In this document: positions 1 through 64,000 of the stretch, in pieces
Layout of the letters: each line of letters opens with the position of its first letter
Position numbering within the stretch: the first letter of the stretch is position 1
DNA from: a virus
Lineage: Duplodnaviria > Caudoviricetes
DNA length: 64,000 nt
Direction: 5' to 3' (one strand)
Virus record (IMG/VR): IMGVR_UViG_3300037424_001167
Location: 3,867-67,866 of that record
Translations under genes and position numbers: made by a program
The notes under the pieces: generated by a model
Told to the model about the DNA's origin: nothing
The model's database searches: none
The model's input: only the letters and a program-made list of their open reading frames with translations

Positions 1-246
1 GGAGCCAGGGGCAAGGACGTAGACCCATTTGATGTCATCTATCTCCTCTGGCAACTCAAACCCGTCCATTTCGCCTGGCACGAAAGGACGGATGAACGAA
101 CACATGTCAATCTCTTTAATGATGTATTTGTCCAGAGCAAATTGCTCTTTTGATCGCACAAGAGACTTCTGATAGTATTTATCCTTCTTTACAGGAATAA
201 TACCCAGAGCCGTCCTCGATTTGGCTTTAAATCTTCTCTTAATCAT
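1..246 (-). CDS. Hypothetical protein, truncated by the window start
   Basis: Manually translated open frame MIKRRFKAKSRTALGIIPVKK... with GGAAAGAGG RBS; runs off position 1. Confidence 0.6.
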   Translation of the reverse strand, partial: MIKRRFKAKSRTALGIIPVKKDKYYQKSLVRSKEQFALDKYIIKEIDMCSFIRPFVPGEMDGFELPEEIDDIKWVYVLAPGS

Positions 247-412
247 TCCTCTTTCCTCCCATCGCGTTCACAATTGCAGCAAGCGTTTCTACTTCTGCAA
301 TTGTGACCACTATATCCAGAAATACCGCTATTTTCTGGATATTCTCAGCATTCGGCTCTTTGCCACACGCCTCTAAGAGCTGAATGATCGCAATTAACTG
401 TTTGTATCTCAC
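239..412 (-). CDS. Small hypothetical protein (57 aa, GTG start)
   Basis: Manual translation MRYKQLIAIIQLLEACGKEPNAENIQKIAVFLD...; tightly coupled to both neighbours. Confidence 0.5.
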   Translation of the reverse strand: MRYKQLIAIIQLLEACGKEPNAENIQKIAVFLDIVVTIAEVETLAAIVNAMGGKRND

Positions 413-415
413 TTC

Positions 416-1129
416 CTATCCTTTCTTGCTAAAGCAGCATTTACACATAATACACTTTTCCGCATTACGGTCACGCTGTGAGCTGCATACCCGTGCAGGA
501 ATGACTTTCTCAGCCTCGTTAAGCGCCGTTCGAAACTGATAAATCCTGTCCAAGTAGGGTTGCACCATTTCCCGATTGAACTCGACACACCAACATTTCA
601 TCTCTTGCGTGTTCTTGTTCTCTACCAGTATAAGCCCAAATCGCAACTCTAGCAAGTGCATATACAGATTGCACTGTTTCCATGCCGCATCAGGAGGATC
701 ACTGTCCTCCTCTAGTTTGTCAAATGTCTCTTGCTTGTAGCCTTTGATCTCGACTACCATACGCTCACCAGCGTGCTCTACAATGGCATCGGGCGTGAAA
801 TGCAAAAGTCTTGTTTCGTCATAGTGAGACTTTTCTACCTCTACTACGCTTCCAAATTTTTGCATTAAATCCTGGTATTTCTCGTGAAGTACCCAGCCGT
901 TGAGAAAGATTTGGTTAGCCGTGGTCGACCAGGGCTTGATAGGAGGTCTTTCAGCTTGCTCTGGGTACTGTGCTGCAAGTATCAATGCTCGCAGGCAGTA
1001 GGCACTCTCTGGGGCCAATATAGCTGATGCGTGGGGCATGCCCGTGCGAAGGGGCTTGCTTGCCTCCCACTTATCGAACATCTCCTCGATGTCAAGCTTG
1101 AATAATTGAGCTACTGTTCGTGTGTTCAT
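416..1129 (-). CDS. Cas4-like PD-(D/E)XK exonuclease
   Basis: PD...VEIK and QCNLY nuclease motifs; one N-terminal Cys (AYCLR) plus C-terminal Cys cluster (C..CIMCKCC); start set at MNTRT after AAGGAG. Confidence 0.8.
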   Translation of the reverse strand: MNTRTVAQLFKLDIEEMFDKWEASKPLRTGMPHASAILAPESAYCLRALILAAQYPEQAERPPIKPWSTTANQIFLNGWVLHEKYQDLMQKFGSVVEVEKSHYDETRLLHFTPDAIVEHAGERMVVEIKGYKQETFDKLEEDSDPPDAAWKQCNLYMHLLELRFGLILVENKNTQEMKCWCVEFNREMVQPYLDRIYQFRTALNEAEKVIPARVCSSQRDRNAEKCIMCKCCFSKKG

Positions 1130-1143
1130 CCTTCTCCTTATGC

Positions 1144-1172
1144 GAAAAAGAGGCACCCGAAGATGCCTCTTA
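1144..1172 (-). terminator. Hairpin / probable intrinsic terminator between SSB and nuclease genes
   Basis: AAGAGGCA-cccgaaga-TGCCTCTT inverted repeat with an A run (U tract on the minus strand). Confidence 0.5.
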
Positions 1173-1187
1173 ACTAATTAGAACGCT

Positions 1188-1967
1188 TTAAAAATCTGCA
1201 ATGGAGTCAATGTCATCATGTGCATTTTTTACGCCTTGTACGATTGCAGTGTCAGATGTCCCCCTTGCACGGTAACCTTCAGAGACCACTTGAGGAGGAT
1301 AATTGTTAATACAGGATTGTTTTACCCACTCCTCAGTAACATCAAAATCAGGTTTTACGGTAAATGGACTTGGATTGCGCTTGGAAGGCTCATAGGAGGT
1401 ATCTGTGCCGCTCCCATGACGTTCAATCAAGAAATCACGATCTGCAATACTGTTACCAGCCTTGTACATGGCTTTAAATGTATCCGCAATTTTTGCAAAA
1501 CTTGACTCTTTGAACATGAGCTGCAATACGCGTACACCAGATACAAGCTTCTTTTCGCCTGTTTCCTTATTAGTGTATGTTAGATCTTCGAAAACGGGAT
1601 TATCGTTCTCATCAAGGACAGCCATGCCATCCTCAATTTTCTTGGTTTTGATGTTATACAACCACACTGGAAGCATGAACATCTGCTTAGCGGACATGTC
1701 CTTTTTTGCTTTTCTGTCCGACGCACGCAATGCATCTTCACATAATTGGCATTTTTTACCAATCACGCGGGCACAAGTAGACTCCACATAAAACTTGCCT
1801 TGGGGATTGTAGATCTTGTGGAACCAAACCTCGCAAGCACCGTCGAGGTTGAGGAGGGGCCGAATTGATGCCCTCTGGGTATCTCCCAGCCTGAAAAAGA
1901 ATGGAACTGTAGATCTTGCGCCTTCTACGCTCTGTTGGTCCATTAAATCAATTACGTTAAATGCCAT
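1188..1967 (-). CDS. Phage single-stranded DNA-binding protein (gp32-like)
   Basis: His/Cys cluster (H...C.....CQLC), aromatic-rich core, acidic C-terminal tail DDIDSIADF; sits next to an exonuclease. Confidence 0.7.
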   Translation of the reverse strand: MAFNVIDLMDQQSVEGARSTVPFFFRLGDTQRASIRPLLNLDGACEVWFHKIYNPQGKFYVESTCARVIGKKCQLCEDALRASDRKAKKDMSAKQMFMLPVWLYNIKTKKIEDGMAVLDENDNPVFEDLTYTNKETGEKKLVSGVRVLQLMFKESSFAKIADTFKAMYKAGNSIADRDFLIERHGSGTDTSYEPSKRNPSPFTVKPDFDVTEEWVKQSCINNYPPQVVSEGYRARGTSDTAIVQGVKNAHDDIDSIADF

Positions 1968-2073
1968 TGTGTAAAACCTTCTTTCATTCATGCCTACTCT
2001 TTGGTAGGACTTCTAAAATCATTGGGTGCGTACCGTCTCAGGAAATTTGCGTTACGCACTCTCAACTACAGAA

Positions 2074-2102
2074 AGAATACCACGCTTGTAGCAACTTGTC
2101 AA
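2074..2102 (-). promoter_or_regulatory. Sigma70-type promoter with GTTGCTA box
   Basis: Minus strand TTGACA-agttgctacaagcgtgg(17)-TATTCT. Confidence 0.75.
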
Positions 2103-2158
2103 CACTTAAATCAATGAGTTTTCAAGTTGCCATAAAACTGGTCATTTTTCATAGATTG

Positions 2159-2187
2159 TTGCAATGTTGCCATATATGTGCTATACT
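2159..2187 (+). promoter_or_regulatory. Sigma70-type promoter with GTTGCCA box, divergent from the SSB promoter
   Basis: TTGCAA-tgttgccatatatgtgc(17)-TATACT. Confidence 0.7.
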
Positions 2188-2231
2188 TGCTGTATCAAAC
2201 AAGCTCATTTGAGCAAAGAAGGAGAGAAACA

Positions 2232-2435
2232 ATGGCATCACAGATCAAGGAAATCAATGGAGAGCGCTATTTTAATATGGAAGCGTGCGCCGAATACTAC
2301 AAAATCAGTCCACAAGGATGGAGAAATCGGTGTCGGATACATCACATCCAGAAGTGGAAATTCGGGTCTAGCGGGCGATCTGTTTTCGTGAGGGAGTTGG
2401 ACTTATTGGCAATTGACAATCCAGTGGAAAAGTAA
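2232..2435 (+). CDS. Small HTH DNA-binding protein (excisionase/MerR-like)
   Basis: RYFNMEACAEYYKISPQGWR winged-HTH-like pattern; AAGGAG RBS; paralog at 4566-4874. Confidence 0.6.
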   Translation: MASQIKEINGERYFNMEACAEYYKISPQGWRNRCRIHHIQKWKFGSSGRSVFVRELDLLAIDNPVEK

Positions 2436-2452
2436 AGAAAGGAGAAAGATAG

Positions 2453-4096
2453 ATGCTAGAATTGAGGCCGTATCAGGAAGAATGTGTTAATCGTGTTATT
2501 AATGCGTATAAAGCGTGTGAAAGTAAGTACGAAATAGCTGTAATGCCGACAGGCAGCGGCAAAACTGTATGCTTCAGCCACATAATACATCAACTGCAAA
2601 AAGAGCACAATATTAATGTGCTGATAATAGCGCATAGAGATGAATTATTGCAACAAGCATCGGACAAGTACCGGCTGATCAATCCCAGTGCCATCATAGG
2701 CAAGGTGGGAGCTGGTAGCTGTGAATATGGGGGTGAGGTTACGGTTGCCAGTATCCAAACAATATGCAGAGACAAGCATATTGAAAAGATGCAAAACATC
2801 GGGTATGGCCTCATTATAGTAGATGAGGCACATCACACTCAATCGCCATCGTACAAAAAGGTATTAGAGTCTCTACCAGACGCATTTGTTCTGGGGGTAA
2901 CGGCTACACCAGAGCGGCTAGACAAGAAGGATATACTGAGAGGCCGTAAACCTCTCTATGAGATTGATATCCAGACTATGGTAAAAAATGGCTACCTCTG
3001 CAACTTCAGGGCAATAGCTATCCAGACACACATCAATATCGACAACGTGCGCAAATCGATGGGTGACTTCAACGAAGTCGAGCTGGATAGGGCTGTGAAC
3101 GTACCAGAACGCAATCAGTTGATCGTATCTAAATATAAGGAATATGCCAGTGAGAAGCAAGCTGCATGCTTCTGCGTGTCCGTAGAGCATGCAGAGATGA
3201 TGTCCAGTGCATTCAATGAGTCAGGTATAGAGTCTGCTGTGATCAAAGGGTCAACTCCTCTAGAGGAGCGAGCCAGGATCTATGCAGCTTTTAAATCCGG
3301 TGATGTCAAAGTCCTCTGCTCTGTTATGGTGCTTACTGAAGGATGGGACTCTCCAGAGTGCGAATGTATCATTATGGCGCGGCCTACACAATCTAGAGGA
3401 TTATATATACAAATGTGTGGTCGAGGACTTCGTTTATCTCCTGGTAAGCAGGAGTGCTTAATGCTTGATATAACCGATAATTGCACAAAGCATAAGATGT
3501 ATCCTCAAAATCTTAAACGTGCAATTGGCATAGAAAATATGCGCAATGGGGAAGATATGCTGTCCCTCCTTGAGAGGGAAGAGAAGGAAGAAAAAGAAAT
3601 ACAGGTTCGTATTCTTAAAGAAAAGAGATTGAAGGATAAACCTGTAGACCTATTTGATAGATTTAATTGGAGTATAAATGAGCATGGAGTGCATGTTATG
3701 GAGGTAGGCCGAGCAAAGCATAAAATAGCGCTAATGCCTTCAAAAAGCAATCCAGAGCTTTATTACGTGGTAGCAAAACTTGCGCATGAAAACGGTGCAA
3801 GGCAGATGTGGGCAGACGAGCCTCTCCCTCTTCCCCTTGCAAGGGGAGAAGCGGAACGGGAAGCGTCCAAAATACTGGATGATCCGAATGAGAGCACCCA
3901 TCTCGTGGATCTTAACGCCGAATGGAGAAAGAGACCAGCATCAGAGGCGCAGCTGCAATTGATGTATTGGCAAGATATTCCTGTCCCAAGAGGTATAACG
4001 GCAGGGCAAGCGTCTAAGTTGATTGACGCTCATAAAGCTTCAGTCAAACTTGCCAAGCAGGCCCGCAAAGAAGCCAAGCAAGCAGTTGGAGCTTAA
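2453..4096 (+). CDS. SF2 DEAH-box helicase (RadD/IRC3-like)
   Basis: LRPYQ, PTGSGKT, DEAHH, TAT, LTEGWD, QMCGRGLR motifs. Confidence 0.9.
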   Translation: MLELRPYQEECVNRVINAYKACESKYEIAVMPTGSGKTVCFSHIIHQLQKEHNINVLIIAHRDELLQQASDKYRLINPSAIIGKVGAGSCEYGGEVTVASIQTICRDKHIEKMQNIGYGLIIVDEAHHTQSPSYKKVLESLPDAFVLGVTATPERLDKKDILRGRKPLYEIDIQTMVKNGYLCNFRAIAIQTHINIDNVRKSMGDFNEVELDRAVNVPERNQLIVSKYKEYASEKQAACFCVSVEHAEMMSSAFNESGIESAVIKGSTPLEERARIYAAFKSGDVKVLCSVMVLTEGWDSPECECIIMARPTQSRGLYIQMCGRGLRLSPGKQECLMLDITDNCTKHKMYPQNLKRAIGIENMRNGEDMLSLLEREEKEEKEIQVRILKEKRLKDKPVDLFDRFNWSINEHGVHVMEVGRAKHKIALMPSKSNPELYYVVAKLAHENGARQMWADEPLPLPLARGEAEREASKILDDPNESTHLVDLNAEWRKRPASEAQLQLMYWQDIPVPRGITAGQASKLIDAHKASVKLAKQARKEAKQAVGA

Positions 4097-4216
4097 TCCT
4101 GTCCAGTCGCGTATAGATAGTGTCCACATCATTGACACATGCCGTGGACACTATCTATACTTGGAATGGTTCCGCTTTTATTCTCCCCCCCCCTTTATTT
4201 TTGAAAGAGATCAAAG

Positions 4217-4588
4217 ATGACTCAAATAAAAGATACCGATACGTCCTCCATTTCAGCTCCGCATGTCCATTGCCGTGAATTCGAATATTCTTATGCATTC
4301 AAGCTGCATTCAGATCATTCGCTTACAATGGGCACCACAAGCGCCGATGGCATTCCATCGTTTTCAATTTCCATTGATGATCAATATCTCTTACACCCAT
4401 TACAAGAGATTAATTTCAACAAGGAACAATTCGCTGTATTTAGATACGCAATAAACAATATGCCTATTTCAGAGATAAACAAAGTGTACCCACTGGAAAG
4501 AGATTTTAATCTTTCCAGTGGGCAAATTGGTCATCTACGGCATATTGTTAATCATCCTGAAACGCTTAGGAGATTTCACATCCGTTAA
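4217..4588 (+). CDS. Hypothetical protein
   Basis: 123-aa ORF; no recognised motif. Confidence 0.5.
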   Translation: MTQIKDTDTSSISAPHVHCREFEYSYAFKLHSDHSLTMGTTSADGIPSFSISIDDQYLLHPLQEINFNKEQFAVFRYAINNMPISEINKVYPLERDFNLSSGQIGHLRHIVNHPETLRRFHIR

Positions 4589-4874
4589 GTTCAGGGGAGG
4601 CATTGTCCTCCTCAATTTTTTTGAGCTGATCCAAGCTTGTGATCTTAGTAGGTGCCATTCGCAATTGGTGCAGATCTTCCTCTAAAATGTATACAGCTTT
4701 AGGATCTGCATTAAACGTCCATAGGACGAGTTTTCCTCGCCTAACAAGAGAGTCTCTTAGTTTTCTCCATCCCATCGGGCTGTATCCTAAATCGGATGCC
4801 GCCTTGGTCATATTGAGGTACCGGATACCGTCAACAATCCGTACCCCTTTTTCTGGTTTTTCTGGCTTGTTCAT
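4566..4874 (-). CDS. Small HTH DNA-binding protein, paralog of 2232-2435
   Basis: DGIRYLNMTKAASDLGYSPMGWR; start set at MNKPEK after GGGAGG. Confidence 0.6.
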   Translation of the reverse strand: MNKPEKPEKGVRIVDGIRYLNMTKAASDLGYSPMGWRKLRDSLVRRGKLVLWTFNADPKAVYILEEDLHQLRMAPTKITSLDQLKKIEEDNASPELNGCEIS

Positions 4875-4935
4875 GATTGTCCTCCCCGTACTTTCGTTTG
4901 TGTTTTTACACGACAACATGTCGCAACACACAGTA

Positions 4936-4988
4936 ATTCTAACAAAAATATGGCAAGATTGCAACAAACTTTCGTCACAATCTTGCCA
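4936..4988 (-). promoter_or_regulatory. Promoter overlapped by an 11-bp inverted repeat
   Basis: Minus strand TTGCAA-17-TAGAAT; TGGCAAGATTG (4951-4961) and CAATCTTGCCA (4978-4988). Confidence 0.6.
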
Positions 4989-5004
4989 CGCAAATGTTAT
5001 TTGC

Positions 5005-5277
5005 TTACCAAATGTTAACGCTAGGTCGGGGCTTGGATGTCCAGTCACTGGGTGAGAGGCACCCCAGGCACATCCAACCTCCTGATAGAGACGCCCATAT
5101 CCAACGCCTTGTCTTGTCGTTTTTGCAAATGTAGCACTTGTGAGACGGTTTGGGGGATCTAGACGATGGTACTAGTCCCTTTGATTTGTACTCTTCCAGA
5201 ACGAATTGCCTCATTTCACCAGGAAGCTCGTGAAACGTGATAACACCGCCTTGCAAGGGGGATTGTGTTTTAATCAT
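5005..5277 (-). CDS. Small Cys-rich (2x CxxC) hypothetical protein
   Basis: CYIC and CLGC motifs; operon context. Confidence 0.5.
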   Translation of the reverse strand: MIKTQSPLQGGVITFHELPGEMRQFVLEEYKSKGLVPSSRSPKPSHKCYICKNDKTRRWIWASLSGGWMCLGCLSPSDWTSKPRPSVNIW

Positions 5278-5281
5278 CTTG

Positions 5282-5500
5282 TTATTCCTCCTCGTCTAGG
5301 TATTCCATTATGTCATGCATGTATACGTTATACCAATCGCCATCACTCCTTAGTTCATCAACTTCATATTCTGCTTGTGTTTCATCCAGTGTTATTGCGA
5401 ACTTGGCAGCTTCGTGCCAATTTCTAAACTCATGTACAACGTATCCAAGTGGTAAGTGAATGCTCCCAGGGTACATAATGCGATACTTTGTGTCTGGCAT
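5282..5500 (-). CDS. Hypothetical protein
   Basis: 72-aa ORF with GAAAGG RBS, coupled to neighbours. Confidence 0.6.
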   Translation of the reverse strand: MPDTKYRIMYPGSIHLPLGYVVHEFRNWHEAAKFAITLDETQAEYEVDELRSDGDWYNVYMHDIMEYLDEEE

Positions 5501-5504
5501 TGCT

Positions 5505-6308
5505 TTATCCTTTCATCTCTCTTGACATAATCATGCGTGGCATCCCATCGGGTAAATTACCGTTAAAGTACACGGGCATAATGATAGGAGTGTACCAAAG
5601 TTCCCAGAAGTTACTGCAATCTCCTGCATATACATTCGAATAATGTTTCACGACGTAACGTCCTCCTGAGCTGACCACATGTCCAATGTCCAAGACTTTT
5701 GATTTATCGTACGGATGTTCTGGATAGATCAGGCAATCTTTTAATTGTCCGCTTCTATCGCCATTCAGCCATCTTGCCAAGAACTGCCCGTAACTGATAT
5801 CAATTTTGGCTCGTTCATCTGGAGTCATGTTGCCAAGATTAATGTAGATCAATTTCATCAAAACAAAGGCAGAAACTGAAAAGTACCCAGGCCTTATCTC
5901 TTTCATATTAATCTGCCTGAGACGTTCAGCCTCTTCTGTCCAAACATGGAGCCTTGGTTTTTCCTGTTGAGCCTCCTTCACTAATCTAAAGTAGTCACGC
6001 AGCATTAACTTATATGCTGTCCATGCCTTAGCTGTGTCGATTGACTTAACATGCAGCATAACTCCAAACTCTGTCCAGAGGTAGAGTGATCGAATTTTAC
6101 TTAAATTTGCACCGGTCATATTGACCGACACAAAATCTTTAAGTTCTTTCCCTTCCAGGACAAAGTAGTCTTCTCCAATCTCATAATGTTCTTTGTTGCG
6201 GTTAAAGTTACGTGTAATGAGATCAGTCTCAGTTTCGAGAAATTCAGCAGATTGTGCTGTGGTCAAGACGCGCTTCCCGCGATACTCAACAATTCTTAAC
6301 TCTTTCAT
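5505..6308 (-). CDS. ORF6N-domain antirepressor-like DNA-binding protein
   Basis: N-terminal EYRGKRVLTTAQ.AEFLET...NFNRNK.HY..GEDYF.L.G.ELK.F pattern. Confidence 0.85.
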   Translation of the reverse strand: MKELRIVEYRGKRVLTTAQSAEFLETETDLITRNFNRNKEHYEIGEDYFVLEGKELKDFVSVNMTGANLSKIRSLYLWTEFGVMLHVKSIDTAKAWTAYKLMLRDYFRLVKEAQQEKPRLHVWTEEAERLRQINMKEIRPGYFSVSAFVLMKLIYINLGNMTPDERAKIDISYGQFLARWLNGDRSGQLKDCLIYPEHPYDKSKVLDIGHVVSSGGRYVVKHYSNVYAGDCSNFWELWYTPIIMPVYFNGNLPDGMPRMIMSREMKG

Positions 6309-6374
6309 ACGTGTACCTCTGTTGTGAATATCCGGTGAGTGGTGTACACTGGCACCGGATTGCGACGAACATTT

Positions 6375-6566
6375 TTAGTTTTCTGAGGGGGCTGTTACAA
6401 GCAGCTCCTTTTTTATTGCCAACTTGAGAGCAGCACTTACAAAACGGCTTCTATCTCCGTCCGGTAAGCTTTTGATGTAATCATAAACATCCCGGTCAAT
6501 AGAGTAGCTTACTCGCACTTTATCCTGTGAAGGTCTGCCTAGTTTTGGACTTTCCACTAAAATCAC
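6375..6566 (-). CDS. Ribbon-helix-helix (Arc/CopG-like) regulator
   Basis: GRP...KVRVSYSIDRDVYDYIKSL...RSRFVSAAL. Confidence 0.75.
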   Translation of the reverse strand: MILVESPKLGRPSQDKVRVSYSIDRDVYDYIKSLPDGDRSRFVSAALKLAIKKELLVTAPSEN

Positions 6567-6590
6567 CTCCTTCCTTTTTGTGTTATTAAT

Positions 6591-6619
6591 AGGATAGCAT
6601 ACTCATAGCAACTTGTCAA
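6591..6619 (-). promoter_or_regulatory. Promoter with GTTGCTA box
   Basis: Minus strand TTGACA-agttgctatgagtatgc(17)-TATCCT. Confidence 0.75.
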
Positions 6620-6722
6620 CAGAGAGCTATAAGTTGCCATAAAGAAAGAGGACTGCCCATACAATGGACAATCCCCTGATGATCTGTTATAGTTCTACTG
6701 GACAGCGACCTTAGTTTTCAAA

Positions 6723-6756
6723 AAAAGAGCTGATTCAGACGGCTCTTTTTTTTTTG
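6723..6756. terminator. Bidirectional intrinsic terminator
   Basis: A run-GAGC...GGCTC-T run downstream of the primase gene. Confidence 0.6.
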
Positions 6757-6758
6757 CC

Positions 6759-7907
6759 TCAGTCACCAGCATTAAAAGCCATGATGCCCGCTTCCACCCA
6801 CTCTCTTACTGTGTACCCCTCAGTCACCCAGGGAAAGAACTTCTTGTTGAGAATATCGTTGGGATCTTTGGCAATATTGGGGCTCCACCTCATACTATTT
6901 TTCATCTTAAGCCAGTAATCAGCTCCTTCATCCCCCGCGCCGCGATGATCATTTGCATCGCGTTTGTCATCAGGAATATGTATCAAGCGAAGAGGCGTGT
7001 CTTCATCAAATGCTTGAAGCATGAATGAGGCAAATGATAGATCAGACCACCATCTGCTCAGACGGGCCTGCGTGGTCGATCCTGTGGCCACGCAATTGAT
7101 TAGATCCCCCGCCTCTTGTTCTACAGAGAGAGCGCAAAAAACACTCTCTACCAGCATAACCGGCTTATCCATATCGATCGAAGACACATTGTAAAGCCCG
7201 TCTTTTGATCCCAGAACCTGGGTTTTCTTAGGTGTATCCCCAGGTCGCTCAAGTGAGAGCCTCCACAGCACGTCCCCTTCAAACCATGGAATGAGAATGC
7301 CATTGGGCACCCGTACGCACCCCTTGGCAATCTGATCGGCTGACAGCATGTCAGGGGTGAGTCCCCACGTCTCGAATGATGACTGGTAGAAGCGCCCGTC
7401 GGATTGCAGGGGAATGTACCCCAGTCGGTGTTTTTTAATTGCCTCATCCCTAAGCCCCCTGCCTCGCAAGTAATCCAGCATTGGGAGCCCTACAGGGCTC
7501 CACAGAGCTGCCTCTGCATGCTTGACCATGATACTGCCTGTCTCTTGCCACCTTGTAGGGGGTGGGCTCTCTTTGCCGTTCCTTTCCGCACGGGACGGGC
7601 TTGACGGGATAAAGTCAGCATTTTGTTCAAGCCCCAAGACTTCACGGGCTTCCGCATGTGTCATGTGCATATAATCCTTCAAGAAATCGATACCGTCCCC
7701 TGTCCGCCCACACCCAGAGGAGCGGATGGCGCATGAGAATTGGCCTGTCTCTGGCCTCGTGACAAAGCGATCGGTTCCTCCGCACCATGGACAGTTCGAA
7801 TGGTACTCGGTCACGCCACGAACATTGCAGGGACGACCTACACAGTCGATATTGGCGTAACGCTCAATGAGGCTCTTGATATCATATAACGCGCTAACTA
7901 CTGGCAT
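6759..7907 (-). CDS. DNA primase (zinc finger plus Toprim-like domain)
   Basis: YHSNCPWCGGTDRF...CAIRSSGC zinc finger, DGIDFL, YLRGRGL, MLVES, DED and KDPND motifs. Confidence 0.85.
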   Translation of the reverse strand: MPVVSALYDIKSLIERYANIDCVGRPCNVRGVTEYHSNCPWCGGTDRFVTRPETGQFSCAIRSSGCGRTGDGIDFLKDYMHMTHAEAREVLGLEQNADFIPSSPSRAERNGKESPPPTRWQETGSIMVKHAEAALWSPVGLPMLDYLRGRGLRDEAIKKHRLGYIPLQSDGRFYQSSFETWGLTPDMLSADQIAKGCVRVPNGILIPWFEGDVLWRLSLERPGDTPKKTQVLGSKDGLYNVSSIDMDKPVMLVESVFCALSVEQEAGDLINCVATGSTTQARLSRWWSDLSFASFMLQAFDEDTPLRLIHIPDDKRDANDHRGAGDEGADYWLKMKNSMRWSPNIAKDPNDILNKKFFPWVTEGYTVREWVEAGIMAFNAGD

Positions 7908-8115
7908 TGTTCTTTACCTTCTGACGTGCAATATTCACGCCTGTTATTTCGTCTGGATCTATTCCAATCTTCTCACAGACATTAAGAAAATTGCACTTAT
8001 TTACCTTGTATCCATTCTCCATACGGCTAATGCATCGTATGGAGAGCCTTAACACAGACGACAAATGCGCCTGTGTTATATTCTTCGCTTCTCTTGCCTC
8101 TTTTAAAGTCATCAC
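7894..8115 (-). CDS. XRE/Cro-like HTH regulator
   Basis: LKEAREAKNITQAHLSSVLRLSIRCISRMENG. Confidence 0.85.
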   Translation of the reverse strand: MMTLKEAREAKNITQAHLSSVLRLSIRCISRMENGYKVNKCNFLNVCEKIGIDPDEITGVNIARQKVKNNASS

Positions 8116-8139
8116 TGGTTTGAGCCCTTTCTTTACTCT

Positions 8140-8496
8140 TTACCTTACGGTTTGTCCATTCAATGTGAATGAGCAGTGCCATTTTGCACCTGTGCACCAC
8201 TCCCCTACCCTTTTGAACGTCCACCCTCTAGACAGCAGAAGATGGATTATGTGATAAACGGTCGTTCTATCCGTGCTCTGGAAATCGGGATCATCCCCAA
8301 GTTCCAGGCCGTCTAAACCGTTTCGTTCCATGATCGTCTGAGCCTTTTCGGCATCGCTTTGCCACTCAGACAGCTCCGCAAACAGCGCGTCAAATGAAGG
8401 CGGTGCTGTGACTGTCTTAAGGGCCATGCGGCGTGTGACTTCCTGGTCAACGCCTATGATGATCTGTGCGACTTCGGGTGTCATTTGGTTTGTCAT
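8140..8496 (-). CDS. Hypothetical protein
   Basis: Start set at MTNQMT after GAAAGGAC; own promoter at 8540-8568. Confidence 0.65.
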   Translation of the reverse strand: MTNQMTPEVAQIIIGVDQEVTRRMALKTVTAPPSFDALFAELSEWQSDAEKAQTIMERNGLDGLELGDDPDFQSTDRTTVYHIIHLLLSRGWTFKRVGEWCTGAKWHCSFTLNGQTVR

Positions 8497-8539
8497 TTTG
8501 GTTTGTCCTTTCGACTGATATTTTTTATTTCCTATAAGG

Positions 8540-8568
8540 ATTATACCATGCATATAGCAACAAGTCAA
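8540..8568 (-). promoter_or_regulatory. Promoter with GTTGCTA box
   Basis: Minus strand TTGACT-tgttgctatatgcatgg(17)-TATAAT. Confidence 0.8.
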
Positions 8569-8604
8569 CACTTAAATCAACATGTTGCAAAGTTGCTATG
8601 AAAA

Positions 8605-8635
8605 ATCCCCATTGCACGCACCTTGCAATGGGGAT
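8605..8635 (-). terminator. 12-bp hairpin, probable terminator
   Basis: ATCCCCATTGCA-cgcacct-TGCAATGGGGAT next to an A run. Confidence 0.6.
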
Positions 8636-8651
8636 AGGACGATTATGCCGC

Positions 8652-9338
8652 TTAAAAGAAAAATCTTGGTGCGGTCTGGTTGCCAATTGGGTTTTGCCTA
8701 CGGATGGTATTTCTGAGTGCCATATCATCACAAAGCTTATCCATCACGGTTATAAGCAAACGCTTTACCTCTAAAGACATACAGTTAATCTTTATTTCAC
8801 CTGCCGTGAGCTTTAGGCCTGTATACATAAGGCAGTCTTTAATTGCCTGTTCCGCTGGTGACAGCTGAGTCGACTCTGTGATTTGACGTTGTAAGACTGT
8901 GAACATGGTTCTTAGATCTGCTAGCTCTTGTGGCCTTGGCTTTGTTGTCTCATTTTCCATTGTGCTCACCACAAAGTATCCCTGAGCAGCAGCTATCTCA
9001 GGTTTTCGAGGATCTCCATTCATCGCCGTGAAGTAGCAAGCCAAACGAGAGAGATGGCAATCCTGAATATATTGTATTCCTCCTTTTCCACTTTTTATTG
9101 GGTTACTGACGCCAGTAAAGTGATCATCTGGATTGTGTCCATTATTTTTGCAAGAGATCTTACCTTTGTCGATGACCTCTTCAAAATTTTGCCACTTGGC
9201 GTATCCCAGTGGGGATTGCAGGTCTCTTGCGCTCCAGTATTCTTGACTGTTTTCATCCACCTTGCGAATAGCATCAAAAGGTGATGATTGGAAAGCGATT
9301 AAATTTGTGGTAAACTGATGGTTGTTATGGTTTGACAT
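8652..9338 (-). CDS. DinD/BRO-N-like phage antirepressor protein
   Basis: FDAIR..DE...EYWSARDLQ..LGY.KWQNF..VI.K...SC...LSR.ACY..AMNGDPRKPEIA.AQ.YF. Confidence 0.85.
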   Translation of the reverse strand: MSNHNNHQFTTNLIAFQSSPFDAIRKVDENSQEYWSARDLQSPLGYAKWQNFEEVIDKGKISCKNNGHNPDDHFTGVSNPIKSGKGGIQYIQDCHLSRLACYFTAMNGDPRKPEIAAAQGYFVVSTMENETTKPRPQELADLRTMFTVLQRQITESTQLSPAEQAIKDCLMYTGLKLTAGEIKINCMSLEVKRLLITVMDKLCDDMALRNTIRRQNPIGNQTAPRFFF

Positions 9339-9539
9339 TTATAACCTTTCCTGTAAGGAGTTGCTGTAAACAACTCCTTTTTCTTCTAGAAGCAATAGCT
9401 GCTCCTCAACTAACTGAACAACTTCTTTACTAAATGATCGGCCATGTTTGTTGGCTAGATCTTGGATTAATCTCCCTCGTTCTGGAGAAAAGCGAACAGA
9501 CAACTGATAGTATTCTTGCTTGGGTCCTTTCGTCCTCAT
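9339..9539 (-). CDS. Arc-like ribbon-helix-helix regulator
   Basis: QLSVRFSPERGRLIQDLANKHGRSFSKEVVQLV. Confidence 0.8.
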   Translation of the reverse strand: MRTKGPKQEYYQLSVRFSPERGRLIQDLANKHGRSFSKEVVQLVEEQLLLLEEKGVVYSNSLQERL

Positions 9540-9562
9540 TTGAAAACTCCTTTCTGCAAGTT

Positions 9563-9591
9563 ATTATAAACCACACACAGCAACTTGTCAA
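9563..9591 (-). promoter_or_regulatory. Promoter with GTTGCTG box
   Basis: Minus strand TTGACA-agttgctgtgtgtggtt(17)-TATAAT. Confidence 0.8.
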
Positions 9592-9650
9592 TATCTATCT
9601 ATAAGTTGCTATAAAAAAGAGGACTGCCCGTGCATGCAATCCCCTTCGCG

Positions 9651-10301
9651 CTAGACGCTTTCGCCTTTCCTCTGAGGCCCTAGTTCTCCCATTCCAATAT
9701 CACCCGCCAGCACATCAACAACCCATAACCAATCAAATCGATGAGGATCTAACTGGTTTGGGTGCTCAAAGATAAAAGTCCTAATTGCGCTCAAGCTTAT
9801 CTGCCACACGTCGTGATTAAAAGCTGTGTCTCTCTTCGTAGCCCTGAGCCAACCTTTTTTAATCCACGAGATTACCTTATCATGCTTAATGCCCAATGCG
9901 TCTCCCAATTGAGACGCATTATAATACTCTGCCTTTTCCTCTCTTTCCAGTCCCAATTGAGCTATTTTTGATTTGATGGATGTCGAGTGTTTGCGTATCA
10001 ACTTTTGCAGCTTACGCATGGATAGTCTATTAAAGTTATCCCTCAACAATTTTTCTTGTTGAGGGGACCAGGATGAGCGTGGGCAGACCTTGCCAAGCTC
10101 CCGTGCCCATCGCTGTATCACGCGTCTAGGCACCCCTGGTAGGTACCTTTGAAGCATATCTGTACGGTGCTTGGAGCCGTCGTACAGTTCCATGATGTAT
10201 TTTCTTCCCCTGTCATCAAGAAAATACTTTTGATTGTTTCCTCCTCTATGCGATCGTTTCGCGCCAACCTGATCAGGAGGAATGATTGGCTGTTCTGGCA
10301 T
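9651..10301 (-). CDS. Multi-HTH DNA-binding protein
   Basis: WSPQQEKLLRDNF Myb-like segment and YYNASQLGDALGIKHDKVISWIKKGWL HTH. Confidence 0.65.
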   Translation of the reverse strand: MPEQPIIPPDQVGAKRSHRGGNNQKYFLDDRGRKYIMELYDGSKHRTDMLQRYLPGVPRRVIQRWARELGKVCPRSSWSPQQEKLLRDNFNRLSMRKLQKLIRKHSTSIKSKIAQLGLEREEKAEYYNASQLGDALGIKHDKVISWIKKGWLRATKRDTAFNHDVWQISLSAIRTFIFEHPNQLDPHRFDWLWVVDVLAGDIGMGELGPQRKGESV

Positions 10302-12520
10302 TAAATTGCGATCTCCTCTTCACAGAAGTCCCACAACGTTGTTTGCGTCCGTGCACTAAGAGCATTCTCAATGTTCTTGCACGCTGTTTTAAAGTAACTT
10401 GGCTTAAGCTCTATTCCTACAAATTTCCTATTTTGCTGCATTGATACATGTCCTTCCGACCCGATACCCATAAAAGGACTAAGGACCGTTTCGCCTGGAT
10501 TGCTCCATAGCCTGATGCATCTCTCAATAACGCCTAATTGAAGAGGACATACATGCTTTTCATCTTTTTCCTCTTTTGCAACTTTTGTGTTGAGCGTTTC
10601 CGTTTCCTTGATGTCATACCAGATGGGACGAGCCCACTGTATCCATTCTTCGTTGGTGACATCTGGAAGGATTGGGACTGCATTGGTTCCTGGCTTCCTG
10701 AATAGGAGAATATAGTCTGCAAGCCCTGGGCGGGACCAAGAACTGTCCTTATGCAGCTGAATAAACATGAGGCCTTTTGCTTTTGTTCTAACAGCTTGAA
10801 CCTGTGGGTCCTTATCAATTACCACTTCTCCATGATAAACAAAGCCTCTATCCACAAATGCTCTAACTACCTCACCTCGAAAGTCCTTCAGGCCAATAAA
10901 ACCATCATGAACGAGGCTTGCAGCTAGCTGCTGAACATGAACACATACGTTCCTACCTTGCTTTGTTACTCTAAGTAAGTGGTCAATAATGTAGTAAAAG
11001 TGCTCGTAGAATTGTCCCTCGCTTTTGCAATTGCCTAAATCACGCTCTGTAGCAGAATACGTGTATAAACTGGAAAATGGAGGTGAAAAGACCGATAAGT
11101 CGACTGATGCATCTGCAACCTCTGCAAGCCGTTCACAGGAGTCTCCTAGCATCAAGGTGTAGTTTTCATCTCGAATAGTCTTTTCTGTATATTCTGGTTT
11201 CTGCTCTACGTTTTCGATTTCATCGCGCTCAAACTGTGTCACATGCTTGATCAGTTGATCGTTCATTTTTGTTGCTTCTTTCTCTTTCTCTATGACGTTC
11301 TGAAAGATCTCTTCCTCAATTTCCGATAATACAATATACACATTTACAGGATGATCTTGTCCGAAACGATAACATCTACGCACTGCTTGGTAGTATAACT
11401 CAAATGAGTCATTTAGCCCGACAAAGATCATATTGTGACAATTCTGGAGATTAATGCCTGAACCTGCAATCTTTGCTTTTGTGATCAGGACGCGTATTTT
11501 GCCGTCCTGAAATCTCTCGATTGCCCAGATCTTCTTGTCAGGCTTGTCGGATCCGCAAATCTCCATACTATCGGTAATACCCCTTGCAAGGAGGGATGAC
11601 TCATCGTTCATCCCACACCAGATCACCCATTGTTCGTCACTTGACTTCACAATCTCAATGGCGGCTTGCACACGCTCCTCAATGGTGCCCTTACGGGCCT
11701 GTGAACGCTCTACGATGCCCTTCAAGCCTGCAAAGAATAGTTGACCTTCGGGCACGTAGTCGGAGGCCGTAACGACCTTGTGGACGTTAAGCGGAGGAAG
11801 AATGTAGCCTTCATCGGAATAGTTTCCAATATTGGATGGCAACTGCACGGACATAGACCAGCTAGCAAGCCACTTGTAAAAGGCGTCCTGAGCATGTCCT
11901 TTGAGTCTCCAGCCGTCCCCAGATCCATTCCGACTATCGTGGACAAAGAACATGCTGAGCATCTCTCCCCTGGTCATGATGCCAAGGAATTCAGCATGCT
12001 GCCCTATTTCCGTGTGATCATTTGGTGCAGGGGTAGCTGTGCAGCACAAACGATACGGCGTACTCCTAAACATCTCTATGAGCTTGGTGCGTATTGCGCC
12101 TGTAAGGCTCTTGAGGATTGAAGACTCGTCTAGAACAACAGTTCCAAAGTCATCGGGATTGAAATGAGAAATCATCTCGTAGTTGGTGATATTGATGCCA
12201 TCGATCAAATCATTCCTTGAACGCGTGTAGTGGGCCGTGATACCGATTTTTAGCGCCTCAGAGACTGTTTGGCGGGCTACGGACAGCGGAGCGATGATGA
12301 GTGATCGTTCCCCAGTAAGCCTGGCAAATTCCAATTGACAGTTTGTCTTCCCTAAACCTGTATTGGCGAATAGTGCCGCTCTTCCCTTTCTGAGCGCCCA
12401 CTGAACTAATGCCTTCTGGAATGGAAACAACCGATCATGTATCAATGTGAGTGGGACCTCAATCCCACTCGACTGCAATATTACGCTTTTTGACTGTAAG
12501 AAATCTTCGTATGCTAACAT
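10301..12520 (-). CDS. SNF2-like helicase fused to an N4/N6 DNA methyltransferase
   Basis: TGLGKT, LDESS, TATP, QAVRRCYRFGQ, followed by SPPF (motif IV) and SPFMGIGS (motif I). Confidence 0.88.
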   Translation of the reverse strand: MLAYEDFLQSKSVILQSSGIEVPLTLIHDRLFPFQKALVQWALRKGRAALFANTGLGKTNCQLEFARLTGERSLIIAPLSVARQTVSEALKIGITAHYTRSRNDLIDGINITNYEMISHFNPDDFGTVVLDESSILKSLTGAIRTKLIEMFRSTPYRLCCTATPAPNDHTEIGQHAEFLGIMTRGEMLSMFFVHDSRNGSGDGWRLKGHAQDAFYKWLASWSMSVQLPSNIGNYSDEGYILPPLNVHKVVTASDYVPEGQLFFAGLKGIVERSQARKGTIEERVQAAIEIVKSSDEQWVIWCGMNDESSLLARGITDSMEICGSDKPDKKIWAIERFQDGKIRVLITKAKIAGSGINLQNCHNMIFVGLNDSFELYYQAVRRCYRFGQDHPVNVYIVLSEIEEEIFQNVIEKEKEATKMNDQLIKHVTQFERDEIENVEQKPEYTEKTIRDENYTLMLGDSCERLAEVADASVDLSVFSPPFSSLYTYSATERDLGNCKSEGQFYEHFYYIIDHLLRVTKQGRNVCVHVQQLAASLVHDGFIGLKDFRGEVVRAFVDRGFVYHGEVVIDKDPQVQAVRTKAKGLMFIQLHKDSSWSRPGLADYILLFRKPGTNAVPILPDVTNEEWIQWARPIWYDIKETETLNTKVAKEEKDEKHVCPLQLGVIERCIRLWSNPGETVLSPFMGIGSEGHVSMQQNRKFVGIELKPSYFKTACKNIENALSARTQTTLWDFCEEEIAI

Positions 12521-12558
12521 GTGCTTTCCTCTGGTCTACTATTCAACTTTATACAGCA

Positions 12559-12587
12559 ACTATACCACACTTGTAGCAACAAGTCAA
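12559..12587 (-). promoter_or_regulatory. Promoter with GTTGCTA box
   Basis: Minus strand TTGACT-tgttgctacaagtgtgg(17)-TATAGT; about 40 bp nearly identical to 16642-16681. Confidence 0.8.
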
Positions 12588-12786
12588 CACTTAAGTCAAC
12601 ATGGCCACAAATTGCTACAAGCTTTCCCCAAGCAGGGGGGGGTAGTTGGTTGTTCTTGTGTAACATTTAGCCCCTGAATAGAACAAATATTCAGCATAAA
12701 ATAGACCTGCACACACCTGCATGTTCTAAAAAGCAACTATAAAATAGGCTTGAGACCAGGATACAAGCCAATCAAAATTAGAACTA

Positions 12787-12999
12787 GCACACTTGCATGA
12801 CTTGCATCAGTATTACAGAAAAAGAAACCAATGTGAATATTTTAATGTGTACTTTTTAATAGTAACATTACACTATATGTATGCGTATAGTACTATAGTA
12901 CTACTACTATTCTATATATAATATATAATATAGCAAATTGTTATATTGAGTATTATTCTCTACTATACTCTAAAGGTTGTATGTACAACATAATGTTAT
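12787..12999 (+). repeat. Copy A of a 213-bp inverted repeat (AT-rich, origin-like)
   Basis: Reverse complement of 35009-35221 with 4 mismatches and no indels, compared base by base. Confidence 0.95.
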
Positions 13000-13191
13000 T
13001 ACAATACTGTACAATATACATATGCCCCCTTGCATGGTGAAATGTTAACATTAGTTTCTTTTTCTGTAATACCAGGTGCAAGTTGTGTAGGTGTGCAAGT
13101 CTTGACTGTGGACCAGCCTGTGAAGCGGGTTTAGGTATGATTTTTGACGTGCATTGAAGCTGCATAGACATGCACAGGCTAAAAATGGACA

Positions 13192-13229
13192 AAAAAAACA
13201 GGGTAGGATGTGTGCTCCTACCCTGTTTT
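13192..13229 (-). terminator. Intrinsic terminator
   Basis: AAAACAGGGTAGG-atgtgtgct-CCTACCCTGTTTT. Confidence 0.7.
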
Positions 13230-13240
13230 GCAGTATTTAT

Positions 13241-13696
13241 CTATAAATACTTTGCGGCGCTTCTTTCACAAAATGCCAGTAGTTGACGTGCTACTTCTTC
13301 TGCATTGTCATTTGATACGACTTTAAAATGTATATGGCCATTGCTGGTAGACCATTCATGACAAAGAAGCATCATCAGGCAAAACGTTTCATCTTTGAGA
13401 TTTAACCTGTAATCCATGTATAAAGGATCAAGGTATAATTCAATGTGAACATTGTGCTTGTTGTAAGCGGGCCCGATAATAAGTTCTGGGTACCCATGAG
13501 CATAGCAGTAGTGGATATAGACAGGTTTGACGGTTTGCGCTGCTATTTTGCTCTTTGGTAGAACAAGATATCTACGGGATGCGGCTATCTCTACGATTTC
13601 CCTGTTTTTAGCGGACATGCGTTCCTTTTCACGCTCATACAAGTTCAGATATATTGATCTTTGTCTTTCCTTGGATTGTTTCTCTCGTGTGTCCAT
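13241..13696 (-). CDS. Hypothetical protein
   Basis: Start set at MDTREK; follows the DUF3987-like gene. Confidence 0.6.
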   Translation of the reverse strand: MDTREKQSKERQRSIYLNLYEREKERMSAKNREIVEIAASRRYLVLPKSKIAAQTVKPVYIHYCYAHGYPELIIGPAYNKHNVHIELYLDPLYMDYRLNLKDETFCLMMLLCHEWSTSNGHIHFKVVSNDNAEEVARQLLAFCERSAAKYL

Positions 13697-13707
13697 TTCT
13701 TTTGTCC

Positions 13708-15468
13708 TTAATCTTTGATGCGATACGAGCCAGCGGAGTCTGCTCTCTTTGCCGGTTCCCAAACAACTACAGTGCCCTCAAGTGGCTTGAGAGCTTTACT
13801 TATCTCCTCTGTGCTATATTTCTCATGCAAGCGTCTACGTATCTGAGCAACGGATAGCCATGCTTGTTTTTCATTGTCAGACTGTTTTGCTTGCTTGGAG
13901 GCTGTTCTCAGAAGTGTCACGATTTCACTTTCTTCTTGCGATTTGGCTGTTTTAAAGCCAGTTGCCTGTTGATAGAACTTAAGAACGCCACTCCTGAATA
14001 TCTCGACAAAGTACTGAGCGAGATACATATGATCGAGAGATATGGTTGTCTCTTTAGGATTGCCGTTTCTGTTCTCCACACTGGCAAAGAGAATTGCAAT
14101 TCTCAAATGAAGAGTGGAAAGGCGTCCGTAGTTCGTCCTCAGATCAACAGGGAACCACTCTGCATGGGATATGACCTTTAGGGCTGATCTGTATGCCTTG
14201 TACTGTTCATAGGCGGCGCGGTCGACTTTACAGAGATATTCTGGGAGAGGATTGATGAATTCTACCTCCATTATTTCATCAATTTTAGGCTCTCCTTTTT
14301 TGCTATCGTCATTCTGCCTCTCCTTTACCCTCACGTCTACCTCTGGGAACCCCAGTGACTCATGCCATTGACGCAGTATCTTGACCAGCTCAGGAGGCGC
14401 TGGTATGCGCTCAAGGTCAGCGCAGTCATCAATGTAGGTATTGTCAGGTGCGCAAGCATAATTGTTTCTACCTGATTGCCCATCCCCCCAGAAATCCGAA
14501 CCTGTCTTAGCAATGCTTTTAAGGTTTCTTGGCACTATGGAGCACAACATTGGCAAATAAGGTTTTTCTACATATTCCTCTTTCCTTGCCTGGGTATCCT
14601 TCCCAATTGGCTCACTGCAATCATCTATCTGTAAAAGGAATTGAATGTATCCTGATGTATTGGAATGCTCTTTGCTCATGTTTTTCAAAACATGCCCGTA
14701 CTCATCCCAATACATGCTTTTCTGAGCTGACCATGCTCTTTCTCTCCTGTAGCTCTCTTTTTCGTCATGTGTCTCATCTTGCCTCATTGCATCCCATTCC
14801 TCTACTGATATTTTCCTGCCAAGCATATTAGATATGAGCTTTTCAGGTGTTACCTCTTTTGTGCGAATAAGCAAATGATCTAATCCCAAGCTCTCTCTCA
14901 TCATTGTTATCGCAACGCTGGCCGTTGTACTTTTTGCGTAGTCAGTAGAACCGGCACATAGCACAATTCTAAGATTAGTGTATAGCTTCTTATTTGCCAT
15001 GTGCAGGTAGATCCTACGTGCGGCTATTGACGATAGAAGGAAAAGGAAGCTTGCAGGGTGGAAATCCTCATATCCCTCCTTTGATACTTTCTTACTGTGT
15101 TCTACGTACATTTGCGCAATTCTGTACGCCTCATGATCTTCAAGCTTGAAAGTTGCAGGTATCTTTACCTGCTCGGGTAATTCAAATTGCTTTTCGTTTA
15201 CTTGGGTACCATCATCTTCCTCCTCTTCAATGAGATCCTTGAGTGCTGGATCATTCTTGATAGCATATGCCATCTTCTCAAGGAATTCAGGAGTTATCTT
15301 TTTTGCTTTCTTAACCCAATTCTCATGATGCTCTAGTGCGCTTGTCCACTCTCCGTATTCCCCTGGTCTTGGCACTAATTCGCCTCTTCTGAGATATTCA
15401 ATTGCCTCACGTGCCAATTGTTGACAATCCTGGTCACTTATGGTATGATTTGATCTATCAGTAGTCAT
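13708..15468 (-). CDS. DUF3987/YfjI-like replication-associated P-loop protein
   Basis: FLLSSIAARR...LYTNL..VL.AGST..AKST..., TPEKLI, WDEYG, Y.RL....LRIA.L pattern. Confidence 0.7.
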   Translation of the reverse strand: MTTDRSNHTISDQDCQQLAREAIEYLRRGELVPRPGEYGEWTSALEHHENWVKKAKKITPEFLEKMAYAIKNDPALKDLIEEEEDDGTQVNEKQFELPEQVKIPATFKLEDHEAYRIAQMYVEHSKKVSKEGYEDFHPASFLFLLSSIAARRIYLHMANKKLYTNLRIVLCAGSTDYAKSTTASVAITMMRESLGLDHLLIRTKEVTPEKLISNMLGRKISVEEWDAMRQDETHDEKESYRRERAWSAQKSMYWDEYGHVLKNMSKEHSNTSGYIQFLLQIDDCSEPIGKDTQARKEEYVEKPYLPMLCSIVPRNLKSIAKTGSDFWGDGQSGRNNYACAPDNTYIDDCADLERIPAPPELVKILRQWHESLGFPEVDVRVKERQNDDSKKGEPKIDEIMEVEFINPLPEYLCKVDRAAYEQYKAYRSALKVISHAEWFPVDLRTNYGRLSTLHLRIAILFASVENRNGNPKETTISLDHMYLAQYFVEIFRSGVLKFYQQATGFKTAKSQEESEIVTLLRTASKQAKQSDNEKQAWLSVAQIRRRLHEKYSTEEISKALKPLEGTVVVWEPAKRADSAGSYRIKD

Positions 15469-15495
15469 CTGTCTTAAAATCCTTTTCTTGAAAAA

Positions 15496-15540
15496 TAAAA
15501 CCCGCTCAGATTTGTCGGTCTAGAGGCGGGTTTTATTTTT
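15496..15540. terminator. Bidirectional terminator-like hairpin
   Basis: AAAATAAAACCCGC...GCGGGTTTTATTTT. Confidence 0.65.
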
Positions 15541-15553
15541 GTATCTAAACCCA

Positions 15554-15581
15554 TATAGCAACTTGATGATACGTTGCTATA
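15554..15581. promoter_or_regulatory. Operator-like palindrome TATAGCAAC-N10-GTTGCTATA
   Basis: Perfect 9-bp inverted repeat of the same half-site found in the early promoters; upstream of the DUF3987-like gene. Confidence 0.6.
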
Positions 15582-15861
15582 GTATCTCTCTCTCCGATGA
15601 GAAATGCAATCCCATGAAAGTCACTCCCCCAGGACAAAAACTGAGGATTGCCAGTCCCTCTACCAGCTGATTTATCCTCTTAGCCGTCTCTCCCTTCTTG
15701 TCCGATTTGTAGAGAATAATATCCCCATGCTCAGCAATCTCCCATGCGATCTTACGTGCACGGTTAATATGCTCGTCTGTTATACCGCCACTGTCACGAA
15801 TTGCCTGTATCGCCAGTGGCACCATTGCCTCTAGATGCGTCTTTAGGAGAAAATCGCTCAT
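15577..15861 (-). CDS. Hypothetical protein
   Basis: Start MSDFLL coupled to the stop of the RusA-like gene. Confidence 0.65.
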   Translation of the reverse strand: MSDFLLKTHLEAMVPLAIQAIRDSGGITDEHINRARKIAWEIAEHGDIILYKSDKKGETAKRINQLVEGLAILSFCPGGVTFMGLHFSSEREIL

Positions 15862-16328
15862 TTGCCTATCCTGTCTATGCATACGCTTATTGCAATCTCA
15901 CATCTAGGATTATCTCTGTCCGCGTATTTCTCTCCACTAAAACGAACAACGCGATTATCATTTATTCCTATTTCATCAAATGCTGCATCCTCTGCTGCTT
16001 TTATTGCACCTGATGCATCTCTCCTCCACAGTGTATCAAAATAGAAGATCAAATGCCATGCAAGGGGGATTTTGACCTTACTTGCCTTAATTGCTTCAAT
16101 AACAGCATCATTCCTTTTGATATTCATCAACTGATAATGAGCCTCTTCCTTGAAATTAATTAAGGCTTCCGTGCCCATAATCGCATGTGCATGTTTTCCC
16201 TGCTTTGTCACCATACTCCTAATGTTGAACGATTTGTTCACACTTGGCGGTAATGGCATCGTGGCCACAAAGAACGGCTCCAAAGGCCACACCACCCCTT
16301 GCAAGGGGGGTGCTTTAGCTTTTGTCAT
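15858..16328 (-). CDS. rusA: RusA-family Holliday junction resolvase
   Basis: MPLPPSVN, RRDASGAIKAAEDA, GINDNRV motifs. Confidence 0.75.
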   Translation of the reverse strand: MTKAKAPPLQGVVWPLEPFFVATMPLPPSVNKSFNIRSMVTKQGKHAHAIMGTEALINFKEEAHYQLMNIKRNDAVIEAIKASKVKIPLAWHLIFYFDTLWRRDASGAIKAAEDAAFDEIGINDNRVVRFSGEKYADRDNPRCEIAISVCIDRIGK

Positions 16329-16337
16329 GATACTCCT

Positions 16338-16616
16338 TTAATTCGTGCATGTGGCGCAAATTGCCACTCCACAAAATTTCTTTGCTAAACGTCCGCATAG
16401 GATACAGCTTGCTACTTGATTTGAACGTTTCTTTGCTTCAAGATATTGATGCTCTTCCTTCTCTGCAATTTGAGCGTGCTTGCAGTATTGTGACATGCAC
16501 ACACTGCATGTCACACGTCCTCTAAATAATTCAACAATATACGTGTTGTTATCAACAAATACCTCATAGCGAACAATAACGCCATGATCAACTCTCTTGT
16601 GCTCTTGTCCTATCAC
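16338..16616 (-). CDS. Small SWIM-like zinc-finger protein
   Basis: VTCSVC...YCKH; GTG start after AAGGAG. Confidence 0.55.
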   Translation of the reverse strand: MIGQEHKRVDHGVIVRYEVFVDNNTYIVELFRGRVTCSVCMSQYCKHAQIAEKEEHQYLEAKKRSNQVASCILCGRLAKKFCGVAICATCTN

Positions 16617-16650
16617 TTGTTTTTCTCCTTTTGTATCTTGGTATACAGCA

Positions 16651-16679
16651 ACTATACCACACTTGTAGCAACTTGTCAA
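16651..16679 (-). promoter_or_regulatory. Promoter with GTTGCTA box
   Basis: Minus strand TTGACA-agttgctacaagtgtgg(17)-TATAGT. Confidence 0.8.
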
Positions 16680-16704
16680 CATTGCTATGATTTTTGAGCA
16701 TAAG

Positions 16705-16742
16705 AAAAGAGCCTCTCTAGCGGTCAGCTAGAGAGGCTCTTT
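16705..16742. terminator. Intrinsic terminator
   Basis: AAAGAGCCTCTCTAGC-ggtca-GCTAGAGAGGCTCTTT perfect 16-bp stem. Confidence 0.8.
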
Positions 16743-16769
16743 AGGGCAATTGCTACTGCATGGATCCTC

Positions 16770-17129
16770 CTATTTTATGCTGTACCCAGCATCTTTCAGC
16801 CGTTTTTCTACGGCTTTGATCACTTTTTTATCCAATGCAACAATGCAATGGCATTGGCGTACACTGTTGTTGGGGCAATGTACCTCTTGGATATCCTCAA
16901 TATTCAGAGAGGCAATTTTTTCGGCTTGCTTTCCGCCAATCAAATCGGATATTGCGCCGAGTTGACGCAAGCCGCTCCTCAGCTTCTCTTCTTTCGAAGC
17001 GGAGGGATCAGGATCGACGAAATGGATATTCCCTTCTTGTGGATAGGGATCCCTAGGACCGTCCGCAATTAATATGCGGTAATTTTGCTCGTTTCCGTTA
17101 AACGCGCAATCACAAACTTTTGCTTGCAT
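16770..17129 (-). CDS. Hypothetical protein
   Basis: Start set at MQAKVC; operon context. Confidence 0.6.
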   Translation of the reverse strand: MQAKVCDCAFNGNEQNYRILIADGPRDPYPQEGNIHFVDPDPSASKEEKLRSGLRQLGAISDLIGGKQAEKIASLNIEDIQEVHCPNNSVRQCHCIVALDKKVIKAVEKRLKDAGYSIK

Positions 17130-17613
17130 TATTTGAACCTTTCCCTGTGGGTACCCAAGTATATTCCCCAACTTTGAGGAATATTTTTGCTCCTGCAAGT
17201 ACGTTGTACACTTGTTCCAGGTCCTTACCCAGGACCCAAAACGCCGCCTCATCGTAACCGGAATTACCGCTATAGTTTGTGGGACCGTTAATAGCCTTAT
17301 TCTGAACCAAGCGAACATAGGACGGGTCCGCCATGTCCCATTCCGCTTTGAAGCATCTGGCCACTATGTCCCACTTTTCAGATTGATAGCGTGCCTCCTC
17401 ATCGGTGGCATTGGTCATGAGGAGATCGCCAAGTGCCTCAATGAGATCCTCCACATGTACTCTACGAGTAAGCAGCGGGGCCTCATATCCTGCCTCAAGA
17501 CGAACGTATATAGGTTCGATCGGGTCCACATCGGATGGAAGTGGATTAAATACTTTTCTCCTCTCCTCTCCCCCCGACCCTCTGTTCATGTTACTAATCT
17601 CTGGGTTAAACAT
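17110..17613 (-). CDS. Hypothetical protein
   Basis: Start set at MFNPEI after GGAGGA. Confidence 0.65.
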   Translation of the reverse strand: MFNPEISNMNRGSGGEERRKVFNPLPSDVDPIEPIYVRLEAGYEAPLLTRRVHVEDLIEALGDLLMTNATDEEARYQSEKWDIVARCFKAEWDMADPSYVRLVQNKAINGPTNYSGNSGYDEAAFWVLGKDLEQVYNVLAGAKIFLKVGEYTWVPTGKGSNNASKSL

Positions 17614-17649
17614 AATATCCTCCTGAAGAGGCATTGCTGCCCCACTGTG

Positions 17650-17850
17650 CTAATGTGATCCGAATTCGTTTAATTCGGCCTGCTGCACCCAACAGGATTC
17701 ACAGAATGGATTTCCATATCCACTGTAATTGTTGCAATACGCGCACTTGTCAGACGCGTAGAACGTGATACCTTTTCCGCAGATAGACTGCGTTACTTCT
17801 TGCACTTCAGTGAGAGGCTCTTTTTTTGTGTCTTTGTTAGTATCTTTCAT
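17650..17850 (-). CDS. Small Cys-rich hypothetical protein
   Basis: CAYC...FCESCW; GAAAGGAC RBS. Confidence 0.55.
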   Translation of the reverse strand: MKDTNKDTKKEPLTEVQEVTQSICGKGITFYASDKCAYCNNYSGYGNPFCESCWVQQAELNEFGSH

Positions 17851-17879
17851 CAAACGTCCTTTCTGGATACCCATGCCCT

Positions 17880-18383
17880 TTAGGCATCTTGCAGGATATC
17901 CTGCAAGATTTTGATGTATAGTGGAAGGTACACTTTGCGGAATTGATATGCCTCCTCCACAGTGGACAGTTTATCCGCGTGGATAAAAGAATCGGGCCGA
18001 CCACTACTCCGACTCACTTGACTCTTTTCTTCTGATCCATAGAAACGATAATATCCACTATGGTATCCAGGCGTGCCTGGAACATAGAACAGTGCCCTCA
18101 TAGCGTCTAGGTGCTCTTTGATGTCCCTTTCGGCCTTGAAATATCTGCTCTTGCTGTGCTCAAGGTAGTCTTGGTAGAGGTCTTCAGTCCTACCAAGACT
18201 ACGCTGTTTAGCAGCGAGATGCCCCTCCGCTTCTGCTTTCAACTGATGAACAGTGCATTTGTTGCTCAGCTGAACTAAATTCATCATGACACCGTACCTC
18301 ACCTGCTCCTCGAATGTCTCACCTTTTACGAGGATACTTGATTTACGGAACTCATCGATAATTGCTTTAATTGATTGTGGCAT
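17880..18383 (-). CDS. Hypothetical protein
   Basis: Start set at MPQSIK after GAGGAAAC. Confidence 0.65.
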   Translation of the reverse strand: MPQSIKAIIDEFRKSSILVKGETFEEQVRYGVMMNLVQLSNKCTVHQLKAEAEGHLAAKQRSLGRTEDLYQDYLEHSKSRYFKAERDIKEHLDAMRALFYVPGTPGYHSGYYRFYGSEEKSQVSRSSGRPDSFIHADKLSTVEEAYQFRKVYLPLYIKILQDILQDA

Positions 18384-18467
18384 TTGTTGTTTCCTCTTTC
18401 TTGCTATTCGACCGATTTGGCCGCTCCTGATCACCACCGAAGCGGTGAGCAGGGCCGACAAACGGGA

Positions 18468-18734
18468 CTAATCGATGACGAACCTCTCATCATGCTCGCG
18501 AAGATCCATAAACATACCATCTAATCTTAGAGAGACAGATGGGACTTCTCTCACAGAGAATGAGCATTCAAACCTATTACCTGATGGATGATCAGAGAAA
18601 TCATATCTCAATTGAGATCGGACTTCATTTTGGATCTCTTCTATAGACGAACCTGACATAACGGAAACGACATTCCAAAAAACATCATATTCCGACATGT
18701 CGGTGACTTCTGCATGAACAATGTATTGTGGCAT
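18468..18734 (-). CDS. Hypothetical protein
   Basis: 88-aa ORF with GAAAGG RBS. Confidence 0.65.
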   Translation of the reverse strand: MPQYIVHAEVTDMSEYDVFWNVVSVMSGSSIEEIQNEVRSQLRYDFSDHPSGNRFECSFSVREVPSVSLRLDGMFMDLREHDERFVID

Positions 18735-18823
18735 TTTGTGCCTTTTCTTTCTTCAATTAATCGAGCCCACTCGACTCGCACTTGCCAAGCCCGAAAACTT
18801 AGCAAGAACCAACCGAAAGGGAA

Positions 18824-19144
18824 CTATATTTTATAACGGAAATTGCTCTTAGCATCCATTTCCCTAGTTTTCATCCCATCGGGATCTAATTCCCAATGAG
18901 ACCACTTTTCGTCCTGCCATACGGGGAATTCCTGGCCGTCAATGACCACAATCCCCGACTTCCTCTCCCAACTTTCACCGTACGCTTTGACGTACCTCAC
19001 CCCTCTAACCACATCCAAACCATCAAAAACCTCTTCTCCTACTTTCACCCTGGCATTTCTGCAAGAGGCTTTTAGAGAGGAGACGAAACGATTACGCTTC
19101 TCCTCCTCGTCGCCTTTAAACATACCTGCTTGTATCCAACCCAT
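18824..19144 (-). CDS. Hypothetical protein
   Basis: ORF with GAAAGG RBS. Confidence 0.6.
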   Translation of the reverse strand: MGWIQAGMFKGDEEEKRNRFVSSLKASCRNARVKVGEEVFDGLDVVRGVRYVKAYGESWERKSGIVVIDGQEFPVWQDEKWSHWELDPDGMKTREMDAKSNFRYKI

Positions 19145-19228
19145 TGTTGTTGCCTTTCTTGCTATCAAGCCTACAATTGGCTCGCGCCTGCCGATTACAG
19201 AGCAACCGGCAGAAACTAACCAACTGAA

Positions 19229-19768
19229 CTAATACCTTGCGAATTGCCTAACCCCGATAATCTTGCCGTCGATGCGATAGGCCGTTGGGCCTGTATCTGG
19301 TCCGATGATGTCGGTGCGGCCTTTTGTCGCTTGACTCACAGGCATGGATACGATGTAGATGGACTCTCCATCAGGCTCAGGAAGTCCAACGACTTCCCCG
19401 AAGCTTGTTTTTACGACGGGGATGCCATCAATTTCCCCTGTGATTTCCGATGTTGTGGATACTCGTGCAACTCCTGCACTAGGATACTCACGAATAATCT
19501 GATTATCAGAGTCAACAATGGTAATAGTGTGTGGTGTCATGTTAACAATTTTTGTCATTGTTTTGACCTTTCTCTTTTGCCTATTTTGCTGGTACTGTGT
19601 GTACCATGCGTCAAAATCGATTTGCTCAACTGCGTACATTCTGCCCCATGGGGACTTGTGAGCTTTCAATCCCCATGATTTGCCTCTCATGTAGTCTCGT
19701 ATGGCGTTATTGAGTACGTTATGAGGTATGTTGTACTCAATCGCATACGAGGCTACTGGGTGCTCCAT
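19229..19768 (-). CDS. Hypothetical protein with a probable internal restart at 19558
   Basis: C-terminal 109 aa (NMTPHTITI...ARV...GLPEP...YIVS...GP) looks like a stand-alone phage family and has its own RBS GAAAGGTCAAAACA-ATG. Confidence 0.6.
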   Translation of the reverse strand: MEHPVASYAIEYNIPHNVLNNAIRDYMRGKSWGLKAHKSPWGRMYAVEQIDFDAWYTQYQQNRQKRKVKTMTKIVNMTPHTITIVDSDNQIIREYPSAGVARVSTTSEITGEIDGIPVVKTSFGEVVGLPEPDGESIYIVSMPVSQATKGRTDIIGPDTGPTAYRIDGKIIGVRQFARY

Positions 19769-20187
19769 TAAAATCCCTCTGTTCTTGCCTTCTCAGAGGC
19801 CCTTGCCTTTGCGGCCAAGACGTTGCTCACAAGGCGTACACGGCCTTTGAGGTCCGTTTGTCTGAGCCCCACGTTGACAGTGGTCTCAAGGACCTCCTGT
19901 GAGGAGTCGACCTCAAAGATCTGGTGGAATTCGGATTTATCAACTCCTCTAGCGCCTGTGCGTCCTCTCCCTATGATCTCAAAGCGCGTGCCATCGGGAA
20001 GGTCGAAGATTGTCTCGACCCAAGTTTTACTTTTGTCATTGCTATCATACCATCGGGTACTTACAATGAATTGCTTCACTTCAAACATCCTCTTCCCGTC
20101 ATGTTCACCTCCAACAAATTTGGATACAACGCTTGCACTTGAGGTTGTGTGGCTCTCTGATCCAGTTTCAATCAAAATTTTTGTCAT
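19768..20187 (-). CDS. Hypothetical protein
   Basis: 139-aa ORF with GAAAGGACAAAAACA-ATG. Confidence 0.7.
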   Translation of the reverse strand: MTKILIETGSESHTTSSASVVSKFVGGEHDGKRMFEVKQFIVSTRWYDSNDKSKTWVETIFDLPDGTRFEIIGRGRTGARGVDKSEFHQIFEVDSSQEVLETTVNVGLRQTDLKGRVRLVSNVLAAKARASEKARTEGF

Positions 20188-20237
20188 TGTTTTTGTCCTT
20201 TCTGTGTTTGTAAGTCACTCAATCAACTTACAAACGA

Positions 20238-20267
20238 AGTATAGCTCCACTCAAGTGGACTTGTCAA
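20238..20267 (-). promoter_or_regulatory. Promoter with a palindromic spacer
   Basis: Minus strand TTGACA-18-TATACT; spacer contains TCCACT-N2-AGTGGA. Confidence 0.6.
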
Positions 20268-20383
20268 TGATAAAACGGGTAATTGACGCAACTTTTCGGA
20301 GCCTGTCAGACCCGTAATGCACGTCTGCTGTGGACAAAAAAAGAAGAGAGGTAGCCAATAACTACCTCTCTTCACTGCAAATG

Positions 20384-20860
20384 CTACTTAAAGTACTCAT
20401 CTGCATGAATAAAATCAACACCAGCCGCTTTTGCGGCTTGCTCATCCTCTGGCCTGTCCCCAACCATCAGAGTGTCCTCTGGCAGGATATCCGTGTTATT
20501 CATGGCCTCCCACAACATCCCAGGGCCTGGTTTACGCCTGTCGCTGTCTTCTCTGTATTGATCAAGAGAGGCTTTGGGATGGCTATAGCAGATATAGAGC
20601 CTGTCAGGATATATTCTAGCCTCTACGCACATCCTGGTCAGCTCATCCTGGATATCCTGAGCTTTCATATATCCAAAAGCCACACCGCCTTGATTTGTGG
20701 CGACGGCAAGTTTGACGCCGCTTTCCTTGAGCATCCTGACCTTCTCAAGACGCCCTGGCAACCATTGCCAATCATCGGCGCTCTTGCGGAATGTTGCACC
20801 TGATTTCGTGGTCGTAAGTGTACCATCTACATCAGAGATGACCAGTTTGTACGTCTTCAT
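20384..20860 (-). CDS. HAD-IIIA phosphatase (polynucleotide 3'-phosphatase/GmhB-like)
   Basis: DVDGTL, ATNQGG, RKPGPGML, VGDRPED motifs. Confidence 0.9.
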   Translation of the reverse strand: MKTYKLVISDVDGTLTTTKSGATFRKSADDWQWLPGRLEKVRMLKESGVKLAVATNQGGVAFGYMKAQDIQDELTRMCVEARIYPDRLYICYSHPKASLDQYREDSDRRKPGPGMLWEAMNNTDILPEDTLMVGDRPEDEQAAKAAGVDFIHADEYFK

Positions 20861-20874
20861 GCGTGTTGTCCTTT

Positions 20875-21090
20875 CTAATGATGCTCATCATGGATACACT
20901 CACCGTCCTTGAACACACGATAGCTTCCTACACGCTCATCCACCGGAATACGTTCCAATTCATTTATGAACTGAAAACGAGACATGGAATTTGCTTTTGC
21001 CTCGTAATCGGGTTTAAATCCTTTTGCAGCTAAATCGCTCAAAACGGATGAAACGTTCTCCTTGTCGACAATGATTGAATGCTTGTACAT
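20875..21090 (-). CDS. Hypothetical protein
   Basis: 71-aa ORF with GAAAGGAC RBS. Confidence 0.6.
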   Translation of the reverse strand: MYKHSIIVDKENVSSVLSDLAAKGFKPDYEAKANSMSRFQFINELERIPVDERVGSYRVFKDGECIHDEHH

Positions 21091-21126
21091 TGTGTTGTCC
21101 TTTCTTTTTTTTTCTTGCGAGGGGTG

Positions 21127-21315
21127 CTAGCTATTCTGTCGCTCGTTTTCTTTTTTTACCTTGTGTGCGAGTATAAGGCGCATTTTGCCTCCTTGGTATT
21201 CATGCACCTTATAACTGCACGTTAGATCATCCATGAGATTAGATACATCTTCCCATTCCTGGAGTTTCTTCACATAGGTGTGGCCAGTGTCGTCTCTGTA
21301 AACTAATTCGTACAT
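21127..21315 (-). CDS. Hypothetical protein
   Basis: Start MYELVY after GAAAGGAC. Confidence 0.6.
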   Translation of the reverse strand: MYELVYRDDTGHTYVKKLQEWEDVSNLMDDLTCSYKVHEYQGGKMRLILAHKVKKENERQNS

Positions 21316-21350
21316 AACGTGTCCTTTCTTTCCCCTTGCGAGGGGTGGTG

Positions 21351-21638
21351 CTAGCGGGATTGGCCCTTGATCATGGGCATTCCTAAAACGGTATCTCCGA
21401 CTAGAAATTCCCATCCTTTGATAATGCCCATTGTCTTCAGTCCATCAAAGAAATTTTTGTCAATCTGCCCCCACTTTCGATTGTCACATTCAAATGCAAT
21501 CGAAGCTTTGTTCCCATAAAATTCTATATTAGGGTTAAGCTTGCCGTATTTCCACTCGATCAATTTGAAAAGTATATTCATGTCTCTTACTGGAAGAACA
21601 TGGTAAAGTGATATTTGAACTATGTGTGTTGGGATCAT
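21351..21638 (-). CDS. Hypothetical protein
   Basis: 95-aa ORF with GAAAGGGC RBS. Confidence 0.6.
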   Translation of the reverse strand: MIPTHIVQISLYHVLPVRDMNILFKLIEWKYGKLNPNIEFYGNKASIAFECDNRKWGQIDKNFFDGLKTMGIIKGWEFLVGDTVLGMPMIKGQSR

Positions 21639-21656
21639 TGCTTTTGCCCTTTCTTT

Positions 21657-21923
21657 CTACACAGGAAAGGCGTCATCTGCCTCTTCTGCATTTGATAAAT
21701 CCACCTCAAAATCAATAGCGGGAGATGTCTCAGGGATTGGCGTTTGAGCGGCATGAACGGCGCTTTTATTCCTGAGAAGACGGAAATCTCTAAGCCAGAT
21801 AGCTATCATGGTCGGAACTTGTTTCTTTCCAATCTCTTCAGCTTCCTGGATAAGCTCTTTATGGAGTGGTGAACCCCGAAGTATGCCCACTGTATAGTAG
21901 ACATACTTTTTTGTATCACGCAT
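21657..21923 (-). CDS. Putative ParR-like centromere-binding adaptor
   Basis: Small ORF coupled to the ParM-like stop via AAGGAG; N-terminal beta-strand/helix pattern and acidic tail; call rests mainly on position. Confidence 0.55.
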   Translation of the reverse strand: MRDTKKYVYYTVGILRGSPLHKELIQEAEEIGKKQVPTMIAIWLRDFRLLRNKSAVHAAQTPIPETSPAIDFEVDLSNAEEADDAFPV

Positions 21924-21933
21924 AGCAGGCTCC

Positions 21934-22980
21934 TTAAGCGACATCACGTAATCGGCGTGACTGTTGCTCAGCAAATTTCCAGTACCCGTATGCATTCGCC
22001 TGCTCAGGAAATTCTGGACAAGTAGAATGAGGAATATCACGCTTGATCAAATCAAAGAAGTAATAGGCACCCCCACCAACAACAGTAACATATCTAAATC
22101 CAGTAGCAACCACTGTATCACTTTCGCTAGATCTCCATTTAGATCGAACAAAAGATATTATTGCATCCTTTGCTTGTTCCATCGCTTCATTTAGCATGCC
22201 TTGCATATCCACAGACTTACCTCTTGCGGTAGCAAAGGGAATGGGCATGCGGTTTGCACATGCATACATCATCTCCCTCAAAAAGTGAGGAGGAAGAGGA
22301 TATCCATGCAAATCTTCAAAACTGCTCTTGACCGCATCAGTGACCGTATAAACTCCAATATCGCAACCATGGCAGTACTTAAGATCAGGCGTTATCCCAT
22401 TAGACCCATACAGATCAATGGTCCTCCCACCTATATCAATAACGCCTTGAAGTTCTTTTGTTCCTGAGCCATAGGCAATAGCCGCGCCAGCCCCCTCCAT
22501 GATCACGCGCTCAACTCTTATGTGGACAGTGCGCTTTCTCTTGTTGACAGAGAAACTATGATCACCTTGCAGCGCTTCTGTAATTTCAGCTCTATTTTCT
22601 GTTCTTCCAGTATATGCTTGTACAGGTATTCCGGTTACAACATTGAGAGCAAATTCATCATCATCAATCATGGTGGATGATAGCGTTAACAGTGCTCTTA
22701 GAGCGTTTTTGCTACTGTACCTTCCTGGATCCCCATATCCGTTTTTGATGTCTTTGCCCTGCTCTAATGCTAAATCCCCAATAAAGAAGTCAGCATGCTG
22801 ACCTTCGTGTCTGAATATAAAATGATTGCTTTTCATTCCAATTCCAATATTTGCGAGTTTAGTTCCAGACTCCTGTGATATGGCAGTCGGTATGCTTTTT
22901 GCAATCTTTCGCCCATTCACAACGGCGACTCCACATATTTCAGAGTTGCCAAAATCATACCCAAATGAGTATGTGTTCAT
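21934..22980 (-). CDS. parM: ParM/StbA-family actin-like partition ATPase
   Basis: Actin-fold motifs GYDFGNS, TGIP, EGAGA, IDIGGRTID, VVGGGA. Confidence 0.9.
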   Translation of the reverse strand: MNTYSFGYDFGNSEICGVAVVNGRKIAKSIPTAISQESGTKLANIGIGMKSNHFIFRHEGQHADFFIGDLALEQGKDIKNGYGDPGRYSSKNALRALLTLSSTMIDDDEFALNVVTGIPVQAYTGRTENRAEITEALQGDHSFSVNKRKRTVHIRVERVIMEGAGAAIAYGSGTKELQGVIDIGGRTIDLYGSNGITPDLKYCHGCDIGVYTVTDAVKSSFEDLHGYPLPPHFLREMMYACANRMPIPFATARGKSVDMQGMLNEAMEQAKDAIISFVRSKWRSSESDTVVATGFRYVTVVGGGAYYFFDLIKRDIPHSTCPEFPEQANAYGYWKFAEQQSRRLRDVA

Positions 22981-23000
22981 GTTCTTGTCCTTTCTCTTTA

Positions 23001-23160
23001 GGTACTGCTGAAGTGATGATCAAATACATCACTTTCCTTGTCTGTAAGAATTATAGCCCATCAGTACGGTATTTGTCAAGTACTTGATCTGCCAGAATAC
23101 CGCACTGATGGGCTATCGTGATAGGAATGGTACTGCTGAAGTGATGATCAAATACATCAC
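23001..23160. promoter_or_regulatory. parC-like region: two 32-bp direct repeats flanking a 21-bp inverted repeat and a promoter
   Basis: GGTACTGCTGAAGTGATGATCAAATACATCAC at 23001-23032 and 23129-23160 (identical); inverted repeat 23053-23073 / 23096-23116 (1 mismatch); minus strand TTGACA-18-TATAAT. Confidence 0.75.
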
Positions 23161-23777
23161 CTTCTCACCCTCTTCCTTGTAGCTTTCTTGCGTTTCAATC
23201 TCGCTGCTTGCTCCCGTTTGTGGATATCTAATTTACGCTCTCTGTACTCAAGTGCAGCTCGCTTGCGGTATCCGGCCTGAACACGCTTGACCGTCTTGTG
23301 AGCGCTCTTGACGGCCTTGACCGTGCCCTTGGCCGTACGGGCAATAGCCTTGCCGGTGGACTTAAGAGCTTTCACTGCAAAGCGCCCAAAACGATCACGG
23401 GGATGCTGGCTTTCCTTGTAGACAACCCCTTGCAAGGGGGATGCTTTGAGTTTCTTCCTGGCAGTTGCCTCCTTGCGTTCCTCCTTTGGAACTGTCCGGC
23501 TCTTGCGGACAGTTCGATTTGCTATCCACTCGTCACGGGCACGTTCAGAGGATGTTCGATTGTCTGGAAGCTTGCGGCCTGGCTTCATTGGCAAATCGGG
23601 CATGCGCCCCATTTGGCGTATACCTTCTTGCCTTTCGTGCTCTTCTACGCGCATTCGACGATATTTTACATCGATGCGTTCCTGTTCCTCTTCACGAGCA
23701 ATTTCACGGAGAGTTTCCCTGGTTCGAAGGGAATCCCTTCTGATTTCTTCATTGGATCGTGGATCGTAGTATGCCAT
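23157..23777 (-). CDS. Highly basic Arg/Lys-rich protein
   Basis: HPRDRFGRF motif and a K/R/A-rich C-terminal half. Confidence 0.65.
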   Translation of the reverse strand: MAYYDPRSNEEIRRDSLRTRETLREIAREEEQERIDVKYRRMRVEEHERQEGIRQMGRMPDLPMKPGRKLPDNRTSSERARDEWIANRTVRKSRTVPKEERKEATARKKLKASPLQGVVYKESQHPRDRFGRFAVKALKSTGKAIARTAKGTVKAVKSAHKTVKRVQAGYRKRAALEYRERKLDIHKREQAARLKRKKATRKRVRR

Positions 23778-23827
23778 TATTTGCTTCCTCCTTTCAATTC
23801 GCGTTCAGCAATGATTTGCCGTGCATG

Positions 23828-25465
23828 CTAAAACTTCCTCAAATCTTTCTGTTTCACCAACCAACTGGCATGTTTATGGTGCCGATTGTTACAACCTTCA
23901 ATCACGCGTAATGAGTCTTTTATATTACCAAGAGCCTTGTACAACGCTTCAAACTGAATGATCTGCAAGTCGGTCATCATCAGATCATTGGGGGACAACT
24001 CGGGACCCGTCCCCAGCAAGTCTGGGAGCCCGTTTAGAGGCTTTTCTGAGAGTCCCGTGTCGAAGTCAACATTGATGATTTCGCCGTCCCATATCGGTGT
24101 TTTGGGGGACCCATAAGTAGATGCTTCATCGCGCTCCATTCCTAGGGTCCCACTGAGTCCCAATAAAGTCCCGTTCCGATCCTCAATGCCAACCATCTCA
24201 ATCACTCTCGAAACCGCCTGGGCATCCGCATAGGGAAGAGCCAGTTTGTAGGCTTGCCCGCCCGCATTTCTTGGTACCACCACTACTTCGCCAGCTACGA
24301 GTTGTGAAGTTATATCGGCGGCATCCCCTTCAAGTATTTGCTGTGCTCTTTCCCTCTTCAGGTGGAATGCCAACAAAGTACAACTATCTCTGAACTCACT
24401 GCCACCTGTACGCTCTACCTTTGCAATCTGCCCAAATGCTATAACTCGACATAATCTCTTCCTCCCACGTGTTGCATAGTCCTCTGCAAGTTCCTTGATT
24501 TGTTTAGCTGCATCATTCCATTTTGAGTCTTTATTCTCTACTTGCCTCATCAAGTAGCTGAACTCATCAATTAACCAAAGCACAGGTCTGCCGCTAGGAC
24601 TTTCAATTGCCTCTCTTGCAATTGACACAACATGCAAAGTCTTCTCAGGTGTGTTAGCTACGGGACCCATCAGAAATTTTGATAAAGCGCCTAAACGTTT
24701 TGTAAGAGACTCTTGTTCCTCCGCATCAGGGTCTACAACAAGGATTTTTCCGCCGTGTAAGACTGTGTAGCAGGCGATCAGCACCCCAAGGCTACTTTTA
24801 CCAAAGCCCTGGTCTCCGATCGCAAGCAGAGAGTCAAAAAGGTTTCCTGACCTTGCAAAGAGGCTCCCCCGTAGGGGCTCACCATCAACGTAGCCAACTA
24901 TGCTTGTATCCTCATCAATAATCGTTGTACCAGCATTGAGTTGGTCTAAGAGTGTTGGGATTGGAGGATCTTCTTGATCTTGATCTTCCTCTTCGTCATC
25001 ACCAAAGTAGTTGTTTTCCGTGTTCCCAGCGGGTGCTATCGACTTTGGATTGATCACACGGACAATCTCTCCCTCTACCTCAGAGTTAAAACCTTTCTCC
25101 GATCCTGCTCGTAACAAGTACGGCTGCTCGTCTATGATGTCTATCTCAGCATGCGCTCGTCGCACGTATATCATGTGCTTATCGTATGCAACCTTCATTT
25201 TCCAGATAACAGACACACATGCAAGAGATATGCAAGAGGTATTTGTGATCAATACCGCCATGGGGTGAGTATTCCAAGCATCATGCATCCACCACTGAGC
25301 GAACTGCCATCCTCCAAAAAGAACCGCAACAAACCAGACTGATACGAACACAAGCACTGGCACCACAAGATACGTAGCACCATGAGGAATACCCACCCCG
25401 CGTGGCACGCTCTCTCTGTATTCTTGTCTCTCTCTGTATTCGCTTTTCCCTTCGTTTCTGCTCAT
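23828..25465 (-). CDS. Membrane-anchored FtsK/TraB/HerA-like P-loop ATPase
   Basis: Two N-terminal TM segments, Walker A GDQGFGKS, Walker B WLIDE, RGRK arginine finger, following GQ motif. Confidence 0.8.
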   Translation of the reverse strand: MSRNEGKSEYRERQEYRESVPRGVGIPHGATYLVVPVLVFVSVWFVAVLFGGWQFAQWWMHDAWNTHPMAVLITNTSCISLACVSVIWKMKVAYDKHMIYVRRAHAEIDIIDEQPYLLRAGSEKGFNSEVEGEIVRVINPKSIAPAGNTENNYFGDDEEEDQDQEDPPIPTLLDQLNAGTTIIDEDTSIVGYVDGEPLRGSLFARSGNLFDSLLAIGDQGFGKSSLGVLIACYTVLHGGKILVVDPDAEEQESLTKRLGALSKFLMGPVANTPEKTLHVVSIAREAIESPSGRPVLWLIDEFSYLMRQVENKDSKWNDAAKQIKELAEDYATRGRKRLCRVIAFGQIAKVERTGGSEFRDSCTLLAFHLKRERAQQILEGDAADITSQLVAGEVVVVPRNAGGQAYKLALPYADAQAVSRVIEMVGIEDRNGTLLGLSGTLGMERDEASTYGSPKTPIWDGEIINVDFDTGLSEKPLNGLPDLLGTGPELSPNDLMMTDLQIIQFEALYKALGNIKDSLRVIEGCNNRHHKHASWLVKQKDLRKF

Positions 25466-25698
25466 ATCCTGTGATCCTCCTCTCTTTTTTTTTGAGTATT
25501 TATCAATAGCAACCTAATAATCATCAAAAATCCCTTTGACATGGTAAAGAATCCAATGATGATATCCGCAATTGCGATTACAATGTTCACTATTGCAATT
25601 ATTATGCCCATAATCGCTTGAAATATTGCGAATACAGCGTTGTTCCACATTAAGCCGCCAGATGCGATCGCGCTGGTAATCGCTTCTTGCTCGCTCAT
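25462..25698 (-). CDS. Small hydrophobic membrane protein
   Basis: About 45-residue Ile/Ala-rich hydrophobic stretch; coupled to the ATPase gene. Confidence 0.65.
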   Translation of the reverse strand: MSEQEAITSAIASGGLMWNNAVFAIFQAIMGIIIAIVNIVIAIADIIIGFFTMSKGFLMIIRLLLINTQKKREEDHRI

Positions 25699-26327
25699 GA
25701 TGTTATTGCCTTTCTAAAACCTAAAACCATGCACGCCGTCTCGACCGCATTGTACAAAAAGTGTAAATCAGGCCTTGAGAGTGGTGATCCAATTAATCCT
25801 CCAATCGCCATAATGCCAGGAGAGCCATCGATCCCTGTTCTCAGATAAAAATCCATGATGACAATGTGCTCAGAACAATGGAGGAGTGCCAACGGCAACA
25901 TGAGGATCATCCATGGATCCCTGATCTTGTAGATGAGGTAAATAGTCCAGAACGGTATCCACAAAGAATCAAAAAAGAAGTGCAGTTCCTCAACATCTAA
26001 TGCTGCTCCAAACAGACCATGCGAATTAGTCCAGATCCAGCCAAGGATGTGTATTTGCACCATCTGAGCAACGTGCTCAGTCATATGGACTGATTGAAGT
26101 GCAACAAAAGCAAAATATAGTGCTAAAACATAATCTATTTCTATTAGATTTAGAACATATTTGATGCAAAATGGCATCCACGCAATAATTAGAGCTAATG
26201 CCAGATACCACATGATAAATTGGCACATCAAAATAAATACGATAATTGCAGCACCACCTGCTAGCATGCCTTGTTTAAAAGTGAGATTGTCCATTTGGCC
26301 TCCTGAGATATGGAATGGGCGGGACAA
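25695..26327 (-). CDS. Multi-pass membrane protein with HxxEH motifs
   Basis: 5-6 hydrophobic segments; QSVHMTEH, EELHFF, LHCSEH, RPDLHFLYN. Confidence 0.7.
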   Translation of the reverse strand: MSRPFHISGGQMDNLTFKQGMLAGGAAIIVFILMCQFIMWYLALALIIAWMPFCIKYVLNLIEIDYVLALYFAFVALQSVHMTEHVAQMVQIHILGWIWTNSHGLFGAALDVEELHFFFDSLWIPFWTIYLIYKIRDPWMILMLPLALLHCSEHIVIMDFYLRTGIDGSPGIMAIGGLIGSPLSRPDLHFLYNAVETACMVLGFRKAITS

Positions 26328-26351
26328 GCATTCCCGCCCGAAAACTTCCTG

Positions 26352-26531
26352 CTATACGCATGTTCTTATGCTTGACATATCAAATTTATCCCCTGGAACA
26401 AGATGTTGCGCACTCCGCTGTAGTAGAATGCGTGCGCCTTCGATTGTTGAGCATTCTACTACAGCATCTCCCACTACTTCACCTTTCTCGTTCATGATCA
26501 TAACTTTGAATTTCTTGTTGACTGTGCTCAT
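26352..26531 (-). CDS. Hypothetical protein
   Basis: Start MSTVNK after AGGAG. Confidence 0.55.
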   Translation of the reverse strand: MSTVNKKFKVMIMNEKGEVVGDAVVECSTIEGARILLQRSAQHLVPGDKFDMSSIRTCV

Positions 26532-26541
26532 TCTCATGCTC

Positions 26542-26793
26542 CTAACGCTGAATAAGATCAAGAGAAGCTTGCAATAGAGCAAGAATTGGATGATGCCCAT
26601 CCTCATTGCTCTCGCTCGACGATTTCAATAAAACGCTCTCTAGATCTCTCTCTCGGAGATGCTTTGTGGCACAAAAAGTATCCACTGCCGTTTCCTGGTC
26701 ATCGGCAAGCCACTCGTACCGCTTCCCTTTGACTGTGAAGATAAATCTTTGCGAATATGACCCCCTCTGGGGTGAAGGAATGTATTTTGCCAT
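26542..26793 (-). CDS. Hypothetical protein
   Basis: Start MAKYIP after GGAGG. Confidence 0.6.
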   Translation of the reverse strand: MAKYIPSPQRGSYSQRFIFTVKGKRYEWLADDQETAVDTFCATKHLRERDLESVLLKSSSESNEDGHHPILALLQASLDLIQR

Positions 26794-26893
26794 CTTGACC
26801 TCCTGGTCTATACTAAAAACAGCTAGCCGCCAATGAGCGAGCAGCATGCGGTGATGAGAGGCGCTTTTCTAGGGCATTCCCTCTCATCTCTTT

Positions 26894-27100
26894 TTACCAT
26901 TTAACGGTTGCACATTCGTGGCCGATGAAATGATCTATCGAGATATCCTCACGGCATTTACGGCAAAACATGCTAACAGCCGTAGGTTCCTGTGATTTTA
27001 CATAGTAAACAGTGGCCTCGTATCCAAGCCCACTGGGCACCGTTACATTCTTGCGCACAAGTGGTTCTTGCGCTTTAGGTTTAGGTTTAAAAAACCCCAT
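26894..27100 (-). CDS. Small zinc-finger protein
   Basis: FCRKC....IDHFIGHEC. Confidence 0.6.
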   Translation of the reverse strand: MGFFKPKPKAQEPLVRKNVTVPSGLGYEATVYYVKSQEPTAVSMFCRKCREDISIDHFIGHECATVKW

Positions 27101-27201
27101 GATGGGTTCCTCTCATCTCTTCTTCTTTTTTCAACTTCTTTTACGCGTTAAATACCACATTACAGGAACGAACATTATCAAAGCGTACCACGCCAAACCG
27201 C

Positions 27202-27330
27202 TCATGCACTCTTCCCCTTGCAAGGGGTGAGGAAGTGATCTACATGCACCATTTGCCCGCAATTGAGACAACGCACCGTGATAATCTTGCGCCCGATCGC
27301 GATAATCTTCTTATCTTGCTTCTTTTGCAT
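27202..27330 (-). CDS. Small zinc-finger protein
   Basis: RCLNC....VDHFLTPC; start set at MQKKQD. Confidence 0.5.
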   Translation of the reverse strand: MQKKQDKKIIAIGRKIITVRCLNCGQMVHVDHFLTPCKGKSA

Positions 27331-27574
27331 ATTTGTCCCTGTACCTCTTTTCATCTCTAAAGCGTTCAATATACGATGGCACGCGGTCAAATTGGCGTTG
27401 GGAAGACTGGATGAGCAGCTCCTCAGCGTGCTCATCGCATATCCCGTGTGAATTATCCTCGTCAGAGCCAGGGCACCATGCACATGGCTCTTGCTTCGTC
27501 TCGATCATCAAACGTCCTTTAGCAACTATGAACGGCAAAATCATGAAATGCGAACCAACGCCTACATTTATCAC
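27311..27574 (-). CDS. Small Cys/His-containing hypothetical protein
   Basis: CAWC...SHGICDEH. Confidence 0.55.
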   Translation of the reverse strand: MINVGVGSHFMILPFIVAKGRLMIETKQEPCAWCPGSDEDNSHGICDEHAEELLIQSSQRQFDRVPSYIERFRDEKRYRDKYAKEAR

Positions 27575-27713
27575 ACTTTAGTTGGCTTTCCGCGTCAACT
27601 TCGAGACCTCGATTTTTAAGCTGACTGGCAACGTACGATGGTACGTTTTGCACATGATCTGGAACGTCAACGGCAACTTGACCGGTAATCTTTTCACGTA
27701 GTTTGTCAAACAT
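27519..27713 (-). CDS. Small zinc-finger protein
   Basis: KCDKC....FHDFAVHSC. Confidence 0.6.
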   Translation of the reverse strand: MFDKLREKITGQVAVDVPDHVQNVPSYVASQLKNRGLEVDAESQLKCDKCRRWFAFHDFAVHSC

Positions 27714-27746
27714 GATTGCTTCTCGTATCCTTTCAATAAAGATCTT

Positions 27747-27968
27747 CTAGTGATCTAGAGATCTTATCTGTTTAAGTGATCTGTCGCTTGGGTCGATCAA
27801 AACCTCGACCCTCTCATTGATCTTGTAATACCTTTCAAGCTCTTCTTGCTGAGATTGAGAGACTTTTGAATGGTATTGACCACCAGTCTGCCTATTCCTG
27901 ACAACAAGGATGTCATCAGATGTGACATCCTTCTCAATCTGCCCGATATTTCTTTCCCAAAGTGCCAT
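27747..27968 (-). CDS. Hypothetical protein
   Basis: 73-aa ORF with GAGG RBS. Confidence 0.6.
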   Translation of the reverse strand: MALWERNIGQIEKDVTSDDILVVRNRQTGGQYHSKVSQSQQEELERYYKINERVEVLIDPSDRSLKQIRSLDH

Positions 27969-28031
27969 GTTTTTCCTCTTTCTGGGTATTGATGTGGGCC
28001 GTAAAGGGACGGCCCGCCCACTTAAAACGCG

Positions 28032-28217
28032 CTATGCGGACTGCTGACGGGTTTTCCTAATGTCGGTTACAGCACGGGAGATGCCCTCAATTTCCGCGCT
28101 TGTTCCTTTGATTTCTCCGCTTTCGAGATGTTTTACTATGCTTTCCAGCTTAGAGAGTACAATTCTGCCCTCCTTGTACTCTTTCAAAGCGTGGGCGCGG
28201 TATTCGTTAGTGTTCAT
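28032..28217 (-). CDS. Hypothetical protein
   Basis: Start set at MNTNEY after GAAAGAGG. Confidence 0.55.
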   Translation of the reverse strand: MNTNEYRAHALKEYKEGRIVLSKLESIVKHLESGEIKGTSAEIEGISRAVTDIRKTRQQSA

Positions 28218-28306
28218 AGTGGACCTCTTTCTGCTCATAAGAGCAACTATTCGAGCAATGTGCCCGATGCTGCCAGCAACCGTAGCCGCTGGCAGAAACC
28301 GACAAA

Positions 28307-28534
28307 CTACCGTTTTACGATTCGAATAGGGGCGGGATTATCGGCGTCGTATTCGGCGTTTCGACGCTCGATAAGGCTGTTCCGGTCCTCTACAGGAGCT
28401 ACATACGTGCCGTCCTGAGCAAACTGTTTCTGCTCAGGAGTTGACTTTTTGCAGAGATGAGGAAACACCTCTGCAAAAGATCTAATCTCGTTATCCATTG
28501 ATTGTCTCACTTTCATGTTGTAGAGTCTCATCAT
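28307..28534 (-). CDS. Hypothetical protein
   Basis: 75-aa ORF in the small-gene array. Confidence 0.5.
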   Translation of the reverse strand: MMRLYNMKVRQSMDNEIRSFAEVFPHLCKKSTPEQKQFAQDGTYVAPVEDRNSLIERRNAEYDADNPAPIRIVKR

Positions 28535-28552
28535 ACTAACTTGCTAATCGAT

Positions 28553-28765
28553 CTAATCGATTAGCAAGCCATGGCCTTTGACAAGAGATCCATCTTGCCA
28601 TAATTTGCCAACTCTGTAGTGCGGCTCTTCCATTCCTACGCACTGATTGGTATCCTCGTCAAATACGAGAACACCTCCAACTCTAACATCATGCTCTCCT
28701 CGCAGGAGATGACCAAACTTCTTAAAAGTTCCGATAGTAACTTCTTTCTCTTTTTCGTAAGACAT
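28553..28765 (-). CDS. Hypothetical protein
   Basis: Start set at MSYEKE after GAAAGAAGG. Confidence 0.55.
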   Translation of the reverse strand: MSYEKEKEVTIGTFKKFGHLLRGEHDVRVGGVLVFDEDTNQCVGMEEPHYRVGKLWQDGSLVKGHGLLID

Positions 28766-28874
28766 AGTGTAAATCCTTCTTTCTGAACTTGCTTCACCCA
28801 ACAATGGGTGAATAGGTGGCTGACATTGTGAGTGCCACAACGGGCGTTACCCGTGCCACCAAGCTAGTTACGCG

Positions 28875-29033
28875 CTACGAAGGCGTCCATGTGGCAATTA
28901 ATACCCACTTGCCGCCTCGCTTTTGGTAGATCCTGTGCTCTATCCCCTCACCTCGCAGTTCGTCTGCGTACTGCACAGCATCATCTTCCAGTTCAAAGAC
29001 GACTTCGTCTTTGCCATAACAAATCTTAAACAT
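28875..29033 (-). CDS. Small hypothetical protein (52 aa, not in the ORF track)
   Basis: Manual translation MFKICYGKDEVVFELEDDAVQYADELRGEG...; GAAGGACAAAAGCA-ATG. Confidence 0.6.
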   Translation of the reverse strand: MFKICYGKDEVVFELEDDAVQYADELRGEGIEHRIYQKRGGKWVLIATWTPS

Positions 29034-29050
29034 TGCTTTTGTCCTTCCGG

Positions 29051-29698
29051 CTATCTCAATACGCTAAATGCGCGATTTTGAGTAAGAGGAGCGTTCATCA
29101 TGTCTTTCTTTGAACGCTCTTTTATCTCGTTAATCTCACCAAGAATGTCTGATTTATGTTCTGCCCTCTGAGTGATCTCTTCAAGCAAATCACGGCGTTT
29201 GCGCTTGGTACCTGTTGAGACGATACGGTAGACAGGTTTGACCTCTTCCACCTTGCAAGGAGGATTTATGAGCTTCTTAACCGCTTCTACCGCTTTTGCG
29301 TCTGTCCCCATTAACTCACCATCGTGCACCCAGACAGTGTGGGTGTGGTTGTAGATCCACATCTCATTGTCTACCTGGGTGATCGCGGGCTCTGCAACGA
29401 TCACAGGAGCGCTCTTTACCACTACTGGGCAACCAGCAGGATGAGTAGCGCTGTATGGGTGAGCTGCACTGTAGGCACTGACCTGTTTGATGTGCCTACA
29501 GTTGTTCACAGTGGCAGGACAAGTGCAATCCCACCGACACCGCTCATAATTCCAACGTACCAGGTGCGACGTATCTGGGTGGCTTAGGCTTGCCACCAGG
29601 AAGAAAATCTCACCTTGTTGAATATGAGTACCATCAATGTCTAAGGGCCGATTAGCAGTCAAACGAATGAGTGGATATCCGGTTAATGTGGTTGTCAT
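29051..29698 (-). CDS. SWIM zinc-finger-containing protein
   Basis: WDCTCP....NCRHI motif; AAGGAG RBS. Confidence 0.7.
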   Translation of the reverse strand: MTTTLTGYPLIRLTANRPLDIDGTHIQQGEIFFLVASLSHPDTSHLVRWNYERCRWDCTCPATVNNCRHIKQVSAYSAAHPYSATHPAGCPVVVKSAPVIVAEPAITQVDNEMWIYNHTHTVWVHDGELMGTDAKAVEAVKKLINPPCKVEEVKPVYRIVSTGTKRKRRDLLEEITQRAEHKSDILGEINEIKERSKKDMMNAPLTQNRAFSVLR

Positions 29699-29709
29699 GG
29701 TGTTTCTCC

Positions 29710-29877
29710 TTAATTGTTTATGTTGAGTGGAATATACTCAACAACTTCATAATCGTTCTCAATGATGATATGCGTGCTAGTCCTGGAGATGGTAAATAAC
29801 TCTCCAGATGCTAGTAGTTCCAGTTGCTTGGGTTGTGCCTGTAAGAACGCTTCAATTTCTTCAAGCAGCTCATCCAT
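29710..29877 (-). CDS. Small acidic hypothetical protein (55 aa, not in the ORF track)
   Basis: Manual translation MDELLEEIEAFLQAQPKQLELL...; AAGGAG RBS. Confidence 0.6.
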   Translation of the reverse strand: MDELLEEIEAFLQAQPKQLELLASGELFTISRTSTHIIIENDYEVVEYIPLNINN

Positions 29878-30139
29878 GATTGACTCCTTGTGGTAAGCTA
29901 GAATTGGACTACATAAAGGTTCACTTTGCCCATCTCACTGGTAAGTTTTCTGGCTAGATCAGTGAGATGGGTTCTTTTTGTCTTCTTCATCTCTCGCTCC
30001 CTAGTGCTGTGTCCATGGAGTACAAGTCAATCCATGTTGTACTTAGAAGGGATGCCTCAGTAGGCCTTTCTGATCGATGCGCTTTATTCGATTGTGAATG
30101 TTCAGGCTCTTTCGTTTCGCCGTCCGTGTTCTATGTATG

Positions 30140-30292
30140 TAGTATGCCACACAAAGTCTTGGCTGTCAAGACTTTTTGAGACCAATTTTGATCAGTTTCT
30201 AAAACCCATAAAGCATGAAATATACAGTCACCAAACACCAAAGGCATTCACAAATAAAGTATTGACAAGCAAGACTATTAGTGTTACTATAT
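30140..30292. promoter_or_regulatory. Divergent promoter pair at the main strand switch
   Basis: Minus strand TTGACA-17-CATACT (about 30141-30169) and plus strand TTGACA-17-TACTAT (about 30262-30290); both have CAAGACT 2 nt after the -35. Confidence 0.65.
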
Positions 30293-30329
30293 AGGAGGAA
30301 GTCAAACGTCTACAGAAAGGAGAAAGGAG

Positions 30330-30590
30330 ATGTCTAGAGGAATATGGATAACCAGCAAGGAAGCTGCTGAGATCCTATCAAAGAACAGTGGAAGAGCCAT
30401 TAAAGATCAATACGTTCGTGATTATGCCCGTAAAGGGCAAATCCGATGGAGGCCAATTGATGGTCGGTCAAATGAATATCTCAAGAGTGACGTTGAGAAA
30501 CTGAACATCAAGAAGAACAAACCACAGGCGAATCGCAAAACAGATCTATCGCCGGAAACCATTCAGTTGCCACTAGAAGATGCTGCATAG
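30330..30590 (+). CDS. HTH_17/excisionase-like DNA-binding protein
   Basis: WITSKEAAEILS...YVRDYARKGQI...YLKSDVEKL. Confidence 0.75.
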   Translation: MSRGIWITSKEAAEILSKNSGRAIKDQYVRDYARKGQIRWRPIDGRSNEYLKSDVEKLNIKKNKPQANRKTDLSPETIQLPLEDAA

Positions 30591-30722
30591 GCAGCTTGCA
30601 GTGCTATCGCCTGTGAAGTGAACACACTGCAAGCCACAACCATGCCAACATTGTAACAGATTTGCCTCTGGGTGAGTCTGTCTTTTTTTTAACCAACGCA
30701 TATAGCAACTTTAAGCTAAATG

Positions 30723-30751
30723 TTGGCAAGTTGCTGTAAGTGTGCTACAAT
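30723..30751 (+). promoter_or_regulatory. Promoter with GTTGCTG box
   Basis: TTGGCA-agttgctgtaagtgtgc(17)-TACAAT; TAGCAAC half-site at 30703. Confidence 0.7.
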
Positions 30752-30769
30752 AAGAACCTAGGAGGTTCG

Positions 30770-30940
30770 ATGAACAATTCAAAAGAAACCTACCGTGTAT
30801 CCATCACTTTTCCCATGGAGATGGTGAAATTGATCCGGTCTAAAGCGCAAAACGATGACCGAACGTTCACATGGGAAGTAGTCAATTTATTGAAAGCGCA
30901 ATTAGCGCAAGAACAGAAAGAGGTACAAACACATGAGTAA
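30770..30940 (+). CDS. Arc-like ribbon-helix-helix regulator
   Basis: RVSITFPMEMVKLIRSKAQNDDRTFTWEVVNLLK. Confidence 0.75.
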   Translation: MNNSKETYRVSITFPMEMVKLIRSKAQNDDRTFTWEVVNLLKAQLAQEQKEVQTHE

Positions 30941-31754
30941 AGTTATCCAAATTTCCAATGATGATTACAACAATCACCAATGGAGAGAAGACGAAGAAGA
31001 GACAGCAAGCTTCGTAAAGATTAACGGTGACAGCTTTGAAAATATCGTCATGCGTAATGGACTACCCATAGAGGTAACCGTTACAAAAAGTGTCAAGAAA
31101 GGAAGAGGAAAAAGCCAAGTTACAGTTGCAGAAGAAACAACAGTCAAAGCGAGGTACATTCGGGGTCTTTTTAATGATTTCTGCGAAGAGAGGGGATGGA
31201 TCGATGATCTTTTTCAGTGCGTCCTTGACGGGCTTGTAGAGCCTATGTCTTCTGATTTTGTTGACTGGATATACAAACATGCAACACTTAAAGCGGGATT
31301 AATCCAGGGATCAGGAGAAGAGAATGAGCAGTGGCTAGTGGCTATTGCGGATCTGGTCATAAGAGACGCCATTATGGTAAAGAAACATGATGAGTATAAA
31401 GCAGGCCGCAAAAGGGCATTCACAAATAAGACTATACGTGGGTGCATGATTCACAGACAATCACTCAGAGACTCAAAAAGCGCACAAGCCAAAGGAATGA
31501 ATGGAGCTTTAAAACAAAAAGGATTAGGCGCTGGTGATCTTAAACAGATGCATGAGGATGTTGAGAATGGGAAGAAAACAAAAGGTGGTATCACGATAGA
31601 AATAGCTGAAAAGCTACAAGACTCCGTTAATGATGTTAGATCCACTGTTTCTGAAATTGCAGCATCAGTCCGTCAAGACTTTGATGCAATAGGAAGCAAA
31701 ATGATCGAAGAAATGAAAAACCAAGAATTGCTTGAAGGAGATGACAATGAATAA
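30933..31754 (+). CDS. Hypothetical protein
   Basis: 273-aa ORF coupled to the Arc-like gene. Confidence 0.75.
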   Translation: MSKVIQISNDDYNNHQWREDEEETASFVKINGDSFENIVMRNGLPIEVTVTKSVKKGRGKSQVTVAEETTVKARYIRGLFNDFCEERGWIDDLFQCVLDGLVEPMSSDFVDWIYKHATLKAGLIQGSGEENEQWLVAIADLVIRDAIMVKKHDEYKAGRKRAFTNKTIRGCMIHRQSLRDSKSAQAKGMNGALKQKGLGAGDLKQMHEDVENGKKTKGGITIEIAEKLQDSVNDVRSTVSEIAASVRQDFDAIGSKMIEEMKNQELLEGDDNE

Positions 31755-32856
31755 TGAATTAGTGCAGACAGGGCATTTTGACTTAGAGCCAGTGACTAAT
31801 GAGTCAGATGAAATCATCATTGACGCCACTTGGGCAAGTCTCTCCGATGAAGAGTTTGATCAAGCTGCTACAGAATATCACGGGGTTCTTGATCAACAAG
31901 AGAATGTCCTCAAGATGATGACAAATGAGGTTATACGCAAGAAAGGAGAATTATACATGGCTTACAAAGCAAAACAAGGTCATGGAAAGTTTATTGGTTG
32001 GTTAGACAAAATTGGCATTTCACCACGTACTGCTCAGGAACACATGCAAACCGTCAGGGAACTGGGAGACGAACTTTCAAATACGCGCCATGGCGCGTAT
32101 TTGGGTTTTAATGTATGGAGAAAATTAGCGCGTTCTACAGAAGGAAAGCAAATTGTAGCAAAAATAGAGGCTGGAGAAATTGAACCTACTCCCAAGGCCG
32201 TCAATGCTGAGATAGAAGCGGCTAAACAGCGTGAAATGGAAGCTAAACGAGCTGCTGTAGATGCTGTTAAAGCAAAAAGACAAATAGAAGAGGAGTATTC
32301 AGCAGCATCTCAGCAGCTTTCTCTTTCACTGGAGAATGCAAAAGTCAAGCAGTCTCAACTTGAAAAAGAGATAGCAGCTCTCAAATTAGAAAAAGAGAAC
32401 ATGGCCCGCCCACAAGAGAAAATCGTCTATGACGATAAACCAGAGACGATAGAGAAGCTTGCTAAGCTTCAAGAAAAAGAATTGAAACTTAAAAGCGATC
32501 TACTAAAGAAGGAAAAAGACTTAGAAGATGTAAGAGGATATAATGCCAGGTTTGCAGAGGAAAACCGCAAGCTTACAGAACAGATGCGTGCTAGCTATGC
32601 TGATAGGCAAGCCGTTATAGGCCAAGTGCGTATTCGTGAGGAATGGAGGAAGAATATAACTAGTCTGCACGTTGCCGTATCAAAGTTCGTTGCTGAGATA
32701 CCTTCTCTCATTGATCAGGAGTCTCTAGAGGGGGATGATTGGGCACGGCACGCCCAATGTGTCGAGATATTGCAGCATGCCCTAGAAAGGCTACAGCAGA
32801 TGCGTAATAGCCAGCCAGATCCATTCGTAGATGCCACTGTTGTATCAAGCTGGTAA
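31747..32856 (+). CDS. DUF3102-like domain plus long coiled-coil protein
   Basis: HGKFIGWLDKIGISPRTAQEHM pattern; E/K-rich coiled coil. Confidence 0.65.
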   Translation: MNNELVQTGHFDLEPVTNESDEIIIDATWASLSDEEFDQAATEYHGVLDQQENVLKMMTNEVIRKKGELYMAYKAKQGHGKFIGWLDKIGISPRTAQEHMQTVRELGDELSNTRHGAYLGFNVWRKLARSTEGKQIVAKIEAGEIEPTPKAVNAEIEAAKQREMEAKRAAVDAVKAKRQIEEEYSAASQQLSLSLENAKVKQSQLEKEIAALKLEKENMARPQEKIVYDDKPETIEKLAKLQEKELKLKSDLLKKEKDLEDVRGYNARFAEENRKLTEQMRASYADRQAVIGQVRIREEWRKNITSLHVAVSKFVAEIPSLIDQESLEGDDWARHAQCVEILQHALERLQQMRNSQPDPFVDATVVSSW

Positions 32857-33194
32857 TGCCTATTGATAAATCCCGCTATCACCCAAACTTTCCCAAACGC
32901 GCTAGCTATTGCGTCAAACGAGCAAAATATACCTGCCGAGAATGCGGAATAAAGAAAGGTGACAGGTATATCACTCAAAAAGGGGATACCATGAAAGCAG
33001 TTATTCAAGCCGCTCACATCAATCATGACCCGATGAACGCAAGAGCTAAACTGCGTGCCCTTTGCGCCGTATGCCATCTGAAATATGATGGCCCAATGCA
33101 CGGCAAAAAGGCAGCGAACACCAAGAAACAGAAGAAAATCCAAATCCAAATAGATGCTGGCCAACAATATCTACGCGGATTTAAGCCTAAATAG
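32856..33194 (+). CDS. HNH-type endonuclease-like protein
   Basis: CRECG...QAAHINH...N...LRALCAVCHLKYD. Confidence 0.75.
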   Translation: MPIDKSRYHPNFPKRASYCVKRAKYTCRECGIKKGDRYITQKGDTMKAVIQAAHINHDPMNARAKLRALCAVCHLKYDGPMHGKKAANTKKQKKIQIQIDAGQQYLRGFKPK

Positions 33195-33205
33195 TACCAC
33201 AAACA

Positions 33206-33243
33206 TAAGGGGACCTGTACCCAGATGGGCGGGTCCTTTTTTT
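33206..33243 (+). terminator. Intrinsic terminator
   Basis: GGACC...GGTCC stem followed by a T run. Confidence 0.55.
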
Positions 33244-33296
33244 GTTGCCATAATTCCCCGATTCCTGTACACTGGCACCCAGGAAAGGAGACTAAA

Positions 33297-33473
33297 ATGG
33301 ATAGCGGATTGATTGGATTATTTGCCGTCGGGCTATTTGTAGTATTTGTAGTATCTCTGTTTAGCCCGTCAACAACTTTTAGATGCAAGAAGTGCGATTT
33401 CACAACTGGTGACAAGCTCAGGGCCGCTGGTCACGTGGCATTAGAGAATACTCACAAATGCGAGGAGTGTTAA
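33297..33473 (+). CDS. Small membrane protein with a C2H2-like finger
   Basis: One TM segment, then CKKC...H....H.C; AAGGAG RBS. Confidence 0.65.
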   Translation: MDSGLIGLFAVGLFVVFVVSLFSPSTTFRCKKCDFTTGDKLRAAGHVALENTHKCEEC

Positions 33474-33609
33474 GCACTTTTTGTTGTATACTGCCTATGC
33501 GCCTCCAGGCTGTCGTGGCGTGCTGCCTGGAGAACCGAAAACGAACCTGGATGTCCTGCAATCCCAGCTTGTGAGAACAAGAACAGTGCAGGTCGGCCAG
33601 GACACGCCT

Positions 33610-34170
33610 CTACACTAACTCCTGAATTGTCACCTCCCACACATAACCAACTGCAATATCGAGATAGACATTCCCGCCTGAATGCTCCTCTGTTTCACCA
33701 CTTGTATTACTGCTATTGCACATCGTATTGATCGCAAGATCCTTATACGTGCCATTAGCGTTATGAACTGTTATGATCACATTGTATGATCCATTGTAGC
33801 TAGAAGCAGGATCACAACTCCATTTGATTTTCCAGTTATCCCCAACGGTAAATATCTCAGTCTTCTTGACCCCGTTCCCTGTAAGCGTATGCGTTGTTCC
33901 CCATGCAAGGGGGCTGGGAGTGGGCATTGCAGCGCTTGTAGGTGTCAACACTACTTTGGTAACCACGGGAAGCGTGGGGACAATCGTAGTGCTATTTGGA
34001 GGCACTGGAGAGCGACTTGCCACATTGATTGCCACTGCTACAGCAAAGCAACCAGTAATTACTGTACAAATCCAACTTGACCAGCCTGAATACCTCCACA
34101 TCAAATATAATCCCACTGGGAAGAAGAGAATGAGCATCAGGATGATGCCAGTGTTACGTTTGTACCACAT
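33610..34170 (-). CDS. Membrane-anchored exported protein
   Basis: Two N-terminal hydrophobic segments, Pro/Thr linker, beta-rich C-terminal domain; start set at MWYKRN after GAAAGGAC. Confidence 0.75.
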   Translation of the reverse strand: MWYKRNTGIILMLILFFPVGLYLMWRYSGWSSWICTVITGCFAVAVAINVASRSPVPPNSTTIVPTLPVVTKVVLTPTSAAMPTPSPLAWGTTHTLTGNGVKKTEIFTVGDNWKIKWSCDPASSYNGSYNVIITVHNANGTYKDLAINTMCNSSNTSGETEEHSGGNVYLDIAVGYVWEVTIQELV

Positions 34171-34190
34171 AAATTTGTCCTTTCTGAATG

Positions 34191-34219
34191 TTGACATAAT
34201 ACCATAGACGTGGTATGCT
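34191..34219 (+). promoter_or_regulatory. Promoter for the CRISPR-like small RNA
   Basis: TTGACA-taataccatagacgtgg(17)-TATGCT with extended -10 TG. Confidence 0.75.
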
Positions 34220-34222
34220 ATC

Positions 34223-34409
34223 AGGGATAGAAGACGACGCCCGTTTGGGATTGAAACAAACATTGGTAAGGATGAGGGACAGCAGGGATTGAAGATGGTG
34301 CCCGATTGGGATTGAAACAAGCAATAGACTCATATGAAACACAATCAGCCCGATTAAGGGATTGAAACGAGCTTTACTACAAGGACTATGCATCCCGTTT
34401 GGGTACAAC
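34223..34409 (+). CRISPR. Degenerate CRISPR-like mini-array (3 clear units plus 1 eroded), no cas operon
   Basis: Units end GGGATTGAAAC at 34257, 34318 and 34368; units 1 and 2 match at 30/35; each has a CCC-loop-GGG stem. Confidence 0.7.
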
Positions 34410-34411
34410 AC

Positions 34412-34452
34412 AAAAAGCACCTCACGCGATTGAGCGAACGAGGTGTTTTTTG
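34412..34452 (+). terminator. Intrinsic terminator closing the small RNA
   Basis: AAAAAGCACCTC...GAGGTGTTTTTT. Confidence 0.7.
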
Positions 34453-34766
34453 TTGATCTTTAGTAACGCCTTTTGTTATTAAAGAAAATGGCAAAATATT
34501 TAATAACGGGAGCCCTGGGCAGTAGTGGTAAGAAGCCCAGGGCTAAAAAGGACAAACGTACAATCCGGACCGGATGTCTCCATACTACACCATGCAAGGG
34601 GGTGTGGCAAGCTCCCTCCTCACTGTTGAGAGCCTCCTCCTTGCCTCTTGCAGTCTCTTTCCACTAGATTGCCTATCCCTCTACCCGCTCCCTCAGATTA
34701 GCTCCTCAATGCGATTTCAATGTTACACAAGAATGTGGATACACTCTTCCCCATGCAAGGTGTAGG

Positions 34767-34786
34767 ATGTTGATTTAAATCAACAT
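34767..34786. promoter_or_regulatory. Perfect 20-bp palindrome ATGTTGATTTAAATCAACAT
   Basis: Seen directly; a 1-mismatch core TTGACTTAAATCAA lies at 35314-35327. Confidence 0.6.
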
Positions 34787-35008
34787 GGAAATAGGCGTAA
34801 AATAGACTTGCACAACATGCATGTTCTAGGAAGCATGTCTAAAATGCCACTGAGACCGCTTCACAGGCTGATCAAAATTAGAACATTCACACCTGCACAA
34901 CTTGCATCAGTATTTTACAAAAATAAAAATACCGACGTTAACATTTTAATGTGTATCTTTTACCATGCAAGGGGGTTATGTTCTATTACAGTATGTTATA
35001 ACAACAAT

Positions 35009-35221
35009 ATAACATTATGTTGTACATACAACCTTTAGAGTATAGTAGAGAATAATACTCAATATAACAAATTGCTATATTATATATTATATATAGAATA
35101 GTAGTAGTACTATAGTACTATACGCATATATATAGTGTAATGTTACTATTAAAAAGTACATATTAAAATATTCACATTGATTTCTTTTTCTGTAATACTG
35201 ATGCAAGTCATGCAAGTGTGC
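35009..35221 (-). repeat. Copy B of the 213-bp inverted repeat
   Basis: Reverse complement of 12787-12999 (209/213 identical). Confidence 0.95.
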
Positions 35222-35313
35222 AAGACAGTACCTGAACCCGCTCTACAGGCCAATTCATACCTTGCACAAAGTCCGTGCAGGTCTCGTGCATGTCTATTTG
35301 GCCTATTTTCTTA

Positions 35314-35343
35314 TTGACTTAAATCAATAAAGAATGCTAGGAT
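35314..35343 (+). promoter_or_regulatory. Promoter upstream of the tRNA 5' half
   Basis: TTGACT-18-TAGGAT with extended -10 TG, 13 nt before GTTCCCG. Confidence 0.6.
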
Positions 35344-35356
35344 AGCTGTAAACGAA

Positions 35357-35395
35357 GTTCCCGTAGCTCAGTGGATAGAGCACCGGTCGGAACCG
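35357..35395 (+). tRNA. 5' half of tRNA-Arg(CCG), with 3 nt missing from the anticodon loop
   Basis: GTTCCCG-TA-GCTC-AGTGGATA-GAGC-A-CCGGT-CGGA-ACCG. Confidence 0.85.
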
Positions 35396-35477
35396 CACCC
35401 TAGCATTTCCCTGCTACGCAACCAGTTGAGAGAGCGAGGCAACCAATTATTGTGATTATTGTGAAGCATTTTGAGCT

Positions 35478-35521
35478 TGGCGTTCCCGACAGGAATTGAA
35501 CCTGCGCACCCGGTTCCGGAG
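35478..35521 (-). tRNA. 3' half of tRNA-Arg(CCG) including CCA; probable attP core
   Basis: Minus strand CTCCGGA-ACCGG-GTGC-GCAGG-TTCAATT-CCTGT-CGGGAAC-G-CCA, about 80 bp upstream of the integrase. Confidence 0.88.
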
Positions 35522-35599
35522 TTTTATTGCCTTATAAACCCGCTTCACACCTCACTCTAACCCCCTTGCATGGTGAGATGCAACCAATTGAGAGGCAAA

Positions 35600-36637
35600 A
35601 TGCAAAAGAAGATTAAGAAGAGAGAGATACAGATAAGCGTATTAGAAGCTGCTAGCGATTATCTTTCATCTCCACACGTAAAAGGTCTTTCATCCCGTAC
35701 CCAGGAAGAGTACTCCCAGGAACTTGACTTTTTTACGCGTTGGTGTGCCTCTCATGAGATAGTCCAGTTATCACCAGGAAAGCCAAGAGAGTCCGTTACC
35801 TCCTTTCTTGGCATAATGCTTCATCAGATTGATCAGCACACCGTAAGGCTCTTCCTAGACGATCTAAAGGCAACCCATCCCCCTTGCAAGGGGAAAGAGC
35901 TGAGCACTTACACGATTGCCGGTTATGCGCGTGTTATTAAGTCTTTCCTGTATTGGTGCCTGAAAGATGATCAGTATGCACAATATGTAAGTGAAACGAT
36001 TATTAACAGGATAGAGAAGCCAAAGATAATTGAAACAATTATAGAGGTATTTACAACAGAGCAAATAAAAGCATTATTTAAAGCATGCGATAAGGAAGAG
36101 TCTGAACATCTTCAATTGAGAGATAGAGCTATATTGGCTGTATTGCTTGATTGTGGCCTTAGAGCAACGGAATTATGCACTCTCACTATTGGGAATGTGT
36201 CATTAGATGCAAAGGACGCATATGTGAGAGTATTGGGTAAGGGCAATAAGTGGGGAGAGGTAGGATTGGGCGATCAATCACTTAAATATGTGCGAAAGTA
36301 TATCAGAATGTTCAGAGAGCCAACAGTAGAGCACGCAAAAGAAAACAGAAATCAGGCCTTTGTGTTTGTAAACAGGCATGGAGAGCAATTAACAAAATCA
36401 GGTTTATGGAGAATATTTGACCGTTTAGGTCATTGGGCACATATAGAGGGAGTACGATGTTCACCTCATACGATGAGACACACGTTTGCTCAGATGTTTA
36501 TAAGAAATGGAGGAGATATTTATACACTCTCGAAGCTGATGCGTCACAGTTCTTTAAGCGTTACGGAACAATATCTTAAAAGTTTGCAACAGAGTGAGTC
36601 AAGGAAAGGGGCAAAGTCCGTTCTGGACAATCTGTGA
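35600..36637 (+). CDS. Tyrosine recombinase/integrase (XerD-like)
   Basis: DCGLRATE, GKGNK, SPHTMRHTFA, LMRHSS, TEQY catalytic set. Confidence 0.95.
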   Translation: MQKKIKKREIQISVLEAASDYLSSPHVKGLSSRTQEEYSQELDFFTRWCASHEIVQLSPGKPRESVTSFLGIMLHQIDQHTVRLFLDDLKATHPPCKGKELSTYTIAGYARVIKSFLYWCLKDDQYAQYVSETIINRIEKPKIIETIIEVFTTEQIKALFKACDKEESEHLQLRDRAILAVLLDCGLRATELCTLTIGNVSLDAKDAYVRVLGKGNKWGEVGLGDQSLKYVRKYIRMFREPTVEHAKENRNQAFVFVNRHGEQLTKSGLWRIFDRLGHWAHIEGVRCSPHTMRHTFAQMFIRNGGDIYTLSKLMRHSSLSVTEQYLKSLQQSESRKGAKSVLDNL

Positions 36638-36671
36638 TATGATTATCCCTAAAGAAGAAAGGACAATTACC

Positions 36672-36893
36672 ATGGACAAAGCAGAAAAGCTGAACTTGCA
36701 ATGTATTTCAGTCACGATAAAGTTTGAGCCTTTTCTCACGTGCTCAACTCAGGATTGCACACGTGAAGCAACTGTAGGTAGTGCTTCGTATGATAAGTCA
36801 AAAGAAGCATGGATGCTTATTCCTATTTGCAAGCATTGCACTATGAGAATGGCGAAGAGCTATGGAGTAGATTTAGATTTAGATAAAGATTAG
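36672..36893 (+). CDS. Small Cys-containing hypothetical protein
   Basis: CSTQDC and CKHC; GAAAGGAC RBS. Confidence 0.6.
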   Translation: MDKAEKLNLQCISVTIKFEPFLTCSTQDCTREATVGSASYDKSKEAWMLIPICKHCTMRMAKSYGVDLDLDKD

Positions 36894-36902
36894 ATAGTTA
36901 TT

Positions 36903-36935
36903 TGAGAGAGCCATTGATGGCTCTCTCTTTTTATG
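36903..36935 (+). terminator. Intrinsic terminator
   Basis: GAGAGAGCCAT-tg-ATGGCTCTCTC-TTTTT. Confidence 0.8.
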
Positions 36936-36957
36936 TGCTCAGTTAACACTTTTGCTA

Positions 36958-36985
36958 TTGACAGCTAACACTTTTATGGTATAGT
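36958..36985 (+). promoter_or_regulatory. Promoter for the packaging/structural operon
   Basis: TTGACA-16-TATAGT with TG extension; GTTGCTA overlaps the -10. Confidence 0.6.
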
Positions 36986-37023
36986 TGCTATATATGGCAC
37001 AAAGTAGCTATGAGAAGGATGAT

Positions 37024-37533
37024 ATGCAGCAAATCAATGACCCGTCATTGACTGGAACACGCGAAATAGTACGAGGCAGGAAATTAACAAGAAGAGAGAG
37101 AATAGAGGCACAAGAGAAATTTTTGGCATCGTTCTCTTTTAATGCTAATATTACGATGTCATGCAAAATTGCTGAAATTTCAAGAGAGACATTTTATGGC
37201 TGGCAATCAGAGGATCAGAAATTTGCCGAATTGTTTCGTGTTGCAGAGCAGTCCGCAAATGACGTTATACGTGCAGAGATACACAGGAGAGGCGTGGAAG
37301 GCTATGAAAAACCTATTGTGTCTATGGGCAGGGTTGTAAAAGGGCCTGATGGTGAGCCACTTATAGAAAGAGTGTATTCTGACAAGTTGCTTGAATTACT
37401 TGCAAAGGCTCGTATGCCAGAGTATAGGGACAAAGGGCAGTTAGAGGTAACAGGAGGAATTAAGATTACAACTGAATGGGGCAACGCTGCATTGGAGATA
37501 GAGGAGGGATATGTCGAAAGCTTTAAAACGTGA
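37024..37533 (+). CDS. Terminase small subunit
   Basis: HTH (ISRETFYGW), GVEGYEKP...YSDKLLELLAKA; directly before the large subunit. Confidence 0.8.
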   Translation: MQQINDPSLTGTREIVRGRKLTRRERIEAQEKFLASFSFNANITMSCKIAEISRETFYGWQSEDQKFAELFRVAEQSANDVIRAEIHRRGVEGYEKPIVSMGRVVKGPDGEPLIERVYSDKLLELLAKARMPEYRDKGQLEVTGGIKITTEWGNAALEIEEGYVESFKT

Positions 37534-38770
37534 CATAGTCGTTCAGTTGTATTCTCCTCATCCTGGTCAGGTACCCGTACATAGGAGCAAGGCGCGTTTT
37601 CGAGTGGTCCCATGCGGGCGCCGTTTTGGGAAGACGTATCTTGGATGCAATGAGCTTATCAAATTTTGCTGTGAGCACAATAGCATATTAGGCGCATGGG
37701 TTTCCCCTACCTATAGACAAAGTAAAATTGCCTATCGACTTATTAAAAATGCGATTGCTCAGCTTATTAGTCACTCATCGGATACAGAACTTACATTAGA
37801 ACTCCCCAACGGTTCTCGTATGATGTTTTGCTCATCTGATAATTATGATGCATTAAGAGGAAATGGTATACATTTCCTTGTTATAGACGAATGTGCTGAT
37901 GTGGATGAGAAGGCATGGACAGAGGTATTGCGTCCGACGCTTTCAGACACACGGGGCAAGGCGCTTTTTCTCGGAACACCCAAGGGGCGCAATTTCTTCT
38001 ATATGCTGTACCACAGAGGGCTAGACGCTATGTATCCCGATTGGGAGAGTTTCAGGGCTCCTTCCTCCTCTAATCCCTATATTCCCCCAGAGGAAATTGA
38101 GTCAGCAAGAAGAGAATTGCCAGAGGATGCATTTGCTCAGGAATATCTTGCAGAATTCCTTGAAGAGTCAGCAGGCGTATTCAGGCGAATTGACAGTATA
38201 GTTGAAGGTACGCTAGATCCTGATTATGCGCCTGTATACGGGCATGAGTATGCATTGGGTTGGGATCCTGCCAAGTATAATGATTATAGTGTTTTAATTC
38301 TTATGGACATAACTACACGTAAAGTTGTATGGTTTGATCGATTTAACCAGATTGACTATACATATCAAGTTGATAGAGTAGTACATATTGCAAAGAAATT
38401 TAATGCATTTATACTTATGGACTCCACTGGCGTAGGAGATGTGATACTTGAGAGATTGAAGGAAAAATACAATAATTGCGATGGGTATTTGCTTACTAAT
38501 CCATCAAAAAAGATATTGATTGAGACATTGCAGTTAGGCATCCAAGATAAAGCTTTTACTATGCCAAATATACCAGTAGTTATCAATGAATTGAGGCAAT
38601 TTGAGTATCATTTGAGCCCAAGTCGCAATATCATCTATAGCGCTCCTGATGGGATGCACGATGATTGCGTGATTAGCCTTGCGCTTGTCTGGTTTGCAAT
38701 TCAAATGCGTGAAATACAACCATTAGATGCTGATACGTCTAGTGCTTTATCTCAGTATGTAGGATATTGA
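37511..38770 (+). CDS. Terminase large subunit
   Basis: GRRFGKT, IDEC, GTPKG, WDPAKYND, HDDCVISLAL. Confidence 0.95.
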   Translation: MSKALKRDIVVQLYSPHPGQVPVHRSKARFRVVPCGRRFGKTYLGCNELIKFCCEHNSILGAWVSPTYRQSKIAYRLIKNAIAQLISHSSDTELTLELPNGSRMMFCSSDNYDALRGNGIHFLVIDECADVDEKAWTEVLRPTLSDTRGKALFLGTPKGRNFFYMLYHRGLDAMYPDWESFRAPSSSNPYIPPEEIESARRELPEDAFAQEYLAEFLEESAGVFRRIDSIVEGTLDPDYAPVYGHEYALGWDPAKYNDYSVLILMDITTRKVVWFDRFNQIDYTYQVDRVVHIAKKFNAFILMDSTGVGDVILERLKEKYNNCDGYLLTNPSKKILIETLQLGIQDKAFTMPNIPVVINELRQFEYHLSPSRNIIYSAPDGMHDDCVISLALVWFAIQMREIQPLDADTSSALSQYVGY

Positions 38771-38771
38771 T

Positions 38772-40421
38772 ATGGGAGTAGGAAGCTTTATGTCACAGGT
38801 GTGGTATGCGGGACAAGCTGCATGGACAGCAGCAAGACGCGTCTTTGATGAGCCAGGATCAACTCAATCGCAATCATTCTACCAGCGCATGAGTGAGTAT
38901 GACCTGCTATGGTCATACTACAACAGCTCTGCATTCGATAAAGCCGCTCGCTTCCTCAATTCCTCGCATAGCGGCGCTTATGGGCAACTCTCATGGTCTG
39001 CGTATAAATCCAACTATAATCTTTATCGCAATATCAGACTCATCTACAATCCTACTACCCGTCTTGTCAATTTCTATGCTGGCCAGATCTACCCAGGTGT
39101 CCTCAGTGAGGATGGGGACAATCTGCCTGACGGGGTGAGCCTGGCTATTCCCTTCTCAAAAGACACGCCTCCTGCTCTCAAGTCTGCCATTGCTCAGATA
39201 TGGCAATGGAGTAACTGGCAACAAAAGAAAAGTGTCGAGGTGCGCTATGGCGCTGCCCTGGGCTCTGTCCTGGTAGAAGTCCAAGACGAGCCAGATAGAG
39301 GCAAGGTATGTCTGGAAATCGTATGGCCAGGGCATGTATGCGCATTAGATCTTGACAGTGCAGGAAATGTGAAGGAGTATGCACTAGAGTATTATACCTA
39401 TAGTGAAGAGTATGGACAGCACAAATACAAGAAAGAAGTTAATCAAGATTATTTCAAGTACTTCAAGGATGATGAGCCATTTGATTATGGATATGGCTCA
39501 GTGGTAGAAAATCCGTATGGCTTTGTTCCTGCTGTATGGATAAAGCATTCAGATATGGGAGGTGATCACGGTGCTCCTGTCATCTCAGGCAGTATGGGTA
39601 AGATAGATGAATTGAATAATCTGGCCTCTCATGTGCACGATCAGATACATAAGGTGATAGGCGCTCCTTTGCTCATTGCAAGTTCATCTAAGATCAACAA
39701 TCTCTTTACCACCCAGAAGCGCAGTGCCACCTCTGAATTTACAGAGCCCACAGCAGATCAAGAGAGCGTGCTCATGCTCAGTGGCCCCGCCGACTCGACC
39801 GTACACCCACTTGCAGGGGATCTTTCTCTTGCAGATGCGGCTGTGCACATGGATAGACTTATAGGGGAAATAGAGCATGATCATCCTGAGCTGACATTCT
39901 ATCAGGAGTTGCGTACGATGAGTCAGGTTACTGGACCAGGCGCAAATAGGATGATGGGAGATGTAGAGACAAAGATGATTGAAGCTCAGTCCTCCTATGA
40001 TCAGGAGAATATCAAGCTATTTCAGATGGCAGTTGCAATTGCTGGTATGCGTGCATCATCGGGTGTGTGGGGACAACTCTCCAATCAGCAGAAGAAATTT
40101 ATTCCATTTAATCTTGAAAGCTACCAGCGAGGGGATCTCGAGATATCCATTATGCCTCGTCCGCTCCTCACCTCAACGAAGCTAGAGCGTGCTCAAGAGA
40201 ACCTTGCGCTATGGCAAGGCGTACAAGCTGCGAACACGGCTGGGGTGCCTCTTGAGCTTGTCTTGAGAGAAGAGGGTTGGACCGATGAAGAGCTTGCGGA
40301 ATTGAAGCAATTGCAAGATAAAGAGGCGCAAGCAGCACTTGACACAATGGACAAACAACAGCAAATTATGGCAAAGAACCAGCCTGCACAAGATAAGCAG
40401 ATGAAGAAAGGGCAATTTTGA
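38772..40421 (+). CDS. Portal protein
   Basis: 549 aa directly after terminase; size and position. Confidence 0.8.
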   Translation: MGVGSFMSQVWYAGQAAWTAARRVFDEPGSTQSQSFYQRMSEYDLLWSYYNSSAFDKAARFLNSSHSGAYGQLSWSAYKSNYNLYRNIRLIYNPTTRLVNFYAGQIYPGVLSEDGDNLPDGVSLAIPFSKDTPPALKSAIAQIWQWSNWQQKKSVEVRYGAALGSVLVEVQDEPDRGKVCLEIVWPGHVCALDLDSAGNVKEYALEYYTYSEEYGQHKYKKEVNQDYFKYFKDDEPFDYGYGSVVENPYGFVPAVWIKHSDMGGDHGAPVISGSMGKIDELNNLASHVHDQIHKVIGAPLLIASSSKINNLFTTQKRSATSEFTEPTADQESVLMLSGPADSTVHPLAGDLSLADAAVHMDRLIGEIEHDHPELTFYQELRTMSQVTGPGANRMMGDVETKMIEAQSSYDQENIKLFQMAVAIAGMRASSGVWGQLSNQQKKFIPFNLESYQRGDLEISIMPRPLLTSTKLERAQENLALWQGVQAANTAGVPLELVLREEGWTDEELAELKQLQDKEAQAALDTMDKQQQIMAKNQPAQDKQMKKGQF

Positions 40422-40702
40422 CAAAAGAAGAATTTATAGAGCAATTAGCAGATAAAGAGCATGCCTCGTGGTCATGCTGGATGCAATATTTGTTTTCCAG
40501 TTGCGAGCCTAATCCTGATGGCAGCTTGACTATACCTTGTGGTTTAGTGGATCGCTGGCAACGGCAAATTGATACATCGTATTCAGATCTTTCTGAACGC
40601 GAAAAGCGAGCTGATAGAGATGAAGTAGCGCATATTCTGCCCATTATTGAGGCATATAAAACACAATCCTTGACAAAAGAAGAAAGGCAACCTATACTAT
40701 GA
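40418..40702 (+). CDS. Hypothetical protein
   Basis: 94-aa ORF coupled between portal and scaffold. Confidence 0.65.
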   Translation: MTKEEFIEQLADKEHASWSCWMQYLFSSCEPNPDGSLTIPCGLVDRWQRQIDTSYSDLSEREKRADRDEVAHILPIIEAYKTQSLTKEERQPIL

Positions 40703-41280
40703 CCATACCTCCAGTCGATCCATCTCATGGAGATCCGATCGGCACACCACCGGCTCAAGGGGCCCCTATCACGTCACAAGGTGATATTCCCTCAATTGAG
40801 AATTTGCAACGGCAAATCTCTGAACTGCAAAGCAAAAATCATGAATTTCTTACAGATAATAAGAAATATCGAGATGAGCGCCGCAAGCAAGAAGAAATCA
40901 ATAAAGCTGCTGAAGAAGCTAGACTCAAAGAGCAAGGCGAATTTAAGCAGCTTGCAGAGAAACACCAGGCACGGGTTAGCGAGCTAGAACCTATGCAAGA
41001 ACGATACATCGCTCTATCAGCTCTCTTAGCAGAACAGATCAAAGCACAATCCAAAGACTGGCCCAAAGAGGTCAAAGACTTGCTTCCAAGCGACGACATA
41101 CCTGTAGAAGTTCGATACGCACAAGTTCAGAAGTTGCAGTCTCTCGTGAATACCATGCAGCAAAAAGCAAATTTACCAGGGAATGGGCCTAATCCCAAGC
41201 CATCTAACGGGTCTGCAAAAGAAGCAGCGCAATCAGCATTTGACAAATTACGTGCCACTGGGCAATATAGTAGATTTTAA
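40699..41280 (+). CDS. Capsid scaffolding protein
   Basis: Coiled coil with EQGEFKQLAE and a Gly/Pro-rich C-terminus. Confidence 0.75.
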   Translation: MTIPPVDPSHGDPIGTPPAQGAPITSQGDIPSIENLQRQISELQSKNHEFLTDNKKYRDERRKQEEINKAAEEARLKEQGEFKQLAEKHQARVSELEPMQERYIALSALLAEQIKAQSKDWPKEVKDLLPSDDIPVEVRYAQVQKLQSLVNTMQQKANLPGNGPNPKPSNGSAKEAAQSAFDKLRATGQYSRF

Positions 41281-41330
41281 ACCCTGGCACATCATCTTAA
41301 ACCGCTCTTCACAAGCGGGGAAGGATTAAA

Positions 41331-42083
41331 ATGGCAGCAATCGCAAAGAGCGGTACGCCTTCGATTACTACAGCCGCTCCTCCTACTAATTGCAGTCTTT
41401 CTGGACTGTTTACGGGAGAGGCAATAGCAGCAGGGGATGCTTGCTACATTAAGGCATCAGACGGCAAGATCTACAAGAGTACGGGCGCACTAACAGGCAC
41501 GGTACCTCCTTTAGAGCCTGCTTTAGCGGTTGCGTTGTCTGGTGGTACGGTAGATGATGGTATCTACGGGGTCAAGATCACCTATGTTACAGCCGCTGGT
41601 GAGTCTCTTCCATCTGAGTCATCGTTTATCAGAAGTGCTTCCACAACACCCAATCAGGGCACTCTCACTATCACATCTCCTGCTGCTGCTACAGGTGCTA
41701 CCAAATACAAGGTCTACATGACCCCGAAAAATGGTGGTCCTTGGAAACTTCAGAATACCACTGGAACTAACATCGCAACTGATTTCACGATTACAGCTCC
41801 TCCAGTAACTAATACAGCAGAGCCACCAACTGCCGATACATCAGGCAGTTACGCCGCATCTGTGGTAGACGGTTTTGCGCCAGAGGCTGCTGCAAGTGGC
41901 GATGCAATGAGTTTGTATTGGAATGTTCGTTTTGCTTATGGCGCTTCTCTTTCGATTGGTAGCTTTGCGTACTTGGATGAGACCACAGCGGGCGCCCTTA
42001 ACGACTCCCCTACGGCTCTAGGCACTGTTCCTATTGGTCGCGTGATTGACGCAACGCGCATTGATTTGTTTAGAAGTTATTAA
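41331..42083 (+). CDS. Capsid decoration/cement protein with an inserted Ig/FN3-like domain
   Basis: GEAIAAGDACYI cement-like N-terminus; YGVKITYVTAAGESLPS insert; located before the capsid gene. Confidence 0.65.
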   Translation: MAAIAKSGTPSITTAAPPTNCSLSGLFTGEAIAAGDACYIKASDGKIYKSTGALTGTVPPLEPALAVALSGGTVDDGIYGVKITYVTAAGESLPSESSFIRSASTTPNQGTLTITSPAAATGATKYKVYMTPKNGGPWKLQNTTGTNIATDFTITAPPVTNTAEPPTADTSGSYAASVVDGFAPEAAASGDAMSLYWNVRFAYGASLSIGSFAYLDETTAGALNDSPTALGTVPIGRVIDATRIDLFRSY

Positions 42084-42110
42084 GGCTCTTAGCAGAAGAA
42101 AGGAGCCGAG

Positions 42111-43187
42111 ATGGCTTTCGGAACTTTACAAGTACTCGACACAATCGGGACAAGGAAAGCAGCGGCGTCTGACTACCTCAATACCTACGATGAAGCTGAA
42201 TTGTACCTGCAAGTCCAAATGTTCCTTGACGCGCATAACAAGCTCGTCGATATGATCACCAGTGATCTCGTGGTCAAGACAACGGATCGTCTCACCACAT
42301 GGGGTGGGAATGCTACCGTCGACATGATTGACGGTGATCAGTTCTCCCGTCCTGACGTGCAGAAGATGCAAGTTAGTCCTACTACCCTTGGCTTTCCTCT
42401 CTACTTGAAGCAGGTTGCATGGGGTGTAACGCGGCTCTTTATGATGAATAAGACCGTCAAAGACCTTGACGAGATCCTTGTTGCAATTCGAGATGCGGAC
42501 ATCCGAGACATTGGCAAGGCTATCCGTGCAGCGCTCTTCAATCCCACTAACGCTCTCACCTATGTGGATAAGCGCACAGACGGCGCTACGCTTCCCCTTA
42601 GACGGCTTCTCAATGCAGACAGTGCAGTCATACCCCCTGACCCTTACGGCAACGTGTTTACGCCCTCAACGCATACCCACTACCTGGGTACCGGCTCGTT
42701 TGTCGCTGGGGACTTGACCACTGGCATCGATACCGTGCTTGAGCATTACCTCAGTGGTGAAATGCGCATTTATGCAGCAAAGAACCTTGAGACAACTATT
42801 AGAGGATTTACAGGTTTTTACCCATACTATGATGCGAGATTGAGGCTTGCAGCTGATACTACTGTTGCAGCATCTAAATCGCTCGATATGGAGAACAACC
42901 TTGATCGCTCGATAGGGATATTCGGGTCTGCTGAGATCTTCATACGCCCGTGGGTCCCTTCTGGCTATATATTCTTCTACAACGTGTCTGCTCCCAAACC
43001 TCTCAGGATGCGCATTAGGAATGATGCTAGCGCTTCTCTTCATATTGCAGCTGAGCTAGAGACATTCCCATTGCGTGCACAATTCATTGAGCGTGAATAC
43101 GGCATTTCAACATTAGAACGCTCAAACGGGGCATGTATGCTCACTACTAATGCGACATATAGCGCACCAAGTGCATGGAGTATGTAA
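42111..43187 (+). CDS. Major capsid protein
   Basis: 358 aa after scaffold and decoration genes; position and size. Confidence 0.75.
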   Translation: MAFGTLQVLDTIGTRKAAASDYLNTYDEAELYLQVQMFLDAHNKLVDMITSDLVVKTTDRLTTWGGNATVDMIDGDQFSRPDVQKMQVSPTTLGFPLYLKQVAWGVTRLFMMNKTVKDLDEILVAIRDADIRDIGKAIRAALFNPTNALTYVDKRTDGATLPLRRLLNADSAVIPPDPYGNVFTPSTHTHYLGTGSFVAGDLTTGIDTVLEHYLSGEMRIYAAKNLETTIRGFTGFYPYYDARLRLAADTTVAASKSLDMENNLDRSIGIFGSAEIFIRPWVPSGYIFFYNVSAPKPLRMRIRNDASASLHIAAELETFPLRAQFIEREYGISTLERSNGACMLTTNATYSAPSAWSM

Positions 43188-43188
43188 C

Positions 43189-43365
43189 ATGCCAGACAAG
43201 AAGGACACATTTATTATAGATGCAATGCCAATGCCGTTTGTCTCTCCCATCCTTCCATCCTCCTTGCAAGGGGAAGAGAAGAAGCTTGACGAGTCCATTC
43301 CTGGCGGGCGTTACATGGTGAATGGCGTGCTAGTTGATTGCAATGGTAAAGAGATCAAGGAATAG
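43189..43365 (+). CDS. Small head-associated hypothetical protein
   Basis: Fills the gap between capsid and adaptor genes exactly. Confidence 0.55.
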   Translation: MPDKKDTFIIDAMPMPFVSPILPSSLQGEEKKLDESIPGGRYMVNGVLVDCNGKEIKE

Positions 43366-43803
43366 ATGAATAGAGCATCTGCCACTTCGTATTTAACTGA
43401 GAAATATAGGGAGTTAGCTGCTGAAGCCAAGTTTACAGTTCAGCAGCTAACAGATGCCTATAACGGTGCATTAGATATGTCATTGCGCCAATTAGGGTAT
43501 GAAGAGAGTGCACTTGCAACGGCAGATGTTATTCAGTCTAATGTCCTCAAATACATTGCGTGCCTGAATTATTATGCGCTAGATCGCTTTGTTACACTGT
43601 TTGTTCTGAGATTTGATGTAAAAGCTGGCAGCGGGGCTATAGATGCTCAAAGATCACAGATATCAAATCACACAGTTGCACTCAGAAATCTTGCAGCGAA
43701 AGAATTGACGCAATACGGGATAGTGGTGGGAGGAGCCCAGTCATTTCAAATAGGCCGACTTACACTTGATTTTCTTGAGCCTAGCACCGCGTGGGAGTTC
43801 TGA
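43366..43803 (+). CDS. Head-tail adaptor
   Basis: Helical 145-aa protein in the neck gene position. Confidence 0.6.
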   Translation: MNRASATSYLTEKYRELAAEAKFTVQQLTDAYNGALDMSLRQLGYEESALATADVIQSNVLKYIACLNYYALDRFVTLFVLRFDVKAGSGAIDAQRSQISNHTVALRNLAAKELTQYGIVVGGAQSFQIGRLTLDFLEPSTAWEF

Positions 43804-44171
43804 TGGCAATACTTGATGATGTGGACATGCAGGATTTTGCGGATTTAGGATCTGATCTGCTCTTAAAAGATACATGCAATATTCTTCGCAACGATCCAAT
43901 CATTGATGCTCTTGGAGGGAGCATAGACAACTGGGTGACAATTGCATCTGTACTATGCGCCCTGATTGATCTTGGCCAGAAAGTCCCTCAGCAACTTGTT
44001 AATGCGCAGCAAGATACCGGCATAGGATACAAACAGCTCTATACGCCCAAAGGGACTGATATCCGTGTTGATGATCAGATTGTCACGGGGGAGATCTCCT
44101 ATAACGTCTTAGCTCCTTATGGAGAGACATCCTATCAAGTATTCACGAGCGCAGTTATCCTGGCAAGGTAA
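43803..44171 (+). CDS. Head closure/stopper protein
   Basis: YTPKGTDIRVDDQI...SYNV pattern; position. Confidence 0.7.
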   Translation: MAILDDVDMQDFADLGSDLLLKDTCNILRNDPIIDALGGSIDNWVTIASVLCALIDLGQKVPQQLVNAQQDTGIGYKQLYTPKGTDIRVDDQIVTGEISYNVLAPYGETSYQVFTSAVILAR

Positions 44172-44175
44172 AAAC

Positions 44176-44514
44176 ATGGCAGATATCACTGTAAAGGTCA
44201 AGGGGCCAGACATTGCATCGGCAATACAGAAGAGCATCGATAAGATCATTGCTCATTCAGAAGTCGCTCTGGATAGCGTAGCAGAGGCAACAAAGACCGA
44301 TGCTAGAGCAGAGTGTCCAGTGGATACAGGCTTACTCAGAAGCGACATTGAGGTATATAAAGTTCCTTTGCTGAGACAGATAGGCAACAATGTATTTTAC
44401 GGCGTGTACGTGCACAATGGCACATACAAGATGAAGGCGCGTCCGTATTTGTTCAATTCCTTTGAGAAGAACAGGCAAGGATTTATTAGGGATATTCGTT
44501 CAATGAAGGTGTAA
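44176..44514 (+). CDS. HK97 gp10-like tail component
   Basis: PVDTGLLRS, YGVYVHNGTYKMKARPYL. Confidence 0.85.
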   Translation: MADITVKVKGPDIASAIQKSIDKIIAHSEVALDSVAEATKTDARAECPVDTGLLRSDIEVYKVPLLRQIGNNVFYGVYVHNGTYKMKARPYLFNSFEKNRQGFIRDIRSMKV

Positions 44515-44516
44515 AT

Positions 44517-44951
44517 ATGGCAACATCTGAACTTGAGGTATGGACTGCAATATATTCTGTATTGAAGAATAATGCAGGATTGATTGCACTATTGCCTTAT
44601 TCAGATGGGAAAACAGCGGTATTTGATGACAACAATGTGCCTTTAGGGCTTAATCCTCCTTATTTGGTACTTGGAACATCAATGTCAACACCTGATAATA
44701 CATTTACAAAGAAAGGATTGCACGTAGTAGCAACCATTGATGGCTGGAGTGAGCGCAAGGGCAAAGAACAGGTGCTGAAGATGCGTGATGCTGTTTTTAA
44801 TGCACTTGATTACGCAAGTCTATCACTTGGCAGTAACTTTAGATGCATTTCATGCTTGTATGACTCTGGACAGCTAATACCGGATAATTCTACAAGCATC
44901 AATAAATGGCACATGACCGATAGATACAGAATAGGAACGGAGGCAATCTAA
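44517..44951 (+). CDS. Tail terminator (DUF3168-like)
   Basis: AIY..LKNNAGL.AL...VFD..VP...PYLVLG; position. Confidence 0.75.
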   Translation: MATSELEVWTAIYSVLKNNAGLIALLPYSDGKTAVFDDNNVPLGLNPPYLVLGTSMSTPDNTFTKKGLHVVATIDGWSERKGKEQVLKMRDAVFNALDYASLSLGSNFRCISCLYDSGQLIPDNSTSINKWHMTDRYRIGTEAI

Positions 44952-45343
44952 TGGCTGTACTTCATGGTAAAGCCGGAAATGTTAAGAATGGGGCTAACGC
45001 AATCGCAGAGATAGATAATTGGACTTTGGATGTATCCCGCGATACGCACGAAACAACAAAGTTTGCAGCTGGCTCGCTGCCTTGGAAAACATTTGTTGCG
45101 GGTCTGACAGGTGCCTCTGCAAAGTTCTCAGGCAGATTGGACATGACCGATACTAACGGGCAGTTAGCACTCTGGAATAGTTTAGTCACTGATACCGCGC
45201 TTACTATGTCACTTTACCTTGATGCAACAAAGTATTTTGCAATATCTGCAATTGTGGAGAAGTTCAGTGGTAAGGTGCCAATTGGTGATGTAGAAACAGT
45301 TGACTGGGAAGTGAAGATTACGGGCGCGGTCACTTACACCTAG
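44951..45343 (+). CDS. Major tail (tube) protein
   Basis: WTLDVSRDT.ETT...WKTFVAGL...FSG pattern. Confidence 0.75.
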   Translation: MAVLHGKAGNVKNGANAIAEIDNWTLDVSRDTHETTKFAAGSLPWKTFVAGLTGASAKFSGRLDMTDTNGQLALWNSLVTDTALTMSLYLDATKYFAISAIVEKFSGKVPIGDVETVDWEVKITGAVTYT

Positions 45344-45352
45344 GAGGCAAGT

Positions 45353-46009
45353 ATGGCAGGTCCAGTACATGGCTCACATTCCCAACTCCTGTTGACATCT
45401 ACTCCGAATGTCACATTTAGCAATGAGGCATTGACTAATTCAGGCGATAATGTCACATTCAATATGACAGGAGCGCCGACTAAGAGATATTGGGATATAA
45501 CATCTACATTAGTGTTTCAGCAGTCATCAAATGGCTCTTCATGGAATACAGTTACACCTACATCTGTACAACATGTAGGTGGCATTGTGGTGTTTCCCAG
45601 TGCAGCTGGTGGCACCAATCAGGCGCGTATTACATCAGGTGGCTATCTGCCTTATGCGGCGGCGGGTGAGATTAAAGATGTTGGATTTGATCTGTCACGA
45701 GACATAGCGGAGTCGACAACCCTCACCACGTCAAGCACGCCGACACGATGGAGGACCTATAAAGGCGGATTGCTAGGGGGTTCCTTCAAGATTGGTAAAT
45801 TCTTGGCGGATGGGACGTATGTTAATCTGGCAACTGTAAGCACTGCTGATACTCTTGTTGCCTCTATTGTGCTAGATGTAGCTACAACATTGCGTTTAGA
45901 GTGTTTCGGGTATCTGCAAAAGGATGGTGCAAAGGCAGCTATCGGTGATCTTGAAATGGAAGATCTAGACTTTATCATAGACGGTGCAGTTTATCTAACA
46001 AATGCGTAG
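45353..46009 (+). CDS. Second tail-tube-like protein with an insertion
   Basis: FDLSRD.AESTT...WRTYKGGL resembles the preceding gene. Confidence 0.6.
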   Translation: MAGPVHGSHSQLLLTSTPNVTFSNEALTNSGDNVTFNMTGAPTKRYWDITSTLVFQQSSNGSSWNTVTPTSVQHVGGIVVFPSAAGGTNQARITSGGYLPYAAAGEIKDVGFDLSRDIAESTTLTTSSTPTRWRTYKGGLLGGSFKIGKFLADGTYVNLATVSTADTLVASIVLDVATTLRLECFGYLQKDGAKAAIGDLEMEDLDFIIDGAVYLTNA

Positions 46010-46023
46010 AAAGAAGCTTATTT

Positions 46024-46527
46024 ATGGATATTCGACAAATTGCCTTTGAAACACCTTTAATGCAGGAGTCGCATTATATTGAGCGTTGGAAAACATGGAT
46101 CACTGTTCGTGAGCTTTCTGGTGAGGAAAGAGCGGAACTGCTTCAAAAGTCGACTGATATGATCAAAAAAGGCAATACTACAGAAGCAAGAGTAAACCTC
46201 AAAAAGTTATACCCTATGCTCGCAATACTGACCACGCGCTATCCAGATCCTGCATGTCCCCCACATGACAATCATCCACATTCCAATGAATTCCCAGGAC
46301 TCAAGAATTCCCTGGGGGAATACATTACCCATCCAGCTGAGAAGGCCGGTGAATTGGTTTTTAGCCCTACTGACATAGGCCCACTCAATAAAACGTCAGG
46401 CGCAATTCTAGAGCAAATCTCGCAGATTGCAGCTCCGATGTCAGGTCTCAGACCAGAGGATGTAGAAGAAAAAAAAGAAGGTTTGAACGGAACGATTGTG
46501 GAGAGCGACTCTTATACATTCGCATAG
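46024..46527 (+). CDS. Tail assembly chaperone (gpG-like)
   Basis: Directly before the tape measure gene; ITVRELSGEER; slippery A8 run near the end. Confidence 0.75.
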   Translation: MDIRQIAFETPLMQESHYIERWKTWITVRELSGEERAELLQKSTDMIKKGNTTEARVNLKKLYPMLAILTTRYPDPACPPHDNHPHSNEFPGLKNSLGEYITHPAEKAGELVFSPTDIGPLNKTSGAILEQISQIAAPMSGLRPEDVEEKKEGLNGTIVESDSYTFA

Positions 46528-46676
46528 CCCGTGAGCATCATATGCCCGTATGGATGATGCTAAAGCTTTTTCCTAGTACTGAGATTGCTGATTTAGCGAT
46601 CGTATACCGGATAGAAGATGAGAGAGCGAAAAGTCAAGATAAAGATGTTATAGAATTGGACTTAAGTGAGGATTAA
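46469..46676 (+). CDS. -1 frameshift extension of the tail assembly chaperone (gpGT-like)
   Basis: A AAA AAA at 46470-46476; the -1 frame (RRFERNDCGERLLYIRIAREH...) stays open to TAA at 46676, abutting the tape measure ATG. Confidence 0.75.
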
Positions 46677-49600
46677 ATGCTTTTAGCTCAGATGGTTGTT
46701 GAGTATGTTGCTGATATAACAAAGCTTGTATCAGGCGTGCAATCTGCCACGAAAAGCATGAATACTATGCAGAGCGCCGCTAGTGCATCTGCATCCTCAC
46801 TTACATCTAGTTTCAAAGGCGCTACGGCTTCTGTTCAGGCCTTGGCCAAGAAAGCAGAAGACGCGGGCCTTAATGTGGCAAAGCTTGCAAGCTTACAACT
46901 GAAGGCAGGTGAGAGTGCCTCTCGCTTATCCGTAGCACAGGCATCAGCGGCTCTTGCACTCAAAAAAGCCGATGATATGGCATTAGCTGGCACGGCAAGC
47001 GCACAGCAGATAGCTGTAGCACAGGCAAGAGCGGCTTTAGCTGCTGATCATGTCAAAGTAGCGGAGGATGCTGCTGCCAACGCCATGGCTAAAGTCGACG
47101 CGGAAAGCAAGAAGTTGTCCGACGCGCTGCAAGATGCAACATCTAAGTCCTCCCTCCTTGCAAGGGGGGCAGATGCGCTTAAGGGATCTCTTGAGTCTAT
47201 GGGTGAGCAAGCTAAAGCGATTACGGCAGTAGGTCTTACAATAGCAGCTGGTGGGGCTCTGGCACTTGGCGGCGCTCTGGCATCGACCGTTGGACCGGCT
47301 AAAGATTTTCAAGCAACCATGCTCAAGGTAAATGCTCTTGCCGGTCTATCAAAGAAAGAGGTAGACGCTGCAAGTGATGCTATTCTTCGCATGGCAGGCA
47401 GAGTGGGCAAGGGGCCTCAAGATTTAGCTGAAGGGCTCTACTACGTTGCATCCGCTGGCTATGATGCAAAAACTGCTATGGAGATCCTAGAAGTATCGGC
47501 AAAGGCCGCCTCAGTCGGCATGACCAGCACTCAGAATGTTGCAAATGCGTTGACAGCGGCGCTGGCAATCTTTCCTGGCATGGAAGTAGCAGAAGCTATT
47601 GACATGATGACTAAAACCGTTAGTACAGGCAAAACCGAATGGGAAGATTACGCCGTTGTTGTTGGCAAGATGGCAAAAAATGCATCAAACGCGGGTATTG
47701 AATTTGCAGAGGTAAATGCAGCATTTGCCGTCATGACAAACACCATGCCGTCCTCTGAGCAAGCTGCCGATGCTCTTAATGCACTTCTCCAGACATCATC
47801 TCGCTTTTCGTTGCTTACAGATAGGGCAGAAAAGCTAAATCTGACATTTGATATTAGCAAGTATAAGACGCTGGATTTAGCTGGTAGAGTCGCATATTTA
47901 AGCGAAGTGACTGATGGCAATACAGAGTCCATGACCACGATGCTAGGTCAAGAAAATGCAGTCATTGCAGCGACTACAATAGCAGCAGAAGGCGCTGCTG
48001 ATTATACCAAAGCTCTTGATGGCATAACTAATTCGTCAGGTGCAGCAAATACCGCATTTTCTACAGTGGCAGCAGGGGCACAAGCCTCATGGGACAAAGC
48101 GAAGGGATCACTTGAGGCACTTCAGATTAAGATAGGCAATGCGCTTATTCCTGCTGTTACAGCTTTTACTGACAAAGTAGCGCCATTAATTGGCAAAATG
48201 ATCGAATGGGCCGAAGAAAATCATATTGTTGAAAATGCTACAAATGCAATATCAGGCGCGTTAACAAGTGCCAGCAAAGAAATGTCTAAATTTGTAGATA
48301 TTGGAACAAAGGTTATAAACTTCTTTAAAGAGAATGAAGGCGCAATGGCCGCCTTTCAGATCACAGGTGCCATGCTAGCCGCTACATTTACAGCTATTGC
48401 GGTTGCGGCAGGCGCTGCGGCCATTGCAGAGGCAGCTGCTGCATGGCCTATTCTGCTTGTGGTGGCAGCTGTAGCAGGATTAACGGCGGCGTTTATTTAC
48501 TTCTACAATAACGTAAAACCATTCCGTGACTTTATGGATGCTCTTGGTGCTGTTTTCATGAAAGTGTGGGCAGTGGTTGTTGAGCAGTTTACACCCGCAT
48601 GGAACGAATTAAGCATTGCATTCAAAAAAATACAGCCTGCGCTTGAAATGGTTGGTAGAATATTAGGTGGTGTGCTGCTTGTTGCAATTGGTCTTGTATT
48701 TGCCGCTGTAGTTGCACTTGCACTGGGTCTGGCAGCTTCTGTAGGAGGTATTGTCCGCGTATTCACGGGTATGGTCGAGATTGTATCAGGCGTATTTGAT
48801 GTTTTAGGCGGCGTATTCCTATTCGTCATGGATTTGATCACAGGTCGGTTTGATAAGCTTGGAGGGGATTTAGCACGTATTGGTGGGGGTTTCATACAAA
48901 TATTTAAAGGATTGTGGGATGTGATCGCGGGTATATTCCAAACTGCCGTGGGAGTGGTATGGGGCATCATTGCAGGGTTTTGCCAAGGCATTATTGGTTA
49001 TTTCCAAGGTCTGTGGGATACGCTGGTAGGACACTCAATCATTCCTGACATGATCAATGCTATCGTCAACTGGTTTGCGCAGTTGCCCGCCCGTGTTGGT
49101 GCATGGGTCATTAATATGTATAATACGGTCATTGATTGGTTTGGCAAGATGCCAGGCAGGATAATGGAATTCTGGGAAACAATAAAAAGCAATATAGGTA
49201 CCGCGTGGAGCTGGATACAAACTACTATATCAAGTAAAGCTGGTGAGATATTCAATAATATTATGAGTCCATTCAATAGAGCACGTGATGCAATTGGCGG
49301 TGTTGTCAAGGGATTTGTGAATAATGCAGTAAGCGTTCTTAATAGCGGTATAGGCGGCGTAGAAAGCTTTGTTAATTTATTCGGAACTGCAATTAACTGG
49401 ATTGCCGACAAGCTTGGTGCTGGCAATCCAATTCCTCATTTTGGTATCGGGCGCATACCAGGCTATGCAGCTGGCACTGACTTTCACCCAGGCGGTCCTG
49501 CAATCGTAGGAGAGCGCGGCCCTGAGCTGCTCATGCTGCCTAAAGGATCAAGTGTACTTCCCAACAATCGGACCATGCAACTCCTTGCAGGGGGAAGCAT

Positions 49601-50420
49601 ACCAGGCTATGCAGAGGGCATTGGGGATATTTTCTCTTGGATTGGAGGGGGCGCAAAATCTATTCTCGACAATGTCATGAGTGCCATGAATGTCAATCTC
49701 TCCCTCCCTGGTAGCTTGAGCGGCATGGCGTCGGGAATGGTTGGAAAGGTCAAAGATTGGGCGCTAGGCTTTATTGATAAGATGTTGCCTAAGTTCGGAG
49801 GCGTAGGGCCTGACGGCAAGCCTGTCAATATCCCTGGCGATGTGGCCTCATGGATTGCTTCTGCCATGGCTCTTACGGGTACTCCCGCAAGTTGGGGACA
49901 GCCTCTAGGCGTGATCGCCATGCACGAGTCAGGAGGTAATCCAAATGCTCAGAATAACTGGGACAGCAATGCAGCAGCGGGCATACCTTCAAAAGGCCTG
50001 TTCCAGACAATCGAGCCAACATTTAGAGCACATATGCTACCAGGGCATACCAACATATTCAATCCAATTGACAATGCAGCAGCTGCAATAGGGTATATCA
50101 AAGGACGATATGGCGATGTGTTTCATGTGCCAGGGATAATGGCAATGGCACAAGGAAAGCCGTATATCGGATATGCAGGCGGTGGCATTATAAACGAGCC
50201 CATAGCAGGAGTAGGACTCAAAACAGGTACAAGGTATGGATTAGGTGAGAATGGACCAGAGGCTGTTATGCCTCTAAGCAAGCGCTCAAATACCACCCTG
50301 CAAGGGGGAAGTAACAGAGAAGACATTCACGTACACGTTTATTGGGATGGCAGGGATATAACGGATAAAGTGCAAACACGGGTATTGAAGGAGAGTAGAA
50401 GGGGGCCAATACGGGCATGA
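46677..50420 (+). CDS. Tape measure protein with a C-terminal lytic transglycosylase domain
   Basis: TP901-like core, aromatic 11-residue repeats, HESGGNPNAQNNWD...GLFQ...AAAIGYIKGRYG. Confidence 0.92.
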   Translation: MLLAQMVVEYVADITKLVSGVQSATKSMNTMQSAASASASSLTSSFKGATASVQALAKKAEDAGLNVAKLASLQLKAGESASRLSVAQASAALALKKADDMALAGTASAQQIAVAQARAALAADHVKVAEDAAANAMAKVDAESKKLSDALQDATSKSSLLARGADALKGSLESMGEQAKAITAVGLTIAAGGALALGGALASTVGPAKDFQATMLKVNALAGLSKKEVDAASDAILRMAGRVGKGPQDLAEGLYYVASAGYDAKTAMEILEVSAKAASVGMTSTQNVANALTAALAIFPGMEVAEAIDMMTKTVSTGKTEWEDYAVVVGKMAKNASNAGIEFAEVNAAFAVMTNTMPSSEQAADALNALLQTSSRFSLLTDRAEKLNLTFDISKYKTLDLAGRVAYLSEVTDGNTESMTTMLGQENAVIAATTIAAEGAADYTKALDGITNSSGAANTAFSTVAAGAQASWDKAKGSLEALQIKIGNALIPAVTAFTDKVAPLIGKMIEWAEENHIVENATNAISGALTSASKEMSKFVDIGTKVINFFKENEGAMAAFQITGAMLAATFTAIAVAAGAAAIAEAAAAWPILLVVAAVAGLTAAFIYFYNNVKPFRDFMDALGAVFMKVWAVVVEQFTPAWNELSIAFKKIQPALEMVGRILGGVLLVAIGLVFAAVVALALGLAASVGGIVRVFTGMVEIVSGVFDVLGGVFLFVMDLITGRFDKLGGDLARIGGGFIQIFKGLWDVIAGIFQTAVGVVWGIIAGFCQGIIGYFQGLWDTLVGHSIIPDMINAIVNWFAQLPARVGAWVINMYNTVIDWFGKMPGRIMEFWETIKSNIGTAWSWIQTTISSKAGEIFNNIMSPFNRARDAIGGVVKGFVNNAVSVLNSGIGGVESFVNLFGTAINWIADKLGAGNPIPHFGIGRIPGYAAGTDFHPGGPAIVGERGPELLMLPKGSSVLPNNRTMQLLAGGSIPGYAEGIGDIFSWIGGGAKSILDNVMSAMNVNLSLPGSLSGMASGMVGKVKDWALGFIDKMLPKFGGVGPDGKPVNIPGDVASWIASAMALTGTPASWGQPLGVIAMHESGGNPNAQNNWDSNAAAGIPSKGLFQTIEPTFRAHMLPGHTNIFNPIDNAAAAIGYIKGRYGDVFHVPGIMAMAQGKPYIGYAGGGIINEPIAGVGLKTGTRYGLGENGPEAVMPLSKRSNTTLQGGSNREDIHVHVYWDGRDITDKVQTRVLKESRRGPIRA

Positions 50421-53400
50421 CAGCATCTAATATTACTCTTACTATTGCAGGATCAACATATCCAATTAAAGAGAAATCTTGGAGCTTACCTGATAAGATT
50501 GAAGAGCGCTCTAAATGTTCATTCATTGTACAGGATGATAATGCTGCATATTCATTTAAAAAAGGCCAATTGGTCACAATAACGGATACTCTGCAAGGAT
50601 TGCTCTTCTCAGGGTCTGTTCATACGATAAAACGAACAAAACAGACAGGCACAGGCATGACAACACCTGTACTGCATGTTATTGAATGTGATGATAAATA
50701 TGGAATACTTGATGCAAAAACATCAAATAAGCAGTACACGAGTCAATATGCAGGCGCAATAGTTGTTGATCAAATAAAAGACTTAGGACCACTAGGTATT
50801 CTTGCCAATTATGCAATTGATGTAGATGATACACAAGCCGACTTTGCAGCTGGTACATTGTCAGGGACAGTAGCAGCTAACACTGTAGAGGATGGCAATC
50901 TTGAATTAGCGCTTGCAGGTGCCAAGACGGTCATCACGGAGAATACAACATCTATATTCAGTTCAGGTACACTAAACGGCGTTACATCCTCCTCCAATAC
51001 GCTAGCGCCTACCTCTACACCTGCTATCAAGGTTGTTGGTACGCAGTCGCTTGTTGCAGATGATAACGCCTATACATACATCAAAATATTCTCATCAGGC
51101 TCAATATCGATTATTGCCGGTAGATATCTTTCCTATGATATATGGATTGACGCTGCTTCACCTGAAATACGCGCAGGAGTAGACATTATATTTACAGACG
51201 GTGCTACGCTTCGCGATCTAGCACAGACGTATTTATATTATGACAATCATAATCTGAGGCCTCACCCAAGTCAGAACTTGTCAGGCTTTGCAGACGGCAA
51301 ATGGTACCATCGCAAGTTTTTGCTAGACAATTTCAATGGGAAGACCATTTCTCATGTAGATATTGCAATTGAAGGTGACAAAGGCGGTAAATACACGGTA
51401 TATGTAAAAAACATACTTGAAGTGAATTCAAGTGATGGCGTTATTAATACATTCTTTAATGGAACATTAAATGTAAATCCTCCTAAGCAGATGCAAAATA
51501 GCGGATACAGTCGCATATCGTGTACAGTCGTTAATACGTACGATTGTACAACTGCAAACCGTGTAAGTCCCTCCTATAATATAGATCAAGCAAAGTTAGC
51601 AAAGGACTCGTTCATCTCGTGGAAATCTACTGTACCTGACAATACAAATGTCAAGATAGAATATAGCTTAAATAGTGGCAATTCATATATTGAATGCACA
51701 AATAATACTTCACTGCCTAGTCTGCTTGCAGGTCTCTCCCTTGCCTCCAAGACGATCACATTTAGACAATCCTTCTTGCAGCTGGATGGATCTTCTCCAG
51801 AGGATAAACCGTACTTATCGAGCATGGTATGCACGTTAAATCCCTCCTATACAGCTACAAAGTCTGATGTTACTCTTTCTGCCACAACAAGTGGCGAATG
51901 GGGCGCAGGATCATTCAGCAACACAACTGCGCCTTCTACCATAGTGAAGCTCCTTGGCGGCATTCGGGACTGGGGGACTGCTGATATCTCAAATATGACG
52001 ATCTATGGAGGGGGCGCATCAGGCCCAAGTTCAACGACCGTCAATCAGCACTGCAACTATAAAAATTTCTGGATTGGATTGGGAGTAGGGCTTGAAGGAC
52101 GATCCAGGCTTGATTGGTTGGGACAATGGCAAAATGCCATTATTGAATGTGATATCTATTCAGACGTTTCATATGGTAAAGTCGGTGTTGTCTATCGTAC
52201 AACCGGCTGGTCTAACTATGACTCAAACTATGCGTATGCAGTTGAAGTAACAACAGGCAATGTTTCACTGCAAAGAGCCTCAAATAGTAGCCAATCATCA
52301 ACAGGCACACGTACTGAAGTTGCATCCGTTGTTGTCACTATTAATGCGAATTCATGGCATCAATTAAAAGTCATTTTTAATGGTTCTAATCACCAAGTGT
52401 GGGTAGACGACATAAAATATATAGATGTAACTGATAGTACATATTCTGCAACTGGGTATGTAGGACTGAGAACATCCAATTCAAGCGGTTCAGTCGGTTA
52501 TCAAGGCCAATTCAATAATTTTGGCCTGACTGTTACAGGGTTGTCCGGTACGTGGACATCCGCCTCTACATCGCTCTCCGCTGCCTCTACCTACCTCAAT
52601 AGCGTGGTGACATGGCAAGATGTTTCAATTGGTGATCAGGCCACGGTCATCCTGGTAGAGAGCACGATCAATGGTGGTAGCAGTTGGCAGACAGTCACGA
52701 ATGGTAGTGCAATTGCCAATTTGACGGCTGGTCAGTCACTATCAGGCGTCTCTGTTCAGTTCCGAATCACACTGACCACTGCAAGCGCGGCCTCCGCTCC
52801 ACAGGTTCAGTACTTCGTATGTCGCGTGCTGGGTGGCTTTAGTAGCTCGGGGACGCGCATCAGCAAGGCTCTCCCTCTGTCTGGTGTAGGCACGTGTGGG
52901 AGTACGATCGTATTCTGGAATGCCATCACGCCGACGAACACAACGGTTGTCGTGGCCACAAGCTTGGATGGCAGTAGTTATACCAATGTGTCGAACGGCG
53001 GCTCTATTTCAGGCCTCAATCAGCAACCAGCACCCACGATCGACAGTTTCAATCTCCTAACAAGCTCAAATTATGTTAATACGTTCCGCTCTGGTGGCTC
53101 TTTAGCCTCTTGGGTGTGGGACACGCTCAACAGTCGACTCACAGTAACGGGAGGCTCCCACGGCCTTCTCATTTACAACGGGATTGCCTCCTCAACAAAT
53201 GTGAGCGTGTACGCCGATCTAGATAGATCCGATAGTGGGGGACTCGTCTTGCATTATGCGAATAGTGGAAGCAGTCTCTACTATTGCGTGATTGGCGACA
53301 ATTTAGCGTCTTCTAATCCGAATACAGTATATATCTATAAGTATGACTTTGGTGGACCATATACATACGGAAACACAAGCATAAGCTTTACTCGTGGCAC

Positions 53401-54976
53401 ATATCACCGTTTCGTCTTCCAGTATGCAAATGATAGATTAATTGTCTCTATGGATGGTGTAGAATTGATAAACGTATTGGATAGCTCTACACCTATTACA
53501 TCAGGACAATCTGGAATATATAATAATACAGGCATATCGCAATTCTACAATCTCAGAATACAGCCATCTGGCGATAGCATGACCAACAAGAAGGTGTATA
53601 CGCGTATAACACTAACAAGTACAGATCCAACTGCAACGCCTCAAGTATCGGATTTCACCACTCTAGTTACTAATCCAAATATTGGTGCAGGTAGTCTTAT
53701 TCCAACTGCCGATTACCGCAATACATACAGAAGCGACAATATTGGTGATGTTGCTAAGCAATCTAATTATTATTGGAATATCAAGCCTGACGGTTCTTTT
53801 ATCTTTACAGATCGAAAAACAGTACCTGCACCATGGCTATTGACAGGTAATGACGCGCTTGTGTCTGGTTTAGAGGTAGAGGACTCTGCTGATCTCTATA
53901 GGAATAGGCAGATAATAACAGGCGTCTTAGATACCATTGCACTTAATGAAACAAAGCTTGGTGATGGCACTGCAACCTCTTGGACATTAAAATACAATGT
54001 CGTGTCTATGGACGCTATGACACTTAATGGTCAATCTGTCGCATTTGGCGTTAAAGGCATTGATACAGGGAAAGACTTCTATTATGAAGTTGGTAGTAAC
54101 TCAATTGCATCTGATACAGAGGGAACGCTTTTAATCGCAACTGATGAACTATATGTGTCTTATGTAGGGCAATTTGAAACAACTGCCACACGGGACAATA
54201 CAGGGCAATTCCCAGGGGCCATCTCGCAAAGAGACTACATCGTACAGTCAGGCTTGACAGTGCCCTCTCTTGCCCTTCTCAGTCAAGCCTCTGCTTCCCA
54301 GAATGCCAGTGGAAGCACGGACGATATGGACGTGAGTCTGTGCAGACGTATTGCGCTTGATATTAATGTTACAGCTCATTCAGGTACATCCCCTACTGTG
54401 CAGTTCTTTCTTGAGAGGAAAGGCGCAGATGGGCTTTATACGGTCCTGTATCAGTCATCGGTGATCTCAGCATCTACCGGTCAAGTAAACCGATCCATTG
54501 GTCCTGGTTGTGCAACAAAAGAGTCTTTAGGTCTCACTGTGCGCTTACGATGGGTCATCGGTGGGAGCGGATCACCTACTAAGACATTCTCTGCTTCGAT
54601 CATTGGGCATATTGATGCTGGTCTCGCTGGCATTGGGGTAGTTGAGGCTGTAGAGGATGTCAGTGGACAAAACATCAATGTTGCAGGTGCCAATGCATTA
54701 GCAGATAGTCGATTGCAGCAATATGGCGTGATTGGGCGCATTCTGCGCTTTGAGACGCAACGTACAGGCCTTGCAGCAGGGCAATATCTCAACTGCTTCT
54801 TGCCTGAGATTGGTTTAAATGACGCCGCACTACTCATAACAGGCGTAACGCGCACACAAAGCCTTGTTGTGGATAGTGGATCGCCTTCTCTTCTTTACAA
54901 TCATAGCATAGAAGCAACTGAAGCATCAGTGCTGCCAAGTTGGCAAAAGGCAATGTCAGATGCAGGAGTATCGTAA
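50417..54976 (+). CDS. Large tail tip/host-specificity protein
   Basis: 1519 aa after the tape measure; Ser/Thr-rich beta domains with lectin-like segments. Confidence 0.8.
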   Translation: MTASNITLTIAGSTYPIKEKSWSLPDKIEERSKCSFIVQDDNAAYSFKKGQLVTITDTLQGLLFSGSVHTIKRTKQTGTGMTTPVLHVIECDDKYGILDAKTSNKQYTSQYAGAIVVDQIKDLGPLGILANYAIDVDDTQADFAAGTLSGTVAANTVEDGNLELALAGAKTVITENTTSIFSSGTLNGVTSSSNTLAPTSTPAIKVVGTQSLVADDNAYTYIKIFSSGSISIIAGRYLSYDIWIDAASPEIRAGVDIIFTDGATLRDLAQTYLYYDNHNLRPHPSQNLSGFADGKWYHRKFLLDNFNGKTISHVDIAIEGDKGGKYTVYVKNILEVNSSDGVINTFFNGTLNVNPPKQMQNSGYSRISCTVVNTYDCTTANRVSPSYNIDQAKLAKDSFISWKSTVPDNTNVKIEYSLNSGNSYIECTNNTSLPSLLAGLSLASKTITFRQSFLQLDGSSPEDKPYLSSMVCTLNPSYTATKSDVTLSATTSGEWGAGSFSNTTAPSTIVKLLGGIRDWGTADISNMTIYGGGASGPSSTTVNQHCNYKNFWIGLGVGLEGRSRLDWLGQWQNAIIECDIYSDVSYGKVGVVYRTTGWSNYDSNYAYAVEVTTGNVSLQRASNSSQSSTGTRTEVASVVVTINANSWHQLKVIFNGSNHQVWVDDIKYIDVTDSTYSATGYVGLRTSNSSGSVGYQGQFNNFGLTVTGLSGTWTSASTSLSAASTYLNSVVTWQDVSIGDQATVILVESTINGGSSWQTVTNGSAIANLTAGQSLSGVSVQFRITLTTASAASAPQVQYFVCRVLGGFSSSGTRISKALPLSGVGTCGSTIVFWNAITPTNTTVVVATSLDGSSYTNVSNGGSISGLNQQPAPTIDSFNLLTSSNYVNTFRSGGSLASWVWDTLNSRLTVTGGSHGLLIYNGIASSTNVSVYADLDRSDSGGLVLHYANSGSSLYYCVIGDNLASSNPNTVYIYKYDFGGPYTYGNTSISFTRGTYHRFVFQYANDRLIVSMDGVELINVLDSSTPITSGQSGIYNNTGISQFYNLRIQPSGDSMTNKKVYTRITLTSTDPTATPQVSDFTTLVTNPNIGAGSLIPTADYRNTYRSDNIGDVAKQSNYYWNIKPDGSFIFTDRKTVPAPWLLTGNDALVSGLEVEDSADLYRNRQIITGVLDTIALNETKLGDGTATSWTLKYNVVSMDAMTLNGQSVAFGVKGIDTGKDFYYEVGSNSIASDTEGTLLIATDELYVSYVGQFETTATRDNTGQFPGAISQRDYIVQSGLTVPSLALLSQASASQNASGSTDDMDVSLCRRIALDINVTAHSGTSPTVQFFLERKGADGLYTVLYQSSVISASTGQVNRSIGPGCATKESLGLTVRLRWVIGGSGSPTKTFSASIIGHIDAGLAGIGVVEAVEDVSGQNINVAGANALADSRLQQYGVIGRILRFETQRTGLAAGQYLNCFLPEIGLNDAALLITGVTRTQSLVVDSGSPSLLYNHSIEATEASVLPSWQKAMSDAGVS

Positions 54977-55348
54977 ATGAGTGCAACAACGTTATTAAAT
55001 CTAGAGTCTTTGATGCGGACTGCAAACGGCAATTCAGGCGATATTTCTGTATCGAATGTCACAGAGATTGCAGTAGATGTGAACTGTACAGGCAAGCAAG
55101 GCACATCACCGACATTGCAGATAATAATATACAGAAAGGACGTACTAGGCAACTACTTTAGTTTATATGACTCAGGCGCGGTATCGGTATCAGGTGCAAC
55201 GGGCGGCGCTCCTGTGCAGATTGCACGCTCAATTGGGCCTGGATGTACGACAACTGAAGAGCTTGGCGCAACGATACGGCTCAACTGGGTAATCGGCGGT
55301 TCATCTACGCCTGGAGCGCAATTTTCAGCGTCGATTCAGGGCAAATGA
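54977..55348 (+). CDS. Small tail-associated protein, paralog of an internal domain of the preceding gene
   Basis: Shared GTSPT, RSIGPGC.T.E.LG.T.RL.WVIGGS and FSASI.G. Confidence 0.75.
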   Translation: MSATTLLNLESLMRTANGNSGDISVSNVTEIAVDVNCTGKQGTSPTLQIIIYRKDVLGNYFSLYDSGAVSVSGATGGAPVQIARSIGPGCTTTEELGATIRLNWVIGGSSTPGAQFSASIQGK

Positions 55349-55500
55349 TTGATTTCAGCATCAACTTGTCGACTGATTTCAATCCATTCTGCATCCGTTG
55401 GTTCCCTGCCATGCGCGTCACGGAACAGAGCAATACGTTTAGCCCCGAGTCGCATGACACGAACAGACCGAATAGGAGTGTAAAGGAGATTAAATAGTAC

Positions 55501-58500
55501 ATGACAGCTCTTACCGGACATGCAGTTACAACGAATTCAGCAGTTATCACAACGTGTGAACAGCTAATTACTGCATCAGGCGGCGCAAAAGGTACGGCTG
55601 TCACGAATAAAATCGGTACTTTGACCGGATGGGGGCAAATTCGGTCGCAGGGCAATACTGGGAACTGGCCTGCGTTAGGGTCTATCGGTAGTCCTGATGG
55701 GTTTGGATGGTTTTTAGATGGTACCACATTAGACGGCAATAAACTCGACTCAGGTAATTATGCGTTCACTTTTACATTCAGAACAAATATAGTCAATATT
55801 GACTGCAATTTCACATTTCGCGCGTATAAATATAATGGGAGCAGCTATACTTCTATTGGGTCTGTTACGTCATCTGACCAAGGTATTGGCAGTAGCGTTG
55901 ATACAACGGTAAGCGTTACGATATCTGGCGCGTCTGCTGTATCGTTTACTTCGTCAGATCATCTCTATATTGATTGTTGGTGTAATGTTACCAACAACTT
56001 CTTTGGCGGCTCAACTACTACAATCAGTTATTTTCCTTCAAATAGCACATCAGCAGGATGGGCAGATGCACGATGTGTCACGCCTGGATATTCGCCATCT
56101 AGCTCTACACGAACAATTACATCTACAACGGCTTTACTTAAATCTAATACACGAACAATTACATCTACAACGGCTTTACTGGAAACAAGGACACGAACTA
56201 TTGCAACATCGATAGCTGTACTTGCTACAGTCTCAAAAGCAATATCAAGCACATCAACTTTACTTCAGACATTAACACGTACTATCAGCTCTAACACGGC
56301 TTTATTGTTTACTAATACACGCACAGCTACATCTACATTGGCTTTACTTAAATCGTCTACGCGTGCCATTTCATCTGACGCTGCACTGCTTGCTACGAGT
56401 GCACGCGATATCAGTTCAGACGTGTCATTATCAGGAAATACTAAAACAATATCATGTGATGCTGCTTTACTTTTAGTATCCAATAGAGACATTGCATCCG
56501 ATGCAACGCTTTTACAAACATTCACACGGGCCATAAATGCTGCTTCATCACTTATTCAGACATCAACACGCTCCATTGGCAGCGATATAGCGCTATTGGC
56601 GATAAGCACGCGATCAATTAGTACCTCAATCGCATTGAAGCAAGAAAGTGCCCGTACAGCTTCACTGGACGCGGCTCTACTCCAAACTAATACGAGAGCT
56701 ATCACGAGCACAGGCGCTCTGCTTCAAACTACTGCAAGAATTATTAGCAGCAATACGTCTCTTTTGTCTATTAATGCACGCACTATAAGCTCAGATGCAT
56801 CTTTACTTCAAACTAATACGAGAGCCACAATATCAAATACCGCTCTACTCCAAACATCTATACGCACCATTTTATCTAATAGTGCATTTATTTCCACGCA
56901 GATCAGAGCTATTGGCACATCAGTGGCTTTAGAGGCATCAAGAACAGTATTATGTGATACGGCATTACTGGCAATAAGTACGCGTACAATCTTATCAGAC
57001 TCTGCATTCCTGCAAGCCCGTACGCGTACAATAAGTTCCGATACAGCACTATTGGCAATAAGTACGCGTACAATCTCAACAAATGCAACACTCCTGGCAA
57101 CTCTTAGCAGATCTATCTCCGCAGACTCATCTCTGCTTCAATCTAGTACACGCGAAATAATCACTGATGCATCTTTACTGCAAACAAGCGCTAGAGTGGT
57201 CACTGCTAATACTGCTCTTCTGGCCACTCTTACTAGGACAATCCCGTCAGATGCTGCCTTCATCGCAACTCTTAGTAGAAACATCCCATCCAATGTTTCA
57301 TTACAAGCAATAAGAACAATTCTATCTGATACAGCATTATTGGCAACATTAAGTAGAGCAATAGCCTGTAATGTTGCATTGATTGGGGCAGTACGGGTAA
57401 TCTCCTGTGATGCATCATTGCTGCAAATGAGTACGCGGGATATCCCTTCTAGTGCCACCTTGCAAGGGGTATTTACTCGTGATACCAGCTCAAGTGCAGC
57501 TTTACTTCAAGTAGCGGCGCGTGTCATTAGCTCTGATGCGGCTTTACTGGCCACTCTTAGCAGATCTGCCTTATCTACTACTGCGCTGTTAGGCGCTGGT
57601 GTTCGATCCATAAGCGCATCTGCCTCCTTGCTGGCAGTATCTGCCCGTAATGTTGTGTCTGATGTTGCTCTGCTTCAAACGTCTATACGCACTGCTGTAT
57701 CAGATGTGGCTCTTTTAGCTACACTGAGTAGGATTATCTCATCTGATGTTGCATTGATTGGGGCATCACGTGTAATTACTACAAGCGTTGCTCTACTGGC
57801 TACCAGCACCAAGACCATCTCATCCGATACGGCTTTACAAGCTACGGGGTCACGATCCACGAGCACATCAGTGGCTTTGCTGGCTATATCCACGCGGGTT
57901 ATTGGCTCCGATACAGCCTTATTGGCCACTTCGATTAGAGTTATCTCCGTAGACGCGTCCTTGATGCTGATTGTGGCCAAGATTGTCCCGTCTGATGCTT
58001 CGATCCTCGCAATCCAGAGCAGGTCTATTTCTTCAGAGGCTGCGCTTTTAGCAACGCCAAATAGATCAATCCTGTCAGATGTGTCGTTACAAGCATTAAG
58101 GACTGTCCCGTCTGATGCTGCATTGCTTGCAACATTAAGTAGAGCAATAGCATGTAATGTTGCATTGACAGGCTCTGCACGTGCTATATCCTGTGATGCG
58201 GCGTTACTGCAAGTAGACACGCGGATTATCCCATCTAATACCCCCTTGCAAGGGGTATCTGTCCGTAATGTTTCATCTGATACTGCTCTGCTTCAAGCAT
58301 CTATACGTGCTGTCATCTCAGATACGGCGCTTTTAGCTACACTGAGCAGGATCATCTCATCTGATGTTGCATTAACTGGTACGTCGCGCGTGATTGCTTG
58401 TAGTGTAGCTATCCTGGCTGTTAACGTCAGGACTGTCCCGTCTGATGTGTCCCTACTGCAAACAAGCACTAGATCCATACTATCAGATGTTGCGTTACTT

Positions 58501-59085
58501 GCAATTAGTTCTCGTACCATTGTATCAGACAGCGCTCTACTTGCAATATCCACACGAGCAATTAGTTCTAGTGCTTCATTTGCATTAGATGCTGGCACAC
58601 GTACTATAAGCTGTGATCTGGCGTTATTGGCTATCAATGTGCGTACTGCCAACGCAAGTGTGCCACTTCTTGCAACGGGAGAACGCACAGTAGCTACTGA
58701 TACTGCATTGCAGGCTAGTAACGCTAGGACAGTCAATAGCAGTGCTGCACTGCTCGCTACGAGCACTCTGACCATTCTGGCTAGCACGGCTTTGCAGCAA
58801 TCCAGTAGCAAAGCAATACCATCTACAGCGGCTCTGCTTGCCACTGGTGCACGCATTGCAGCTGCAAGTGTGGCATTATCTGCTCAAAGGGATGTAACTT
58901 GTAGTGCAGCATTTATTGTCACAACATTAAAAACCATCATATGCACGGCATGTCTCTCATCAGAGATATTGTCAGATCCAAACGCTACGATGTATACGCG
59001 TAGCGGCAATTGTTCAATGTACGTACGAAGTGGTGACACCATATGCTATACACGTAATGGTGATATATCACTTTATACAAGATAA
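55501..59085 (+). CDS. Putative tail fibre/surface protein built of about 65-68 tandem 14-aa repeats
   Basis: Period xRxIxSDxALLxxx from about 56107 to 58950; 42-nt near-exact first pair at 56107 and 56149. Confidence 0.8.
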   Translation: MTALTGHAVTTNSAVITTCEQLITASGGAKGTAVTNKIGTLTGWGQIRSQGNTGNWPALGSIGSPDGFGWFLDGTTLDGNKLDSGNYAFTFTFRTNIVNIDCNFTFRAYKYNGSSYTSIGSVTSSDQGIGSSVDTTVSVTISGASAVSFTSSDHLYIDCWCNVTNNFFGGSTTTISYFPSNSTSAGWADARCVTPGYSPSSSTRTITSTTALLKSNTRTITSTTALLETRTRTIATSIAVLATVSKAISSTSTLLQTLTRTISSNTALLFTNTRTATSTLALLKSSTRAISSDAALLATSARDISSDVSLSGNTKTISCDAALLLVSNRDIASDATLLQTFTRAINAASSLIQTSTRSIGSDIALLAISTRSISTSIALKQESARTASLDAALLQTNTRAITSTGALLQTTARIISSNTSLLSINARTISSDASLLQTNTRATISNTALLQTSIRTILSNSAFISTQIRAIGTSVALEASRTVLCDTALLAISTRTILSDSAFLQARTRTISSDTALLAISTRTISTNATLLATLSRSISADSSLLQSSTREIITDASLLQTSARVVTANTALLATLTRTIPSDAAFIATLSRNIPSNVSLQAIRTILSDTALLATLSRAIACNVALIGAVRVISCDASLLQMSTRDIPSSATLQGVFTRDTSSSAALLQVAARVISSDAALLATLSRSALSTTALLGAGVRSISASASLLAVSARNVVSDVALLQTSIRTAVSDVALLATLSRIISSDVALIGASRVITTSVALLATSTKTISSDTALQATGSRSTSTSVALLAISTRVIGSDTALLATSIRVISVDASLMLIVAKIVPSDASILAIQSRSISSEAALLATPNRSILSDVSLQALRTVPSDAALLATLSRAIACNVALTGSARAISCDAALLQVDTRIIPSNTPLQGVSVRNVSSDTALLQASIRAVISDTALLATLSRIISSDVALTGTSRVIACSVAILAVNVRTVPSDVSLLQTSTRSILSDVALLAISSRTIVSDSALLAISTRAISSSASFALDAGTRTISCDLALLAINVRTANASVPLLATGERTVATDTALQASNARTVNSSAALLATSTLTILASTALQQSSSKAIPSTAALLATGARIAAASVALSAQRDVTCSAAFIVTTLKTIICTACLSSEILSDPNATMYTRSGNCSMYVRSGDTICYTRNGDISLYTR

Positions 59086-59100
59086 GAAAGGCAAAACATC

Positions 59101-59622
59101 ATGGCAGCAGCAGTATGTCAGGCACAAGGTGGAACAGGCGCATCAGTTACATGGGCCAATGCAGAGGGTGGGTGCAAATTCAATCTTGCTGACTCTCTTA
59201 CTAGTACTACCCCTATTGCAATCCCAACGGCTACGGGAACTGTATTCAGTTGGATCAAAAACCTTGTACTAGCGGTAACAACTACAGGAACGACTGCAAT
59301 CACAAATAGGCGTATTAGCATGGCAACCAGTCCTGCAACTGGTCTCAAATTGCACTTTAAGCAAGTTGCAGTTGCATCTTATGCACAAGCCGCAACTGGC
59401 AACCGACCGGCCTCAAGTGGTTCTAACGGTGCGGTGCCATCAACTTACACTGAAATGACCACAACACCTGCACTATATGACAATACAAGTGTTGCAACAT
59501 CTAGTACAGGTCCGAACGGTGATATGGCTGTTTGCGCACTAGGAGTTGATTTCTCCTATGCTGGTGGTCCAGGGTCAGCACAAGCAGTACCTAATATTGT
59601 GATCACATATGATGAAGCTTAA
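59101..59622 (+). CDS. Hypothetical structural protein
   Basis: Thr/Ala/Ser-rich 173-aa ORF with GAAAGG RBS. Confidence 0.7.
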   Translation: MAAAVCQAQGGTGASVTWANAEGGCKFNLADSLTSTTPIAIPTATGTVFSWIKNLVLAVTTTGTTAITNRRISMATSPATGLKLHFKQVAVASYAQAATGNRPASSGSNGAVPSTYTEMTTTPALYDNTSVATSSTGPNGDMAVCALGVDFSYAGGPGSAQAVPNIVITYDEA

Positions 59623-59654
59623 AGCGTCACAGATACAAGGAGTATAATTCATAT

Positions 59655-60014
59655 ATGGCAATAGATATTAGCAGAATTGCAAAAGATGCATATACGTGGT
59701 GCGCAAAGTACCACGATGGTACCCAGATCCCAGAGTACGATGAGTCGTGTCCTAACGGTCGTGGCTTTGCGGAGGTGAGTGCCTCTCAAGTCGCGACTCT
59801 TGAGTTGTCCAGTGCCCACAAAGTAGCTGTTCCCCATGGCGCGACGCCTGTATTTTTCAGGCGTCGGCGCATGGAGCTTAATCCAAATGATGACAATGTG
59901 GTGAGCAGCACTACGACGCACTGTATAGGGTGGAAGAAGGGAGAGAACGCCTGTTACCTCTTCGTGTCTGAGGACGGCTCTACGCTTCTTACAAACGATG
60001 CACAAGCAGTCTAG
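59655..60014 (+). CDS. Hypothetical protein
   Basis: 119-aa ORF with AAGGAG RBS. Confidence 0.7.
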   Translation: MAIDISRIAKDAYTWCAKYHDGTQIPEYDESCPNGRGFAEVSASQVATLELSSAHKVAVPHGATPVFFRRRRMELNPNDDNVVSSTTTHCIGWKKGENACYLFVSEDGSTLLTNDAQAV

Positions 60015-60023
60015 GAGGATCTT

Positions 60024-60383
60024 ATGTCGCTAGTAGTGCCCATTGATGATTACAGTCCGATCTATCAAAATGACACAAGCAATCCATTTATTATCCAAGT
60101 TTTGCACAAAAACGGGTATGAAAGCATATTGGGCGCTACTATTACCATGAAGATGCAAAATGTTGATAGTCCCGCAACAATCAATACGTGTAGTGGAATT
60201 TGGACAATAGATGCAGGAGATAATGGCAAGGCTTCATATGAGTATCAAGCTGCTGACGTTGATGATCCTGGGAATTGGTACATGTGGGTCAAGGTAGTCA
60301 TAGGAGGGAAGACAGTGCATCCTGATGATGGGGTGGGATTGCCTAAGATTTTAGTAATAAAGCCGTTACCAACGGGAGTATAA
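60024..60383 (+). CDS. BppU-N-like baseplate-associated protein
   Basis: D...F.IQV...GATITMKM...DAGDNGKASYEYQAADVDDPGNWY pattern. Confidence 0.6.
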   Translation: MSLVVPIDDYSPIYQNDTSNPFIIQVLHKNGYESILGATITMKMQNVDSPATINTCSGIWTIDAGDNGKASYEYQAADVDDPGNWYMWVKVVIGGKTVHPDDGVGLPKILVIKPLPTGV

Positions 60384-60404
60384 CCACCTTGCAAGGGGGA
60401 TGTC

Positions 60405-61511
60405 ATGATACCACAGTTTTGCGACTTATCGCAATTTCAGCCACAATATATCGACTGGCAAGCGTACAAGGCATGGAGTGCAAGCCGCGATGGTATAAGT
60501 CGTGTAGCGCTCCGATCAAGTTACGGTACTGGCTATAAAGATCAGCATTTTGATGCATATAGAACAGGGGCTTTAGATGCTGGCATTGATGTAATTCTGT
60601 ATTATCACTACAGCTATCCTAATCTGAATAAAGCACAACAAGAGGCAAACTGGCAGCATAGTGTTGTAGGGGCAATACGCGCTCAGGATTTGCTGATATT
60701 GGATATTGAGGAGAATGTGCCGCAAGCTACGGGCGCATGGGCGTACGCCTGGCTTGCTCAGCAGGAATCCAACTATGGGGGCAAGCTACCAGGTATCTAT
60801 GCCAGTTCTTCCTACATTCAGCAGAGATTGCAGGACGCCAGACTGGCCCGCTATCCGCTCTGGCTGGCAAACTGGACATTCACGCCTGATGCAAGGCCTT
60901 CGTGTCCTGCCCCTTGGACATCATATCAATTTCTCCAATATACCGATAAAGCAAACGGCATCCCAGGTATTGCCGGTACTGTTGATGCCAATATTTTTCT
61001 AGATAAAACACAACCGAAACCAGAGGAGAAACCAATCATGATCGATCTAAACAATCCAACCGTTGCTAGTCATTTTAAAGCAGAAGGCGCTGCATGGAAA
61101 TGCAAAGACAAAGGCCACGATTATACAATACACGGTGAAATACTTGCAACTTACCAGAAATACGGCAAAAGCGATCTTTGCGGATTAAGTTTCTTAGGAC
61201 TTCCATTGTCTAATGAAATACCAATTGTAGGACATGTAGGAGTTGCATACCAACGGTTTGAACGGGGTGTGCTCTGCTTTGACCCAGTGCCTCACGCTGT
61301 TGACACGCCTCCCGGACTAGAGAAGGCCCGTGTTTATCCTCTCCACATTGACTCTGGAGTTGGTCAAGATCCCAGGGTGACCTCCTTGCAAGGTGAGAAT
61401 GCAGCGCTCAAGGCTTTGCTCGCTTCCTCAAAGCTGGGACAGATTAATATCATTGGCAAGCGCGTCCAAGCTGATGCACAGTTGATTATTGACGCCACTC
61501 AGGTTCAATAG
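60405..61511 (+). CDS. Endolysin, GH25 muramidase with an LGFP-like C-terminal domain
   Basis: DLSQFQ, YYHY, ILDIEE, LWLA.W, FLQYTD, VDANIF; LGLPLSNE...QRFERGVL. Confidence 0.92.
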   Translation: MIPQFCDLSQFQPQYIDWQAYKAWSASRDGISRVALRSSYGTGYKDQHFDAYRTGALDAGIDVILYYHYSYPNLNKAQQEANWQHSVVGAIRAQDLLILDIEENVPQATGAWAYAWLAQQESNYGGKLPGIYASSSYIQQRLQDARLARYPLWLANWTFTPDARPSCPAPWTSYQFLQYTDKANGIPGIAGTVDANIFLDKTQPKPEEKPIMIDLNNPTVASHFKAEGAAWKCKDKGHDYTIHGEILATYQKYGKSDLCGLSFLGLPLSNEIPIVGHVGVAYQRFERGVLCFDPVPHAVDTPPGLEKARVYPLHIDSGVGQDPRVTSLQGENAALKALLASSKLGQINIIGKRVQADAQLIIDATQVQ

Positions 61512-61519
61512 GAGGCCTG

Positions 61520-61837
61520 ATGACAACAGCTCAGTGGATTAGTATGATCTTTTTTGCAACGTGGCCTCTTACGTGGCATTTGATGGCTCCTGTCGCTCAG
61601 TATATCATTCAAAGGTTCCCTACAGGCCAATTTGCAGCATTAAAAGATTTTGCTGAAATAGCAGTGAAACAAGTAGAGCAGCAACATAAGAATTTATCAG
61701 GAGAAGCTAAGAAGCAAATTGCGATGAGCCTGGTAATTCGGCTATTCAAAGCTTTCAAAAGACCTCTTCCTCCTGAAGACATTGTGAGTGCTGCAATTGA
61801 AGCTATTGTGATGATACTCCCAAAGTCAGGCAAATAA
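61520..61837 (+). CDS. Holin (LL-H-like)
   Basis: One TM segment, then AVKQVEQ...SGEAKKQ.A...AAIEA.V. Confidence 0.8.
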   Translation: MTTAQWISMIFFATWPLTWHLMAPVAQYIIQRFPTGQFAALKDFAEIAVKQVEQQHKNLSGEAKKQIAMSLVIRLFKAFKRPLPPEDIVSAAIEAIVMILPKSGK

Positions 61838-61839
61838 CT

Positions 61840-62190
61840 ATGGATGTTCCAGGTTTATCAGGCTGGCCGAGCATTGCGGTTACCATCATTGCAGTCATCA
61901 TAAGTGCTTATTATACGATAAAGAGGACAAAAAGCAATTTTGATGATGCAACGGAGAAAGCTCAAAAGAATGCGATTGAAGCAATGCAGTTAGAGTCGCA
62001 ATCGCTCAGGAGAAGAATAGGCGATGTTGAGAAGGAGAATACAAAGCTAGAGCATACAATAGAAACAATATGCTTAGCATTAAAGACGCGCGGAATACTT
62101 ATATCCATTCAAGGTGAGATGATAAGCGTCGAGAATACAAGAGATGGCAAGACAACAATAACCCGTATGCATGAGAAGGAGTCAATATGA
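61840..62190 (+). CDS. Membrane protein with coiled coil (lysis accessory)
   Basis: N-terminal TM segment plus coiled coil, next to the holin. Confidence 0.65.
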   Translation: MDVPGLSGWPSIAVTIIAVIISAYYTIKRTKSNFDDATEKAQKNAIEAMQLESQSLRRRIGDVEKENTKLEHTIETICLALKTRGILISIQGEMISVENTRDGKTTITRMHEKESI

Positions 62191-62537
62191 GTCTACAACA
62201 GGAACAACAGGATGTTATCGATGCAGAAGCGGCTCTTATTGCGCTTGGAGCGTTGTCAGCAGATAACTTTAATCAAGCTCATCAACTACTCAAGAAGCGG
62301 AAAAATGCTCAGGACAACATTAATACGATCCAATCAAACCAATTTCATCCTGATGCCTTTAATCTCATTAATCAAATTCAAAACAAAGCAGCTCAAACAG
62401 ATAAGGTCGTGGTGATATCGCAGTTCTTACGTACATTTGCAGAGTATATCGCAACACAGACGCAAGCACTGCAAGGGACACATCCAACAATTAAGGACAT
62501 AGTAGACAATATAATTCCCATGGGAGGAGAGAACTGA
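62187..62537 (+). CDS. Hypothetical protein
   Basis: Coupled ORF with AAGGAG RBS. Confidence 0.65.
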   Translation: MSLQQEQQDVIDAEAALIALGALSADNFNQAHQLLKKRKNAQDNINTIQSNQFHPDAFNLINQIQNKAAQTDKVVVISQFLRTFAEYIATQTQALQGTHPTIKDIVDNIIPMGGEN

Positions 62538-62580
62538 TTTTGCTTTAATAGCTGTAAGATAGCATTCTTTGAGGTGACAC

Positions 62581-62838
62581 ATGAGTCAGTTCAAGAAACC
62601 CTTTAAATTGCCATATGACGATGACTTTGGATCTTTAGATGCATTTCATAATATTGACACTGCAAAAGTAAAAGCTATCTGGCCTGTTAACAAGCCAAAG
62701 GAGAAGAAAAAGATAACGATTGTTAACTTTGCAATCATAATGTTTATATCGATGATAGGTTTGATGTGTATCTACACGTTCTTTATTATTTTTATCGCGC
62801 TTTTGAAGATATTCATACTAATAGTGATTGGAGGGTAG
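62581..62838 (+). CDS. Small membrane protein
   Basis: C-terminal hydrophobic stretch; GAGGTG RBS. Confidence 0.6.
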   Translation: MSQFKKPFKLPYDDDFGSLDAFHNIDTAKVKAIWPVNKPKEKKKITIVNFAIIMFISMIGLMCIYTFFIIFIALLKIFILIVIGG

Positions 62839-62906
62839 ATATTCTGGGCTGATTATGGTATTCTTAGCTTGATTAAAGAAACATTTTCGCAAGCTAGGAG
62901 AAAACC

Positions 62907-63812
62907 ATGGCAGGCCTTATTGTAACGGGGTTCGAAACCTCAATTCTTGCAGGGCACGTTAGTCAGTCGTCGATCGACATGTACACCCGTGACTTTGCAG
63001 CTTATCTTTCCTATGCAGGATCTAAGGATAGTGCATTTAATACGGTCACACTTAACCGATGGGTGTCCCATCTGGTGAATGACTCTGATATGTCACCAAA
63101 TACAATCAATCGTATGGTAAGCGCCGTAAAGAAGATCATGATAGTTGCGTCCAAACAAGGGTATATCTCATCTGAGCTTGCAGAGTCGTTCAAGCATGTT
63201 GACGGTGTTAAGGCTAGTTCTCTCAAGGGCAGAATGCGTATTAGGAATAGAGTAAAGATAGAGCCAGAGCAGATGCGTGCCATCATAGACTCCATTGACC
63301 GCTCTACGCTGGTGGGGATGCGCAATGCTGCACTCTTTATCACTCTCGCATCATCTGGGTTACGGGTAAAAGAGTTATCCCTCTTGAAGCAAGAGCAGGT
63401 GATCAAAAGGGGAGATGGCTACTTCCTCCATATGTATGCTGAGCACGGTAAAAATCAGGAGGAGGACAGAGAGGCGTATATCTCTGTAGAGGCTGTAGAG
63501 GCTATCAGGGAGTGGCTAGAGGCCCGTCCCATTGAAAGCCCCTATATCTTCACGTCATTCCAAGGGAAGAGCATGATGGCAAATGAGAAGCCTATCTCCT
63601 CGCAAGGGGTATGGAATGCAGTTAAGGAGATAACAGAGGCGCAAGGACTCCAAGATATTAAGCCCCATGACTTTAGAAGATTTGTTGGAACGCAACTTGC
63701 TAAGAAGGATATTCGCATAGCCCAAATGGCATTAGGGCATAAGAGGATAGAGACAACTGTAAAATATGATTTACGTGAAATTGAGGTAGGGACAACGGAC
63801 AATCTGTTCTGA
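62907..63812 (+). CDS. Second tyrosine recombinase (XerC-like)
   Basis: SSGLRVKE, HGK, KPHDFRR, LGH..IETT.KY. Confidence 0.93.
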   Translation: MAGLIVTGFETSILAGHVSQSSIDMYTRDFAAYLSYAGSKDSAFNTVTLNRWVSHLVNDSDMSPNTINRMVSAVKKIMIVASKQGYISSELAESFKHVDGVKASSLKGRMRIRNRVKIEPEQMRAIIDSIDRSTLVGMRNAALFITLASSGLRVKELSLLKQEQVIKRGDGYFLHMYAEHGKNQEEDREAYISVEAVEAIREWLEARPIESPYIFTSFQGKSMMANEKPISSQGVWNAVKEITEAQGLQDIKPHDFRRFVGTQLAKKDIRIAQMALGHKRIETTVKYDLREIEVGTTDNLF

Positions 63813-63934
63813 TCTGCCCTTCCAAGATAAAACGCATATCGCTACAATGGGCAAGAGGTGGCTTGTCGGCGCTTCAATGATAGCTGATATGGGTCAAAAA
63901 TTTGGGGCTTCTCAATGCGATTGAGCGCAAATTA

Positions 63935-63961
63935 CCCCTTGCAGACGCACCCTGCAAGGGG
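63935..63961. repeat. Hairpin CCCCTTGCAG-acgcacc-CTGCAAGGGG followed by a G run
   Basis: 10-bp perfect inverted repeat made from the halves of the iterated palindrome. Confidence 0.6.
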
Positions 63962-64000
63962 GGGGGGGGGGGGATAGAGTGTATTTGACGAAAAGGGTCT

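What the first reader, a model, noticed from the sequence alone, without database searches (positions are those of the whole stretch)
3833..63609. Highly iterated 14-bp palindrome CCCCTTGCAAGGGG, mostly embedded in coding sequence
Seen: 6 exact copies (3833, 16295, 23426, 27214, 35880, 58242), 7 with one mismatch (5247, 21332, 33899, 43260, 47154, 57456, 60385) and at least 8 with two (13026, 34588, 34749, 35562, 49581, 50294, 61382, 63596). A given 14-mer is expected about 0.0002 times in 64 kb at uniform composition. It sits in different reading frames (PLQG, PCKG, LARG), so selection acts on the DNA. Mismatches favour position 2/13. The 57456 and 58242 copies come from one internal duplication. 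Variants cluster at 33.9-35.9 kb around repeat B and the att-like site. Established: dispersed palindromes such as parS, matS, NBS, ram and HIP1 are binding or modification sites. Inference: a genome-organising site for segregation, translocation by the FtsK/TraB-like ATPase, a nucleoid protein or the methylase, or an unrecognised host signature.
Basis: partly seen in the sequence, partly recalled or inferred. Interest (0 to 1): 0.75.

Follow-up and report, generated by a model that had tools for sequence, protein, structure and literature searches.

The report
Phage-specific iterated palindrome, reader unknown
A family of temperate phages of Ktedonobacteria (Chloroflexota) keeps about one copy every 2 kb of the palindrome CCCCTTGCAAGGGG written through its genes, while the host chromosome lacks it, so it is a selected phage DNA signal, most likely a protein-binding site whose reader is still unidentified.

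Summary
The window has 6 exact copies and 25 copies with up to 2 mismatches; dinucleotide shuffles give 0.16 and synonymous-codon shuffles 7.9. The whole 67.9-kb contig has 7 exact and 28 in total.

The contig is a temperate siphovirus-like phage. At least five further phages, only 30-60% identical in protein, carry 16-25 copies of the core CCTTGCAAGG. One is a 51.9-kb prophage in the complete chromosome of Ktedonobacteria bacterium brp13. That prophage holds 17 of the chromosome's 19 copies of CCCTTGCAAGGG, so a host-wide signature is refuted.

Sites diverge about four times less than their flanks between close relatives. Between distant relatives they sit at different positions, but the density is kept.

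The motif does not follow the packaging, head, ParM, FtsK-like or methylase genes. It does not follow the replication and recombination module either: two complete phages share that module without the motif. It does follow one Xer-like integrase clade, and one copy always lies between attP (a tRNA-Arg fragment) and the integrase start.

Two lineage-specific flavours exist. Conserved variants do not fold as hairpins.

Best reading (0.42): duplex sites for a dimeric protein, used as dispersed operators, closest to stoperators. The scan has noted iterated phage palindromes on other DNA, but not this word.

The parts
3833..3846 (.). exact copy, inside the SF2 helicase gene (PLARG frame)
   Evidence: identical at the orthologous position in G009
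5247..5260 (.). 1-mismatch copy CGCCTTGCAAGGGG
8619..8632 (.). 2-mismatch copy, intergenic
11580..11593 (.).
13026..13039 (.). variant CCCCTTGCATGGTG beside AT-rich inverted repeat A; same variant as the int-proximal site
16295..16308 (.). exact copy near the start of the RusA-like gene
21332..21345 (.). 1-mismatch copy
23426..23439 (.). exact copy
27214..27227 (.). exact copy at the 3' ends of two convergent ORFs
29249..29262 (.). 2-mismatch copy
33899..33912 (.). 1-mismatch copy CCCCATGCAAGGGG; start of the att-region cluster
34588..34601 (.). variant CACCATGCAAGGGG, unchanged in relative L116
34749..34762 (.). variant CCCCATGCAAGGTG, intergenic
34961..34974 (.). 3-mismatch site TACCATGCAAGGGG with one perfect half, left of AT-rich repeat B
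35202..35226 (+). three direct TGCAAG half-sites, starts 9 and 8 bp apart, at the right edge of AT-rich repeat B (mirror set CTTGCA x2 at 12792-12807; TGCAAG x2 at 13077-13099)
35482..35521 (-). attP core: 3' half of a tRNA gene; tRNA-Arg(CCG) in the brp13 prophage
35562..35575 (.). int-proximal copy CCCCTTGCATGGTG, about 40 nt from attP, overlapping the integrase start; present at this position in all motif-bearing relatives examined
35570..36637 (+). Xer-like tyrosine integrase; its clade co-occurs with the motif
35880..35893 (.). exact copy inside the integrase gene
43260..43273 (.). 1-mismatch copy; exact in G009 and L116
47154..47167 (.). 1-mismatch copy in the tape-measure gene
49581..49594 (.). 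2-mismatch copy in the tape-measure gene
50294..50307 (.). 2-mismatch copy; exact in G009
57456..57469 (.). 1-mismatch copy in the 1194-aa repeat protein
58242..58255 (.). exact copy, 786 nt after the previous one (old duplication)
60385..60398 (.). 1-mismatch copy, intergenic, at Shine-Dalgarno distance from the next gene
61382..61395 (.). 2-mismatch copy; G008 has a site at the orthologous residue
63596..63609 (.). 2-mismatch copy
63948..63961 (.). 2-mismatch copy, followed by the terminal poly-G run of the contig
1261..1274 (.). 3-mismatch site with one perfect half
16054..16067 (.). 3-mismatch site with one perfect half

Best explanation
Shown by the data: CCCCTTGCAAGGGG is a duplex-DNA recognition word that one lineage of temperate, tRNA-Arg-integrating phages of Ktedonobacteria keeps at about one copy per 2.2 kb over the whole genome. 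The footprint is about 24 bp: G is avoided in the 4-5 nt on the 5' side and C in the 4-5 nt on the 3' side. Selection holds individual copies in place over short evolutionary distances. Over long distances it keeps the density while positions turn over.

Inferred mechanism: a sequence-specific protein binds each copy as a symmetric dimer. The densest cluster, with weaker variant half-sites, flanks attP, the AT-rich repeats and the integrase start. I read that cluster as the control region, for example for regulating int. The dispersed intragenic copies would then act as genome-wide operators or roadblocks that help keep the prophage silent, or otherwise organise the phage DNA. This is how the repressors of cluster A mycobacteriophages use stoperators.

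I take it to be phage-encoded because the outer positions of the word differ between the two phage sublineages.
For: Enrichment beyond composition, codon usage and protein sequence.

The word has reshaped the proteins. PLQG, [PL]LARG and PCKG are roughly 20 to more than 50 times more frequent, and [PST]LQG about 11 times, than in residue-shuffled proteins. The Cys-containing frame is under-used, 14 against 47 and 49.

Purifying selection. Sites diverge 3.2% and 2.7% against 13.7% and 9.0% for the flanks in two close relatives (pooled Fisher p = 6e-6), and several changes move towards the consensus.

Phage-specific. The brp13 prophage, bounded by tRNA-Arg and a 45-bp repeat, holds 17 of the 19 chromosomal copies of the 12-mer and 21 sites with up to 2 mismatches.

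Duplex recognition rather than a hairpin. There is no compensatory change. Conserved variants fold at -0.2 to -2.4 kcal/mol, no better than shuffles. In one flavour position 1 is invariant while the neighbouring position 2 is free.

Half-sites almost never occur alone.

A copy sits between attP and the integrase start in every member examined, and the variant CCCCTTGCATGGTG is identical in G000 and G008.

Two lineage-specific flavours exist, as described for stoperator motifs among cluster A subclusters (PMC6550527).

Similar numbers per genome (20-31) and spacing slightly more even than random.

Intergenic positions are enriched 2.8-fold, 23 observed against 8.2 expected.
Against: No phage protein was found that is present in all motif-bearing genomes, absent from the motif-less relatives and plausibly a dimeric regulator. 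The only clade-specific universal gene is the integrase, which looks like a simple Xer-type enzyme. The 216-aa double-HTH protein is found in only 4 of 6 genomes. The HTH_17 proteins either also occur in motif-less phages or have divergent recognition helices.

The 10-bp core is identical across phages that are only 30-60% identical in protein. That is unusual for immunity specificities, which normally diversify.

The obvious divergent switch region at about 29.9 kb carries no copy.

84% of the sites lie inside ORFs and the word is palindromic, unlike stoperators.

The link with the integrase clade could instead reflect a shared host group, and so a host-encoded reader.
Confidence: 0.42

Rival explanations
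1. Host-encoded reader. Phages that use this integrase and tRNA-Arg attB share a host group, and a host protein (regulator, nucleoid protein or defence component) binds the word. The phages accumulate copies to recruit or titrate that protein.
For: The motif tracks the integrase/att clade, which is a proxy for host, and not any other phage module. The core is identical in very divergent phages. No universal phage-encoded DNA-binding candidate was found.
Against: Host chromosomes carry essentially no copies, so such a protein would have almost no chromosomal targets. The two flavours follow phage sublineages. The hosts of most of the contigs are unknown.
Confidence: 0.2
2. Replication or recombination signal. 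The copies would be initiator, helicase-loading or priming sites, or a Chi-like protective word, read by the phage's DnaG-like primase, SF2 helicase, SSB-like protein or Cas4-like exonuclease.
For: TGCAAG half-sites, direct and inverted, 8-17 bp apart, flank both AT-rich origin-like repeats. Three full copies flank the AT-rich region of G007. The density of about 1 per 2 kb and the fairly even spacing resemble Chi or Okazaki-fragment spacing. G010 lacks both the early module and the motif.
Against: Complete phages G517 and G518 carry the same exonuclease, SSB-like protein, helicase, primase and 586-aa protein (30-54% identity) without the dispersed motif. Chi-type words are asymmetric and host-wide. 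Hairpin-type priming signals are not supported.
Confidence: 0.15
3. Modification-linked or mutationally driven word. The copies would be targets of a methyltransferase, or products of a biased short-patch repair or gene-conversion process that writes the word into resident DNA.
For: An N6/N4 methylase fused to an SNF2 helicase is present in G000, G008 and G519, the lineage in which the outer C/G is invariant. The head module, shared with motif-less G010 and apparently recently acquired, is site-free in G000 and G009, as if copies accumulate with residence time. The sister lineage G518 carries CCCTTGCC(W)GG, which contains a CCWGG word.
Against: G006, G007 and the brp13 prophage have no homologue of that methylase. 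No Vsr-like gene was seen. A 10-14-bp specificity is long for such systems. Over-representation of a methylase target is not expected in itself.
Confidence: 0.1
4. RNA-level element. Because the word is palindromic, every transcript carries CCCCUUGCAAGGGG as a small hairpin, or an SD/anti-SD pair, used for processing, stability or translational control.
For: The right half resembles a Shine-Dalgarno sequence, and about 5 of 28 copies sit at SD distance from a start codon, including the integrase start in G006 and G007.
Against: No covariation. Conserved variants do not fold. Most copies are deep inside genes. Position 1 is invariant while position 2 is free, which is not a stem-like pattern.
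Confidence: 0.05
5. Host-wide signature of the HIP1, REP or uptake-sequence type, passively shared by the phage.
For: The same 14-mer is iterated 35-69 times in three unrelated MAGs (an Anaerolineae, a Chloroflexota and a Planctomycetaceae genome).
Against: In those MAGs it is the core of longer GC-rich hairpin repeats with genome-specific flanks, in genomes of 53-66% GC. Ktedonobacteria, the indicated host class, have background counts, and in brp13 the word is confined to the prophage.
Confidence: 0.03

Closest known systems
Stoperators and operators of cluster A mycobacteriophages (L5, Bxb1), bound by the immunity repressor (PMC6550527, PMC9283540)
   Same: Temperate phages of 50-70 kb. A few dozen copies of one 13-14-bp word spread over the whole genome, with similar numbers in each genome. 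The motif differs slightly between sublineages. A conserved copy sits at a control region. The genomes have a Cas4-family gene and either an integrase or a partition locus.
   Different: Stoperators are asymmetric, oriented with transcription and bound by a monomer, and by my recollection they lie mostly in short intergenic gaps. Here the word is a perfect palindrome and 84% of copies lie inside ORFs. No repressor has been identified, and the core is conserved across much deeper divergence.
Conserved inverted repeats (CIRs) of Streptomyces phage phiC31 bound by its repressor; dispersed C1 operators of phage P1; KorB OB sites of IncP plasmids (recalled from my own knowledge, not read here)
   Same: Palindromic or fixed operators scattered at a dozen or more loci around a temperate phage or plasmid genome, and used by one global regulator.
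   Different: Here there are no -10 boxes next to the sites and no reader.
HIP1 (GCGATCGC) of cyanobacteria and other host-wide iterated palindromes
   Same: A short palindrome in coding and non-coding DNA and in all frames. It shapes protein sequences, and its function is unknown.
   Different: HIP1 is a property of the host chromosome. This word is absent from host chromosomes and confined to the phage or prophage.
parS, matS, NBS and SBS sites (ParB, MatP, Noc, SlmA)
   Same: 12-16-bp palindromes, often inside genes, read by dimeric DNA-binding proteins that organise a replicon.
   Different: Those sites are chromosomal and regionally clustered, and their reader families are known. The Pfam, PHROG and NCBIfam scans of about 60 selected ORFs named no ParB-, MatP-, Noc- or SlmA-like protein, and the ParM locus occurs in only 2 of 6 genomes.
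Iterated AGTACT palindrome of Rak2-like jumbo phages
   Same: A phage-specific, selected, iterated palindrome that is nearly absent from hosts, with an unknown reader.
   Different: A different word and a different phage group. Here there is an integrated prophage in a cultured isolate and a positionally conserved copy at att/int.

Membership tests
Host-wide iterated palindrome (HIP1-like, REP or uptake sequence) | High density throughout the host chromosome | tested here: not met
   brp13 chromosome (8.88 Mb): 17 copies of CCCTTGCAAGGG in the 51.9-kb prophage and 2 elsewhere. 400 Chloroflexota genomes and 151 genomes of the host class are at control level.
Host-wide iterated palindrome (HIP1-like, REP or uptake sequence) | Palindrome present in coding and non-coding DNA in all frames | tested here: met
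Stoperator-type dispersed repressor sites | Tens of copies of one word spread over a temperate phage genome, similar numbers per genome | tested here: met
   20-31 sites per complete genome, mean spacing 1.7-2.9 kb
Stoperator-type dispersed repressor sites | Bound by the phage immunity repressor | not testable with these tools
   No repressor identified. The candidate HTH proteins are not universal or not specific.
Stoperator-type dispersed repressor sites | Asymmetric site oriented with transcription, mostly in short intergenic regions | tested here: not met
   Perfect palindrome. 117 of 140 sites lie inside ORFs, although intergenic placement is 2.8-fold enriched.
Stoperator-type dispersed repressor sites | Motif varies between sublineages | tested here: met
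   C-N-CCTTGCAAGG-N-G against CCCTTGCAAGGG; one-off word CCCTTGCC(W)GG in G518
Centromere or nucleoid sites (parS/ParB, matS, NBS, SBS) | Cognate reader family encoded, and sites clustered in one replicon domain | tested here: not met
   Only ParM (type II) was found, and only in G000 and the brp13 prophage. The sites are dispersed. The search for a ParB-like gene was not exhaustive.
Chi-like recombination word | Asymmetric, orientation-biased, over-represented in the host genome, read by a helicase-nuclease | tested here: not met
   The word is palindromic and absent from hosts. Phages with the same exonuclease and helicase lack it.
Intrinsic terminator or structural hairpin | Stable stem kept by compensatory change, followed by a T-run | tested here: not met
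   No T-run and no covariation. Conserved variants fold no better than shuffles.
Promoter (-35-like TTGCAA) | -10 box 16-18 bp downstream | tested here: not met
   2.3% of motif-directed positions against 2.2% of random positions
Methyltransferase or R-M target | Cognate methyltransferase present wherever the word is kept | tested here: inconclusive
   The PF01555 methylase-helicase fusion is present in G000, G008 and G519 only. Other methylase families were not searched in G006, G007 or the prophage.

The most novel reading that the evidence does not exclude
The word is a phage 'identity tag' that travels with the integrase/att cassette and is gradually written into newly acquired modules. 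The head module shared with motif-less G010 is still site-free. On this reading the tag is read over the whole genome by a factor not yet known, for example to tell phage DNA from host DNA for protection, silencing or synapsis of prophage ends. That would be a class of phage signal distinct from promoter-linked operators.
Probability: 0.15. Interest if true: 0.8.

Novelty: new variant of a known kind. Interest (0 to 1): 0.55.

Why it matters
Phages of Ktedonobacteria are essentially unstudied. This lineage shows a clean natural experiment: the same 10-14-bp word is kept at constant density through exchanges of the head, packaging and replication modules, and it is absent from the host.

One member is an intact prophage in a cultured isolate (brp13).

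If it is not, this is a new kind of phage genome tag.

In practice the word also marks this phage lineage in metagenomes.

Tried and rejected
- **Host-wide signature:** rejected.
- **Packaging signal:** rejected. TerS/TerL and the head genes differ among motif-bearing phages, and the head module of G000 has no site.
- **FtsK/TraB-like ATPase, ParM/ParR:** not conserved among motif-bearing phages.
- **Methylase-helicase fusion as universal reader:** absent from G006, G007 and the brp13 prophage.
- **Replication/recombination proteins as readers:** weakened by G517 and G518.
- **HTH_17 protein at contig 2605-2796:** its closest homologue is in motif-less G010.
- **Helicase-adjacent HTH_17 proteins:** also present in G517, and their recognition helices are divergent.
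- **216-aa double-HTH protein:** not found in the brp13 prophage or G519, even with a profile search.
- **Promoter reading:** rejected.
- **Hairpin or terminator reading:** rejected.
- **Long-range GC-skew sawtooth**, as noted elsewhere in a Chloroflexi genome: not present; the bias is limited to about 5 nt on each side.
- **tRNA and Rfam scans of the window:** nothing found.
- **Megablast against GenBank phages:** no match.
- **Major capsid protein in the genome collection:** no relative found.
- **Literature search for the core word:** only chance hits.
- The first codon-shuffle script timed out and was re-run.
- The tallies include three genomes flagged as unpublished (G421, G431, G503; one copy each).

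Full report
**1. Observation**

CCCCTTGCAAGGGG occurs exactly 6 times in the window and 25 times with up to 2 mismatches. Dinucleotide shuffles give 0 and 0.16. The window is bases 3867-67866 of a single 67,866-bp contig with 44.7% GC, which holds 7 exact copies and 28 in total.

Four copies were missed: 8619, 11580, 29249 and 63948.

The half-word GCAAGGGG occurs 35 times on both strands (2.5 expected). It is almost always joined to a partner C-N-C-C-(T/A)-T, so the unit is the palindrome and not a lone half-site.

Copies lie in genes on both strands and in all three frames.

A stricter null reshuffles synonymous codons within each gene and so keeps every protein. It gives 0.12 exact copies (observed 7), 2.3 cores (observed 17) and 7.9 copies with up to 2 mismatches (observed 28). 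The peptides that the word encodes (PLQG, [PL]LARG, PCKG) are roughly 20 to more than 50 times more frequent than in residue-shuffled proteins. Selection is therefore on the DNA, and it has altered the proteins.

**2. What the contig is**

PHROG, Pfam and NCBIfam scans identify the following:
- terminase, portal, major head protein and tail genes;
- a Xer-like tyrosine integrase;
- a ParM-like partition ATPase;
- a RadD/XPB-like SF2 helicase and a DnaG-like primase;
- a Cas4-like exonuclease and an SSB-like protein;
- an SNF2-helicase/N6-N4-methylase fusion.

This is a temperate siphovirus-like phage. It has no close relative among GenBank phages.

Integrase homologues carry the names Ktedonobacteraceae, Dictyobacter kobayashii, Thermosporothrix and Ktedonobacteria bacterium brp13. 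The host class is therefore Ktedonobacteria (Chloroflexota).

**3. Relatives carry the word**

An exact-word scan of IMG/VR returned many contigs that turned out to be relatives of this phage. Whole records give these counts of CCTTGCAAGG:

| Record | Size | Copies | Note |
|---|---|---|---|
| G006 | 55 kb | 24 | |
| G007 | 59 kb | 25 | complete |
| G008 | 52 kb | 16 | |
| G009 | 36 kb | 9 | close relative |
| G519 | 64.6 kb | 21 | complete |
| G010 | 71 kb | 0 | complete; shares the head module, with a major capsid protein 82% identical |

These phages are only 30-60% identical to the window's phage in the proteins they share.

**4. Not a host signature**

The genome-collection scan gave scattered single hits in all phyla. 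Three MAGs with 35-69 copies use the 14-mer as the core of longer GC-rich REP- or terminator-like hairpins. Each has its own flanks, and their GC content is 53-66%. They are unrelated to this case.

Among 400 evenly drawn Chloroflexota genomes only the query MAG was rich in the word. Among 151 genomes of the class of G040, the 12-mer CCCTTGCAAGGG occurred 0-4 times, like the reversed control word, with two exceptions:
- G040 has 9 copies, 7 of them on one 8.3-kb phage-like contig.
- G496 has 19 copies.

G496 is the 8,879,929-bp chromosome of Ktedonobacteria bacterium brp13. Its integrase matches the named protein at 377 of 378 residues. Seventeen of the 19 copies, and 21 sites with up to 2 mismatches, lie inside a 51.9-kb prophage. 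The prophage is bounded by tRNA-Arg(CCG) and a 45-bp direct repeat of its 3' end. It is related to the window's phage (integrase 50%, helicase 49%, exonuclease 56%, primase 44%, ParM 35%, tail protein 37% identity).

The density ratio between prophage and chromosome is above 1000. The word is phage-specific.

**5. Selection and turnover**

Against the close relatives G009 and L116, sites differ at 4 of 126 and 3 of 112 positions. The 300-nt flanks differ at 13.7% and 9.0% (pooled Fisher p = 6e-6). Several changes move towards the consensus.

Between distant relatives the sites mostly sit at non-orthologous positions, with a few coincidences, while 20-31 sites per genome are kept. Spacing is slightly more even than random: the coefficient of variation is 0.51-0.82 in five of six genomes, against a simulated 0.95.

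The asymmetry of imperfect copies follows from coding constraint. In the common frame (S/T/P)-L-Q-G, position 13 is a Gly wobble base and stays G, whereas position 2 is a first codon base and varies. The Cys-containing frame is avoided (14 against 47 and 49).

**6. Nature of the recognition**

Pooled over 155 sites, G is depleted at positions -1 to -4 (5-14%) and C at +1 to +5 (8-16%). Beyond about 10 nt there is no bias. The footprint is therefore about 24 bp, and there is no long-range skew sawtooth.

Two flavours exist:
- In G000, G009, G008 and G519 the outermost C/G is invariant (123 of 126) while position 2 is C in only about 65%.
- In G006, G007 and the brp13 prophage position 2 is C in about 87% while the outer position is free.

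Conserved variant copies fold no better than shuffles as single strands (-0.2 to -2.4 kcal/mol; -5.1 for the perfect copy). No -10 boxes follow the TTGCAA core. These features point to a dimeric protein reading duplex DNA.

**7. Which genes go with the word**

- Packaging and head modules differ among the motif-bearing phages. The FtsK-like ATPase occurs only in this phage, and ParM only in this phage and the brp13 prophage. The methylase fusion occurs in only one flavour group.
- The exonuclease, SSB-like protein, helicase, primase and 586-aa protein are shared by all motif-bearing genomes. They are also present (30-54% identity) in two complete phages without the dispersed word. G517 has none in its early half and only 4-5 flank-less cores in tail genes. 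G518 instead has 12 copies of CCCTTGCC(W)GG.
- The one gene whose clade matches the word is the integrase. The motif-bearing genomes share integrases that are 52-69% identical. G517, G518 and G010 have integrases only 23-31% identical to that clade.
- In every clade member examined (G000, G006, G007, G008, brp13, G519 and G202:C554) a copy lies 40-70 nt from the tRNA-fragment attP core, at most about 40 nt upstream of or overlapping the integrase start where the start was read. G416:C295, whose integrase is 47% identical and which showed no tRNA-like fragment, also has a copy about 45 nt upstream of its integrase. G000 and G008 share the same variant, CCCCTTGCATGGTG.
- In this phage the att region (33.9-35.9 kb) holds six copies with up to 2 mismatches, one 3-mismatch copy and direct TGCAAG half-site repeats 8-17 bp apart at the edges of both AT-rich inverted repeats. 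In G007 three copies flank the AT-rich region beside att.
- The integrase looks like a simple Xer-type enzyme without an arm-binding domain, and the attP core contains no motif-like half-site.
- No other family is specific to all motif-bearing genomes.

**8. Interpretation**

Shown:
- The word is phage-lineage-specific and selected.
- It is read as duplex DNA.
- It has a positionally conserved copy at att/int.
- It exists in two lineage-specific flavours.

Inferred: it is the binding site of a dimeric protein. The att/int cluster is a control region, and the dispersed copies are genome-wide operators or roadblocks.

The closest known system is the stoperator network of cluster A mycobacteriophages. 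This word differs in being palindromic and mostly intragenic, and its reader is unknown.

The rivals are a host-encoded reader tied to host range, a replication or recombination signal, a modification- or drive-linked word, and an RNA element. They are ranked in the Rival explanations section with their evidence.

**9. Limits**

- Gene calls are a greedy longest-ORF approximation.
- Host names are known only for brp13 and for the named integrase homologues.
- Most small ORFs have no family match.
- Three genomes flagged as unpublished (G421, G431, G503) are included only in the tally.

Noticed in passing
L354 (G517:C1) 10190-10740: On the related phage contig IMGVR_UViG_3300027706_000010 there are at least eight tandem units with a period of about 74 bp. 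Each has a constant part (CTTGCAAGGCATGATAAGGA...) preceded by a variable part, like a CRISPR repeat-spacer array carried by a phage.
   Followed up: no
window 35357-35395 (+) and 35482-35521 (-): The two halves of one tRNA-like sequence (acceptor GTTCCCG / CGGGAAC) lie on opposite strands next to the integrase. The 3' half is the attP core. The same inverted-halves layout occurs in G006 and G519. ARAGORN calls no tRNA in the window.
   Followed up: partly
window 35530-35545 and 35240-35255; also G006, G519, L365: A second short word, CCGCT(T/C)(C/T)ACA(G/A)G, recurs between the att fragment and the palindrome and near the AT-rich repeats. It may be a recombinase or accessory-factor site.
   Followed up: no
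window 12787-13000 and 35009-35221: Two copies of an AT-rich inverted repeat are each bracketed by TGCAAG/CTTGCA half-sites, starts 8-17 bp apart, and by a variant palindrome. The layout is origin-like or control-region-like.
   Followed up: partly
window 63962-64000: The contig ends in a poly-G run directly after the last motif copy. This is probably a sequencing or assembly artefact.
   Followed up: no
L358-L360 (G518): A sister phage with the same replication module carries 12 copies of the one-off word CCCTTGCC(W)GG instead of the palindrome. It may be a diverged version of the signal.
   Followed up: partly
L241-L250, L162, L189 (MAGs G002, G004, G005): In an Anaerolineae, a Chloroflexota and a Planctomycetaceae MAG the same 14-mer is the core of 35-69 longer GC-rich hairpin repeats with genome-specific flanks.
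   Followed up: partly
L254-L256 (G007): A second iterated word, GTGTGAACCA, occurs 13 times on both strands (0.18 expected).
   Followed up: no
window, whole: TGCA is about twice as frequent as expected in this phage and in G009 (552 copies in 67.9 kb), beyond what the palindrome accounts for.
   Followed up: no
window 36640-43250: The TerS-TerL-portal-head module shared with the motif-less phage G010 is the largest site-free stretch. This fits recent acquisition of that module.
   Followed up: partly

Follow-up and report, generated by a model that had tools for sequence, protein, structure and literature searches.

An inverted repeat in a temperate phage genome forms part of two origin-like modules

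The two copies of a 216-nt inverted repeat that bracket a 22-kb block of early genes in a temperate phage genome are each located inside a non-coding, quasi-palindromic module of approximately 500 nt. Since each copy constitutes one half of an origin-like module, a duplicated origin is most likely, and not a recombinase-driven genome switch. We consider it probable that an origin of the type served by a self-loading helicase (as in the SaPIs or the ori/crr pair of phage P4) is present twice in this genome, and that a recent gene conversion has left a patch of 216 nt common to both copies. The modules are identified as probable origins from their architecture. The repeat, the anatomy of the modules, their gene neighbourhood and the differences from relatives are observed directly, and from these we infer binding by the helicase, firing of the origins, gene conversion and possible inversion.

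The phage is represented by an IMG/VR virus record with an estimated completeness of 84% (genome of 67.9 kb, designated G000 in comparisons); the window, i.e. the whole stretch of DNA analysed, comprises 64,000 nt of it. The host is probably a member of the Ktedonobacteria. The phage is temperate and is possibly plasmid-like.

The inverted repeat and the modules that contain it

A repeat search placed the two arms at positions 12784-12999 (copy A) and 35009-35224 (copy B, the reverse complement of copy A), 216 nt each, 98% complementary and separated by 22,009 nt. Alignment of the copies showed five substitutions (at 12786, 12828, 12847, 12879 and 12937) and no indels. The repeat of 213 nt (12787-12999) with four substitutions and no indels described in the first-pass annotation is fully contained in this longer arm, and includes four of the five differences. 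The longest exact run shared by the copies is 62 nt and the borders are abrupt: beyond them, 6 of the next 30 nt are identical without gaps outward and 10 of 30 inward. Chance is excluded as the origin of the repeat.

Several other features reported initially were borne out. Weaker inverted similarity does continue inward (13000-13130 versus 34840-35008 in the alignment) and includes the exact 15-mer CCGCTTCACAGGCTG at 13114 (minus strand) and 34856 (plus strand); the two ORFs overlapping this part do not maintain a reading frame. The left flanks are alike in direct orientation (12715-12827 versus 34815-34927, 74%), the outer left arms of the two modules being 71% identical in this orientation (z = 12 against shuffled sequences). 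The repeat is AT-rich (74.5% A+T versus 55.3% for the genome, and 77.7% within 12843-12999) and non-coding, as it contains no credible ORF, and Rfam and ARAGORN searches gave no matches.

As the record was assembled from short metagenomic reads, the inverted repeat might have arisen from a chimeric join or from the collapse of a repeat. However, the copies have five differences and distinct flanks, and their exact runs do not exceed 62 nt, so that an assembler using longer words would place each copy unambiguously, whether four or five differences are counted. Moreover, the junction at copy B is collinear with an independent contig (G001, the closest relative) on either side of the module, and the intergenic contexts of both modules are sensible. 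An assembly artefact is therefore hardly credible.

Module A extends from 12690 to 13190 and module B from 34771 to 35312, the limits of the latter being those of a break in nucleotide homology with G001. In both, repeats of the sequence ACYTGCAY oppose each other across an AT-rich core, in plus orientation on the left and minus orientation on the right. The outer and inner iterons of module A are located at 12706, 12716, 12792 and 12801 (plus) and at 13076 and 13093 (minus), and its arms at 12810-12842 and 13040-13072; those of module B are found at 34807, 34892 and 34901 (plus) and at 35201, 35210 and 35218 (minus), with arms at 34888-34927 and 35181-35220. The two modules harbor 10 of the 19 ACYTGCAY sites of the 67.9-kb genome (binomial P = 4e-14), and all four arms can be aligned with one another over about 190 nt. 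The cores, in which no strong promoter was found, are the only 150-nt windows of the genome reaching at least 78% A+T. According to nearest-neighbour energy calculations, they are also its two least stable 100-nt windows (-99 and -102 kcal/mol; genome mean -135, sd 7), a calculated deviation of about 5 sd.

The inverted repeat occupies only a part of this structure. In module A it takes in the inner iterons, one of the arms and the bulk of the AT-rich core: the 98% zone covers one arm with its iterons and stops within the core, 40 nt before the other arm. Because the surrounding loci are otherwise only 55-70% alike, a 98% patch within them points to a recent copying or gene-conversion event, as had been proposed from the near identity of the copies, while the persistence of five differences indicates that homogenisation is not constant. 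We infer that the modules are old copies, and that a recent gene conversion or patch repair may have copied 216 nt, with one pair of inner iterons, a single arm and the greater part of the core, from one to the other. One feature counts against this scheme: the outer arms are mosaic, with the left outer arms of the two modules most similar in direct orientation, which would not be expected from a simple inverted duplication.

Non-coding modules with inverted arms, one of which (module B) is a discrete cassette relative to G001, might also represent two insertions, in opposite orientation, of a MITE-like non-autonomous element with terminal inverted repeats. We regard this as very improbable, since the 98% identity is limited to part of the module (the remainder being 55-70% alike) and no direct repeats were seen at the module borders. 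Searches for further copies elsewhere in the genome, in 5 relatives, in IMG/VR and JGI contigs (by exact words) and in 151 Ktedonobacteria-class genomes yielded nothing beyond a single weak 68-nt match. In addition, the position following the helicase gene is occupied by a module in relatives as well, although the sequences are unrelated.

The helicase gene and the modules of related phages

Module A is located directly 3' of the terminator of an operon encoding a DUF3987-family, MCM-like helicase with a winged-helix-like C-terminal domain (13708-15468, minus strand), which we propose as the origin-binding initiator. The intrinsic terminator closing this operon (13195-13229) lies just ahead of the module, and the promoter of the helicase-methylase operon (TTGACT-17-TATAGT, 12559-12587) just past it, both on the minus strand. 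An ORF of 173 aa (13241-13762, minus strand) intervenes between the helicase gene and the module, and module B is not adjacent to the helicase; the intervening ORF counts against the proposed relationship. A separate DnaG-type primase with a CHC2 zinc finger is encoded at 6759-7907 (minus strand).

The Pfam DUF3987 model is matched by 16 of the 17 aligned homologues of the helicase, but the protein encoded in the window gives no direct match to it, which likewise weakens our interpretation. The best PDB matches of its AlphaFold model (pLDDT 82) are MCM2-7 subunits, with Foldseek E values down to 1.7e-5. Residues 508-586 were modelled as helix-helix-helix-strand-strand, weak matches to winged-helix Pfam families were obtained for homologues, and divergence among relatives is greatest in the C-terminal domain of the protein. 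A PriCT-DUF3987 protein has been demonstrated experimentally to be a helicase (PMC11724360). In the proposed mechanism, the helicase would recognize the ACYTGCAY iterons via its C-terminal winged-helix-like domain, load on both sides and open the AT-rich core, as SaPI Rep does at its origins. Among the other genes named initially for the enclosed block, the assignments of the ParM-like gene and the CRISPR-repeat-like RNA hold together with that of the DUF3987-family gene, while the matches of the AAA_10 ATPase and RusA are weak.

Comparison with relatives places such modules repeatedly beside the same genes. In the relatives, one module of this type, with its own repeat sequence, is located between the helicase and attP/integrase. 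In G003 and G004 an iteron-containing, AT-rich module lies immediately 3' of the helicase homologue, and in G005 one is found 3' of the helicase operon. The iterons differ from phage to phage: TTCTAAG in G004 (where 12 of 17 copies fall within one 500-nt bin), ATACAG-type in G003, ACTTAY in G002 and TTGCAT in G005. Together with the divergence of the C-terminal helicase domain, these differences speak for our interpretation. The last case counts against it, as G000 and G005 have TTGCAT-like iterons in common but C-terminal helicase domains that are only 12% identical.

Module B just precedes attP and the integrase gene. The nucleotide homology between G000 and G001 is interrupted exactly at 34771-35312, where G001 carries a different AT-rich cassette; the cassette on the attP side of G000 therefore agrees in its iterons with the module next to the helicase of this phage. 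We suggest that module B would occupy the ancestral position before attP/integrase, and that module A would move with the helicase operon.

The recurrence of an AT-rich module before attP in every relative, even in those with a distant helicase (G001, G005 and L048), may also be read in another way. The modules could be protein-binding platforms rather than origins, e.g. extended attP arms, sites at which the integrase and its partners control excision, a regulatory region, or iterons serving only copy control (handcuffing), incompatibility or partition. A CCGCTTCACA-like motif kept across relatives is found in the modules as well as next to attP, a hint of additional binding by a conserved protein, for instance the integrase. 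Furthermore, the attP-side AT-rich module of G005 lacks the TTGCAT iterons seen beside the helicase of this phage, so that the attP-side element may serve otherwise, as an attP arm, a promoter region or a site for a second initiator. Both observations count against the origin interpretation. On the other hand, module A has the full anatomy despite lying 22 kb from attP, and the iterons vary between relatives whose integrases remain 52-87% identical. The modules are 200-700 nt from the attP core, outside usual arm distances, their cores are devoid of a strong promoter, and the ParM locus already carries its own repeats (23001-23164). We thus find it decidedly unlikely that the modules are platforms of this kind, and favor the interpretation that they are origins.

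Recombinases and inversion of the enclosed block

The arrangement was initially taken to recall copy-number amplification systems, in which two inverted repeats are accompanied by a recombinase. A tyrosine recombinase gene of the PF00589 family (E = 1e-34) is indeed adjacent to copy B, its start lying 346 nt away (35570-36637, plus strand, 355 aa). This protein has an attP of its own, situated 40-210 nt upstream: a tRNA-Arg(CCG)-derived region (35357-35521) with the 5' half of the tRNA sequence on the plus strand (35357-35395) and the 3' half on the minus strand (35480-35521). No word resembling the attP core occurs within the modules, and the attP-integrase arrangement is kept in 6 relatives that lack the repeat. 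The neighbouring recombinase is an ordinary tRNA-Arg-site integrase that, in our interpretation, has no role in the repeat, and the proposed link between them is not upheld.

A second tyrosine recombinase (301 aa), whose domain layout resembles that of XerC/D, is encoded at 62907-63812 (plus strand), approximately 28 kb from the repeat, to which it could not be linked. Neither this gene nor its immediate flanks have a 12-mer in common with the modules; one such word is shared by the modules and the wider vicinity, about 100 nt beyond the stop codon. No serine recombinase or invertase is present in the record. A site-specific invertible segment (of the Hin/Gin/Cin, FimB/E or Rci shufflon type) was also considered and is not supported, as there is no dedicated invertase and no core sites at the borders of the 98% zone.

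The 22-kb early block might be inverted between two isomers, through homologous recombination or either tyrosine recombinase, perhaps in the service of replication or of an increase in copy number, for which the 2-micron plasmid, herpes simplex virus and chloroplast genomes are models; we judge this rather unlikely. In its favor, a stretch of 216 nt at 98% identity suffices for homologous recombination, the conversion tract shows that the copies interact, and the mosaic outer arms could have been left by an earlier crossover. Neither junction is crossed by a gene, and terminators and promoters insulate both junctions, so that a flip would cut no operon; the flipped isomer is sterically possible, and in it the helicase operon would adjoin attP/integrase, as in G003 and G004. 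Genome isomers that flip-flop between inverted repeats were demonstrated for the Burkholderia phage Matilda (bioRxiv 10.64898/2026.10.21.760668).

Against inversion, the assembly ran unbroken through both copies, and the five differences between them persist. Orientation polymorphism among relatives, predicted by the initial proposal, was not encountered: the opposite orientation of the same block occurs in none of them, and G001 has the block in the same orientation as G000 at the junction with copy B. Gene order across the relatives reflects several rearrangements rather than a single flip, as in the case of G004 versus G000. The inverted repeat is absent from every relative compared, and searches of public contigs retrieved neither a second arrangement nor a close relative. 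A recombinase-mediated version is further opposed by the separate attP of the adjacent enzyme, the lack of an invertase, and the lack of a core site common to the modules and the second recombinase.

A stronger proposal, that the origin-bearing repeats are a working device that flips the early block during replication (generating two isomers, and maybe leading to a change from bidirectional replication to a double-rolling-circle-like mode or to placement of the helicase operon beside attP/integrase), has in our opinion only a slim chance of being correct. If true, the logic of HSV oriS/US or of the 2-micron plasmid would have a counterpart among bacterial viruses, in this temperate Ktedonobacteria phage. 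With a duplicated origin, homologous recombination over 216 nt could still occasionally invert the block, as a by-product and not as a designed switch.

Significance and comparison with known systems

Duplicated iteron origins are already known from P4 and HSV, and the arrangement described here introduces no new principle. If our interpretation is correct, it locates a replication origin and its likely initiator in uncultured temperate Ktedonobacteria phages that lack an experimental system, and connects the DUF3987/MCM-like helicases, a little-studied group, with an iteron origin of the SaPI type. Origin cassettes would have been exchanged among close relatives and also copied inside a single genome, which bears on the movement of replication modules in phage mosaicism. 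The 216-nt conversion tract would be a natural marker of recombination between origins 22 kb apart, and would allow a simple test of the ability of short inverted repeats to generate phage genome isomers.

The 2-micron plasmid resembles the phage genome in combining two inverted repeats and a tyrosine recombinase on one replicon. In that plasmid, FLP acts on FRT sites within the repeats and a single origin is placed asymmetrically. The analogy, drawn initially, is not supported here: the attP of the phage enzyme is separate from the repeats, in which no target site was detected, and there are two origin-like modules, one per repeat. In HSV-1, oriS contains an AT-rich centre between sites for the origin-binding helicase, and is present in inverted copies around the US segment, which inverts by homologous recombination; the repeats of HSV are identical over kilobases, and its isomers are proven and equimolar. 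The phage also has an origin-like module twice, inverted, around a unique segment, but with a repeat of only 216 nt and a hypothetical inversion. In phage Matilda, a Burkholderia jumbo phage, repeats of 1.5 and 18 kb are located at the genome ends, both orientations were detected by PCR and long reads, and the segments were proposed to invert by intramolecular homologous recombination (bioRxiv 10.64898/2026.10.21.760668). Both phages thus carry a segment bracketed by inverted repeats, although those of Matilda are not origin modules. Compared with all of these flip-flop systems (HSV US, the chloroplast IR and Matilda), the repeat described here is near-identical but far shorter.

In the satellite phage P4, the alpha primase-helicase reportedly binds both ori and crr, the latter being an additional site rather than another complete origin. 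Similarly, the two separated iteron regions of our phage carry the same ACYTGCAY repeats and arms, for one putative helicase-type initiator. The difference is that both copies have an AT-rich core here, and are in part 98% identical and inverted.

The SaPI origins consist of iterons just 3' of rep, with an AT-rich centre and at least two iterons per side, those of one side opposed to those of the other (PMC9371898; Ubeda et al. cited there). These iterons are element-specific and are read by a C-terminal winged-helix domain, and a separate initiator or loader is not needed (PMC9371898). The phage helicase differs in its DUF3987/MCM-like fold, SaPI Rep chains not being among the top structural matches listed. 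In addition, the phage module is much larger, spanning about 500 nt with arms of 190 nt. It occurs as two inverted copies separated by 22 kb, in a phage whose host is a Ktedonobacteria-type bacterium. Nevertheless, the arrangement of iterons 3' of a helicase/initiator gene, with an AT-rich centre and opposed iterons on each side, recognized here from sequence, is that of the SaPI origins.

The inverted repeat and the modules that contain it

A repeat search identified two copies of a sequence (A, 12784-12999; B, 35009-35224) that are 216 nt long, 98% complementary and separated by 22,009 nt. They differ by five substitutions (12786, 12828, 12847, 12879 and 12937) and no indels, and four of these substitutions fall within the 213 nt delimited by the first-pass annotation, whose 98% inverted repeat was thus borne out. 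The longest exact run between the copies is at most 62 nt, and identity is lost less than 30 nt past either border. The repeat has an A+T content of 74.5% (genome, 55.3%), contains only tiny ORFs and no conserved reading frame, and gave no match to Rfam families or tRNAs, which rules out a coding or RNA gene inside it and agrees with the earlier description of both copies as non-coding and AT-rich.

Alignment of 12650-13250 with the reverse complement of 34750-35350 revealed that loci of approximately 500 nt (module A, 12690-13190; module B, 34771-35312) match end to end, with 98% identity over the 216 nt and 55-70% over the remainder. The repeat is therefore not a free-standing unit, but part of a ~500-nt locus. 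Two weaker relationships noted previously, i.e. inverted similarity continuing beyond the repeat and direct similarity of the left flanks, proved real on alignment.

Each locus is a quasi-palindrome, and the four arms (two per locus) can be mutually aligned over ~190 nt. Every arm carries an outer and an inner pair of the iteron ACYTGCAY, spaced by 9-10 nt, together with a box AGTATTACAGAAAAAGAAAC and a AATGTKAAYATTT element. The iterons are oriented + in the left arms and - in the right arms, and the genome has 19 ACYTGCAY sites, 10 of them in the two loci (P = 4e-14). The core between the arms is AT-rich and asymmetric, with CCCCCTTGCATGG on one side. By calculation, no 100-nt windows in the genome are less stable than the two cores (-99 and -102 kcal/mol; genome-wide mean -135, sd 7), and no other 150-nt window reaches 78% A+T.

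The outer arms form a mosaic: compared in direct orientation, the left ones of A and B agree at 71%, those paired by inversion agree at 56-57%, and the right ones are unrelated (42%). More than one past exchange is therefore implied. Summed arm identities of 244 for the present configuration and 242 for the flipped one mean that this symmetry test prefers neither. We also considered a small switch, in which each core would flip between its own 33-40-nt arms, A and B being direct repeats in opposite states. This was rejected, since the limits of the 98% zone do not coincide with the arms: it spans one full arm plus iterons and ends inside the core; the lack of relationship between the right outer arms and an exact 15-mer, 13114(-)/34856(+), which fits the inverted relation, also speak against it. 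A promoter switch was ruled out, as the cores contain only weak (9/12) consensus matches, and a ParM centromere was ruled out because the parM locus has repeats of its own at 23001-23164.

Several shorter words accompany the modules. The exact 15-mer TTCTTGTGTAACATT occurs to the left of both in opposite orientations (12653-12667, +; 34719-34733, -), 11-15 nt from a CCCYTGCWWGGG palindrome; it is also found at the module B position of the related contig G001 (15212), and contig G005 has a similar word. The 13-mer GTTGTATGTACAA is restricted to origin-like modules (12976-12988 and 35020-35032 in the window; 15148 in G001; 15867 in contig G003, with one mismatch) and is common to them although their iterons differ. 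It may be recognised by a conserved factor of the host or phage. In addition, a search of 151 genomes of the Ktedonobacteria class gave a single match to the AT-rich core, a 68-nt stretch with 80% identity (E = 4e-7). It comes from a MAG of that class (L039 1470-1580; G092:C435:6566-6633), where small ricin-type lectin-like genes follow the 700-nt intergenic region that contains it, and may reflect a shared AT-rich promoter or melting motif, or a composition effect.

Neighbours of the modules and the DUF3987 helicase

Module A is placed between a terminator (13195-13229, -) and a promoter (12559-12587, -). The terminator closes an operon whose last members are a 586-aa gene (13708-15468, -) and a 173-aa ORF; the promoter drives a helicase-methylase gene. 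Module B follows a CRISPR-repeat-like RNA (34191-34452, +) and precedes a tRNA-Arg(CCG)-derived attP (35357-35521), next to which lies the gene of a 355-aa integrase. The RNA is bounded by a promoter and a terminator, consists of units ending GGGATTGAAAC, and is conserved at 80-94% in G001 (15700-15560).

Within attP, a tRNA 5' half (+ strand) and 3' half (- strand) stand head to head, ~90-130 nt apart, before the integrase gene, an arrangement present in all seven relatives examined (including G001-G005 and L048); a promoter, TTGACT-18-TAGGAT, lies ahead of the 5' half in the window and in G001. Words resembling CCGCTTCACA(G/A)GC occur repeatedly (13107-13135, 34856-34870, 35232-35250 and 35535-35549), both in the module arms and directly adjoining the tRNA 3' half that precedes the integrase; the latter position is occupied in every relative, with similar words near attP in G001-G005. 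These are possible integrase arm-type or accessory-factor sites. Since this conserved motif joins the modules with the attP flank, the attP-side element may have an integration or regulatory role as well.

The 586-aa protein, a proposed origin-binding initiator, gave weak PHROG 'primase' matches, and 16 of 17 aligned homologues match DUF3987 (PF13148). Its AlphaFold model (pLDDT 82) best matches MCM2-7 subunits, with residues 508-586 predicted to form a winged-helix-like unit. Helicase activity has been demonstrated for a PriCT-DUF3987 protein (PMC11724360). The C-terminal domain is the most variable, with 12-19% identity where the ATPase core has 28-44%. The homologues P0002 and P0003 are 78% and 41% identical to the helicase, and no close relative was found in IMG/VR. 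Distant homologues occur in Thermosporothrix hazakensis and one Ktedonobacteraceae MAG, which fits a probable Ktedonobacteria host. A metagenomic DUF3987 protein, P0005, is 82% identical over the first 100 residues; identity drops to 27% across the ATPase core and to 16% for the C-terminal domain, a pattern of domain-level mosaicism inside the helicase gene.

The IMG/VR virus record (67,866 bp, linear class, 84% completeness; window, bases 3867-67866) encodes, within the window, structural proteins, a tyrosine integrase, a ParM-like protein, helicases and a methylase. A DnaG-type primase is encoded separately from the helicase (6759-7907). Near-identical early promoters (TTGACT/TTGACA, 17 nt, TATAGT) with a common GTTGCTA box lie near 2065, 6582, 8531, 12550 and 16642 on the - strand.

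Related phages and possible inversion of the 22-kb block

Relatives were gathered through integrase homologues, yielding five IMG/VR contigs (G001-G005, 52-87% identity) and later two more; none of those compared has a long inverted repeat. In G003 and G004 (the latter rated 100% complete) the order is helicase, one iteron/AT-rich module, split tRNA halves and integrase. Neither set of iterons is related to that of our phage: G003 has an ATACAG type and G004 has TTCTAAG, 12 of its 17 copies falling within one bin. G005 has a TTGCAT-iteron module past the helicase operon and another AT-rich module, devoid of these iterons, ahead of attP. Its helicase-side module (13030-13240; L027) also contains a box ATTACAGAAGAGAAAAAC resembling ATTACAGAAAAAGAAAC of our phage, with CCATGCAAGGG and CCCCTTGCAAGGGG on either side, despite an identity of only ~27% between the two helicases. 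In a distant IMG/VR relative (L030 5440-5490), the 60 nt that separate the DUF3987 helicase and DnaG-type primase genes hold five TCGACA repeats, and words like TCGACA are also found around the AT-rich module that L048 has on its attP side.

The closest relative, G001 (virion proteins 96-99% identical), is collinear with our phage on either side of module B, and nucleotide homology is interrupted exactly at 34771-35312, where G001 holds a shorter, different cassette with TCTAAG-like repeats. The module is therefore a discrete, exchangeable cassette. In our phage, the iterons of this attP-side cassette are those of the module beside its own helicase.

The first-pass annotation had suggested an invertible or amplification system linked to a recombinase. 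In every relative the integrase is accompanied by an attP of its own. Serine recombinases are absent from the record, and a second tyrosine recombinase (62907-63812, +) lies ~28 kb away, the modules sharing no 12-mer with its gene or immediate flanks; a site-specific switch is therefore not supported. This second enzyme is a 301-aa protein combining SAM_1 with a catalytic domain in an XerC/D-like layout. None of G001-G005 has a homologue of it, and together with ParM it would fit dimer resolution in a plasmid-like prophage.

Flip-flop isomers do occur in phages, as in Matilda, whose repeats measure 1.5-18 kb compared with 216 nt here (bioRxiv 10.64898/2026.10.21.760668). Homologous recombination could plausibly act across the 216 nt. 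In the resulting flipped isomer every operon would stay intact, and that of the helicase would come to lie next to attP, the arrangement seen in G003 and G004. The flip would also turn the TTCTTGTGTAACATT copies into direct repeats around module A. The gene order of G003, G004 and G005 differs from that of our phage by several rearrangements, and synteny is therefore no evidence for or against a simple flip. To look for close relatives or the flipped isomer, IMG/VR and JGI metagenome contigs were scanned for exact words, which returned nothing, or only the G001 contig; blastn against GenBank phages gave no match, and profile scans recovered distant loci only, none with a comparable module.

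Origin-like architecture and a probable recent exchange

The most likely source of the sharply limited 216-nt island at 98% inside diverged loci is a recent event, gene conversion or patching, in which this stretch would have been copied from one module to the other; the recent exchange suggested by the earlier annotation thus gains support. We regard as probably the best explanation of the whole, though with moderate confidence, an origin module duplicated in inverted orientation and bearing a tract of recent conversion. From their architecture, the modules may be read as two origin copies or as an origin plus a second site, an alternative role for one of them that we take to be like that of P4 crr.

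SaPI islands have origins in which rep is directly followed by iterons arranged around an AT-rich centre, with at least two per side in opposing directions; these iterons are read by the C-terminal winged-helix domain of a self-loading helicase (PMC9371898). The modules described here resemble these island origins in layout, and for this reason both may be read as copies of the phage replication origin.

What the first reader, a model, noticed from the sequence alone, without database searches (positions are those of the whole stretch)
34191..34452. Phage small RNA built from CRISPR-repeat-like units (candidate RNA anti-CRISPR or mini-array)
Seen: a consensus promoter (TTGACA-17-TATGCT, 34191-34219) and an intrinsic terminator (34412-34452) bracket about 230 nt with no credible ORF. 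Inside are units ending GGGATTGAAAC: 34223-34257, 34284-34318 (30/35 identical to the first) and about 34333-34368 (TGAAACACAATCAGCCCGATTAAGGGATTGAAAC), plus an eroded unit ending at 34409. Each has a CCC-loop-GGG stem. Intervening sequences are only about 26, 14 and fewer nt, and no cas operon is in the window. Established: an ATTGAAA(C/G) 3' end after a stem is the Cas6-cleaved handle of type I/III repeats, and phages carry both repeat-mimicking RNA anti-CRISPRs (Racrs) and cas-less mini-arrays. Inference: short, irregular spacers and divergent repeats suit a decoy that loads aberrant crRNAs into host Cascade/Csm complexes, possibly more than one subtype, better than a true guide array.
Basis: partly seen in the sequence, partly recalled or inferred. 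Interest (0 to 1): 0.9.

Follow-up and report, generated by a model that had tools for sequence, protein, structure and literature searches.

The report
Phage RNA mimicking host CRISPR repeats
A temperate phage of Ktedonobacteria (Chloroflexota) carries a small promoter-to-terminator RNA gene built from four worn copies of the conserved hairpin-plus-handle end of its hosts' type I-D CRISPR repeats; it is most likely a decoy or hijacking RNA against host CRISPR immunity, which is a known kind of phage counter-defence seen here in an unexplored host group.

Summary
Between a near-consensus promoter (34191-34219) and a strong terminator hairpin (34410-34453) lie four same-strand units. Each has a CCC-loop-GGG hairpin; three are followed by ATTGAAAC and the fourth is eroded.

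The 3' 19 nt of unit 1 is identical to CRISPR repeats of Thermogemmatispora/Ktedonobacteraceae genomes. In those genomes, arrays with this ending sit next to complete type I-D cas operons that include Cas6. The 5' halves of the phage units match no host repeat.

Intervals are 25, 13 and 7 nt, against 31-40 nt host spacers, and the phage has no cas genes. A sister phage and metagenome contigs keep the promoter, terminator and flanks (about 95% identical) but reshuffle the interior, retaining only hairpin-plus-handle units. A distant phage (L004) has the same layout.

No inter-unit sequence has a target in viruses, host cas loci or 169 host-class genomes.

Best reading: a cas-less tandem crRNA mimic, Racr-like. 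A Cracr-type regulatory guide array is the main rival. Expression and Cas6 processing are untested.

This is a new member of a known kind, and this scan has met similar elements on other DNA.

The parts
34191..34219 (+). Sigma-70-type promoter TTGACA-17-TATGCT with TG before the -10. The predicted start is about 34223-34226, at the first bases of unit R1.
   Evidence: 10/12 matches, the best in the region. Identical in the sister phage L006/L123 and kept in the X4 contigs.
34222..34257 (+). Unit R1, 36 nt: phage-specific 5' half, hairpin CCCGTTTGGG 34240-34249, handle ATTGAAAC 34250-34257.
   Evidence: The 3' 19 nt are 19/19 identical to host repeats; the 5' half matches only 6-7/18.
34258..34282 (+). 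Interval 1 (S1), 25 nt. It is the only interval flanked by two full-length units, so it is the spacer-like position.
   Evidence: Absent from the sister phage. No target in viral contigs or in 169 host-class genomes.
34283..34318 (+). Unit R2, 36 nt, 31/36 identical to R1: hairpin CCCGATTGGG 34301-34310, handle 34311-34318.
34319..34331 (+). Interval 2, 13 nt.
   Evidence: Its first 11 nt are shared with L006.
34332..34368 (+). Unit R3: 5' half unrelated to R1/R2, hairpin with a 6-nt loop at 34349-34360, handle ATTGAAAC 34361-34368.
34369..34375 (+). Interval 3, 7 nt.
34376..34411 (+). Unit R4, the terminal degenerate unit: hairpin CCCGTTTGGG 34394-34403, handle eroded to TACAACAC 34404-34411.
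   Evidence: (D2). Host arrays and L004 likewise end in a unit with a degenerate handle just before a terminator.
34410..34457 (+). Intrinsic terminator: 13-14-bp stem (34410-34423 / 34440-34453) with a structured 16-nt loop, followed by a T-run.
   Evidence: I3; fold. 97.5% identical in L006.

Best explanation
This is a phage-encoded, cas-less small RNA gene of about 230 nt, transcribed from its own strong promoter and ended by an intrinsic terminator. It consists of four tandem imitations of the host's CRISPR repeat.

What each unit keeps is the part that host Cas proteins recognise: the short hairpin that Cas6 binds and cuts after, and the 8-nt ATTGAAAC tag that becomes the 5' handle of a crRNA.

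Shown: the sequence identity with the type I-D-associated repeats of Ktedonobacteria, the architecture, and its conservation among phage variants.

Inferred: host Cas6 would cut after each hairpin, after 34249, 34310, 34360 and perhaps 34403. This would release crRNA-like pieces of 61, 50 and 43 nt, against about 72-76 nt for real ones. These pieces carry a correct handle and a correct Cas6 hairpin but a body too short and of no guiding use. By occupying Cas6 and the handle- and backbone-binding Cascade subunits (Cas5d, Cas7d), they would lower the supply of functional type I-D complexes and protect the phage or prophage. This is a multi-copy version of an RNA anti-CRISPR (Racr).
For: Units and transcription signals:
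- The units are real and far beyond chance.
- The promoter and terminator bracket them.
- The region is non-coding.

Match to host repeats:
- The 3' 19 nt of R1 is 19/19 identical to repeats of Thermogemmatispora and 'Chloroflexia' MAG arrays, while the 5' half is at background, 6-7/18.
- Among the host repeats themselves, the 3' halves are 83% alike and the 5' halves 53%.
- The host hairpin shows a compensatory variant, CCT...AGG, in L118/L122.

Host CRISPR type:
- Arrays with this ending lie next to two independent, complete type I-D operons: Csc3/Cas10d, Csc2, Csc1, Cas3', Cas6, Cas4, Cas1.
- Csc2 is present in 59 of 169 genomes of the class. That tally includes the unpublished genomes G117 and G125.

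Phage specificity and host link:
- The full-length phage unit occurs in none of the 169 genomes at up to 3 mismatches.
- The attP tRNA-like segment is 98-100% identical over 42-48 nt to tRNA genes of the same class. That tally includes the unpublished genome G078.

Comparative evidence:
- The sister phage L006/L123 has about 95% identical promoter, terminator and downstream flank. Its interior is reshuffled, S1 is missing, and only hairpin+handle units are kept.
- Contigs of run X4 show two more arrangements.
- The distant phage L004 has promoter, handle, 28 nt, hairpin+handle, 27 nt, a degenerate unit, then a terminator.
- The hairpin-to-hairpin period is 45-49 nt in three loci, against 72-76 nt in hosts.

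No guide function found:
- No inter-unit sequence has a significant match in host cas loci, 28 csc2 loci, the phage itself, IMG/VR or 169 genomes.
- No cas genes are present in the phages.

Precedent: Racrs are promoter-proximal repeat mimics that bind Cas6/Cas7 and form aberrant complexes (PMC10651486).
Against: - No RNA data exist for this DNA, so transcription and Cas6 cleavage are predictions.
- The true host species is not identified. There is no prophage copy and no host spacer against the phage, so a target in an unsampled genome cannot be excluded.
- R1-25 nt-R2 is formally a one-spacer mini-array. Its spacer length is that of Cracr psi-spacers, 21-24 nt.
- A handle followed by a conserved stretch of about 20 nt and the terminator recurs in L006, X3 and X4. 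That recurrence could mean a real guide.
- The recurrent 45-49-nt period hints at a size constraint, which a pure sponge would not obviously need.
- The unit hairpins have only 3 bp and are not the dominant predicted fold.
- No RNA anti-CRISPR against type I-D has been tested experimentally in the papers read here.
Confidence: 0.45

Rival explanations
1. Cracr-type regulatory array. The units are repeat-like psi-R elements, and the short intervals (or the 25-31-nt bodies between handle and next hairpin) are psi-spacers. These would load into host type I-D Cascade and guide it, without cleavage, onto the host's own cas promoter or a CRISPR-guarded toxin promoter, shutting immunity down.
For: - The format matches the preprint 10.1101/2024.10.29.618823: phage arrays of repeat-like units with 21-24-nt psi-spacers. 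These are processed by Cas6 and often multiplexed, and a defective last unit gives a long 3' tail.
- S1 is 25 nt between two full-length units.
- Interval content differs between sister phages, as would be expected if each targets a different host strain.
- Host type I-D loci in this class do contain solitary repeat-like units: L105, between csc1 and cas3', and upstream of cas10d.
Against: - No interval matches any of about 10 fetched host cas loci, 28 csc2 loci or 169 genomes.
- The one 12-13-nt hit, at the 5' end of csc2 in one genome, is mid-spacer rather than seed-proximal. It lacks a GTN PAM, is not better in other genomes, and lies within the shuffled range.
- Intervals of 13 and 7 nt are too short to guide if the 5' half-repeats are counted as repeat.
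- The host solitary unit tested has no self-target.
Confidence: 0.22
2. Offensive cas-less mini-CRISPR array. The phage borrows the host's type I-D machinery to cut competing phages (superinfection exclusion), as shown for archaeal portogloboviruses.
For: - The layout is the same as a native host array: a promoter abutting the first repeat, and a degenerate terminal repeat before a terminator.
- Viral mini-arrays with one or two spacers are known (PMC11656645).
- The element lies in the lysogeny region next to the integrase, where prophage-expressed exclusion functions often sit.
Against: - The review states that mini-array repeats are identical to host repeats and that most spacers hit related viruses.
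- Here the 5' halves match no host repeat.
- Spacer lengths are 25, 13 and 7 nt, against 31-40 nt in hosts.
- S1 has no match in 2.9 million viral contigs, even with every sixth base left free.
- The other bodies have no match in the related phage contigs.
Confidence: 0.12
3. Inert relic. A fragment of a host CRISPR array, picked up by the phage and now decaying, with no present function.
For: - Units decay progressively from 5' to 3' (R1/R2 are full length, R3 keeps only the 3' half, R4 has lost its handle).
- The integrase relatives L124-L127 lack the element.
- The element is rare in IMG/VR.
Against: - The promoter and terminator are almost perfectly conserved between sister phages, while the interior turns over and yet always retains an intact hairpin plus handle.
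- An independent phage lineage (L004) has the same architecture with unrelated flanks.
- The 5' halves do not match any host repeat, which argues against a recent capture.
Confidence: 0.1
4. DNA-level repeats. The GGGATTGAA motifs, which recur roughly every 23 bp, are binding sites for a phage protein (iterons, operators or integrase arm-type sites) and not an RNA.
For: - GGGAT(A/T)GAAG in the 5' half and GGGATTGAAAC in the 3' half of R1 and R2 are spaced 23 bp apart.
- The locus lies 1.1 kb from the integrase and attP.
Against: - The motif plus its preceding hairpin is an 18-19-nt exact copy of a CRISPR repeat end.
- All copies are on one strand, between a promoter and a terminator.
- The tRNA-like att core is about 900 bp away.
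- A different motif, CCATGCAAGG, is the one that recurs around attP and int.
- L004 has the same units with no integrase nearby.
Confidence: 0.03

Closest known systems
RNA anti-CRISPRs (Racrs) / viral solitary repeat units (Camara-Wilpert et al. 2023, PMC10651486)
   Same: It is a phage-borne, intergenic, promoter-proximal, non-coding imitation of the host's CRISPR repeat, without cas genes. The part kept is the Cas6 hairpin and the handle, which are the parts a Racr uses to trap Cas6/Cas7.
   Different: - It is not solitary: there are four units within 190 nt, and SRUFinder discards such clusters by design.
- Only the 3' half (19 of 36-37 nt) matches host repeats.
- The matching host system is type I-D in Chloroflexota.
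- Function is untested.
Cracr arrays: phage crRNA-like regulatory RNAs (Liu et al., bioRxiv 10.1101/2024.10.29.618823)
   Same: It has tandem repeat-like units with short spacer-like intervals (25 nt here, 21-24 nt there) in one transcription unit, and a defective last unit. It is encoded by temperate phages.
   Different: - The defining match of the psi-spacer to a host cas or toxin promoter, or to a host CreR/CreA, was sought and not found.
- Two of the three intervals are far too short.
- That study covered V-A and I-B/C/E/F in Pseudomonadota, Bacillota and Actinomycetota. It did not cover I-D or Chloroflexota.
Virus-borne CRISPR mini-arrays used in inter-virus conflict (reviewed in PMC11656645)
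   Same: It is a cas-less, one-to-few-spacer array on a virus that relies on host Cas proteins. It has a native-like layout, with a promoter at the first repeat and a degenerate terminal repeat.
   Different: The repeats are not identical to host repeats, the spacers are irregular and short, and no protospacer is found in related viruses.
Type I-D CRISPR repeats of Ktedonobacteria (host arrays found here)
   Same: The 3' 18-19 nt is identical: a hairpin with a CCC/GGG stem plus ATTGAAAC. The unit length of R1/R2, 36 nt, is the same.
   Different: The host arrays have 31-40-nt spacers, uniform 5' halves within an array, a conserved leader promoter (TTGnnn-17-TATACT) and, in several cases, adjacent cas genes.

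Membership tests
Type I-D-associated CRISPR repeat family of Ktedonobacteria (resemblance of the unit) | A short hairpin directly followed by the 8-nt ATTGAAAC handle at the repeat's 3' end | tested here: met
   R1 is 19/19 and R2 18/19 identical to the host repeat 3' halves. R3 keeps the stem and handle but has a longer loop. R4 keeps the hairpin only.
Type I-D-associated CRISPR repeat family of Ktedonobacteria (resemblance of the unit) | Arrays with this repeat end are associated with type I-D cas genes, including Cas6 | tested here: met
   In hosts, L117 and L109 carry Csc3, Csc2, Csc1, Cas3', Cas6 and Cas4/Cas1 next to such arrays. Not so in the phage, which has no cas genes.
CRISPR array / viral mini-array | Two or more near-identical full-length direct repeats | tested here: inconclusive
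   R1 and R2 are 31/36 identical. R3 and R4 share only the 3' half.
CRISPR array / viral mini-array | Spacers of uniform length close to that of host spacers | tested here: not met
   The intervals are 25, 13 and 7 nt, against 31-40 nt in host arrays.
CRISPR array / viral mini-array | Repeats identical to those of the host's arrays (criterion stated in PMC11656645) | tested here: not met
   The full-length unit is absent from 169 host-class genomes at up to 3 mismatches. The best full-length identity is 25/37. The true host is unknown, so this is not absolute.
CRISPR array / viral mini-array | Spacers match related viruses or other mobile elements | tested here: not met
   S1 has no match in IMG/VR with every sixth base left free. 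The other bodies have no match in the related phage contigs. The 18-mer hits of the 3' module are at chance level.
Racr / solitary repeat unit | An intergenic repeat mimic on a mobile element that matches the host-type repeat, with no cas genes | tested here: met
Racr / solitary repeat unit | Solitary: no other full or partial repeat within 100 bp (SRUFinder rule) | tested here: not met
   There are four units within 190 nt. The rule is quoted.
Racr / solitary repeat unit | Expressed as a small RNA that binds Cas6/Cas7 and inhibits interference | not testable with these tools
   The promoter and terminator are predicted only. No RNA run holds this DNA.
Cracr array | Repeat-like units flanking a short psi-spacer (about 21-24 nt) | tested here: met
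   R1-25 nt-R2, compared. This is not met for the 13- and 7-nt intervals.
Cracr array | The psi-spacer pairs, over 9 or more PAM-proximal nt, with a host cas or toxin promoter, or matches a host CreR/CreA | tested here: inconclusive
   No match was found in the fetched cas loci, 28 csc2 loci or 169 genomes. The phage's actual host genome is not available.

The most novel reading that the evidence does not exclude
The units are not worn-out repeats but a streamlined design. Each would be a minimal crRNA scaffold of 8-nt handle, 25-31-nt body and Cas6 hairpin. The 45-49-nt period recurs in three phage lineages. Such scaffolds would assemble shortened type I-D Cascades with fewer Cas7d subunits. 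Their fast-changing bodies would then be working guides against host defence genes or rival elements not yet sampled. That would make this the first RNA-guided hijack of type I-D, and the first in Chloroflexota. Its compact repeat format drops the 5' half of the repeat altogether.
Probability: 0.2. Interest if true: 0.6.

Novelty: new member of a known kind. Interest (0 to 1): 0.42.

Why it matters
RNA anti-CRISPRs and phage crRNA-like regulators were described only in 2023-2026, and only for a few subtypes in well-studied phyla. Both discovery pipelines would have skipped this locus: one discards clustered repeats, and the other starts from known CreA/CreR RNAs of other subtypes.

The locus extends repeat mimicry to type I-D and to phages of Ktedonobacteria, a group with almost no phage biology.

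It also shows which part of the repeat the phage needs. Natural variants keep only the Cas6 hairpin and the 8-nt handle. That gives a concrete, small construct of about 230 nt to test against type I-D systems, which are being developed as genome-editing tools.

If the compact 45-49-nt unit proves to be a functional scaffold, it would also be a shorter guide format for type I-D.

Tried and rejected
Known RNA and DNA families
- Rfam (gathering thresholds) and ARAGORN on the whole window: nothing.
- blastn of 33600-35600 against GenBank phages: no match.

Expression and related contigs
- No RNA holder is listed for this stretch, so expression could not be examined.
- Laying contigs gave structural variants only.

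Searches for a target of the intervals
- The 12-13-nt match of two related intervals to the 5' end of csc2 in one genome was rejected. It is mid-spacer, has no GTN PAM, has E 0.3-0.7, is absent from 27 other csc2 loci, and lies within the shuffled-query range.
- The 18-mer of the conserved 3' module hits two tape-measure-like ORFs. These hits do not extend and are about the number expected by chance.
- S1 was searched in viral contigs and in 169 genomes: nothing.

Phage-host link
- 415 spacers from fetched host arrays against the phage contigs: best hit 18/19, no protospacer.

More family members
- The terminator pattern in metagenome contigs found only the L006 contig again.
- The compact-architecture pattern in viral contigs and 169 genomes gave only L004 and L006 as real hits; the other 30+2 are single chance hits in coding DNA.
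- Integrase relatives at 52-70% identity lack the element.

Resemblances set aside
- The apparent resemblance of interval 2 to a host sequence in L118 is an ordinary spacer of an array split by an IS element.
- The similarity of the phage -10 region to the host leader box is only 7 nt, too little to claim a captured leader.
- The host solitary-repeat sRNA in L105 has no self-target.

Not done
- PF01881 (Cas6) found nothing in five host genomes. Cas6 was found later with TIGR01877.
- Neighbouring phage proteins have no Pfam or PHROG hits that suggest acr or aca genes.
- No structure prediction or complex prediction was run, since no protein claim depends on one.

Full report
**What is in the sequence**

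The window is an IMG/VR virus record, 67.9 kb and estimated 84% complete. It carries terminase, portal and tail-sized genes and a tyrosine integrase at 35570-36637.

At 34191-34219 lies the best sigma-70-type promoter of the region: TTGACA, 17 nt, TATGCT, preceded by TG. At 34410-34453 lies a 13-14-bp inverted repeat followed by a T-run. It folds as a strong hairpin; the whole predicted transcript folds at -59 kcal/mol, z = -3.4.

Between them are four same-strand units:
- R1 (34222-34257) and R2 (34283-34318) are 36 nt long and 31/36 identical.
- R3 (about 34332-34368) shares only the hairpin and handle, and has a 6-nt loop.
- R4 (about 34376-34411) keeps the hairpin, but its last eight bases have drifted.

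The intervals are 25, 13 and 7 nt.

GGGATTGAAAC occurs three times in the whole record, all here. The 18-nt hairpin-plus-handle pattern has two exact hits, against 0.15 expected with three mismatches allowed.

**It is not coding**

The listed 236-aa minus-strand ORF that overlaps the locus is an artefact of an upstream TTG. The real gene begins at ATG 34170, behind a ribosome-binding site. It encodes a 186-aa protein with an N-terminal membrane segment and is transcribed away from the RNA gene.

The interior of the locus differs between related phages by large indels and rearrangements. No Rfam family or tRNA is present.

**What the units imitate**

Scanning one genome per prokaryotic species for the 18-nt motif gave 88 loci. 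Every locus with multiple regularly spaced hits is a CRISPR array from Thermogemmatispora, from Ktedonobacteraceae, or from MAGs titled 'uncultured Chloroflexia'. One two-copy array remnant comes from a MAG titled Anaerolineae. The five genomes whose class was checked (G001-G005, holding L011, L057, L025, L046 and L040) fall in one GTDB class.

These arrays have 36-37-nt repeats. The 3' half is the same as in the phage, the 5' half differs from array to array, and the spacers are 31-40 nt:
- R1's last 19 nt are 19/19 identical to several host repeats, while its first 18 nt match at 6-7/18.
- Among the host repeats themselves, the 3' halves are 83% alike and the 5' halves 53%.
- A host variant with CCT...AGG in place of CCC...GGG keeps the stem by a compensatory change.

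Arrays with this ending lie next to two independent, complete type I-D operons: Csc3/Cas10d, Csc2, Csc1, the I-D Cas3', Cas6, Cas4 and Cas1. Csc2 is present in 59 of 169 genomes of the class. That tally includes the unpublished genomes G117 and G125; loci from them were not used in any analysis.

A related array ending in TTTGAAAC sits by an RT-Cas1 module, so the handle family may serve other systems too. I did not establish that.

The phage's full-length unit, 5' half included, is found in none of the 169 genomes at up to three mismatches. The phage and its relatives encode no recognisable type I-D Cas protein.

Two things support assigning the host to this class. One is the repeat identity. 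The other is the tRNA-like attP segment beside the integrase, which is 98-100% identical over 42-48 nt to tRNA genes in three genomes of the class. That tally of 61/169 includes the unpublished genome G078. No out-of-class control was run, so this is consistency, not proof.

**Comparative evidence**

- *Sister phage.* L006 = L123 = L128 (integrase 87% identical) has an almost identical promoter, terminator and 250-nt downstream flank. Its interior is reshuffled: the R1/R2 pair has collapsed into one unit, S1 is gone, a second unit keeps only hairpin+handle, and a third handle is fused to a copy of the terminator loop.
- *Metagenome contigs.* Contigs of run X4 show two further arrangements. X3 and X4 share with L006 a 3' module made of a handle, a conserved stretch of about 20 nt, and the terminator.
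- *Distant phage.* L004 has unrelated flanks and higher G+C, yet the same plan: promoter, a handle at the transcript start, 28 nt, hairpin+handle, 27 nt, a unit with a degenerate handle, then a terminator.
- *Period.* Hairpin-to-hairpin periods are 61, 48 and 45 nt in the window, 49 nt in L006 and 45 nt in L004, against 72-76 nt in hosts.
- *Rarity.* More distant integrase relatives lack the element. A pattern written for the compact architecture finds no other true example in IMG/VR or in the 169 genomes.

Selection therefore keeps the transcription signals and the hairpin+handle, and lets everything else turn over.

**Is anything a guide?**

I searched the 25-nt interval and the longer handle-to-hairpin bodies of the window, L006 and L004. 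The targets were the fetched host cas loci and arrays, the phage contigs, and 28 csc2 loci, with shuffled-query controls. Nothing exceeds chance.

The one suggestive hit was 12-13 nt at the 5' end of csc2 in one genome. It is mid-spacer, lacks the GTN PAM expected for type I-D (from my knowledge of that subtype), is not improved in any other csc2 gene, and is within the shuffled range once 11 queries are counted.

S1 has no match in 2.9 million viral contigs with every sixth base left free, and none in 169 genomes at three mismatches. Hits of the conserved 3' module are chance 18-mers inside coding regions. No host spacer targets the phage.

These negatives are limited by the fact that the real host genome is not in hand.

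**Most likely mechanism**

*Shown:* a promoter-to-terminator, non-coding unit made of copies of exactly the portion of the host repeat that Cas6 recognises and that becomes the crRNA 5' handle.

*Inferred, from the established behaviour of Cas6-type systems and of Racrs (PMC10651486):* host Cas6 cuts after each hairpin, releasing pieces of 61, 50 and 43 nt. Each carries a correct handle and a correct 3' hairpin but a short, meaningless body. These occupy Cas6, Cas5d and Cas7d and lower the pool of functional type I-D complexes.

The location suits expression from the prophage as well as during infection. The locus lies between a variable membrane-protein gene (replaced by another gene in the sister phage) and the attP-integrase region.

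I give this decoy reading 0.45. The main rival, at 0.22, is a Cracr-type regulatory array (bioRxiv 10.1101/2024.10.29.618823). Its format of short psi-spacers, multiplexed units and a defective last unit fits R1-S1-R2 well, but its defining promoter match was not found. An offensive mini-array (0.12), an inert relic (0.10) and DNA-level binding sites (0.03) fit less well, for the reasons listed under the rivals.

**Comparison with known systems, and novelty**

The element works like a Racr but fails the 'solitary' criterion. It looks like a Cracr array but lacks the target. It looks like a viral mini-array but has non-host 5' half-repeats, irregular short intervals and no protospacers.

It is best filed as a new member of the known class of phage crRNA mimics. 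It is notable for three things: the subtype (I-D), the host phylum (Chloroflexota), and the natural 'deletion series' showing that the hairpin plus handle is the selected part.

This scan has recorded comparable elements on other DNA, including type I-D repeat mimics in Microcystis phages, but nothing look-alike to this locus. No expression or functional data exist, so all mechanistic steps beyond sequence identity are predictions.

Noticed in passing
L029 (-, ~7698), L045 (-, ~6953), L067 (-, ~463), L081 (-, ~2203): Ktedonobacteraceae / 'Chloroflexia' MAG chromosomes: A solitary copy of the same 18-nt hairpin+handle sits about 70 nt after a conserved promoter-like box (TTGACC...), with a GGAGG-rich stretch between them. 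The flanks are otherwise diverged. These could be chromosomal or prophage solitary repeat units (Racr- or CreR-like), or Cas6-processed leaders. In all four, the reading frame that gives P-F-G-I-E-T across the motif is open, but 18/18 nucleotide identity argues for an RNA/DNA-level element.
   Followed up: partly
L105 14967-15004 (+), in the Thermogemmatispora tikiterensis type I-D operon: A near-full-length solitary repeat, about 34/37 identical to the adjacent array's repeat, lies in the csc1-cas3' intergenic region directly before the cas3' ribosome-binding site. Cas6 cleavage there would split the operon mRNA and leave cas3' mRNA with a crRNA 5' handle. This is a possible autoregulatory device.
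   Followed up: partly
L105 ~8005-7900 (-), 1.6 kb upstream of cas10d: A solitary repeat is followed by about 75 nt and a terminator-like hairpin. This is a handle-body-terminator small-RNA layout like the phage's 3' module. Its guide-position sequence has no match in the 40-kb cas region.
   Followed up: partly
window 33897-33911, 34586-34602, 34747-34760, 34963-34976 (+) and 35563-35576 (inverted): The motif CCATGCAAGG(GGG) recurs five times around the non-coding attP region and at the start of the integrase gene. Two copies form a 21-nt inverted pair (34581-34601 / 34749-34769). These are likely arm-type integrase/excisionase sites or operator sites.
   Followed up: no
window 34453-35570: This is a 1.1-kb stretch without credible ORFs. 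Its first part is about 95% identical to the sister phage. The 3' half is 98-100% identical to tRNA genes of the host class. ARAGORN calls no tRNA here.
   Followed up: partly
window 33610-34170 (-): A 186-aa protein with an N-terminal membrane segment, a Pro/Thr-rich linker and a C-terminal domain has no Pfam or PHROG match. It is transcribed divergently from the RNA gene, and a different gene occupies this position in the sister phage. It is a moron-like variable slot.
   Followed up: partly
L096/L117, L098, L099, L111, L118, L122, L057, L058, L091 (host CRISPR leaders): Host arrays of this family share a conserved leader. It has a CGCAAAC box, a TTGnnn-17-TATACT promoter inside a conserved ATGCTATACT box, and then only 10-11 nt before repeat 1.
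   Followed up: partly
L118 15352-17330: A host array is split by an IS element. Its distal remnant keeps a half repeat, one spacer, a degenerate terminal repeat and a terminator.
   Followed up: yes
L004 2454-3316 (-): Directly downstream of the analogous RNA element in the distant phage lie an unknown 165-aa ORF and an Arc-like ribbon-helix-helix protein (Pfam 6.7e-08), then a small-terminase-like gene. This could be an acr-aca-like pair.
   Followed up: no
L120 16645-18237 and L121 1211-3141: A group II intron-type reverse transcriptase lies next to Cas1 (an RT-Cas1 adaptation module), beside an array whose repeat ends in GGGTTTGAAAC. The effector type was not determined.
   Followed up: no
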